A stretch of 43,611 bases of DNA from Reclinomonas americana ATCC 50394 (GCA_048213135.1 PS015286.1:1-43611); one strand, 5' to 3'. Positions 1-43,611 are shown, numbered from the stretch's first letter. The notes: generated from the letters alone by a model not told the origin. Program-made: numbers and translations.

Positions 1-108
1 CTTACCCCTTCCCCTCTTACCCCTTCCCCTCTTACCCCTTCCCCTCTTACCCCTTCCCCTCTTACCCCTTCCCCTCTTACCCCTTCCCCTCTTACCCCTT
101 CCCCTCTT
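1..108 (+). repeat. 15-bp polypyrimidine tandem repeat (CTTACCCCTTCCCCT) x ~7 at the 3' end of an intron
   Basis: Perfect 15-mer copies, then a pyrimidine tract and TTGCAG acceptor (AG ends at 134) leading into an open coding exon. Confidence 0.85.
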
Positions 109-134
109 TACCCCTCTTTCCTTCTCCCTTGCAG

Positions 135-3084
135 TCCCCTCGATTGCCAGCTTCCTGCCGTTCAAGATCCTGGCAGCCACCGCCAACCAGAGCATCACCA
201 TCACCGGCTACGGCTTGAAGTCCACTGACGCTGTGCAGCTGGAAATCTCGACCCAGTGCGGCCTGAGTGGCGTCGCCACGTACCCCATGGCAACAGTGTC
301 TGCCACGGGACCGGCCGGTGGTCTCCAGCTGCTGGTGGCCAAGGCACCTGATACCGCCATGTTGAACTCCAAGTACTCGGTGTGGTACGTAGGAGGAGCA
401 TGGAGGGTGGATGCTGGAGTGAGAAAGAAGCTGATTTCAGTTGAATGACATGCAGCGTCCGCTTTGTCGACATTCCCAACGTCATCAAGGCCGGCACCAA
501 TGCCCAGCTCACCGCGGTGAACGGTTCGTTTTCTTCTCCATCGTGGGAGACACAATCGACAAGTCGTCTTACTCGCTCGCGCTCTCTTCTCCCACTCGCA
601 GATGTGGGTCCGTTGATCAGTCGCGTGGCCATTCGCACGCAGCTTGCCAACCAGCAAGTCATTATCAACGCCGGCGCTGGTATTTTGTTGACGACACCAG
701 CGATTACTGTGCATGGCGCGCAAGATTGCTCAGGCACCACCAACACCGTCATCTCCAGCCTGACGACCACCACCAGCAAGATCACCATCACCTTCGACAC
801 CACGCTCGAAACGGTGCCGGTCGCCCGCTTCTTGTGCGTTGATCCGGACGGTGCTGGACCGTCGACGACGTACTTTTTGGCCACGGTGTACATTTGTTGC
901 GTTTCTTTCTTTCACTCTTTCTTTCTCCTTTCTCCTTCTGCACTCTCCTAACGATCGACTCTTGCACCGCGCGCAGTCAACGTGAACAAGGTCACGCCGG
1001 CGTCTCTGCCGCAGGGCCTGGGACCGAACAGTGCGCAGTTGACCCTCTCCGGCGTCAACTTTATCCTGGTCGACTCGACCGCCGCCGAAGGTTTCTTCCC
1101 GCCGGCTCCCGGAGGCGCAGCCACGGCCTTCTTCCTGACTTCATCTTCGACGACGTGCACGACTATCGCCACCCGCTCGGAGGCACTGGAGCCGGTGAAC
1201 ACTTCATCGACATCCGATCGCCTGGTCCTCAACGTGAACACTGCCATCGTGAGCGCGGATTCGTGCACCTTTGACGCGGTGGCCACCTACAACATTTGTG
1301 GACGGTGCGTACGCAGCAAGCAAGTGGGGAGGGGGAAAACCAATCGATAAGTACTTAAATGTCCACTGGTCCACTGCAGCTTCCAAGACGGCTCGTACGT
1401 TCAAATCGGTGCGCAGTTGACCATTACGCCACCCATCGACCCGACTGTCGGCTTCGCCACCCCGCTCAACTTCCCTGTTGGCCTCGACACCACCGTGACG
1501 CTGTCGTCGCTCAATCACGCCTTCACCACTTGCTCTCGCTTCAAGTTTGTGGAGTTTGGCCAGACGTGCGCGACTGCCAACACATCTGGTTGCGTTGCCC
1601 GTTGTGTCTTCGCCCCTCCCCCTTGCCTGTTTCGCTTACCTGTTGTGATGCCGGTAGCCTTGTCGTTGACTCTGTACCAGGCTGGCGTCTTTGACGCTGT
1701 GGGTTGCGGATCAAGCACTGGCTGCGCGTCGTATAAGATCTCCGTGAAGGCCTCGCAGGCCAGTAACTCTGTGCTGTGCGTCACCACGCAGCCGGGCGGC
1801 GCATACACATCGGTGCCTGGCGACAGCTTCACCGCCGGCCTGCTGACGGTGGCCTCCTCCGCAGCTGCCAACCAAGCTGGCAGCACAGTTGCGTCGTGTG
1901 TGCGTGAGGTGCTCGAGCGAGTCGTTGTTGCACTGACATTGTGTTTTTTATTCTCGTCTTCGGCAGCTAAGCACGGGCTCTGGCATTCGCTCCGCCGTCA
2001 TCTCGTTCTCCTTCCCGCGACCGTTCAGCGCTGTTCCGCGCGTCCTCATTGGCCTGTCGGCGTTGCAAAACACCGACGTCAGCGACACGCTGATCGCCTG
2101 CAGTCTGCCGTCGGTCTCCACGATCGGCTTGTCGACGCGCTGCTCCGCATTCGGCACCTCGCACCTGAGCAGTGTGATCGTCAGTGCGTGACCGACCATC
2201 TCCATCTGTGTGTATGGCAGGGCGATTCGTGTTTCTCACCATCTTGATGCACAAGACTACATGGCCTTCAACGTCGACGTGACGAGGAGGCCCGTGGTTG
2301 CTGTGCAGACTTCGGGTCTGACTGGCACTCTGGATTGGCGCTCGCTGATCACCAACAAGGACTTCAGCAGTGTTTCGTCGCCACGCCCACTTTTCATTAT
2401 CATGTCTCTCTCGTCTTTTGTCTAACTCGTTGAGCAGGTGTACATTCTGCCGACGGGAGCCAACTTCAAGTCACCGCCGAATGTTGCCATTGCGCTGATG
2501 GGCGTGGCCACTGATCGTTTCGGCTCCAGCAACAGCGACGTGCGAAGCGACAACTTTGAGGTCAGCGTCGGCCGCCGCACGGAGACCTCGACGACAATCA
2601 ACATGACGGTGCGCGGCGACGCCCGTGTCGAGAAGTTGACCTTGCGCGGTGTCGCCATTGCCGCCGCCGCCACCGATGGTAGCATTGGCGATTACGTCAT
2701 GCTGTCGGGCGGTGAGTGATGCGCGTGCAAGGCAGTGATGTGCGTGGTGTGACTGTGGCTCACGTATGCCGTCTTTGTTGAACCGCCACAGAGACAAAGC
2801 ACACGGGCAACGAGGCCGTGTCGGTCTCGCTGATCACTTCAGTCGCTCCCTTCGGCCTGTCGAAGAGCACGTTCTCCTACGCGCTCTTCCTGCGCGGCTG
2901 GAAGACATCGTCGACTGCGGCGCTGGCCAACAACCCGTCTGTGCTGGCCGCCAACGGCGTGCCATCCACCCCGAGCAGCCCCGTGCCGAACACCTGGACC
3001 ACACTCACCATCACCCCGAGCAGCGGTGCTGGCGTGGCCGAGACGTACGTCACGTGGGTCGCCATTGGCACTCCGGCCCTCTAA
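135..3084 (+). CDS. Multi-exon extracellular-type protein: Ig/TIG-like beta-rich repeats plus three C-terminal H-type lectin-like domains (5'-partial)
   Basis: About 10 exons joined at GT-AG introns (donors 385, 524, 896, 1305, 1589, 1888, 2184, 2372, 2713). H-type lectin motifs: FPRPFSAVPRVLIGLSAL...VNYMAF; FKSPPNVAIALMGV...LRGVAI; ...TYVTWVAIG. Stop TAA at 3082-3084. Confidence 0.7.
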
Positions 3085-3133
3085 ACAGCCACACACACAC
3101 TCACGAAAAACGCCAAAACAACCTCCCTCTACA

Positions 3134-5150
3134 ATGGCTCCTTTGACGTGCGACACCTGCCGCGCCTGTTCTCCTTCTCTTTCTCTCACTTTTCTCGTTG
3201 TTTTGTATCCATCATTATCATCATGCGGGTGAGAGAGGCAGTGGACGAGCGGGAAGTGTGTGTGCGTGTGAAGATTGGCCTCACAGTGTAAGCTTTGTCA
3301 CTGTGTCCACTTGTCCCTTGTTGATTAGATGATTGCTGAGGAGGCACGAGAACGGTGTCGTCTGGAGCACGCACGTGAAGTGGAGAGTGCAGGAGTTGAG
3401 TGCCTTCAGTCTTTGTTGAAACGAAGGTCATCCCATGTTTGACTGACTGTGACTGTGAGGAAAGGTGCTGAGACCATGCGCAAACTCATCGCCACTGCCT
3501 TCTCCACTGGATCCGCGCCTGTGTCATTACTCACCTGGTGAGTGAGTGTGATTGGATGCAAAGATGTTCCGAGTTGTCTCTCACTCACATGCACACACAC
3601 ACACACAGAGGAATACGGCATGCTGGAACGCGACACTGGTGAGAGCAACACGAGCTGATCAGTCAGCTTCTGCTCCGATACTCATTCTTCCTTCTCATTC
3701 ACAGGGAAGTGTGAGTCAATGTTCTCTCTGTGTGTGTCTCCTTGTCTCCTCTTCCACCGACTTCAATGCAGATCTCTTGTACTATGCCTCCATTCGTCGC
3801 GCGGTGCAAGACTCGATCGACAGACGGCCCTCACTCGGTGCCTCAGCCGCGGAACCATTAGTTTGTGTGGTGGTCGGAGGAGGCATGGGCAGACTGCCTG
3901 CGTTCTGCTTGGATGTCGGTGAGTGGCCTCTTCTGTTCGTCGTTGTCAGCATGTTATAATCCGACGACTTGGTCGTGCACGCAGCTCGCGAGTTGCAGCT
4001 GCATGCGCGTATTGCGGTCGCCGATGCCAACCCAAAGGCGGTGGAGGCGCTGGAGAGGCGATTCGCGCCCGAGAGCACCGCTGACCCTGTGGATGCGCAA
4101 AAGCAGGTGCGTTGTCGGTGTGCGCCTTCGTGCTGTGTGACTCGTGCTCATGTGTGTGCGCCACGCAGCGAGTGTACGTCCATCCGCGCCCGTTCCTGCT
4201 GCATCCCGATCGCGTGTGCTCGCCAGCGGCTGTGCCCGAGGGTCTGCGTGAGTTCACGCACTCGGCGCATTTGTTTGTGGCCGAGTTCCTCGGTGGCTTT
4301 GGCGACAATGAGTTTTTCGTGGAGTTGATGAACCAGGTTTGCCTCCTCCTCCACCCCACTCCGCCCTCCGCCCTCTCAAACACATGCATTGCCACAGGCG
4401 GTGGAATTGTTTGCGAGTCGCAAGCACCCGGAGCTCTTTCACGTGCTTCCGTGCGACTGGTACACGTACGTGGCGCCGATCTACGCTCCCGGTATTCACC
4501 AATTCCTCTCCACGTGCGGGCGCTCCACGGATGTTACCTATGCGGTGGGCCTGCACACGGGAGCGCATGCAGTGGCAGCGGCGGGTCGTGCGTACGGTGA
4601 GCCGATTGCTCGAGTGCCGGTGCACTCGGACGCCGAGGGAACGTTTGCGTTGCCGCTGTACGAGTACGAGGCGCGAGTGGAGTTTTCGCTTCCAGCCAGC
4701 AGCACCGTGCACGGCTTTGGTGGCTACTTTACCTCGCTGCTGTGGCGAGACGATGCGATGGTGTTGGAGATTGACACGCGGTGCGCCGAGGGAACAATGC
4801 TGCCCGACACGCGCAACTCGTGGCACTGGGAAACGTGGTGGTTTCCGCTGGCAGAACCACTGTCGACCGACAGTCACCCACTGGACATTACGCTGGTCGT
4901 TCGTCGCAAGTCGCGACTCGTCACACCAGACTCGTTCTTTGCCGAGCGGTTTGTGAAGGAGAAACAGGAAATCGACGACGACGACGACACCGCCGCCTCC
5001 GGGGCATCTGCCTCGCAGTTGCCTCGCCCCGCCGTTCCCATCATGGCGCGCGCAGTGTGGTACGAATGGCAAGTGCTGCGACGCGACAACAGCGAGACGC
5101 TGACTCCGCTGCACAATGCCGAAGGGCGAGCGCAGACGTTGTACTTGTAA
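3134..5150 (+). CDS. PRMT5-like protein arginine methyltransferase, catalytic core only (no N-terminal TIM barrel)
   Basis: Spliced translation YSPEEYGMLERDTGKYLLYYASI (cf. PRMT5 YEVFEKDPIKYSQY), motif I VVGGGMGRL, ADANPKA, double-E loop AEFLGGFGDNEFFVE, VHGFGGYFTSLLW, SWHWETWWFPL and WYEW. The start ATG at 3134 is inferred from in-frame splicing. Confidence 0.8.
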
Positions 5151-5288
5151 TGAACGCAGGCGAGGGAAGCAAGGGTCGACGTCGCAGGGCGAAGGTGTCT
5201 CCATGGTTGCCGCTGTGTTTGGCTCGCACCTCGACTTCACTTTAGCTGCGGTCCTCGTCCTCTCAATCGTTTTGTTCGAGTTTCGAAG

Positions 5289-6785
5289 ATGGGCGCGGGA
5301 GAATCATCGTCTGCCTCCTCCTCCTCCTCTGAGCCTCCACCCGCCATCTGCACTCGTCTTCTCTCCGCCTTGCGACAACACCACTCACTGCGCCTGCGAG
5401 ATCGCGAACTGCGCGCACTGTGGGACCGGTGCGAGAACTCACAGTAACACAGAGTCTCACACTGTCTGACTCTGACACTCGCGTGCAGGCGTTGTGACAC
5501 TCACATACATGCGCATCTGAGTCGCGATGACTGCGCAGCACTGGTCGACGATATGATCGCTGCGGTGACTGAGCGGCTCACAGAGGAGAGTGACAGGCAA
5601 TTGCGCGCAGACATGCTCGCCAGTGTCGCAGTGTTGCAGCAGTGGGGACTCACAGTTACTCGCAGAGAAGGAGCCACTCTGATCGCGCTCTCTCTTTCTC
5701 TCACACACACGCTTTTCGCGCAGCTGTTTCACGAAGGGAGGATCGATTTTGTCGCGTTTGTGGACACTGTGCATCGGGAGCTGTATGCGACAAGTGCAAG
5801 TCATCAGAGCGCGCGGACAGCTGCTTCTGCTTCTGCGTCTAGTGCCGATGCGGCGAGTGCGCGACCTCGGCGACCGGATACTCTCAAGCTGTACTCGTGG
5901 AAGGGAATCAAGGGCGAGGCCGAGGTCGTGCGATTGGCGTTGGAGCTTGCCGGCTTCTTCTACGGTCTTGTGTTTTGCTCTCTCATCTACACAGTCCGTG
6001 TGTATCTATGCGCTGATGGTGATGAGCGATGCAGAGGACTCCACGGTGGAGCAGGCGGAGTGGGAGCAGTCGCGGGAAGAGTTCCCGTTTCAGCGGCTGC
6101 CGGTGCTGGAGGTCGATCGTGATTTGTGCATGTCGTACGCCATGGCTGTATTATTGGTGCGTGTGTGGGGTGCAATGTGGAAGTGCGTTTTTTTGTGCTC
6201 ATCTATCGTGGGGGAGAGCGCAGTACGTGGCGGACGTGTTTGAGATGAATCCCGATGGCGGTCCGCTGGTGATGGCCACGGCGCTGCAGCTGGTCAACGG
6301 GCTCAACGACATGCGTGTGGAGTTGTTTGCTTTAAAGTGCGCATCCCTTCCAACATGCTCTCCTCCCCACGACGTTTTCGTTGCTCACTCACTGTGTGCG
6401 CACGCACACACGCAGGTACTCACCGTCACGCATGTCGACATCGTACAAGGTCGATCGATTCGTGACGGAGAGTTGCGCGGCGTACTTTCGCTCGCTGGAA
6501 CGGCAACTTGGCGGCAAGACATACCTGTTCTCCAACACGGAGCGTGTCACGTTTCCGGACGTGGTGGCGTTCGATTTTCTCGACCAGCTGCTCGACTTGC
6601 AGAGCGGCTCGTCCACCACATGGCAACACTCGTACCCGGCGCTGGCCTCCTTCCATCAGCGATTCGGTGCCATTCCTCGTATCCGTGCCTACCTAAACGG
6701 TGAGAATACACACCATTGTCTCTCGCCCCTGCTGTCGTCACTCACTGGCATTGTTGTCACAGCCTCGAGAAGATCAAAGCATTAA
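5289..6785 (+). CDS. Glutathione S-transferase-fold protein with N-terminal myristoylation motif and degenerate EF-hand-like region
   Basis: MGAGES start; LRALWDRRCDTHIHAHLSRDDC and EGRIDFVAF EF-hand-like segments; GST-N LKLYSWKGIKGEAEVVRLALELAG...FPFQRLPVLEVD; GST-C YLFSNTERVTFPDVVAFDFLD...YPALASFHQRFGAIPRIRAYL. Stop TAA ends at 6785. Confidence 0.75.
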
Positions 6786-6844
6786 ACAGGGTGTTTATGG
6801 TTTATGTCTATGGTTTTTCCCGCCTCTTAATGTCGCCGCCGCGC

Positions 6845-9800
6845 TCACTGATCCGCAGCAGCAGTAGTAGTAGTGGTAGTTGTGGCAGCAGCTTCAGCGG
6901 CAAATGGCGTGTCTGCCGGCCGCCTTCGTGCCGAGGGTGAGACAGCGGGCGACGAGGCGGCCGAGCTGTATCGTCGCACGGCTGTTTCCAGCACCAAATT
7001 GTGCACGTCGGCCTTGACGAGAGGCTTGATGCGCACGTGATGCACCACCGAACCCCACGGTTCCTTCATGTTGTCACCTGCAGAGGAGAGAGTAGTGAGT
7101 TGTTCCGAACGAAAGATGCGTGCACGACATCTCACTCACCAGACATGCCGACAATGATCGGCCGCAAGTGCGACTGCACGTCGTGTTGCACAAACAGATC
7201 GCGGAGATTGCGGAGAGCCTCCTCGCCCGTCATCACCGGCATGTTGTGGTCTGCGTCGAGCGTGGACTCAGAGAGTGCTTCAGGGAAAAAAGAAACGGGT
7301 GAACACAAACCGATGAACACGAGCTCCGGCAACGCCTCCGGTTCATTCCTCACGCGCTCCTCCATCCAGTCCAGGAACAATTTCTGCGGCGGCAACGTGA
7401 GATGATTAGCGGGAGCGACAGAGTGGCGCACAGCACACGAAACTCCATTCACAAACGTCTCGGTGACGGTGACTTGCACGGTGGGATGACCCTGCACCAT
7501 GCGACACAGCGTGCGGCTGACCAGATTGTTGTCCTCAACCACCACACACCGCACTGCTGCCGTCATGGCGTCGTCGGCGTCGGACTCGAGCACCGCCACC
7601 GGGCGGGGCGACGGAGCACTGTGCGACGCCGAATCCGCACGACTCACCGCCCCCACACTGGCCCCGACCGACGACGCATCGCTGCCGCAATCCGCCGGTG
7701 GCAGCGGCGACAGAGTGCCCATCAGCACCGAGCCGGTGAGAGTGTGGCGCCGGGTGTCGGTGCTCGTAGAGTCGCTGTCGGCAGGCGAACCCGAGCTGAA
7801 ACTTGTGCTACTCGCGCCCGTGGTGAATGCCGAGGCCACCGAGTCAATCGAACTGTGGCTAACTGGAGGGCTGTACAGTGCCGCTGGCGTCGAGTGTCGT
7901 CGGTACACTGTGCGCGGAGAAGTGAGCGCGGTGTTCTGCTCATGAATGCAGGAGATGGACTTGCCTGAACGCTCCGACGCTTTGCGCTCTAGTCCGACAA
8001 TGGCCGTCGGCAGCGATGCCACCGGCGACTCGATCAGCATAGCTGTGTTGATGCTGTCGACCGGCGACGAGGCCAGCGGTGAGGAGGTCTTGTCCGCGCT
8101 GTGGAGACGAAGCGATGAGAAGCTGCCATTGAAGGATCAGCACGGAGCGACGACGTACCAGAGCATGTACGGCACGGTGATGGAGAAGCGCGAACCCACG
8201 CCCACTTCGCTCGAGTACCACATGTCGCCGTCGAAGAGGTTGCGCACCATTTCGCGTACAAGAGACAGACCGAGACCTGCAATCGCCGATTTGAGTGCAT
8301 GAGAGCGAGAAAGAAGGAGGAGAAAGGCAAGGGAAGGAGAGCTACGCACCAGTGCCCGAGTAGCGGGACTCCTTCTCGCGCACTTGGAAGAACGGTTCGG
8401 AAATGCGTCCCATGTGCTCCGGTGATATGCCGATACCCGTGTCGACAACCGTGAACAGCACCCAGAATCGCTGCTGCCGTTGCCGCTGCAGCAGCAGCAT
8501 TTGTTGCTGCGAGGGAGTGCGGACGAGGATGGAGGCCGGCTCACTCTCGCCGGTGCTGCTGCTGCTGCTGCTGCTGCTGCCGGAAGCACCATTTTCGTCG
8601 TCCGCGGCGTCGTCGTGTGCAGGAACGGCCTCCAGTGGCACGTATTCGTAGCGTGGTGCTGCATGAAGAATAGGGTGAGGGACGAAGGACGATTCAAAGA
8701 GGGATGAATTCAGTGCACCTCCATAGACACCCGGTGGCGGAGACTCCATCGGTCGCCGTTCGGTGACCTCGACCTGCAGTGTGACTTCTCCGTGACGAGT
8801 AAACTGAGCACGCACGAGAGAGTGTCAGGGCACAGACGTTAAAGTGTGATCGCAGATGGCGCGAGTTCTCCGACCTTGATGGCATTGCTCAGCAAGTTGG
8901 AGACACACTGGGAGACGCGCAGCGGATCGAGAAGCACGCGGCGCCGTCGCAAGTCTTCACTGCGAACCGCGCGACTCGTTTCCAGAGCCATCGTCAGACC
9001 CTCGCTGTGTGATGCGTGAGTTGTAACGCAAATCTGTGCAGCGAAATACACAGCGTCGCCATCCGCACCTGTCGGCCATGCGCCGCAGCTTGCGCACACA
9101 CGACTCGGCGACGGCCATGAGGCGTGTGGGAACTGGTGACAGCACGATGCTTTTCCGTCGCTGCTTCATGAAGGCGAGGAGATCTGCGAGTGAACAATAG
9201 GAGAGAGAGAGAGGGTCAGACGAGGGTGGAAGTGAAAGGTGCTGCGAGAGGGCGCCAATGCAAACCGTCAAGCAAGCTCATGAGCATCCGGGCGGATGAC
9301 AGAGCGTCTGCATAAAAAAGGACAACGTGAGACACAGGGAAGGGGGGAAGACGGAGGGAAGAGGGGAGATCGGAAAAGGGGGAAAGGACGGAAGGGAGAA
9401 AGGACGGAAGGGGGGAAGGACGGAAGGGGGGAAGGACGGAAGGGGGGAAGGACGGAAAGGGGGAAGACGAAAGGAGGAAGACGGAGGGGCGGAAGAAGGA
9501 AGATGGAAGGCGAAGGAGAGATCGAAAAAGGGAAGACGGCAGACGAAGGGAAGAAGGCAGGAGGAGTGATACAGCAAGAAATCTCGAGTGCAACATGCAC
9601 TTTCACATATTGTGTGATGCAACCACCACGCACCGCGCACACACTCATGGTTGGAGAGTGGGTTGTTCACCGACTCCGAGTACGCCTCCAACGAGGCCAA
9701 AATGCCGAAACACGGCTGCCTCAGCTCGTCTATTTTGTTCGAGTGCATCAGTGAGACAACGCTGGGAACAGGCGACTCATGACACACATCAACGAAACGA

Positions 9801-11693
9801 GAACACTTGGACAAGAAGGTGTCCTTGTCCATGACCGCCTGCTCCAGCGCTGTTGCCTTTTCTTGCAGCAGCGCATTGGTCTGGTCCAGTTTCTCCAGCG
9901 AGAGGCGAGTGCCGACACTGGCCTGCTCCAGTGCGTTGACGGTGACGTCGAGTTTGGAGACGGTCTCCGAGATTTCCAGGAAGGTGTTCTGTCGAGACAT
10001 CGACATTATCAGCAACGGGAGAGGAGAGCGCAGACCAAGCATACAAAACACGCACCACTGAGCGCAATGCGGTGAGCGAGTGAATCACGGCCACTGCCAT
10101 GGCCACGTCCCACGAACAGCCGAGAATGTAGGCGTGAATCGGCGATGTGACACTCTTGAAGCCAATGTACGACAGGTACAGTCGCCTGTCGCAGCGGACC
10201 CACGTGGAGAAGACCAGCAAGTCGACCGTGCCGAACACGAGGAAGAGCGAGAAGTGGTTGATGAAAATCACTTCGCAGAGGCACGCGCAGGCCAGCATGG
10301 CAATGTAGGCCAGGCGTCGTGCGGGTGTGGGGAAGTCTTTTTGGGAGAGCGAGGTGGATATCTGCGATGCGGGCAACAAAAGGGAAGTGAAAGAGGCAAA
10401 GGATGTGAGAATGGATCAATGGGGAGAAAGGAGGAGAGAGACGTGCGAGGGAGTGACCGAGGGCGAGAGAGAGTGGCATTAGAATTAGCGACATGAAAGA
10501 AAGGAAGAAGGCGGACAACCAGGAAAAGCAAACAGGTGGCAGAGGAGAGCAAGCCAACAGAACAGTACCAAACCAACAAGAGCAGGAGACGAAGTGAGAG
10601 GGTCGAAGAAAAGAAGAGGATGGACAGATTGGTGAAGCAAGTGAGGAAAAAGGAGAAGAGGTCGACCATAAGAGCAAGCCGATCAAGCCGGCACGAAGAT
10701 GGAGTGAAGGATGGAAGCAAAAGGATAAAGGCCACCAGGAGGCAAGCAAACGTGGAGCAAGTGAAGATCATGGCAAGAGAAAACCCGATCATGATGGTAC
10801 CAAAGCAACATCCCAAGTCAACAAGAGCAGGAGAAGACGGAGCGAGAGAGGGTGGGAGAAAAGGACGAGGGCCACCTGAGAAGCAAGCAAACAGGCAAAG
10901 AGATCGATCATGAGAGGAAGCCAACAGAACATCACCGACGAAGCCTTCCAAGTCAAGAACGAGAGGCAAGCGCATGAGAACAACCCCATTAAAACGGCAC
11001 CAAACAAGCATCCCAAGTTAACAAGAGCAGGAGAAGAAGTGGGAGGGTGGAAGCAAAGGACGAGGAGAAGCAAGCAAATAGGCAAAGAGATCGATCATGA
11101 GAGGAACATCACCGACGAAGCCTTCCAAGTCAACAAGAGCGAAGCAGAAGACGAGAGCCACCACGAGGCAAGCCCCCATGGAAAACAGCACCAAACCCAC
11201 ACCAAACCCCCATGAAAACAACACCAAAAAAACGCACCCTCGTAAACCTCAACCACGCTCGCCAATGCCACCACGGCAACCTGCCGCCGGCAGCCCGCCG
11301 AAAAATCGTCACACCACTGGTAACCAGGGCAACCCACGCCGCCATCCACCACCACGCCGGTCCCAACAACCACAACATGATTGCCGAGCTCACCCCGACC
11401 ACTGTCATCACCAGCACCGCCTCCAGTCGAATGAGTGGATGCAGCTCGTTGCTGGCCTGCTGCACGACAGGTGGAGATTCCAGCCACTCTGCTCCTTCCT
11501 CTTCTTCCTCTTCCTCTTCGTCCACGACTGTGATCTCTTCTGTCATTGTCATGGTGGTGGTGACTGGAAGTGATTTTTCGTCGGCGGGGACCTCCCAAGA
11601 GACGCGTCGTTGTCGCACTGTGGGAGAGGGTGTGCTGGGTGATGTGTCACTGGGGGTTCTGGAAAGAGGCGGAGGTGTGCTCATGATTTGCAC
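6845..11693 (-). CDS. Multi-pass membrane hybrid sensor histidine kinase (TM region, coiled coil, HisKA, HATPase_c, receiver)
   Basis: H-box TFLSKCSHELRQP (His codon split by an intron), N-box DPLRVSQCVSNLLSNAIKFT, G1 VVDTGIGI, F-box EPFFQ, G2 SGTGLGLSLV, receiver VVEDN...FIDHNMPVMTG...IKP. Hydrophobic segments occur in exons 1-2. Confidence 0.9.
9376..9490. repeat. Intronic ~16-bp tandem repeat (GGGGGGAAGGACGGAA-like; polypyrimidine on the sense strand)
   Basis: Repeated GGAAGGACGGAAGG units inside a histidine-kinase intron. Confidence 0.75.
10700..11170. repeat. Diverged ~190-200-bp tandem repeat in histidine-kinase intron 1
   Basis: GGCAAAGAGATCGATCATGAGAGGAA at 10894 and 11081; CATCCCAAGT(C/T)AACAAGAGCAGGAGAAGA at 10809 and 11009; AACATCACCGACGAAGCCTTCCAAGTCAA occurs twice. 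Confidence 0.75.
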
Positions 11694-12482
11694 ACGACGA
11701 GTCTCGGACAGAAATGGTGAGAGAGCCGCGCGACGTCGAGTTTTTCTTTCTTGTGTGCGCGTGTGTCGACGTTGGTTGGCGGAGGGTGGCGTCTTGTAGT
11801 CATGCTTGTCTCTCTTTCTTGCGTGAGCGCTGGAGTGCCGCAGCGCTGGAAGTTGCGAAGTTGCAAATTTTCGGACAAACCCTCCTTGTTGCTCCGCGTC
11901 TCACACCATTCCTCGTGTCTGTGACGCAAGTGGACGTGGAGGAAAGAGCCGTCCGCTGGCCATCGCATGCATGCTTGTCGAGCTCCCTCATCAAATCCGA
12001 ATCCGGGACACACAATTGCAATGCCCGGTATTCACCAGCGCCGGCTTTGGAAGGGAGATAGCGGCCGAGCACGAGGCTCTCTGCAAGCCTTGGTATCAAT
12101 ATCCAGCGACGGCCAAGCGCGCTCTCTGCTCTTCACGTTATTTGCCTCACTGCCACACAAAGTCACTCGACACAGCAAACGAGACATCGGTCGCGAGTCA
12201 CCAGCAACGTGTGGACCGAGTCGCAGGTCAACCGCTCGGCCACGGCCTCGGCCTGGAGCGGCTCTCTGACCAGCCCGAGCCAATCGACATCGGTCCCACA
12301 ACGCTGCCGTCCAACCTGCGCTACGTCACGTCGACCTCGGCGTGAGTGGCGTGAAGGGGTGTGGCCGGCAATGTCAGCGTGTGCCTAACCACGTGGCGCG
12401 AACTGATGGATTGCGCTTGAAGAGCACGTTACCTTCACCCTCTGCTCCACTGCAAAACAGTCTCTCCTTTACCACAAAAAAA

Positions 12483-13918
12483 TCACGTCGCCGGCGAACG
12501 CAGCCATAACAAACGCGCCTCCTCGCGCACAAAGCAGCGCAGCACTAATCGCGGCAGCGGGTCTGACACCTCAACACCGACCTCTTGCACGGCTTCTTCT
12601 TCACCGCCACCGCCATGGTCGCCGTTTTCGTCGTCGTCGCCGTCGTCGCCGGCTTCTTTCGGCATCGATGACAGCGCCTCGATGCTTGCCTGCGCCGCCT
12701 GCCACTCCTTGTAGAGGAGGAACCGCGCGGACCACACTGTGGCAACACGCGAATCAATAAAAAAACACTCGGCACCATCAATGATCGCCAGCGCGACGGT
12801 CACGCAACGAGGCTCCCACAAGCGCGCCGTCTTGTCGTACGAGCATGTCACCACCCGCCCGTCTGGAATGAACGCTGCCGCGCGCACGTACCCCGAGTGC
12901 GAGGTGAGCACGCCGACCGTTTGCGCCGTGTCCACGTTCCAAACGCGCACAGTGCAGTCTGTGCGCACGGTCATGAGCAACGAACAAGACAAAGTCTCTC
13001 TCTGTGGATATACACACACACACCTTGCGAGGCACTGATCAACTGGCACCCATCGGCGGAGAAGCGCAGACCATTCACCCATCGCGTATGCCCCTCAAAC
13101 ACCTGCGCGACCGTGCACGTCTCCAGCAGCCACATCTGAATGGTGCCATCGTGGTGGCCGGTGACCAGCGTCGCACTATCCGGCGACACCGCCAACGAGT
13201 ACACCTTGGCGCCCGTCTGCAGCACCCGCAACCGCTCACCCGTCTCCACACGCACCACACGCACCGTCCCATCGCCCGACCCACTCAACACCCACTCATC
13301 ATCGCCATCATCGCCAACGCGCACCACACCCAGCGATCCCACCCAATCCGCATGTCCTTTCAGTACGCGCATGCACTCTCCAGTGCGCGCATCCCACTGT
13401 CGCACAGTCTTGTCATCGGAGCCACTGAAGAGCAGCTGTCCGCGTCGCGCAAACACCAAACAGTAGACCGAGCTCGTGTGCTGTCCCTCGCCACTCCACA
13501 CCAGTCGCCCTCGCACCTGTCCTCTCTGCGGCGACAGCTCCCACATGCACACACGATGGTCGTGATAGCCGCCGGCACTGGCCAAGAACACACACTCATT
13601 GTCTTCTTCTTCTTCATCCTCCTCCTCGACGAGCACCACCACAGTCAGCGGTGAAAATTGGACGTGTAACACTGTGTGTGTGTGGCCCTCCAGTGTGCAC
13701 AGGAGCTCGGTGGAGTCGGCGTCAAAGACGCGCACTTTGTCGCCCGAGGCAGTGGCCACGAGAGTGGTGTGTGAGGCCACGGGGAAGGTGCACACAGCGA
13801 GGCTGTTGACGACGGTGGTGTGGCCCTTGTAGTGGCCGACTTCGCGCCCGGGTTGCGGGGGGAGAAGGAGAGGCGGTTCTTCTTCCTCGGGCGCTTGTTG
13901 TTGTTGTTGCTCTTCCAT
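12483..13918 (-). CDS. WD40-repeat protein with C-terminal LPxxVLRCFxxEEA motif
   Basis: About 8 GH...WD-type repeats (e.g. FSGSDDKTVRQWD, GHADWVGSL). One clear intron at 12959-13023. Start MEEQQQQQ at 13918 is inferred. Confidence 0.85.
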
Positions 13919-14490
13919 TCTCTGTGTGTGATCGTGTGTGTGTTCGGGTTTCTTATATTGGGGGTCACTGCATTGGTCGACTGGCGCGAAATTTTTGACC
14001 AATGCAATTTTTGCATTTCCGACAAAGAATGCAGGTCGGCGAGAGAGGCGGGTGGCGTAAGTGGGCAACTGCAGCGGAATGGACAATGTTCTCTCCTCAA
14101 TTCGCTTCAGTTGAAAATCGACGTCTCGCGCGCGATTGACGTCGCTGCGCGCGGTATTGCAGCACACGTGCAAACGCAGCTGCCACAAGCCCATCCGTTT
14201 CCGAAGAATTATCACGTGCACAGGCTTGACTCCAGCGGCAGGAGGATTCTTGTGTGCGTTTGGTTTCGCAAGTCCGAATTCGATCGCGAAGAAGTCGAGA
14301 ACTGCTTCGACTTGTTCCGCATCTGATCACGTGGTTGAACAGTGGATTTGACGCACTTGCATAGACGCATAGTTTTTCTCAAAATGCATTTGGCTCTTTT
14401 TGCGGCTGCAAGACAAGAAGCTACTTACACACAACGCGTCCCGCAAAATCGTGTCCTCTTCATTTCCACCCTTCCACCCTTCGCCCTCTC

Positions 14491-17400
14491 ATGAGCACAC
14501 CTCGCGCCACCTCCTTCGCCACACCCACCCCTCGCCACCAGCGACAACCACTCCCTCCACCTTCCTCCCGCACTCGCCGCCCTGTTCTCCCTCCCGGCAG
14601 CAGTCCCTCCAGCCACGCAGGCTCCACCTCTGCTCTCGCCGGTTCCCCGGCCACACATGCCAGCTCCTCATCAGCCTCCTCCACCTTCTTTGGCGCCCGC
14701 TACGACACATTCACTGTGCAGCCACATCAACAACAGCAGGCATCTCGAGCAGGCACTGGTGCACTTCAAAATCGGTCCGTTCATTGAAACCGCTGCTGAC
14801 TTCAATTGCAGAATCGAGTGTCCGATCGTCGTCCGCCGCCGCCGCCGCCACTCCCCGCGGTGTTCCATCCAGCAGTGGCGGTGGATTTGCGGGTATCGCG
14901 CCACCGTCCACGCACATCATCGCTGCCATTATCGAGAATCGCGTCAAGGAAGTTGTGATACCGGCGTGTTCGGCTTGTTCGGTTTTGCGTCTCACTCTCG
15001 TCGTTTTGTCGGCTGCAGATTGGTGTGGCGTGGATGAATCTGCGCTCGCCCGAGCTGCACGTGATGCAGTTCACTGACAACCCGACGTACGTGCTGCTGC
15101 TCACGAAGCTGCACTCGTTGCAACCGATTGAGGTGAGAGGCAACAAAACACACTCCTTTCTCCACATCGGCACACCACCACCACCACCAACAACAACAGC
15201 ACCAACAACAACTACAACTTTACTAATCCAAACAGCAGAGTCCATAGACACACACAACAACAACTATTTGCTCTTCTCTAACAGTCATCCATCTTTCTAG
15301 AGATTCCACGCCTTTTCTTTTCTCCTCCTCCCCCTCCCTGACCTCTCTTACCCCTTCCCCAATTGCCAGTTGGTGCTGCCGAACACTATGGCCGAGTCGC
15401 CGCTGGCCGACCTCCTGCGATCCGAGTTCTCCGCCGCCAACCTCTCCATTGTGGCGCGCAAGTACTTCAACGACACGCAGGGTGCACAACTCGTGCAGCG
15501 CTTCCTCGTGGCCGAGCGCAAGAGCAGCTTCGAGATCGACTTTTCCATCAAGTGAGCAACGACACACAAGAGTCGCATACCAACCAACCCCTTCACATAT
15601 GTGCACTGCAGGTACCTGGCCATGTCCGCCAGCGGAGCCCTGCTCAAGTTTGTCGAGTACTTGCAGAACATTAGCTTCGCCCCGGACTCCCTCAAGGTCT
15701 GTGCTATGATTACCACTCCCACTCCATCCACCCCTTCTCCTACTCAGTCGCGGCAGGTGGTGAGTCTCGGCTACGAATCGCAGCTGCTGGTCGACGCTTC
15801 GACGGCTGCCAACCTCGAACTGCTGCGCAACAATCGGACCGGTGCCACCACCGACGCCGTCGGTACTCTCATGTCCACCATCAACCACACTCGCACGCCA
15901 ATGGGTGCCCGACTGCTGCGCACGTGCATTCTGCAGCCGACCAATGATCGGTAATGGGTGCAGAATTGCCAATCCAAGCCGGTACTTACATGAGTTGCAG
16001 GGCCACCTTGGAAACTCGACTGGCGTGTGTCGACACACTGCTGCACAGCGAGCAGCTGTTCTTCGAACTCGGTGCCGTGCTGCGCCACTTCACCGACGTG
16101 GACCACCTGCTCGCCCAGTTTGTGCAGATTCCGCGAAGTCCCGACACGGCCGTCAACCACGCCGGCGCCTCCTCGGCCAGCGGCTCTGGAGGAGGAGGCG
16201 GCGGTGGGCGTGCCGGCGACTCGAACCAGTTCAACACGCGCGTTGCACAGCTACGCATCAACAACATCCTGTTTCTCAAAACCGCACTCCAGCAATGCAT
16301 CCGCATGCGTTCGGTTCTGGCCGGTCTGCTCTCTGTCACCATTTCTTTCTCTCTTCCCCTCCATTCACCGTTCTTCTCCTCACCGCACAGGCCACAATGT
16401 CAGCGATCCCATCTTGCGCATCTGTCTCGAGCGTCTCTGCGCATCGGCCGTCGACGACTTGCTTCGCCGCATCGAGGACACCATCGACCCCGATTCGGGT
16501 CTCGGACCCATGACCAGTCGGCAACGCGGTGGCGGAGGTTGCGTTCTTCGCCATCTCGTCGTCGCCCCCCACTGTATCCCTCCTCATCCACACAACTGCA
16601 GTGCTGCATGTGCAAGCTCAGCAAATGTATGCCATCCGCCCCGGCATCAAGAACCTGCTCGACTTGGCCCGCCGTCGATACGCAGAGACCACCGAGGACA
16701 TTCACGAGCTGCTGCAACAGTACCGCGACGAGTTGCTGCTGCCGGCCATCTCCCTCCAATATCAGGTTTCGCGTGGGTATTTCTTGACGCTGCCGGCCAC
16801 GGATGACTGCCGCCTTGCTGTCAACGAGCTGCACCGTGACATTTTCGTGCAGCGCTCGCAACAGAGCAAGAAGCTGCACTTCTCCACGCTGGAGCTCGTC
16901 TCCCTCAACGACCGCCTCCGCGATGTGCAATCGGAGATCTTTCTCCGCACCGCCGAGGTCTGCTGGCTGTGTGGATAACTCTTGACAAGAGTCAACAATC
17001 TCTTACAAACCAACGTAGGTGCTCGAGTCACTGGTTGTCGACGTGCGACCGCACCTGTACGCCATGTACCTGATCTCGGAGAGCATTGCCCTTGTCGACA
17101 TGCTGCTGTCACACGCCGAACATGTGTCGCTGAGCGAGACCTACGTCCGACCCGAGTTCACCGATGGCGGTCCACTGGCCATCAAGGGCGGTCGTCATCC
17201 AGGTCTGCGAGTATCTCTCTCGCCCCTAGCAATCCATGATCCACACTCACCCACCTGCGCAGTGCTGGAAAAGATCTCGTCATCGCCAGTGGTTCCCAAC
17301 GACACCTTCATCTCCGACTCATGCACGCTGCAAATCATCACCGGCCCCAACATGGCCGGCAAGTCAACGTACCTGCGACAAGTGGCCCTCATCACCATCT

Positions 17401-18275
17401 TGGCACACATCGGCTGCTTCGTGCCCGCCACATTCGCCAGCTTCGGTGCCGTCGACCGCATCTTTACGAGAGTCGGTGCCGACGACGACTTGGAGACCAA
17501 CTCGAGCTCGTTCATGGTCAGCGTCGACACAAATCACTGACACAAGAGTCTGTTCGCCAACTCACTCTGTCGCCGTACCAGGTGGAGATGAAAGAGGCGG
17601 CGTTCATCGTGCAAAATGCCACCGCACGCAGCCTGATCCTGGTCGACGAACTCGGTCGCGGTTCCTCGAATGCAGACGGTGACGATGACGTGCTGCGCCT
17701 CCTCCTATCTTTGTTGCTCCCTGTCTCACTGCGCACAGGCATTGGGATCGCCTGGAGCCTGTGTGAACACTTTCTCGGTCTCGGAGCCATGACGCTCTTC
17801 GCCACACACTATCAGCAGCTGACGCAACTCGAGAATGTGTATCCGAGCGCCGTCAATCACCGGCTGGCGGTGGAAGTGGCGGTCGGCCAAGGCGGTGCGG
17901 GAAATCGCCTGCAATTCTCGCACACGTTGACCACTGGCCGCGCACAAGAGCAGCACTACGGCATTGTGCTGGCCGACATGTTGGGTGAGTTGCTCTTCCG
18001 TTATCGCGGACTCTCTCGATCGTGGCTCACCGACGGCCGCGCAAGGGTTGGACGAGACGATCGTGGCCGACGCGCGTGAGTTGGTGGTGCTGCTGGAGAG
18101 CGCACAGGGCGGCGCTTCGGCAGCCACTGGAAGCGGTGCCAGTGCCGCACAACAGTCGCGAGCAGAACAGGAGCTCGCCTCGCGCCTGCTGGCCTTGCGC
18201 TCGTCCACACTCAACGACGATGGCCTACGCGGCTACTTGCTCAATCTCCGTCAGCAGTTCCTCGACGACGCGTGA
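14491..18275 (+). CDS. MSH4: Meiosis-specific MutS homolog 4
   Basis: IIENRVKEIGVAWMNL; YLAMSASGALLKFVEYLQNISFAPDSLK...VDASTAANLELL; TRTPMGARLLR; Walker A ITGPNMAGKSTYLRQ; NSSSFMVEMKE; DELGRGS; FATHY. No N-terminal mismatch-binding domain. Confidence 0.9.
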
Positions 18276-18578
18276 CAAGCGCCTCCTCCAACATAACAAC
18301 AATGCACACACACGCAATGAAAGAGACCAGAAGCCGTCACTCGTGATGAGACAAGTACTCAACACCCTTCACTGGATGCCGCTTACAAATCACCCCGTCG
18401 AGATCAGTGATGAGAGAGGGACACGTCGCCGTGCGCCCCCTCAAGAACGAGCGCGCCGAGTGCACAGAATGTGCACAGTGGGCACGGCACGTCATCACAC
18501 TCTCGGGCAGACGCATGTCTGTCCCGTGGCAACAAACTTAGCGGTGAAGCCGCTCACGTCATGGCGAAACCGCTGTGC

Positions 18579-20489
18579 TCACAGAGCCTGGCTAATGGGA
18601 CCTGCGTGTGTGCGATACCAAATCAGAAAACACGTTTGCTTCTCCGCCACAATCTTGCATCCTCACCATCTTGACTGGCGTCAGGTGTCTCGCTGTACGC
18701 GGCAGCTGACGGACCACCAGCACTGCCGCCAGCACCACCACCGCCGCGGGGACCACCTCTGGTCGACGACCCACCAGGCGTGGCACCGCTGGACGACGCA
18801 CCGACACCACCACCCGCACCGCCACCGCGTGAGTAGTACGGCATCTCGGGCACCGACAGCACACTCGACGCCATGCTCTGCTGCGACTGCTGGCTGTGCA
18901 GAGCTGAGCCAGCAAAACCGGCGGCAGTGCCCAACAGCGGATCAATGTACGGCGCAGTGCTGCTGGAGCCGGCACCTGGAATGCGCGACACGGCCGCAGC
19001 TGCGACATTTGATACACAGGTTAACAATAGGGCACTCTTTCTTCCCCCTATTTCTCGCACGCCTCACCTGGCAGCGGCGGCGGCATGGGAATAAAGGCGC
19101 CGTAGCGATCAATGGGCCGCGGCACACCACCCGGTCCCGGTGCGCCCAGCGCGACGCCGCCAATCGACATGCTGGCCATGTTTGGCAGTGTGTAGGGCGC
19201 CAGCTGATTGCGCTCTGCATGTCACGAATGAGCGCACAAGCAAAAGAGAGAAACCATACAAGAGTCGCGCAAACACACAAACCGTGATACAGCTTCTTGG
19301 GGCGCTGGAACTGGACGGCGCTCTGCTTGAGGTTGTTCAACGGTCCCTCCACCAGCACATTGTGACTCTTGAAGTGCACCAGCAGATTGTTCCACAGCGG
19401 CTGCTTGGAGAGCACACGAGCGTTGCCGACAATAATGAGACCGCAGCGCGCGCGAGTCAGCGCCACATTCAGACGGCGCGGATCGTTGAGGAATCCAATG
19501 CCCTGCCGCTCGTTCGAGCGCACACACGACAGGATAATGTAGTCCTTCTCGCGGCCCTGGAACGAGTCCACGCTTGCCACCTCAATCTCCTTGTAGAGCT
19601 GCGTACGCAGCGCACCCGCGCGCTGCATGTACGACACCAGATGCGCACGCTGCCCCTCGTACGGCGTAATGATGCCAATGTGCGGCGGCGTGACACCCAC
19701 GCGCAGCAGGTACGTGACAATCTTCTCGACATTCGTGGCCTCGGTGCGGTTCAGGAACGAGGTGCCGGAGCCGGAGATCTCCTCCTGCCCAGTGCAGTGG
19801 TAGAAGAACATCTGTGTGAAGGAGGAGAGAACAGAGTGAGACCAACAAAGGAACAATGAAGAATAGTAAAGGCAAAAAACGCAACAGGCTTCTCCGGAAT
19901 CGGCCACGGGAAGTCAATGTGCTCCTGCAAGCGCTCCGACGTGGTGACACCATTCTGCAGTGTGCCCTCGTAGAACGTGTTCGAGGGGAACTCGGAGAGG
20001 CAGGGGTGCATGCGGTACTGCACTTGCAGGCGGATCGGACGCAAGCCGAGCACAATCAGTCGCTCGAACAGGGAGCGAGTGAGGCCGGCTTTGGCGGCCT
20101 TCTTGCACATGATCACCGGGCCGAGCTGGCAGTGGTCGCCGACCATCACCACCTGCGGGCGGGGTGAGTACTCAAAGGGAAAGGGGGAAGGAGGAGAAGG
20201 GGGAGAAGGGGGAAAGGGGGAAAGGGGGAAAGGGGGAAGGGGAAGGGGAAAGGGGAAAGGGGGAACAGGGGAATGGGGGAAGGGAGAGGGGGAGAGGGAG
20301 AGAGGGAGAGGGANNNNNNNNNNNNNNNNNNNNNNNNNNNNNNNNNNNNNNNNNNNNNNNNNNNNNNNNNNNNNNNNNNNNNNNNNNNNNNNNNNNNNNN
20401 NNNNNNNNNNNNNNNNNNNNNNNNNNNNNNNNNNNNNNNNNNNNNNNNNNNNGAAGGGAGAAGGGAGGAAGGGAGAGAGAGAGAAGAGA

Positions 20490-20526
<37 letters not shown>

Positions 20527-23500
20527 GAGAGAGGAGAGAGGAGAGGAGAGGGAGAGGGAAAGGGGAGAGGAAGGGGGAGACGGATGGGGAGATGGATCGG
20601 AGAGGTAGAGAGCGAGAGGGAGAGGGGGAGGGAGTCGAGGAGGAATACACCTAGAAGAGAAACAGGAAACGAGCAAATTTATACACACAATGAGAAGGAG
20701 AGCGGAAAGAGAGGAAAGAAAGAACAGTGATTGAAAGCAACATAGTATGGAAAGAGAGGAACATAGCAAGAGGTCTGAAGAGCGAAGTTGAGTGCGATGC
20801 GAGAGTGGCAGAAAGAGAGCGGCAAATACACACCACACACATAGTCCATGCGAAATACAGGAAAGAACGGGGATCAGAGAGAGAAAGCACGGTGAATCAC
20901 AGGCATTGTCGCAATGTGCAAGCACAGCTGCCAACAACAAAACGTGGAGACAGAGAAAAGAGTCTGCAGACTGCGCACTCGGTTTGCCTTGCACATACAA
21001 AAACACTTTCTTTCTCTCTCTCTCTCTCTCTCTCACTCTTCTTCCTCCCTCTCTCTCATACCTGCTTGGCACCCTTGATAATCGGAATGAGGCACTCGGG
21101 CTCCGACGCTTGCGTGCACTCGTCAATCAGCACGTACTTGAAGCGCATGCTGGTGAGGCGGTGATCACCAGCGCCGACGCACGTGCAGCACACCACGTCG
21201 GCATTCTGCAGCAAATCGCGCTCGACGGCAAACTTGAGCGTCTTGAAGCGCTTCTCGTCTTGCATCGACAGCTCGCCCTGCTCCTCCTTTAACAGGAACA
21301 GCTTCTGCAACTCGGTGCGCTGCGGCGACGAGAGAGCCACTTGTCGCACTTGGTGATGGAGGGTCAAGTGGTCCACCGAAGTGGAGATGGCCTCACGCGA
21401 TTTGGCGGCCACACGAACCACCTGGACGACGTGAGTGGATGTGAGATGGGGGAATAAGAACTTGAGAGGGTGCGTGATGCCTCAAAAAAGCAAACACACA
21501 CACCTTCAAGCCCGTGGCATCGATCTTTTCGGTGAGCTGGTCGACGGCCACATTGCTGGGCGCCGCCACCAACACCTGGCCCTGCTGCGCGAGGTGGAAG
21601 ACAATCGAGGCCGACGTGACGGTCTTGCCGGTACCCGGCGGACCCTGGATGAGCGACAGAGGGCGCTGCAGAACGCTCTTGACGGCCGACACTTGCGAGT
21701 GGTTGAGCTCCGGCAGACCGGGGACCGAGAAGCGACGCGGCAGCGTGACCTGCACGGAGATTGTCAGTGTCTCACACTCAATCACGTATCTCCGCCCCTA
21801 CTCTCCACCGCCAACCTTGAGCGTCTGCTCCTCCACCTCGTGGCCCAGCAGCTTGTAGTAAATGTAGCCGCTGACCGACAAGTCGTCTTGCCACAGCTTG
21901 TTCAGCGCCGCCTCCATGCGATCAAACGAGGTGCTCTTCCACACGAAATCCACACTGTAGCCGTGCGACACATCCGTCGGAATACCGTGGTTGCTACGCA
22001 TCTCCACCGCCACCTCCTCGTTGGCCGTCAGCCGCACCAAGTGTCCCATGCACTCCCACGCAGGGTGGCTGGGGTCGCCGGGGTACTTGAGCTGCAACTC
22101 GTCGCCAGGCACCAAGTGCAACTCTGCGCGAACACAAGGCGACGCCAAATATCAGACAGAGTCAGAGGAGAGAAAGGGAGTGGGAGAGGGAGAGAAAGAG
22201 GAGAGCGAGAGCAAAGATGGTTGGTTGAAAGAAAATGTGAGACGACGCCTTTCCAAGAGCATCCCACGACAACCTCGGGGACGCCTGGTTAAATTATCGC
22301 TCTCTCCGACCCCAACCACAACACCACCCTCCCCGCGAGCCGGTGCAGGGGTGAGTAGGCGGTGGAGGTTGGAGAAGGAGGAATGAAACAAATCAAACTT
22401 TTGCTCTGCGTGCGGGTTTACAGGTGCATGGCAAGAGTCCTCGGCACATGCACCCAGCTACACACGCGTCGGGAGAGGAACAGGGGGGAAGGGGTCGAAG
22501 GGGAAGGGAGAGGGAGAGGGAAGGGAAGCGATGATGGAAGAGGGACAGAGGGAGAGGGGAAGAGGGAAGACGAAAGCGGGAAGAGGGAAGGAGAAGAGAG
22601 TTTGGGGGGGGGGGGGGGCGGAAGGGGGAGAAGAAAGGAGCGAGACAGACAGACGAGCAGAGCGACAGCCAACAAGTCAGATATAAGGCGACACAGAAAG
22701 AGAGAAAGAAGACCAGCACTGATAAACAGACACATGGAACGAAGAATAGATGACCAGTGCGCAGACGAATGACGTGACAAGGGGACGAAGATGACAGCGG
22801 CACGTACCGTTCTCCTCCTTCGGAAACACAAAGTAGGCCACCATCTTCTTGTTGAGACCCATGTCCCAGTGCACAGAAATGTTGCGTCGCGTCTGTCCGA
22901 CAAAACAGGTCAGTCACACCAAACACACATGCTCCCTTTCCACCCTCCCATTTCCCCACTGTTGTTTGTAAGAATGCGTGTGTGTACCTGCGTGCGTCGC
23001 CCACGTCTCTCTCCCTCCTCTCTCTCTCTCCCTCACTTCTTCTCGGTCATCCTCCTTGACACCTCTCCATCACAGCACACTCACCAAGATGCCGCTGCAT
23101 CTTCGCCAGTGTACACTGCTGCTGACATCCACGCGGACATGTTTGCATGCGCCCACAGATGCGCCATCTTTGCTCACATCGCAGCGGACATTCTAGCAAA
23201 CATCCACTGCACTCGTACTCTCACTCCTTCATCACCACTGCAACTCACTTCTACACCCTTCACCAACCTTCTCTCTCGCTTTCTCCCACAAACTCTCCTC
23301 CCTCCCTCCCTTTCCCTACAAACCTGCGCCTCCTTCAGTCGCTTGTCGTACTCGGCCTCCAAACGAATCAGCGGCGCAAACACTTCCAAATACTGCGCCG
23401 CATTTTCGTACACGTACGGCACCGGCGTCGGCTGGTCATCGGCTCCCGGCTTGTCAATGTCGTCGAGGGCGGCCGTATCGTTCTCCTTCCACAATTCCTG

Positions 23501-25210
23501 CAAAGCATGTACGATCAGCACTGACTCTCTCTCATTGCCCTTCCTCTCTCTCCAGCGAACACCAACCTCCAATCGCACAATCTGCTGCGTGGTGATCTGG
23601 TGCGACCGTGCCACCTCCTCATCGTCCGGCACAGTCACCACCCACGGCAAAAACGAGCGATCCACAATGAGCGGCTGCCACAGATTCGGATCCCACTCCA
23701 ACTCCTTCAGCGTCGACCCCTGCTGCAAGCACGGCTCGCGACACAGCAGCATGACCACGTTCTCCTGCGAGGCCGGAATGAAGCCCAGCAGGAACACATT
23801 GCGGCATCCGCAATTGTAGCACTCCAGCTGTGTCTCGCCGAGCAGCGAATTGGGGTGGAGGGCGACCTCGCGCGACTTGGAGCGCACCAAGTGGTGCACA
23901 ATGTGCGAGGCCGACGTGATGCCGCGAGAGTTGCAGAACCACTTGCCGGTCTTGACGCATTTGACGACAGAGGTGGCAGAGGAGATGCCGCAGTAGCTGG
24001 GAGGGGGGAGGAAGAGAGGAGAGGTGAGGAAGAAGGCGAAGGGGAAGGGGAAGGTGGAGGGAAGAGGAGGAGAAGGAAGAGAGGGAGGAGAGGGAAGAGC
24101 GGGAAACAAGGAAGACAAGGGAGGGCTAAGAAGGAAGAGTATGAGAATGCTGATCAAATAGAGAAAGGGGTGGTGGTGTTGGTGGTGGTGGAGGAGGAGG
24201 ACAGCGAGATGCAGAAAGAGGAAACGAGGGAGAAGAGAGAAAAGAAGGAACAAGGAGAAGGGAACACGGAGACTACGGGGAGACAACAAGAGCGACAGAA
24301 TAATGAGAATGGACGTCACACAAGCAGCAAAAGCACACTGGACAGCGACACGGGGCAGAACAACGACAACAACGGGGAGGAGAAAGACAGACAGCCAGAG
24401 AGACAGAATAATGAGAATGAACGTCACGCGAATAGAAAGAAAGAGGTGTGCGAGAGCACATTGGACAGCGAGACAAGGAGACGAAGAGAACGAGACGAAG
24501 AGGGAAGCTGACAATTGAGAAGCCGGAAATGATCTCACTCTTCCCTCACACATCCCTCGCCCGTCCAATCTACTCACGCGCACGCATGCTCCGGCAACGC
24601 CTCCACCTCCTCCCCTCCCTGCCCATCAACCCCATCCGCAGACGCAGACGCCACTCCAGCTCCACCAGCAGCCGCCGCCGACTCCTCAAACACACCCGCA
24701 GTCGACATCGACCCAACCGGCTGCGACGCCCCAACCGCTCCCGCCGACAACATCAACGACGCCGCTCCATGCATCGGATCGTGCCAGTGACCCACTGCAC
24801 GACATGGCCAACCCATGTCAGCACACACTTTGGTCGTCAACAACACACAAAAGAGACAAGGCGCTCTCCCACTGACCACCGCCATCGGGCTGTGTAGGCG
24901 CCGTCCCGCCACCAGCTCCAACTCCACTGAGAAACTCTTGCGTGAACTGCTGTGTCAACATGGCCGGGTGGTGGTGCAAGTGACTTTGACGAGCGGCGGC
25001 GGCAGAGGAAGGCGCCATTTCCGCGTGCTCATAGTCGTCATCGTCGTCGATGAAGCCGCCGGCGCCAAGGCCGACAGGTGCTGCAGCGAGGGCGGGTCCT
25101 GCGGCTGCTGCAGCAGATGCAGCTGCTGCTGTGGCTCGTCCTGCGCGTGGCAGGTGCGACGACGAGTCGGTGTCGTCGAGCCAGTAGTCGTCTTGCTGGC
25201 TGCTCAGCAT
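18579..25210 (-). CDS. UPF1: Regulator of nonsense transcripts 1 (UPF1) SF1 helicase
   Basis: CH domain (HACAYCGI...[21 protein letters not shown]...[19 protein letters not shown]), [58 protein letters not shown], and S/TQ-rich termini. Start and last exons are inferred; one N-gap lies in an intron. Confidence 0.95.
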
Positions 25211-25871
25211 TCGTTCGAGTGTGATTTTGTGAGGGACAAGCCGAGTTTCCGCCGTCTTTTCGCAATTCAACGCACCGCTCTCCTCGTCTCTATCCTGCTG
25301 CACTTGTGGCACCACCGCCACCGCAGCGGCGTCGTGCGTGCATTTTCACTGCGTCGCTGTCGACGTCGACGTCGGAAAAATTGCAAGCACTTTCTGTCGC
25401 GCTCGTTTCTTTCCCATCTCACTGCCGAAGCCGTGCACATGAGTAACCACTGCCGCCACTCACGCGCTCATATGCAGATCGTCGAGCACCAATCTCTCGC
25501 CTTCGCCGACGTTCCGCCTGTTGATCGGAGTGGAGTGATGGAATCTCAATCACTCACTCAACCCAGCAGGTTCGTGCGCGATCCACAGCCCCGTGGCCGC
25601 TGTCTGTGCCCTGTGTTGTGTGTGTATACGTGCCTCCCATGTCTCCTGCGTGTGCGTGCGTNNNNNNNNNNNNNNNNNNNNNNNNNNNNNNNNNNNNNNN
25701 NNNNNNNNNNNNNNNNNNNNNNNNNNNNNNNNNNNNNNNNNNNNNNNNNNNNNNNNNNNNNNGAGAGAGAGAGAAGCGGCATCAGATGCACATCGCCACT
25801 CCACACTCTCACACTCTTCTGCTCTGCTCTGTATCCCTTCCTCCTCCTCGTCCTCTGCAGCGAGCATGAAC

Positions 25872-25997
25872 CTTGGTGCGGCGGACACGCTTGATGCCCG
25901 AGGCATTGCCGCCCTGCTTGACGGCCTTGTTGGCCTTCTTCGCACGAGCAATCTCTTGTTCGCGCGGACGCGACGCCGGCTTGACAGCACGAGGCAT
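25872..25997 (-). CDS. RPL23A: 60S ribosomal protein L23a, first coding exon (on an apparently inverted contig)
   Basis: MPRAVKPASRPREQEIARAKKANKAVKQGGNASGIKRVRRTK followed by a GT donor. Matches the eukaryotic L23a N-terminal extension and joins in frame to VHFFRPKTL. Confidence 0.8.
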
Positions 25998-26176
25998 GGA
26001 TTATACTAACACGCGCAACACACAACACAGAGCAGTCAGCATCACTGAACGGGGGAGAGAGAGGGAGTGGAAAGGCGCGTCGCATGTCACGCACATGCAC
26101 ATGCCATGACACACAAAGACACAGCGCACGCACGCACACGCACNNNNNNNNNNNNNNNNNNNNTCGCCCCCCACAG

Positions 26177-26733
26177 GTGCACTTCTTCCGACCCAAGACG
26201 CTGAAGCTGCCGCGCAACCCGAAGGTCGTGCGCAAGTCTGTGTCGCGCCTGCCCAAGATGGACCAGGTGAGTGATTTTCTTCAGCAGGGTGTGTCATGAT
26301 TGATTGTCACTGACTCTTGCCGTTGTTGTAGTTCCGCGTGCTCAAGCACCCGCTCACCTCTGAGTCGTCGATGAAGAAGATTGAGGTACACTTGACTCCC
26401 GCGCACACGTCGAGAGAGAATGGCAGGCCGCAGGCTTACGCATGAATGGGATCGCAGGATCACAACACGTTGACGTTCATTGTCGACCTGCAAGCCAACA
26501 AGAACCAGATCAAGCAGGCCGTGAAGAAGATGTACTCGGTCGAGGTCGCCAAGGTCAACACCCTGGTCCGGTGCGTTTGTTCATTCATTCAGGAGAGGGA
26601 GGATTGTGATGCTGCAGGGTGCTGACTATTTTTCGTGTGTTTCGACAGCCCCGATGGCAAGAAGAAGGCGTACGTCAGGCTGAAGCCCGACCACGATGCC
26701 CTCGACACTGCCAGCAAGATTGGCCTGATTTAA
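26177..26733 (+). CDS. RPL23A: 60S ribosomal protein L23a, exons 2-5
   Basis: Exons 26177-26266, 26332-26385, 26458-26570 and 26649-26733 give [16 protein letters not shown]...[39 protein letters not shown]...[18 protein letters not shown]...IGLI*. Confidence 0.95.
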
Positions 26734-27017
26734 GCACTCTCTCTCTGTGGTGTTGGGCGAATTCGTGCGTTGTGGTGGGAGGATGTCTGCGAGGCAGTGG
26801 ATGGTTGGGCACGGCGGTGATGCGGTGAGGGTGGGTGGGGGGAGGTAGCAGGCGGTGGACGCATGTAGTGTGTGTGCATGCCTTGCTACGCCCCTTCTTC
26901 TCTCGCCAGTCGCTCGCTTTGCTGACTTGACACTCTGGGTAAACAAACAAAAACGATCATCAATCATCTGACTCTTTCGTGCCTGTCTCTACACTGCTCG
27001 ACGTGGAGGCGCAGTAA

Positions 27018-28227
27018 TCATTCTCGCTCCTCTTCCTCATCGTCATCATCGCCGCCGAGCTCGCCAGCCTCCTCGAGCAGCACAGCGCGGACGGCCGAGT
27101 TGGCGGCGACGTCGGACGGCTTCAATTTCTCCTTGTTCTCAATGTCGGTGCGCGCTCCGCTCTCCAGCAAGAACGTCACCACCTGTGTGTGTGCATCCCT
27201 CCCGGCGTCAGCGAGAGACATTAGTGAGAGAGTGAGTGAGGGGAACCAACGAAACATGCAAAAGGCCTTCGGTCGCCGCCAAATGCAGCGGCGTGTTGCC
27301 TTCGGCGTTGACCACGTCGAGCAGGGCGTTGCGTTCGACCAGCATGGAGGCGATCAGTGGATCGTCCTTGTTGACGCAGGCGCGATGCAGAGGGTACTCT
27401 TGCCGCGTATCCTGCCGCGTAACAAGAAGCGCCAATGAGCACGGCGATGATGGCACGATGGATGACATCGTCGAAAACGCAACAGCAATGTTCGGGTTTG
27501 CGCCATTGGCGAGCAGGATCTCGACGACCTTGACGTGCGCACGCGAGGCGGCATAGAACAGCGCCGTCCGTCGTTCCTCGGTCTGCGGAGGGGCATCGAG
27601 TGAGAGAGGCGAGAGGATAGGGTGAGAGAGGAAAGAGATCGTGAAGGATACCATCTCGTTGATCAGGGCCTCCAGTTCGAGCAGCTTCACCACGACCTTG
27701 TCGTGGCCGGCACTGGCGGCGGAGATGAGCGGGGTGTAGCCGCCCTCGTCGCGGGTGTTGACCTGGGAGAAGAAGAGAGGGAGGAGGGGATGAGGGACAA
27801 GGAGGAAAGGAGAGGGCAGGAGAGGGAGAAGAGCGGGCGAGACAAGGCAGACAACATCACTCTGAGGATGAGAAGGGCAGCAAGGCGATCTTTCTCTCAG
27901 AGGATAAGTCTCACTCTCTATGCATAGATGCACAACATGCTGCTGACTCTCTCTCTCTCTCTCNNNNNNNNNNNNNNNNNNNNNNNNNNNNNNNNNNNNN
28001 NNNNNNNNNNNNNNNNNNNNNNNNNNNNNNNNNNNNNNNNNNNNNNNNNTGCCCAGTGCAACAGCGTTCGCCCATCAGCATCCTGCCACACAGTGTGAGA
28101 GACAGCTCATCCCTCTCGCCTCTCACAGCCCACTCACCCTCTGATTGATGTCCACTCGTCCAGTGGCCAGCATCTGCGCGACCTTGTGCTGCTCACCATC
28201 ACGCACAGCTTCCACGGCGGCCTCCAT
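27018..28227 (-). CDS. Ankyrin-repeat protein, gankyrin/PSMD10(Nas6)-like
   Basis: DADGRTLLHW, DEGGYTPLISAASAGH, RTALFYAASRAH, EYPLHRAC, EGNTPLHLAATEG. About 7 ANK repeats with an acidic tail; one exon is partly in an N-gap. Confidence 0.75.
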
Positions 28228-28330
28228 GAGTGCGTAAAACGAGCTTTTGTTGAGTTTGAGTTGTCCTACAATTCGCCTCCACAGAGCGCAAACATGCCGT
28301 GCATGCGATTCGCTTGAGTCGATGAGCTGT

Positions 28331-28402
28331 GATCCGTTGGTGTAGTGGTATCATTCCAGTTTTGGGTACTGGAGGCCGTGGGTTCGATCCCCACACGGGT
28401 CC
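28331..28402 (+). tRNA. tRNA-Pro (anticodon TGG), intronless
   Basis: Cloverleaf: acceptor GATCCGT/ACGGGTC, D-arm TGGTGTAGTGGTATCATT, anticodon stem CCAGT/ACTGG with loop TTTGGGT, T-arm GTGGG-TTCGATC-CCCAC, discriminator C. Confidence 0.92.
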
Positions 28403-28422
28403 TTTACTTTTTGATTTTTTTT
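28403..28422 (+). terminator. RNA polymerase III oligo-T terminator
   Basis: Oligo-T runs (TTT, then two longer T tracts) directly after the tRNA 3' end. Confidence 0.7.
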
Positions 28423-28570
28423 GCTGCTTTCCCCCTTGTTCCACCCGTAGCATACTGCAGAGCAGAGACGGAGAGAGACTGTCTGTCACTCCGAGTGTTT
28501 CCTCTCATTTTTTTTTGGGAATTGTAGACAAACGAAGCTGCCACGTCATCACACCACATCATCATCAATC

Positions 28571-29090
28571 ATGCGCGCAGGCAGCAAGCACCACCGCAAG
28601 CAAGAGAAGCCCGAGGAGGACGACGAGGAGGAGGAGATGGAGACGGAGGAGGAGGAAGAGGATCACGACGACGAAGAGGAGGAGGATGACGAGGATGGGT
28701 CGTCGGTGGATGATGTGAATGTGCACATGGCCGGTTCCTCGTCTTCCTCGTCTTTCTCTTCTGCGCCGGCTGTGGTTGAAGAGACAACGTTTGAGGCGCT
28801 GGGAGTGTGCCCGCAACTGTGTGGATCGTGTCGTGCGCTCAAGTGGAGTGCGCCGACGGAGATTCAGCGGGAGGCGATTCCGGTGGCGTTGCAGGGTGAG
28901 TGATAAGGGGAGAGAGAGAGGGGGAGAGCTGGGGAGAGAGAGAAGGAGAGAGAAGGGACTGTTGACAGGGGCATGAAAGAGATGTGAGAGAGACAAGTGG
29001 GAGAGAGAGCGATAGAGAGAGAGAGAGAGAGATAGAGGGAGAGAGAAGGGACTGTTGACAAGGACATAAAAGATACAAGAGAGACAAGTG

Positions 29091-29147
<57 letters not shown>

Positions 29148-32100
29148 NNNNNNNNNNNNNNNNNNNNNNNNNNNNNNNNNNNNNNNNNNNNNNNNNNNNN
29201 NNNNNNNNNNNNNNNNNNNNNNNNNNNNNNNNNNNNNNNNNNNNNNNNNNNNNNNNNNNNNNNNNNNNNNNNNNNNNNNNNNNNNNNNNNNNNNNNNNNN
29301 NNNNNNNNNNNNNNNNNNNNNNNNNNNNNNNNNNNNNNNNNNNNNNNNNNNNNNNNNNNNNNNNNNNNNNNNNNNNNNNNNNNNNNNNNNNNNNNNNNNN
29401 NNNNNNNNNNNNNNNNNNNNNNNNNNNNNNNNNNNNNNNNNNNNNNNNNNNNNNNNNNNNNNNNNNNNNNNNNNNNNNNNNNNNNNNNNNNNNNNNNNNN
29501 NNNNNNNNNNNNNNNNNNNNNNNNNNNNNNNNNNNNNNNNNNNNNNNNNNNNNNNNNNNNNNNNNNNNNNNNNNNNNNNNNNNNNNNNNNNNNNNNNNNN
29601 NNNNNNNNNNNNNNNNNNNNNNNNNNNNNNNNNNNNNNNNNNNNNNNNNNNNNNNNNNNNNNNNNNNNNNNNNNNNNNNNNNNNNNNNNNNNNNNNNNNN
29701 NNNNNNNNNNNNNNNNNNNNNNNNNNNNNTTGCAGTAGACGCCTGTTCTGCAGATTTCGACCTGTCTCCGTGCAAGAACAGATGAGAAAGCGAGAACGAG
29801 TGCTGATTAAGGGAGATTGAGAAGAGGCAGGTTACGGAGAGACTGCCAGGAAGGTATGCAAGAGGGCAGACGTGGTGAGGGGAGAGAGAAGGACGACAGG
29901 AACAGCCATGTGCGTTGGTTATTCTGCACACTGTTCGTGAAAGAATGGGCGAGAACCAGCGGCGACTAAGCTGGAGAGAAAAGTCAATGAAACAGAAGGG
30001 GCAGAGCCACAGCCAGGCAGATGAATAGAGCGATGGAGACAGCTCTCTGGCTCTCTTATCCCAGTCGCTATCACCCTCTCTGCGTGTCTTTCTCTTCTTC
30101 GTCTGCCTCTCTCCTTCACTGTCACTGTCTTTCTCTTCTTCTTCTTCTTCTCTCTCACTCTCTCTGCTTCTCTTCCTTTCTGTCGTCGTCATTCTTCTTC
30201 CTCCCTCCCTCCTCGCCCATCCCTCTTTCTCTCACAGTCCTGTTCTCTCACTTCCCTACTCCTCTTCCCAATCCCTTCTCCCTCCTTCCCCTCTCACCCT
30301 CTTCCCGCTTCCAGGACGCGACATCATCGGCCTGGCGAAAACCGGCAGCGGCAAGACAGCGGCCTTTGTGCTGCCAATCCTGCAAGCACTGCTCGACCAA
30401 CCGGGCGTCGCCCCCGCCTATTTCGCCGTCATTCTCGCACCCACGCGGTTCGCCTCCCCATTCCCTCGCACACACGCTCTCCTCCCCCGTTCTCCACCAC
30501 CTCTCATCGCTGCCCCCGTTGTGCACAGTGAACTGGCGTACCAGATCAACGATCAGGTGGTCGCCCTCGGCACCGACATTCGCGTCAAGTCGTGTGTGAT
30601 TGTCGGTGGTGTGGACTCGACACAGCAGGCGCTGGCGCTGGCCAAGAAGCCGCACATTGTGATTGCGACTCCGGGTCGTCTCATTGACCACCTGGAGAAC
30701 ACCAAGGGCTTCCATTTGAAGAACTTGAAGTATTTGGTGCTCGACGAGGCCGACAAGATGCTGGGGTTGGATTTCGAGGTCGAACTCAACAAGCTGCTGC
30801 AAGTGATCCCGCGCGATCGACGAACATACCTCTTCTCGGCCACCATGACCTCGAAGGTGGCCAAGCTGCAAAAGGCCTCCCTGTCCGATCCCGTCAAGCT
30901 GCAAGTGTCCTCCAGCAAGTACGCGACGGTGCGTTCGTTGTTTTCCCTCTTTTCGATGCACACACACACTGATCTTCGTGAGCGCACAGGTCGACACATT
31001 GATTCAGAACTACATTTTGATGCCCGAGGCCCACAAGACCTGCTACCTCGTCTACCTGCTCACGGAGTTTGCCGGCAATACGGTCATTGTGTTCACGTCC
31101 ACGTGCGCCACCGCACAACGACTGGCCATTGCATTGCGGTTGCGTTGTTCATACACAAAAAAACGCTGCTGCTGGCAATCTCACTCGTCGCTGTGATTGC
31201 AGGGCGCTGGGAATGGGTGCTATTCCGCTGCACGGCCAAATGTCACAACCGAAGCGCCTCGGTGCGCTGAACAAGTTCAAGGCACGCCAACGAAATATCT
31301 TGCTGGCCACTGATGTCGCTGCGCGGTGAGTGTGGTGGCTGGGGACGGGAGAAGGCGTTGGTAATTCGTTCTTTCGCGTGCATGCATCGTTCACCTGTTT
31401 GTTTCATCGTCGTACGCTATCTGTTGTATTTTGACTTCTCGTTTCGACGTTACTCTTCTTACTGTGCCTGTGTACTCCCTGTCGCCTTGCGTGTGTCATC
31501 CGAAGTCTCTTCGCTCCCCCGATTTATCGCTCACTATTTCGTGCCCCTGGCACACTTCGTCTTAATTACGTGGCAGTTCCTCATTTCGCCTCTTTGTTCA
31601 TCATTGTGCGTGTCTCTCGTCCTTCGACGCATCCAGCCTCTCTCTCATCCTCTCTGTTGCTTCTTCTGTTCGCCTCTCTCTTCTTCCTCCGGCCTGTGCC
31701 ACTCCATGCATGTGTTTCCCCTCGTTTCCTCTCCCAAGTTGGTGTCGCTTTCTCTCATTTCCACTCCTCTTCCTTCTGTATCGCCTCTCCATCCTGTTCC
31801 CTTCCATCACCCACTGATCCGTTCCCTTACATCGCCCTCTCATCCGTTCCCCTTTATCAGCATTCCATCTTCCCCTTTTTTCACCCTCCCATCCTTTCTC
31901 CCTTCACCCCTCTCCCGTTTCCTCACCCTTCCCCCTTCCCCATCCCTTCCCTTTCCTCACCCTTCCCCCTTCCCCATCCCTTCCCGTTTCCTCACCCTTC
32001 CCCCTTCCCCATCCCTTCCCTATCCTAACCCTTCCCCTTTACCCCCTTGGCAGTGGCCTGGACATCCCCGCCGTCGACCTGGTGGTCAACTTTGACCTGC

Positions 32101-32339
32101 CGACCAACGCCAAGGCCTACATTCATCGCGTGGGTCGCACTGCGCGTGCCGGCAAGAGCGGTCGCGCCATCTCCTTTGTGACGCAGTACGATGTGGAGCT
32201 GCTGCAGCGCGTGGAGATGTTGCTCGGCTTCAAGCTCGCACCGTTCCCCACCGAGGAGGAGGCGGTGCTGTTGTTGCGTGAGCGCACCGAAGACGCACTG
32301 CGTCTGGCGGCCATGGAGATGCGCGAACTGGAGGATTCG
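28571..32339 (+). CDS. DDX47: DEAD-box RNA helicase DDX47/RRP3 (3' end lost in gap)
   Basis: Q-motif TFEALGV...[98 protein letters not shown]. Confidence 0.92.
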
Positions 32340-32767
32340 NNNNNNNNNNNNNNNNNNNNNNNNNNNNNNNNNNNNNNNNNNNNNNNNNNNNNNNNNNNNN
32401 NNNNNNNNNNNNNNNNNNNNNNNNNNNNNNNNNNNNNNNNNNNNNNNNNNNNNNNNNNNNNNNNNNNNNNNNNNNNNNNNNNNNNNNNNNNNNNNNNNNN
32501 NNNNNNNNNNNNNNNNNNNNNNNNNNNNNNNNNNNNNNNNNNNNNNNNNNNNNNNNNNNNNNNNNNNNNNNNNNNNNNNNNNNNNNNNNNNNNNNNNNNN
32601 NNNNNNNNNNNNNNNNNNNNNNNNNNNNNNNNNNNNNNNNNNNNNNNNNNNNNNNNNNNNNNNNNNNNNNNNNNNNNNNNNNNNNNNNNNNNNNNNNNNN
32701 NNNNNNNNNNNNNNNNNNNNNTCAGAGAAAAGGTGGAATCAGAGGGTGAGAGGAAGGGTGAACAAAC

Positions 32768-35700
32768 CAGCAATGGCACCAATGCAAGCCAAGCTCGAGC
32801 CCAGGTAGGCGAGCTGGCTCATCTGGCTGATGCCGGCAGCGTGGCCGGCCAGGTAGCCAGCGAGGAAGAGACCGCCGGGGATGGCGTACAGGTAGTTGTA
32901 CTCTGGCCTGTGACATGGAACGGCAGAGGTGAGTGAAAAATAAAGTATGCTTGAACACTCTTCAAACACGAAGGGGGGACGCAACGGGTCAGTGTCACGG
33001 CGGAACATCTCAAGCATGCGCTGAGTGACGAGGAAGCCGCCACCAATGTTGACGGCCGACACCAGCACAGCCAGCGACGCCAGGGTGCCACCGAACGAGC
33101 CTGTTGAAATGAATACAGTGTGAGCGACAAGGGTAGGAGATGGGGCACGGGCGCACAGCGGACGCAACTCGGCACCACACCACCGTTCATCAGCACGAGG
33201 CCGCCGACGGCAGTCATGCCCGACACGGCGTTCGTGACGGACATGAGCGGTGAGTGGAGAGCGGGAGTCACACCCCACACGACCTGTGCAGAGCGAGAAT
33301 TAGACATGAGGCTTGGTGCTTCATGCACTGCGGGAAGGGAGGTGGGGAGGACGCAACGTTGTAACCGACGATACCGGCCAGCGCGAACGTCATGCACATG
33401 TTGGAGAAGTTGACGTCGGGCGACGCGTAGCCGAGGGCCAGCAGCTGTCACCACACGTGAGCTGCGCTGCTGTTGCTCTTCTTGACGAAATCTCTCTCTC
33501 ATCCACGTACCACGCTCATGCCACCGCTGAGGCCCAGGGCCGACTGCATCGTCGACTTCCACATGTCCACAGGCTCAGCAACCTTCGGCACCGGCTTGGG
33601 CTTGGGAGTAGCCGGTGGCGGACCGACATTGCGATCCGGCGGCCACAGCAGGCGGCCTGCGTCAAAAAGTGAGGGAGGTGCAAGGAAGGGGAAAGAAATG
33701 GTGGCGTCGTACGTACCCTCCTGGTGGATAATGGCGCCACGCACGACATCGTCGTCGAGATCAATGCCAAACTCGCCCTTCACGTTGCCGACCGAGGTGA
33801 TGAACTTGGTAATGTTGTTGGCAAACAGAGTGCTGCGAGAGAGCGTATGTGATGAGAAGAGCACCAGTGACTAGAAAACGAANNNNNNNNNNNNNNNNNN
33901 NNNNNNNNNNNNNNNNNNNNNNNNNNNNNNNNNNNNNNNNNNNNNNNNNNNNNNNNNNNNNNNNNNNNNNNNNNNNNNNNNNNNNNNNNNNNNNNNNNNN
34001 NNNNNNNNNNNNNNNNNNNNNNNNNNNNNNNNNNNNNNNNNNNNNNNNNNNNNNNNNNNNNNNNNNNNNNNAGGAGAGAGGAGAGAGGAGAGAGGAGAGA
34101 GACGCACAACAGGATGGCAATCAAAAGGCGATGCATGCGCCGCCAATTCCATCACGCAACACACGATCGAGCGAGAGAGAGAAAGAAAAAGAAGAGATGC
34201 ACAAGAGCATTTTGAAGATTGAGTTTGAAGATGGCAGTCTCAGGCGATGCATGCGCCGCCAACTCCATCACCACGCAACACACCCACCCACCCACCCACC
34301 CACCCACATACACACACGAGAGAGAGAGAGAGAAAGAAGAGGCGCACAAGAGGGTGATAAGGCGATGCATGCACCGCCAATTCCGTCACCACACATACGA
34401 GAGAACGATACGCACACCAGGATGATAGAAAGGTTGGACAAGTATAACAGCGGTGATTCGAGTCCTCCCACTTCCCGTCACAATGTAATACTCCCGAGAC
34501 AGAGACAGTGAAAGTGAGACGGGTTCAACGAAGGTATTTCAAATCCTCCCATGGCCTTCGCCACGCGGCACAAGTGAGAGAGAGAGAGAGTGAGCGAGAA
34601 GGCGATGCACGATCACCCATTTCCATCGCCGCGAACAAAAGCGAACACATGCAGCTGACGAAAAACGAACTCATGCACGCTTCCCCACTGCACTCATTAT
34701 ACTCCGTACAGGAGCGGAAGAAACGAGAAAAGCAGGAAATGCAAATGCACGCCCACCCCACTTCCTCCCCCACCACCACGCAACGCACCGCACAATAGCA
34801 CCCATGTTCTTGGCAGTACCAATGGCCGCCAGACCGGCGACACCACCACCAATCACGAGCACCTTCGCGGGCGGCACCTTGCCGGCGGCAGTGATCTGGC
34901 CAGTGAAGAAGCGACCAAACTGGTTGCTGTGCACGACCCACCAATGCGGTGAGGAAGAGGAGGCAAAGCGAGGGAAAGCGAGAGTGCACACGGTCGACGA
35001 CGAAACGAAGCCTCCACCACGGCACGGTAGCCGGCAATGTTCGCCATCGACGAGAGCACGTCCATCGACTGAGCACGACTGATGCGCGGGACGCAGTCCA
35101 ACGCAAACGTCGTCATCTTCTTGGCGCCGAGCTTCTCCACGAGGGGCCTGCATGCATCGTCAATGAGCGACAACGATGCAACACACCAGCGCACGATCTG
35201 CCAAACTCAACTTGTTCAGGCCAGGTTGAATAATAGACACAAGAGTGGCACCGTCCTTCAACAGCGCAATCTCGGCATCAGACGGAGGGCGGACCTGTGG
35301 CAATAGTCAGCGACCATCAATCAATCGCCTCATTCGTCGACGTGGTATCGCGTTTCGGTTTCAACAAACCTTGAGCACCATGTCGGCACCCAGAGCCTCC
35401 TCCTTCTTCTTGGTGATGCGTGCACCAGCAGCCTCGTACGCCGCATCAGTGAACGACGACTCGGCACCAGCGCCCGACTCAACAACCACCTTTGCACACC
35501 ACGCAATTCAATATGACAAGCTGCAATCATGAAAAGTGAGAACAGAGAGAGTGAGGTTATAACCTTGAAGCCGGCCTTGACCAGCTGAGCGACAGTCTGC
35601 GGCGTTTGAGACACACTGCGTGACAGAAAGAGAGTGAGACATGGCCTCCGACATGTTTTTTTCTCAACTGCCACGACAGGTGCAGAGCGAGAGTCACAGT

Positions 35701-36148
35701 GGCATCGCGCATGCACACGTGTGTACGCGACAACAGGAGAGAGACAACAAAGAGAGAGCAAGAAAAAGGGGGGGTTTGCATTACACAAAAGTGAGTGACA
35801 TTTCTCGACTCACCGACGCTCCTTCGGCCAACTCTCCTTCGGCACACCCTATACGCACACACACAGGCATGAGCGCCTACCACTGCATCGCCCAACGCAT
35901 GCATCCACGCACGCAACAATCGTAATGTTGGAGTACTTGATGCCCTTCAAGTCCTTCTTCGGAGCCTCCTTCTTCTTCGCAGGAGCAGCGGCGGCGGCAG
36001 CGGGTGCAGCAGCAGCGGCCGGGGCAGCCTGCGCCAGCGCGACACGCGATGGCGCACCGACCAGAGTCGACAGCGCCGCAAAGCGAGTGGTGCCATGCAC
36101 GCTCACGCGTGACATGGGCGTCAGACGGCCAAGCAGACCGGCAAACAT
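32768..36148 (-). CDS. NNT: Mitochondrial NAD(P) transhydrogenase, alpha-beta fused type (middle and 3' parts lost in gaps)
   Basis: Presequence [119 protein letters not shown] continuing into the beta part. Confidence 0.95.
34126..34629. repeat. Intronic ~117-bp-period repeat with a conserved 30-bp partly palindromic core
   Basis: AGGCGATGCATGCGCCGCCAATTCCATCAC-like cores at 34126, 34242, 34360 and (degenerate) 34600. Confidence 0.8.
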
Positions 36149-36262
36149 GATTGGTCGTCTCTCGCTCCTTGCCTTGCTCGGGAAAAGGAGACGCGCTCGC
36201 TCACTATATCAGAGACGAGTGGACGTGAGGGACAACAAATGCAACTTCGAGCAGGTTGGTTT

Positions 36263-36590
36263 TTTCGTTTTCTCGAGCTCGTGCTTCATCGAGGTGCAAG
36301 GGCGATGATCGGCTGGCACTGCTGTTATGTGCAGACCCACGTGAAAACGCGTCAGTTCGATTTCCCTCTGCATTTATTGCGATGTGCTGCAAGTGATCGG
36401 AAAAAGCCTTCGATGTGCTGAGTTTCTTTCGTTTTCTCGAGCTCGTACTTCATTGCAGTGCGAGGGCGATGATCGGTTGGCATCACTGTGATGTGCAGAA
36501 CCAAGTGCAGGTGCGTCAGTTCGATTCACAGCGTTGCGTTCATTGAGATGACTGCAAGTGGTCAAAGGAAGCCTTGCAGCACTGCGTGAA
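36263..36590. repeat. Intergenic tandem duplication, 2 x 164 bp, each copy predicted to fold back
   Basis: TTTCGTTTTCTCGAGCTCGT at 36263 and 36427. Shared blocks AGGGCGATGATCGG, ATGTGCAGA, GCGTCAGTTCGATT, CTGCAAGTG and AAGCCTT appear in the same order. Confidence 0.85.
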
Positions 36591-36623
36591 ACAACAAGCT
36601 ACCTTCCATATTCCTTGGCCAAC

Positions 36624-37703
36624 TCACAGATGTAGCGCGGGATCGGCACGGCATCGGTGCACCACCACCTCGGCCTCTTCAACGATAAAGCATCGCAGCA
36701 CCATCTCCGGCAGGCATCGTTCCTCACACTCCCCCGCCTGCATCATCTCCTGAACAGCCTGCATAGCCTCGCGTGCTTGGTCGCGCTCGACGACGGCGAG
36801 ACCGCACGGCGTGGAAAACACTCGAATGGCATCGTAGCCTCCGCTGACAATGTGCTGACCATCGGGCGTGATGGCGACTGACTGCACACCTCCTTCCACG
36901 GGCACATCAAAGCACCGCACCTCCTTTCCAGTCGCCAGTGACCACACTCGAATAGTCTTGTCGAGGCTCCCACTCACCACATGCTGACTGTTGGGAGCGA
37001 CGGCAACTGACTTCACCTCGCCAGTGTGACCCTCGAATCGTCGCACCTCTTCTCCACTCGCCAGTGACCACACGCGCACCGTGGCATCCTTACTCCCGCT
37101 CACCACTTGCTGGCCGTCGGGAGTGATCGCCACCGATACAACGAAATCGGTGTGCCCCTTCAACTGTCGCACCTGCTCTCCACTCACCAGCGACCACACT
37201 CGCACTGTCTTGTCATCACTTCCACTGACGACGTACTGGCCGTTGGGAGTGACGGCCACAGAGTTCACCCACCCAGCGTGTCCCTGCATTCGTCGCACTT
37301 CTTCTCCGCGCATCAGCGACCACACTCGAATCGTCTTGTCATCACTTCCGCTCACCACATGCTCGCCGTCAGCAGCAACGGCGACAGAGTTCACTCCCAA
37401 AGCATGTCCCTCCAGTCGCCGCACTTCTTCGCCATCCACCACGAACCACACACGCACTGTCTTGTCAGCACCTCCACTCACAACGTGCTGACCGTCGGGA
37501 GTGATCGCGACAGACGTGACCCGAGAGTGCCCGACCAACTCTGCAATCTGTTGACCACTCGCCGCACACCACACTCGCACAGTGCCCTCGAGACTGCCGC
37601 TCACTACGTGCCGACCATCGGGAGTCACAGCTACAGTTACGTCGAAGCCGATGGCGTCAGTGAGGTACTTGGAGATGAATGCAGGGGCAGTGGTGTGTGA
37701 CAT
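36624..37703 (-). CDS. Intronless WD40 protein with highly similar repeats and C-terminal LPxxVLRCFxxEEA motif
   Basis: Seven near-identical GHxxxVxSVA(V/I)TPDGQxVVSGSxDKTVRVW repeats. Start MSHTT at 37703 is inferred; TGA ends at 36624. Confidence 0.88.
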   Translation of the reverse strand: MSHTTAPAFISKYLTDAIGFDVTVAVTPDGRHVVSGSLEGTVRVWCAASGQQIAELVGHSRVTSVAITPDGQHVVSGGADKTVRVWFVVDGEEVRRLEGHALGVNSVAVAADGEHVVSGSDDKTIRVWSLMRGEEVRRMQGHAGWVNSVAVTPNGQYVVSGSDDKTVRVWSLVSGEQVRQLKGHTDFVVSVAITPDGQQVVSGSKDATVRVWSLASGEEVRRFEGHTGEVKSVAVAPNSQHVVSGSLDKTIRVWSLATGKEVRCFDVPVEGGVQSVAITPDGQHIVSGGYDAIRVFSTPCGLAVVERDQAREAMQAVQEMMQAGECEERCLPEMVLRCFIVEEAEVVVHRCRADPALHL

Positions 37704-37706
37704 GTG

Positions 37707-37738
<32 letters not shown>

Positions 37739-38066
37739 GCTGTTGATGACGGAGTGGTTTGAGAAGACACACTCTGCGCGCAACAAGAACTAAACCGACC
37801 CGCGAAAGAGAGTGGAGGACAGACGTCGTTTCGACGCTCTTTGACTTCGTTGACCTCGTTGGCCGTGTACTCAACACGGTACAACACAGGGCAGCACTTG
37901 CTATACAACGTTACTGTCAAACCCCTCCCTGTTCTCTTCCCCCTTCAGCCTCCTCAACACCATCCATCTGGGAGGTTCATTTGCCTTCTTCTTCTCTCTC
38001 TCACACACACAGCCCAAGTACATAACACAATGAGCGTGCGCGGTGAAGTTGGAATCCACAGACACG

Positions 38067-41000
38067 TTACATGCCGGCCAGCGATGGTGATGAGCCGTAC
38101 ACGTAGACCGGTGCGTAGTTGCTCGAGGGCGACGGCAGCGGGACCGGTGGGCTGACAATGCACTCAAACTGCGCGAGAGGGTTTAACAACACATCGCCTT
38201 CGTGCATCACATTCTCTCTTGTCACGTCTCTCACCTCCCAGTCCATGAATGCAGAGCCCGAGTTGGAGCACGGACTGTTGGGACACGAGTTAGCAGCTAC
38301 CACCTCGCCTGTGGTCACTCACAGCACCACTGAACGCAACGGATTGCCAAAGAGCTGCAGGCCGAGAGCGAGCGAGAACTGGCATCGCGACAGGTTGTTG
38401 CAGAGCGACTGCAACACACCTGAGTGTGTAACATTAAGACAGGATGAGAATTCAAGTTGAACAAAGTGCACGAATATCTGCACACAAACCAACGCTCTCC
38501 AAATCACTGGCACAGTAGCCGTCACCACCGCCGCAGTTCGAGCCATTGGTGCGTCCCCACACGGCCTTCAGGATCTGCACACTGGAACCTGGCGGACAAA
38601 TGGCCACCAGCTGATCGGTCTGGCACGTGACCTTGCGGAGACCGGCGCACACACCATTGGTGGTTGTCACTTGTCTGGCCATGTGGGTGAGCGACTGCTA
38701 CGAAAGATCGCGACAAGCAGAAAAATTCATCACTCACCCCGGCGGGCACACACCCGAGCACTGGCCAGTGATGGTGTCGCAGCCGGAGCCGTTGCACAGT
38801 GGCGACGGGCACGAGATGGACAGGTCGGGCGTGCTGACCGCGTTTGGTGTCACCGTCACCAAGCTCTCCAGCGACTGCCCGGTCACCGTGTCGGTGGCGC
38901 GAACGTTGACTTGCACGGCCGACGGCAGCGATGTGGAGGCGTTGATGACGCGCAGCAAGGCGTCGGGGGTGCTGGTGCCCGGCTTCGGCACCACATCAAA
39001 GATGGAGGCCAGGGTCAACAGCGTCCATTGCACTTGATTGGCGGAGGTGACAGAGAGTGTGCCGACCACCACATTGTCGACGGCTGTCGGCGAGTCGAAC
39101 GAGCTGGGAATCAGTTGCATATCTGCGTGGCATGGGTGAGCGTGATGAGGGCATCAAAGACAGAGTTTTCACGTCTGAGAGCACTCACTGGACGGCTTGG
39201 CGAGTTTGGTGAGCACAATGGCCGACGCCGTAATCTGTTGGTTAGAGTGCTCGTCGATCGCCGCCACGTGCACAGTCAGCGTGTCCGGCAAGGTGCTGGC
39301 AGAGTTGTACAGCCCGTCGGAGGCAATCAGATGGCCTTCAAAGATGTCGAATCCTGCGCAACGAAAAGCTTGTTAACACACACGCAAACGAAAAAAAAAA
39401 GCCGTCGTCACACAGCCTACTCACGAGACCAGTCGTCGGGGAACGAGGTGTCAATGACAAACGTGAACGGTCCGGTGCCATCAATGTCAAACGCGTGCAG
39501 CTCGCCGAAATCGTGACCCGGCTGAATGTCCTCGGCGTACGACGTGGGTCCGTATGTGAGAAGTGGCGCCACGTTGACGGCGACCAGAATGTTGCCGGTG
39601 GTCATGCCAGCGGTGTTGCTGACAGACAAACGCAACGACAGCGGCGTCGACAGCGTGGCGGGCAGGCCACCAGCACCGACAGCGAGTGCGCCAGTGGAGG
39701 AGTTGAGGGTGAAGAACGAGTTGAACGTGTCTCCATCCCCGCTGACCAGAGTGTAGGTCAGCGACGGATTCACGTGTCCATCGCCGGCGTTCACCGTGCC
39801 AACGGCAGTCAAGGCGGGCGTGGGCAGGTTGAGAGGCGTTGTCACCGGGATCAGGCCGAAAATATACGGCGCCGGACCACCGCCCACCAAACTACACGCA
39901 GTGAGAGAAAGGGGAGGAGGAGGGAGAGAGAAGAGACGGCGACGCACATGACAATCTGCACTCGGGCGAGCAGCGCGCTGGTCAGCGGGTCGGTGATCGA
40001 CAGCGCGAACGTGTACGCGGCGGCGACATTCGGGTTGAAGCTCAGCGGGGCAAACACCGAAAACCTGCACAACATGGTGAGGGGGGAAATCACACGAAGC
40101 AGACAAGGTGCAAGGGACGTGCGGCGCACGTCAGGTTTTCCGAATTCTGCGCCACCGAGCCAGATGTCAGTGGAGCGCCATTGACTCCACCACCATTCGC
40201 GGTTGCACCCGTGCCTGTTGCACATGCAGGTATCAATAATGGATCAAGAGCGACATTCGCAGGACGGGCACTCACCGACAGCATTGTCGGGGAAGAAGGT
40301 GAGCGGATTGATCGACATCTGGTTGATGTTGGCGGCCGCAGATGGATCGCCATCAATATCCAGGGTAGCCGTCACGTCGCTCAACTTGCGTCCCTGTTGA
40401 CCGTCCAGATCGACATTGATCTGTGTGTGGAGGAGGAGAGAAAAAACGGGGAGTTCAGTATCTAGGGATGTGTGAGGATGGTGAATCGCAGAGACGGCAC
40501 GCAACCGAGAACTCAAAGTTCCACCTGCGTGCACACAAGCGTCCCTGGATGAGAAGAGTGGAGGAACAGGATTGAGGAGCGTGCAGAGGGACGCAACACG
40601 GCGCGGAGGTTTGGCGAGGTGCCGGTGGTTCCAGTGGCAAACGAGTATGTGCCGTCACCATTGGAGTTGAACACTACGCGAGTGCAAGAGGCAGACGAGA
40701 GTCAAAGGATTACGTGGGATACAAAGATGTTGACTGCAAGCGTACCGTTTTGACCGCGGACCTTGCCACGCAGCGCCACTGAGAAGAAAGAGTAGTGAGT
40801 ACATCTTGCCTACTGATTCGATGTGGTGCTGGATTCAGACTGCACACCTTCGACATTGTTCTCACGATCGACAGTCCACGAGCCGTTGGCGTTGCCGGAG
40901 CCGAAAATCACATTCGACGTCACATTCTGGTCGTAAGTGCCCGGTGCCGTGCCGACAATGACAGTCATGGAGACAGAGGCCAGAAGAACATTGGACTGAT

Positions 41001-42700
41001 TCTTGACCTCCAGTTTGAAGTCGTAGACACCGTTGGCAAGCGGGTTGTAGTTGGCGCCTGCACAGAGGTGAGTAGCAGTTTCAAGAAGAGCACCACCAAC
41101 AACAGTGTGCTTACCCGGCGTCCAACCCAAGTTCTGACTGTTCTGCGCCTTGGTGTACTGCGAGAGATCGGCGGACAGTCCCGGCTCGACACCCTGCGAG
41201 TTGGCGGTGCTGAAGATGCCTGTGCACACATTGAACGATGAGCTGGCTGAAGGGGGAAGGTACGGAGAAGAAGAGGTAGCAGCGTACCCAGCGAGTTATC
41301 CGTGAACGTTGTCAGCATGTTCACCCCGACGAACTGGGAAGCAGGAGGAAAACGCAGTCCACGCCTCAGTGCGATGGGAGGGGGGCTGATAGCATCGAAT
41401 TTTCGCGCAACACAAACCTGCTTGTACAGCGACGGATTGGGATCAATGGACAGCGTCACCGTCACATCGGCCAGCGTCAAGGATCCAGTGCCATCGTAGT
41501 TGGTGTCCCTGTGTAACATGTCAGGGCGCGCAACAGACACAGGAGCGGAGGGGACGTGTACCCTGCACGCACTGCGCCACCACAAGACGGATGTGGAAGT
41601 GAGTGGAGCAGTGCGAGAAAACGGGCGTGTGGAGCAAGTGCGACGCACCACTGAGAACTCGTAATTCCAGTCGGCCAAGGAAGCATTCGCGCCGGCAATC
41701 GCCGGGTACGAGTAGACGTTGTTCGTCACATTGTTGGTGACCTGGCCGAATCGCTGCTTGGCACGCAGACCGACTGTGGGTGTGTGTCAGTATGATGAGA
41801 GGTCCCGCGACAAACACCGAATTGCATGTTCTCGTGTCATGGCGACCAGAGAATCGCCAAGAAAGGAGAAGGAGGAGGAAGGAGGAGTAGAAGAAGAACT
41901 GACCTTCCACTTGTCCACTGCGATTCCGCACCCACCCATTGTCGGGATTGCCCTGTGTGTGACAACGTCGAGTGATCAGCAAAATACAAATCCACCGGCG
42001 CTCGTTTCACCAAGAACCGTGCGCAGCATCAGTGGCAAACGGTTCACATGCAGGGAGAAGACGAGCAGCAGGAGGAGCAAGAGGAGGAACAGAAACAACA
42101 GCAGGAGGAGCAAGAGGAGGAGCAGCAACTGTCCCATTCTGAAACTCAAGGAGCATGATTTGAAGGTAAAAGGATGAGAGAACGACAAGAGGATCATGCG
42201 GTGAGGACACGAAGGAGCACAGAGTAGTGGGAGAGCGATCCTTCGATTGTGGCAAGAGGGGCTGCAACCTGCCTGAGCGATGCTCTCTCTCTCTCCCTTT
42301 CTGACGGGTCCAGAATGACAAGAGGATCATGCAAAGAGGCCACAATTGACAGAGAAGTGGGCGAGTGACCCTGCGACCGTAACAACAAGAGCTGCGACCT
42401 GCCTGAGCGATACCAGCCACTGCTGCTGCCCCTTCTGATCATCATGCATGCATGCAATCGCATCTGTTGACTGTCATCTTCTCCCTCTCCTCCTCTCCTC
42501 CTCTCCTCCTCTCCCCCTCTCACCGCGCCATAGATGGCCACGATATTCGCCAGGTAATCTGTGACACTCGCCGGCGTCGCCGACACGGGCACCACACTCA
42601 TTCCCGCCACCGCAATCAGCACTGTCAGAGCCAACACAGTGGCCACAGTGTGCGCACGCGCACTGCTGCGACTGCTGGAGGGAGAAGCACCACGTCGCAT
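38067..42700 (-). CDS. Large secreted protein: signal peptide, two tandem bacterial-type beta domains, cadherin-like repeats, Cys-rich EGF-like segment and SUEL-type lectin domain
   Basis: Signal VATVLALTVLIAVAG. Repeat YDQNVTSNVIFGSGNANGSWTVDRENNVEVALRGK...FNSNGDGTYSF...WNFEFSIN...AQNS occurs twice. Cadherin-like YTLVSGDGDTFNSFFTL and LHAFDIDG; CPSPLCNGSGCDTITGQCSGVCPPG; SUEL-like CPPGSSVQILKAVWGR...C...FGNPPC. About 19 exons; the 3' end is uncertain. Confidence 0.7.
42184..42415. repeat. Diverged 133-bp tandem duplication in intron 1 of the secreted-protein gene
   Basis: GACAAGAGGATCATGC at 42184 and 42317; each copy ends GCTGC(A/G)ACCTGCCTGAGCGAT. Confidence 0.75.
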
Positions 42701-42877
42701 GTCACTGTGCAAACAAACAACGAAAGAGGGAGCAGAGAAACAGCGATTCTGAGGGCGCGAAAATGTTGGGTGTGTGTGTTCGACTCAACGGATACTTTTT
42801 TGTGCGACAACTTGATCTCTTTTTTCTCTCTTTCTTGTGTGTGTGCGCGTGTGCGTGATGAAGAGGTGAGAACCAAT

Positions 42878-42910
<33 letters not shown>

Positions 42911-43199
42911 CGCTTGATGTGTAGCAGATTCCGAACGCATCTGCTGTCTCTCTTGCTCGCTCACTCGCGTGCACACACACACAGTGAAAAGAGGTGCACG
43001 TTCTTCACATAATGGCGTGCCTTTGGTGTGTGCAGTAGCAACACAGCACTCACACACACAGCGAACTAAACATTTAAACGAGATGTCTTTGCTCACCAAT
43101 CGTTGCAAAACTTTTGTTTCCCGCCTAGGCGGACGCGAACCGAAGTCTATCGATTCATGTGGCTATTATTCATGTCTCGCTGCTACTGCTACTGCTCGA

Positions 43200-43611
43200 T
43201 CACACCCACGCGCCCCAACCGGGAAACAGTCGCGACAGGCGCTCCGGATCGGTGGCCTGCTGAATCAGCTGCCGCACTTGGCCCTCGGTGGAGTAATGCT
43301 GGCCCTCCTCGACACCATGCAGCTTTTCGGAGACGCGCAGCAGCGCTCGCTCGGCCTGTCGACTGCCGCCACCTGTGGTGGCCGAGGCAGCAGCTGCCGC
43401 CGCAGCAGACGCCGCCGCCGCTGCAGCCGCTGCCGCCGCAGCCGCGGCGCCAGCACCACTACCGCGACGTCGGAGCAGCGCATCAACCTCGGTACGTTGT
43501 GACGACATGTCGGCGTTTTGCACACGCAGTGCCTGTGTGCGGCGTCACTTCAGCATCCGTTCACAGCGAGAGGGAGAAGGGGAGGCGGCACGCAACCTTG
43601 AATGGCGACAG
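43200..43611 (-). CDS. ATM: ATM/Tel1 PIKK kinase, C-terminal FATC exons (5'-partial)
   Basis: LSPFK|ALRVQ...[51 protein letters not shown] matches the ATM C-terminus (human ...[22 protein letters not shown]). Confidence 0.9.

Follow-up and report, generated by a model that had tools for sequence, protein, structure and literature searches.

A register-shifted second class of 5' splice sites in routine use in a genomic window of Reclinomonas americana

In the C. elegans mutant unc-73(e936), one of the cryptic 5' splice sites is reportedly a GU formed from the -1G and the mutant U, and U1 suppressors are said to exist. This mutation replaces G by U at +1 and, according to PMC6140464, brings cryptic 5' sites into use. 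For human U1, a "+1 shifted register" was described together with a test oligonucleotide carrying G at +6 (Roca & Krainer 2009, as summarised in PMC4856993), and the validated non-canonical registers of human cells, all taken together, account for about 1.5% of 5' splice sites according to PMC4856993 and PMC11162779.

In a 43,611-nt stretch of DNA from Reclinomonas americana ATCC 50394 (GCA_048213135.1 PS015286.1:1-43611; "the window" is this stretch at its full length), routine use is made of a second class of 5' splice site whose register is shifted, as supported by junctions anchored to homologous proteins, by enrichment over positional independence and by specificity for T as the extra base. 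Ordinary donors here have the form G|GTNNGT, in which -1G of the exon and G+5/T+6 of the intron are the strong positions. Donors of the second class have the form GTT-NN-GT, in which the G/T signal lies at +6/+7, one base farther from the cut; GTTGCGT is the commonest form, followed by GTTTCGT and GTTGAGT, and the extra base is always T (GT-T-GCGT, GT-T-TCGT, GT-T-GAGT). When both classes are aligned on the downstream G-T they yield one common 7-mer, G-[G/T]-T-N-N-G-T. In a curated set of 20 shifted donors every site has G+6/T+7, and G+5 occurs in 0/20. A first-pass annotation of this DNA had listed 20 such heptamers, all of which are present where it had placed them and on the same strands. 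Six are supported by alignment, three by motif spacing and seven by a donor-neutral gene finder, and the remaining four (3395, 7443, 38340 and 43596) are candidates. The same annotation had given the ordinary donors as GTGCGT, GTGAGT, GTTCGT and GTACGT, a list that is incomplete: GTTTGT, GTCTGT and GTGTGT are also used, as are GTCTGC, GTGAGA and GTTCGC, which carry G+5 only.

The gene finder scored every GT equally, with no preference for any donor motif, and recovered 21-22 of 27 homology introns exactly. GTT-NN-GT donors without G+5 made up 20/121, 18/104 and 17/90 of its predicted introns, in agreement with the claimed share of nearly one in five, and this high frequency of a donor mode that is rare in humans (roughly 15-20% of predicted introns) is new. 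On the sense strand, 18 of 50 GTTN[not G]GT sites were predicted donors, against 86 of 2921 other GTs. The heptamer GTTGCGT occurs in the window 21 times in sense and 4 times in antisense, and GTTTCGT 5 times and 0 times; the sense-strand counts of GT[A/C/G]GCGT are 0 for A, 4 for C and 5 for G, and non-T analogues of the shifted donors number 1-2 among the neutral-finder predictions, compared with 17-20 shifted donors in 90-121 introns. It is highly improbable that no separate class exists and that these donors merely reflect positional preferences (T-rich +3/+4), shared intron descent of an introner-like kind or homopolymer errors in the assembly. T is the most frequent base at +3 overall (41/104 predicted donors) and the draft assembly contains 7 N-runs, yet when GTTNNGT is set against independent positional frequencies, the comparison that the first-pass annotation had pointed to, column shuffling of the window introns predicts 2.05 +/- 1.3 shifted donors, and never more than 9 in any of 20,000 shuffles, whereas 18 are observed. 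Local alignment of intron bodies gives mean scores of 14.2 within the class, 13.5 within the ordinary introns and 13.8 between the two; shifted introns are no more alike than others, and an introner-like element family is rejected for the window.

Shifted donors account for 8 of 23 homology-anchored introns, 6 of these 8 being in one gene (NNT). The anchoring was done by protein-to-genome spliced alignment of fetched homologues, a procedure that knows only GT/GC...AG and no donor motif. Each of the eight junctions is fixed by 7-11 homologues, all agreeing, and is gap-free with conserved residues on either side; forbidding the shifted donor lowers the score by 11-26 units. The NNT donors lie on the minus strand and are each placed by 11/11 homologues: GTTGCGT at 35911..35917 (intron 35917-35849, YSNITI|GVPKE), GTTGAGT at 35205..35211 (intron 35211-35148, where forbidding costs 16-26), GTTTCGT at 35000..35006 (intron 35006-34927), and GTTGCGT at 33351..33357 (intron 33357-33284), at 33162..33168 (intron 33168-33101) and at 32979..32985 (intron 32985-32908, RRDTDP|PEYNYLY), the last two being absent from the earlier list. 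In UPF1, 8/8 homologues place GTTGCGT at 19879..19885 on the minus strand (intron 19885-19812) within a gap-free PEKP|MFFY, at a cost of 17 if forbidden, and in a DDX47-like DEAD-box gene 7/7 place GTTGCGT at 31139..31145 on the plus strand (intron 31139-31202), again gap-free and at a cost of 18-22. The boundaries previously proposed from conserved residues at UPF1 KP|MFF, NNT I|GVPKE and DDX47 are those fixed by these alignments.

Three further donors, on the minus strand, are supported by the spacing of protein motifs. In a histidine kinase gene, GTTTCGT at 9792..9798 (intron 9798-9730) splits the codon of the H-box His, and 9798 is the sole donor that gives ...KCS|HELRQP with this residue; the neutral finder took 9804 instead, 6 nt upstream and in frame. 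In an ankyrin gene, the finder chose both GTTGCGT at 27477..27483 (intron 27483-27412) and GTTTCGT at 27249..27255 (intron 27255-27183). Pfam Ank profile coordinates are continuous across the 27483 junction without an indel, and the 27255 junction, ...TEGLLH|VVTFLLESGA, fits ankyrin repeat spacing when compared by eye with the repeat consensus.

These junctions bear on whether the boundaries might be misplaced, the true site being either the start of a GC-AG intron 3 nt further on (GTT|GCGT...) or a GT donor located 5 nt further on, a reading to which we give very little credence. With GT forbidden, the aligner does fall back on the in-frame GC 3 nt downstream at GTTGCGT sites, and a GC donor would restore a V in a paralogous motif (WNYEFSV|GTGCGT compared with WNFEFS|GTTGCGT). 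Such a reading, however, needs a 1-residue insertion within conserved blocks in which no homologue shows a gap, breaks the ankyrin spacing at 27483, and is impossible for GTTTCGT and GTTGAGT, which follow the same pattern; GC-AG identity is rejected on these grounds. A GT donor 5 nt downstream would shift the frame, and at 32985 it loses 13 score units.

The donors supported by the neutral finder include four in the first part of the window, all on the plus strand: GTTGCGT at 896..902 in a lectin-like gene (intron 896-976), where stops close off read-through and splicing leaves one frame open; GTTGCGT at 1589..1595 (intron 1589-1657), where the intron is 69 nt long, in frame and free of stops, and read-through remains open; GTTGCGT at 1888..1894 (intron 1888-1966), with an H_lectin Pfam match in the downstream exon; and GTTTCGT at 2372..2378 (intron 2372-2437), where read-through is closed by stops. 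GTTGCGT at 16538..16544 on the plus strand (intron 16538-16601) is a probable donor in an MSH4-like MutS gene; it was chosen by the finder, read-through is open, and the three homologues, all of weak similarity, disagree on the junction, each putting it at another position. On the minus strand, predicted GTTGCGT donors stand before a 19-nt micro-exon, at 40591..40597 (intron 40597-40525), and after it, at 40499..40505 (intron 40505-40421), the latter with one spliced frame open.

Among the candidates, GTTGAGT at 3395..3401 on the plus strand, after a short first exon of a PRMT5-like gene, was recognised by its motif; this exon is non-conserved, and no gene model or homology fixes the site. GTTTCGT at 7437..7443 on the minus strand is a plausible candidate in the part of the histidine kinase gene that encodes the receiver domain, also recognised by motif; its intron, 7443-7384, would be 60 nt long, in frame and free of stops. 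The neutral finder treats this segment as coding, and a PDB search added nothing on the site. The candidate GTTGCGT at 38334..38340 on the minus strand is ambiguous: an ordinary in-frame donor, GTGAGT at 38322, lies 18 nt downstream and shares the acceptor at 38275, and the finder used neither. Finally, GTTGCGT at 43590..43596 on the minus strand would, in a PIKK gene, begin the intron (43596-43533) that leads to the last (FATC) exon; splicing there gives an open frame, ..SPFK|ALRVQ.., with the FATC domain downstream, the upstream exon has only 15 nt inside the window, and the finder took 43591.

Apart from their donors, the introns of the two classes resemble each other. Median lengths are 70.5 nt for shifted and 69 nt for ordinary introns, CAG acceptors terminate 17/20 and 30/33 of them, respectively, and composition is similar, all of which points to the same spliceosome; we take the introns with shifted donors to be true GT-AG introns removed by the major spliceosome. 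U12-type introns are characterised by an extended /RTATCCTT donor and a TCCTTAAC branch site, neither of which was found at the inspected donor and 3' ends of the class. Their CTNAY-like branch motifs and CAG acceptors match those of ordinary introns, and identity as minor-spliceosome introns is rejected.

The property that best separates possible pairing registers is the last exonic base. Of the homology-anchored junctions, only four were set aside, as lying next to assembly gaps or within low-complexity stretches; among the rest, 15/15 ordinary and 1/8 shifted donors have -1G (Fisher 3.3e-5). In the curated sets, hand-picked from model output with G+5-only and "other" rows excluded, so that the test was not blind, the counts are 26/33 and 5/20 (p = 1.7e-4). 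The near invariance of -1G in ordinary donors and its loss in shifted donors is new. It also speaks against assembly error, since an artefactual T in ordinary donors would have left -1G intact. The loss suggests that the G+1 of a shifted donor itself fills the -1G slot of the shared G[G/T]TNNGT motif, and it favours a U1 register shifted by +1 over a bulged one. Two features of a shifted register are found in the class, namely a GU cut with G/U at +6/+7 and, judged statistically, a dispensable -1G. Against a pure shift, the shifted -1 mimics the ordinary -2 only loosely: by eye, A or C occupies -2 in 13/15 ordinary donors, and -1 in 5/8 and 8/20 shifted donors. Moreover, C stands at +5 in 19/20 shifted donors compared with 12/33 ordinary donors at the corresponding +4 (p = 2.8e-5), and GTTGAGT is scarce in the class, whereas GTGAGT is frequent among ordinary donors; canonical U1 pairing explains neither the excess of C+5 nor this scarcity.

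With moderate confidence, we lean towards the view that these are GT-AG introns whose 5' splice site U1 reads one base away from its usual register. U1 snRNA would bind the G-[G/T]-T-N-N-G-T 7-mer identically in both classes; in shifted donors the intronic G+1 would pair with U1 C9, the usual partner of -1G, U+2 would lie mismatched opposite C8, U+3 would pair with A7, and G+6/U+7 would pair with C4/A3. The position of the cut would be set by the sole GU present, one base upstream of what the U1 register predicts, and U6 would have to span one extra nucleotide to G+6/U+7, that is, to pair one base farther out. According to PMC11162779, every cleavage observed before the description of a -1 case lay 5 nt upstream of the G:U6 pair, and for this reason a routine +1 register of U6 is offered only as a proposal. 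Such donors might have originated by insertion of a T after GT, which would keep the cut site and reading frame and leave -1G free to drift.

The first-pass annotation had recognised a routine second donor class, which stands, and had preferred to explain it by a bulged register, which the loss of -1G disfavours. In that arrangement G+1 pairs with C8 and either U+2 or U+3 with A7, the other U is bulged, the helix resumes at G+6:C4 and U+7:A3, and the exonic partners are unchanged. The extra base is indeed always a T adjoining the T of GT, so that one extra nucleotide does lie between +2 and +5; the bulge would also allow more pairing than the shift, since it adds G+1:C8 and any exonic pairs, and a degenerate +2/+3 bulge has been validated in human cells, according to the legend of Figure 1C in PMC4856993. 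Because -1 would stay opposite C9, however, -1G should persist or strengthen, and no retained preference for -1G:C9 is found, the base having fallen to background level at the anchored and curated junctions alike; we consider the bulge unlikely.

Still less likely, in our estimation, is a dedicated snRNA variant that would provide a true second donor code, for example a U1 paralogue in which A replaces C8, so as to match GUU perfectly, or a change in U6 or in U5/Prp8 that tolerates a 6-nt spacing; the first-pass annotation had named a variant U1/U6 or an altered U1C/Prp8 as its alternative. Nothing speaks directly against such a variant. The sharp bounds of the class (T only, C+5 in nearly all members, GT at +6/+7) would suit such a variant, and the counts of GTAAGT, which matches canonical U1 best, at 0 in sense and 4 in antisense in the window, hint at an unusual relationship between U1 and the 5' splice site. 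The main features can, however, be accounted for by a canonical U1 that reads in the shifted register, and no snRNA gene was found in the 43,611-nt window.

The resemblance of the class read in this shifted register to unc-73(e936) reportedly lies in a |GUU... site whose cut falls one base upstream of the U1 register. There the site is a mutant, out-of-frame cryptic one in a single gene, whereas here the class is native and in frame. The tandem donor D2 of STAT3 exon 21, as presented in PMC11162779, shares a departure of the cleavage-to-G:U6 spacing from the canonical 5 nt, which here would apply to many introns and be one base longer; in STAT3 it is one base shorter, with GU at +4/+5, at a single human site demonstrated with a suppressor U6. 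The human +2/+3 one-nucleotide bulge (Roca et al. 2012; Tan et al. 2016, PMC4856993) is alike in its seeming insertion between +2 and +5, with the extra U beside U+2, and differs in keeping its exonic pairs, whereas here -1G is lost and the frequency is far higher. The human +1 shifted register has in common with the class the cut at GU, consensus-like bases one position downstream, G at +6 and G+1 in place of -1G opposite U1; the test oligonucleotide in Table 2 of PMC4856993 is laid out in this way. As represented in that source, the human sites are GUNAAGU-like and rare, whereas those described here are GUUGCGU or GUUUCGU, in which U+3 can pair with A7, and they serve roughly 15-20% of the introns predicted and 8/23 of those anchored by homology.

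Splice junctions anchored by homology point to a class of shifted 5' splice sites in this genome, in which the G and T found at +5/+6 of ordinary donors (G|GTNNGT) lie at +6/+7 (GTT-NN-GT). Full-length homologues, retrieved through single-exon queries, were placed on the DNA with a protein-to-genome aligner that takes any GT...AG at a flat cost and GC...AG with a penalty, and that assumes no donor motif. Every homologue gave the same junctions in the genes for NAD(P) transhydrogenase (NNT, 11/11), UPF1 (8/8) and a DEAD-box helicase (7/7), and 23 introns make up the anchored set once four junctions are excluded: 33871 and 20266, both bordering assembly gaps; the pair 34779/34417, with 9 of 11 homologues in support; and 24577, with 7 of 8, in a low-complexity stretch. 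A GTT-NN-GT donor is seen in eight of the 23, six of them in NNT (GTTGCGT at 35917, 33357, 33168 and 32985, GTTGAGT at 35211 and GTTTCGT at 35006; donors are numbered by the G of the GT), one in UPF1 (19885) and one in the helicase gene (31139). The local alignments at these junctions are free of gaps and have conserved residues on either side, and forbidding each of the eight donors costs the alignment 11-26 score units. The best fallback at GTTGCGT, a GC donor 3 nt downstream, was rejected, as it would add one residue inside gap-free conserved blocks. All 20 heptamers that the first-pass annotation had assigned to the class are present where it placed them, and 35917, 35211, 35006, 33357, 19885 and 31139 among them are borne out by all homologues; 33168 and 32985 were absent from its list.

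This support comes from a single window, in which six of the eight best-anchored sites belong to NNT. The homologue searches returned no near-identical proteins, the best being 87% identical for an NNT exon and 81% for a UPF1 exon; DEAD-box homologues reached 72% identity among the ten best matches and up to 74% lower in the list. Three MSH4-like homologues, about 45-52% identical over one exon, proved too distant; with them the aligner placed the 16538 junction in three ways and invented in-frame "introns". Another NNT intron, 35490-35563 (- strand), was found with 11 of 11 homologues; it starts GTTATAACC and ends CAAAG, lies outside both donor classes and has an unusual AAG acceptor, and a CAG 31 nt upstream of that acceptor would disrupt the frame.

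The window comes from a draft eukaryotic assembly and spans 43.6 kb at 56% G+C with seven N-runs, and short introns are densely packed across it. Its gene map was drawn from Pfam searches of stop-to-stop ORFs and an AT-skew profile. The + strand carries an H-lectin-like gene (1-3084), a PRMT5-like gene (about 3300-5150), a GST-like gene (5700-6785), a MutS (MSH4-like) gene (14365-18275) and the DDX47-like DEAD-box helicase (about 30000-32300). On the - strand are a histidine kinase (7132 to about 11000), a WD40 gene (12163-14326), UPF1 (18579 to about 24600), an ankyrin gene (27018-27861), NNT (32739-36148), a repeat-domain gene with no Pfam matches (38000 to about 42800) and, from about 43203 to the end of the window, the final (FATC) exon of a PIKK. 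Amid these intron-dense surroundings, a second WD40 gene (36624-37910, - strand) is intronless, its WD40 repeats encoded in one open frame of 428 codons. Rfam detected no snRNA genes in the window; the sole match at the gathering threshold was a tRNA-Pro (TGG) at 28331-28402 (+), between the ankyrin and helicase genes, and the others were sub-threshold chance matches (E<=1). C/T-rich low-complexity repeats occupy the window start (1-110, +; LPLPLL... in one frame), and CCCCTTT-type runs at 20153-20266 (-) adjoin an N-run inside UPF1. Among introns of ~70 nt there are four long ones, 31326-32053 (+, 728 nt), 22124-22807 (-, 684 nt), 22893-23323 (-, 431 nt) and 20651-21061 (-, 411 nt), for which Rfam gave no matches; the 728-nt helicase intron contains C/T-rich tandem repeats with a period of 34/69.

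The frequency of the class was estimated with a Viterbi gene finder, retrained on homology-supported codons and introns, that gives every GT an equal score and relies only on acceptor, branch-like motif, length and coding potential. It recovered 21-22 of 27 homology-consensus introns exactly. Under three settings of the GT penalty it predicted 121, 104 and 90 introns, with 20, 18 and 17 GTT-NN-GT donors lacking G at +5, respectively, and 1, 2 and 1 donors of this spacing with a non-T third base. The donors chosen include 896, 1589, 1888, 2372, 16538, 40597, 40505, 27483 and 27255. Some boundaries slip, either in frame or with both ends moved by 5 nt, and several shifted donors are displaced by 5-6 nt (9804 for 9798, 32980 for 32985, 43591 for 43596); because the finder slides boundaries in this way, its "other" class of 23-41 introns is partly noise and the total is approximate. 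Gene finders trained on GTNNGT would misplace or miss such donors. An earlier donor-neutral model with weak codon statistics gave too few introns. A finder that rewarded GT at +5/6 or +6/7 predicted too many introns, cutting three false repeat-length "introns" that start GTGTGG from the intronless WD40 gene, and was replaced by the retrained model.

The first-pass annotation had proposed to test GTTNNGT against a position-independent null, and the predicted donors of the window exceed it, with 18 such sites found vs 2.05 +/- 1.3 after independent shuffling of donor columns (maximum 9 in 20,000 shuffles). Within gene zones GTTGCGT occurs 21 times on the sense strand vs 4 on the antisense, and GTTTCGT 5 times vs 0; GTAGCGT, GTCGCGT and GTGGCGT occur 0, 4 and 5 times on the sense strand. 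Predicted donors account for 18 of 50 sense GTTN[not G]GT sites vs 86 of 2921 other sense GTs. Branch-motif-anchored k-mer enrichment did not discriminate. More sense-strand GTTGCGT/GTTGAGT sites at 12738-12808, 34655-34784 and 42789 (-) could be extra class members: 12808 leads into an intron-like stretch that ends in CACAG, 34784 is picked by the neutral finder and adjoins assembly gaps, and 42789 is a GTTGAGT.

Other sites were judged by domain spacing or frame. Ankyrin-repeat profile coordinates (Pfam) run across 27483 without an indel, and the spliced sequence at 27255 retains what we take to be the ankyrin repeat spacing. Donor 9798 is the only one to yield ...KCS|HELRQP, of which HELRQP is presumably the histidine-kinase H-box; for the histidine-kinase and receiver exons, Pfam had no matches when short exons were searched one at a time. 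Candidate donor 3395 is covered by no gene model. The candidate intron at 7443 is 60 nt long, in frame and stop-free, and a PDB search with its read-through gave a chance match only. For candidate 38340 a standard GTGAGT at 38322 is also in frame, and upstream of candidate 43596 just 15 nt remain in the window. Between the GTTGCGT donors 40597 and 40505 a 19-nt micro-exon is predicted (40506-40524, -; ..WNFEFS); its paralogous counterpart near 41650, WNYEFSV, precedes a standard GTGCGT donor.

Apart from their donors, the shifted introns resemble ordinary ones in median length (70.5 vs 69 nt), base composition and use of a CAG acceptor (17/20 vs 30/33), and in the sequence of their bodies two shifted introns resemble each other no more than a shifted one resembles an ordinary one. 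They can thus be classed as ordinary introns of the major type and not as a repeat family, an origin that we considered and rejected for lack of such likeness within the window; U12-type signals are absent from them. The two classes differ in the last exonic base (-1), which is G in 15 of 15 homology-anchored ordinary donors vs 1 of 8 shifted ones (Fisher 3.3e-5) and in 26 of 33 vs 5 of 20 in curated sets that exclude G+5-only and unclassified donors (1.7e-4). This loss also rules out an assembly artefact, since a T added in error to ordinary donors would leave -1G in place. When aligned on the downstream G-T, both classes merge into one 7-mer, G-[G/T]-T-N-N-G-T, in which the G+1 of shifted donors occupies the place of the ordinary -1G.

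The signal is thus tied to the G-T anchor and not to the cut site, as U1 pairing predicts, and to judge from sequence the -1G would follow the U1 register here. The shifted class would accordingly fit the "+1 shifted register" of human U1, in which every pair is displaced by one position, as described in PMC4856993; cleavage would then occur at the sole GU present, and the U6 contact would lie one base further out. A +2/+3 bulge, the register preferred in the first-pass annotation, fits less well, because it keeps -1 opposite C9 of U1, yet -1G is lost in the shifted class (1/8 vs 15/15). The annotation's shifted class stands, enriched and with eight sites anchored by homology, and its bulge is the less likely register.

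Some features sit less neatly in a displaced register. The real +5 is C in 19 of 20 shifted sites vs 12 of 33 at the equivalent ordinary +4, GTTGAGT is rare and GTGAGT common, and the real -1 of shifted donors resembles the ordinary -2 only loosely. GTAAGT, the sequence that by the textbook suits U1 best, has 4 antisense and 0 sense occurrences in gene zones across the whole window. These features allow for a divergent or extra U1/U6. We consider it unlikely that they reflect two parallel donor codes, in which a dedicated snRNA variant, for example a paralogous U1 whose A faces the U at shifted +1, and/or an adapted U6/Prp8 would allow the catalytic core to take 6 nt instead of 5 nt from the cut to the G:U6 pair. 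If this were true, about a fifth of the introns would need a spliceosome flavour not seen elsewhere. As to ordinary donors, GTTTGT is common among them and strongly sense-biased (26:4), and donors with G+5 but without T+6 (GTCTGC, GTGAGA, GTGAGC, GTTCGC, GTTGGC) are in use too.

At the level of literature listings, full-text searches gave no report of a lineage in which a considerable fraction of the introns use such a class. GTTGCGT turned up in primers only among the matches listed, titles and abstracts on GTNNGT held nothing on a shifted class, and work on shifted registers and base pairing was human, yeast, tunicate or therapeutic among the matches listed. The class should be of real interest to specialists in splicing if RNA data and snRNA genes bear it out. 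A genome in which roughly one fifth of the introns have the G/U displaced by one base away from the cut would amount to an experiment of nature on a large scale, separating reading by U1 from the position at which the spliceosome cuts; it would imply that U6 and active-site geometry routinely tolerate an extra nucleotide, and the behaviour of -1G is relevant to the long-standing problem of whether conservation of that base is due to U1 or to U5/Prp8. Shifted and bulged registers are themselves already known from human work. According to PMC4856993 and PMC11162779, a small share of human sites use non-canonical U1 registers (validated ones together make up ~1.5% of 5' splice sites), and a different U6 register is argued for at one site; PMC11162779 states that in every earlier case the cut lay 5 nt upstream of the G:U6 pair, the 4-nt case at STAT3 being the first exception. 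What we rate as new in Reclinomonas americana is the high frequency of what is probably an already known type of register.
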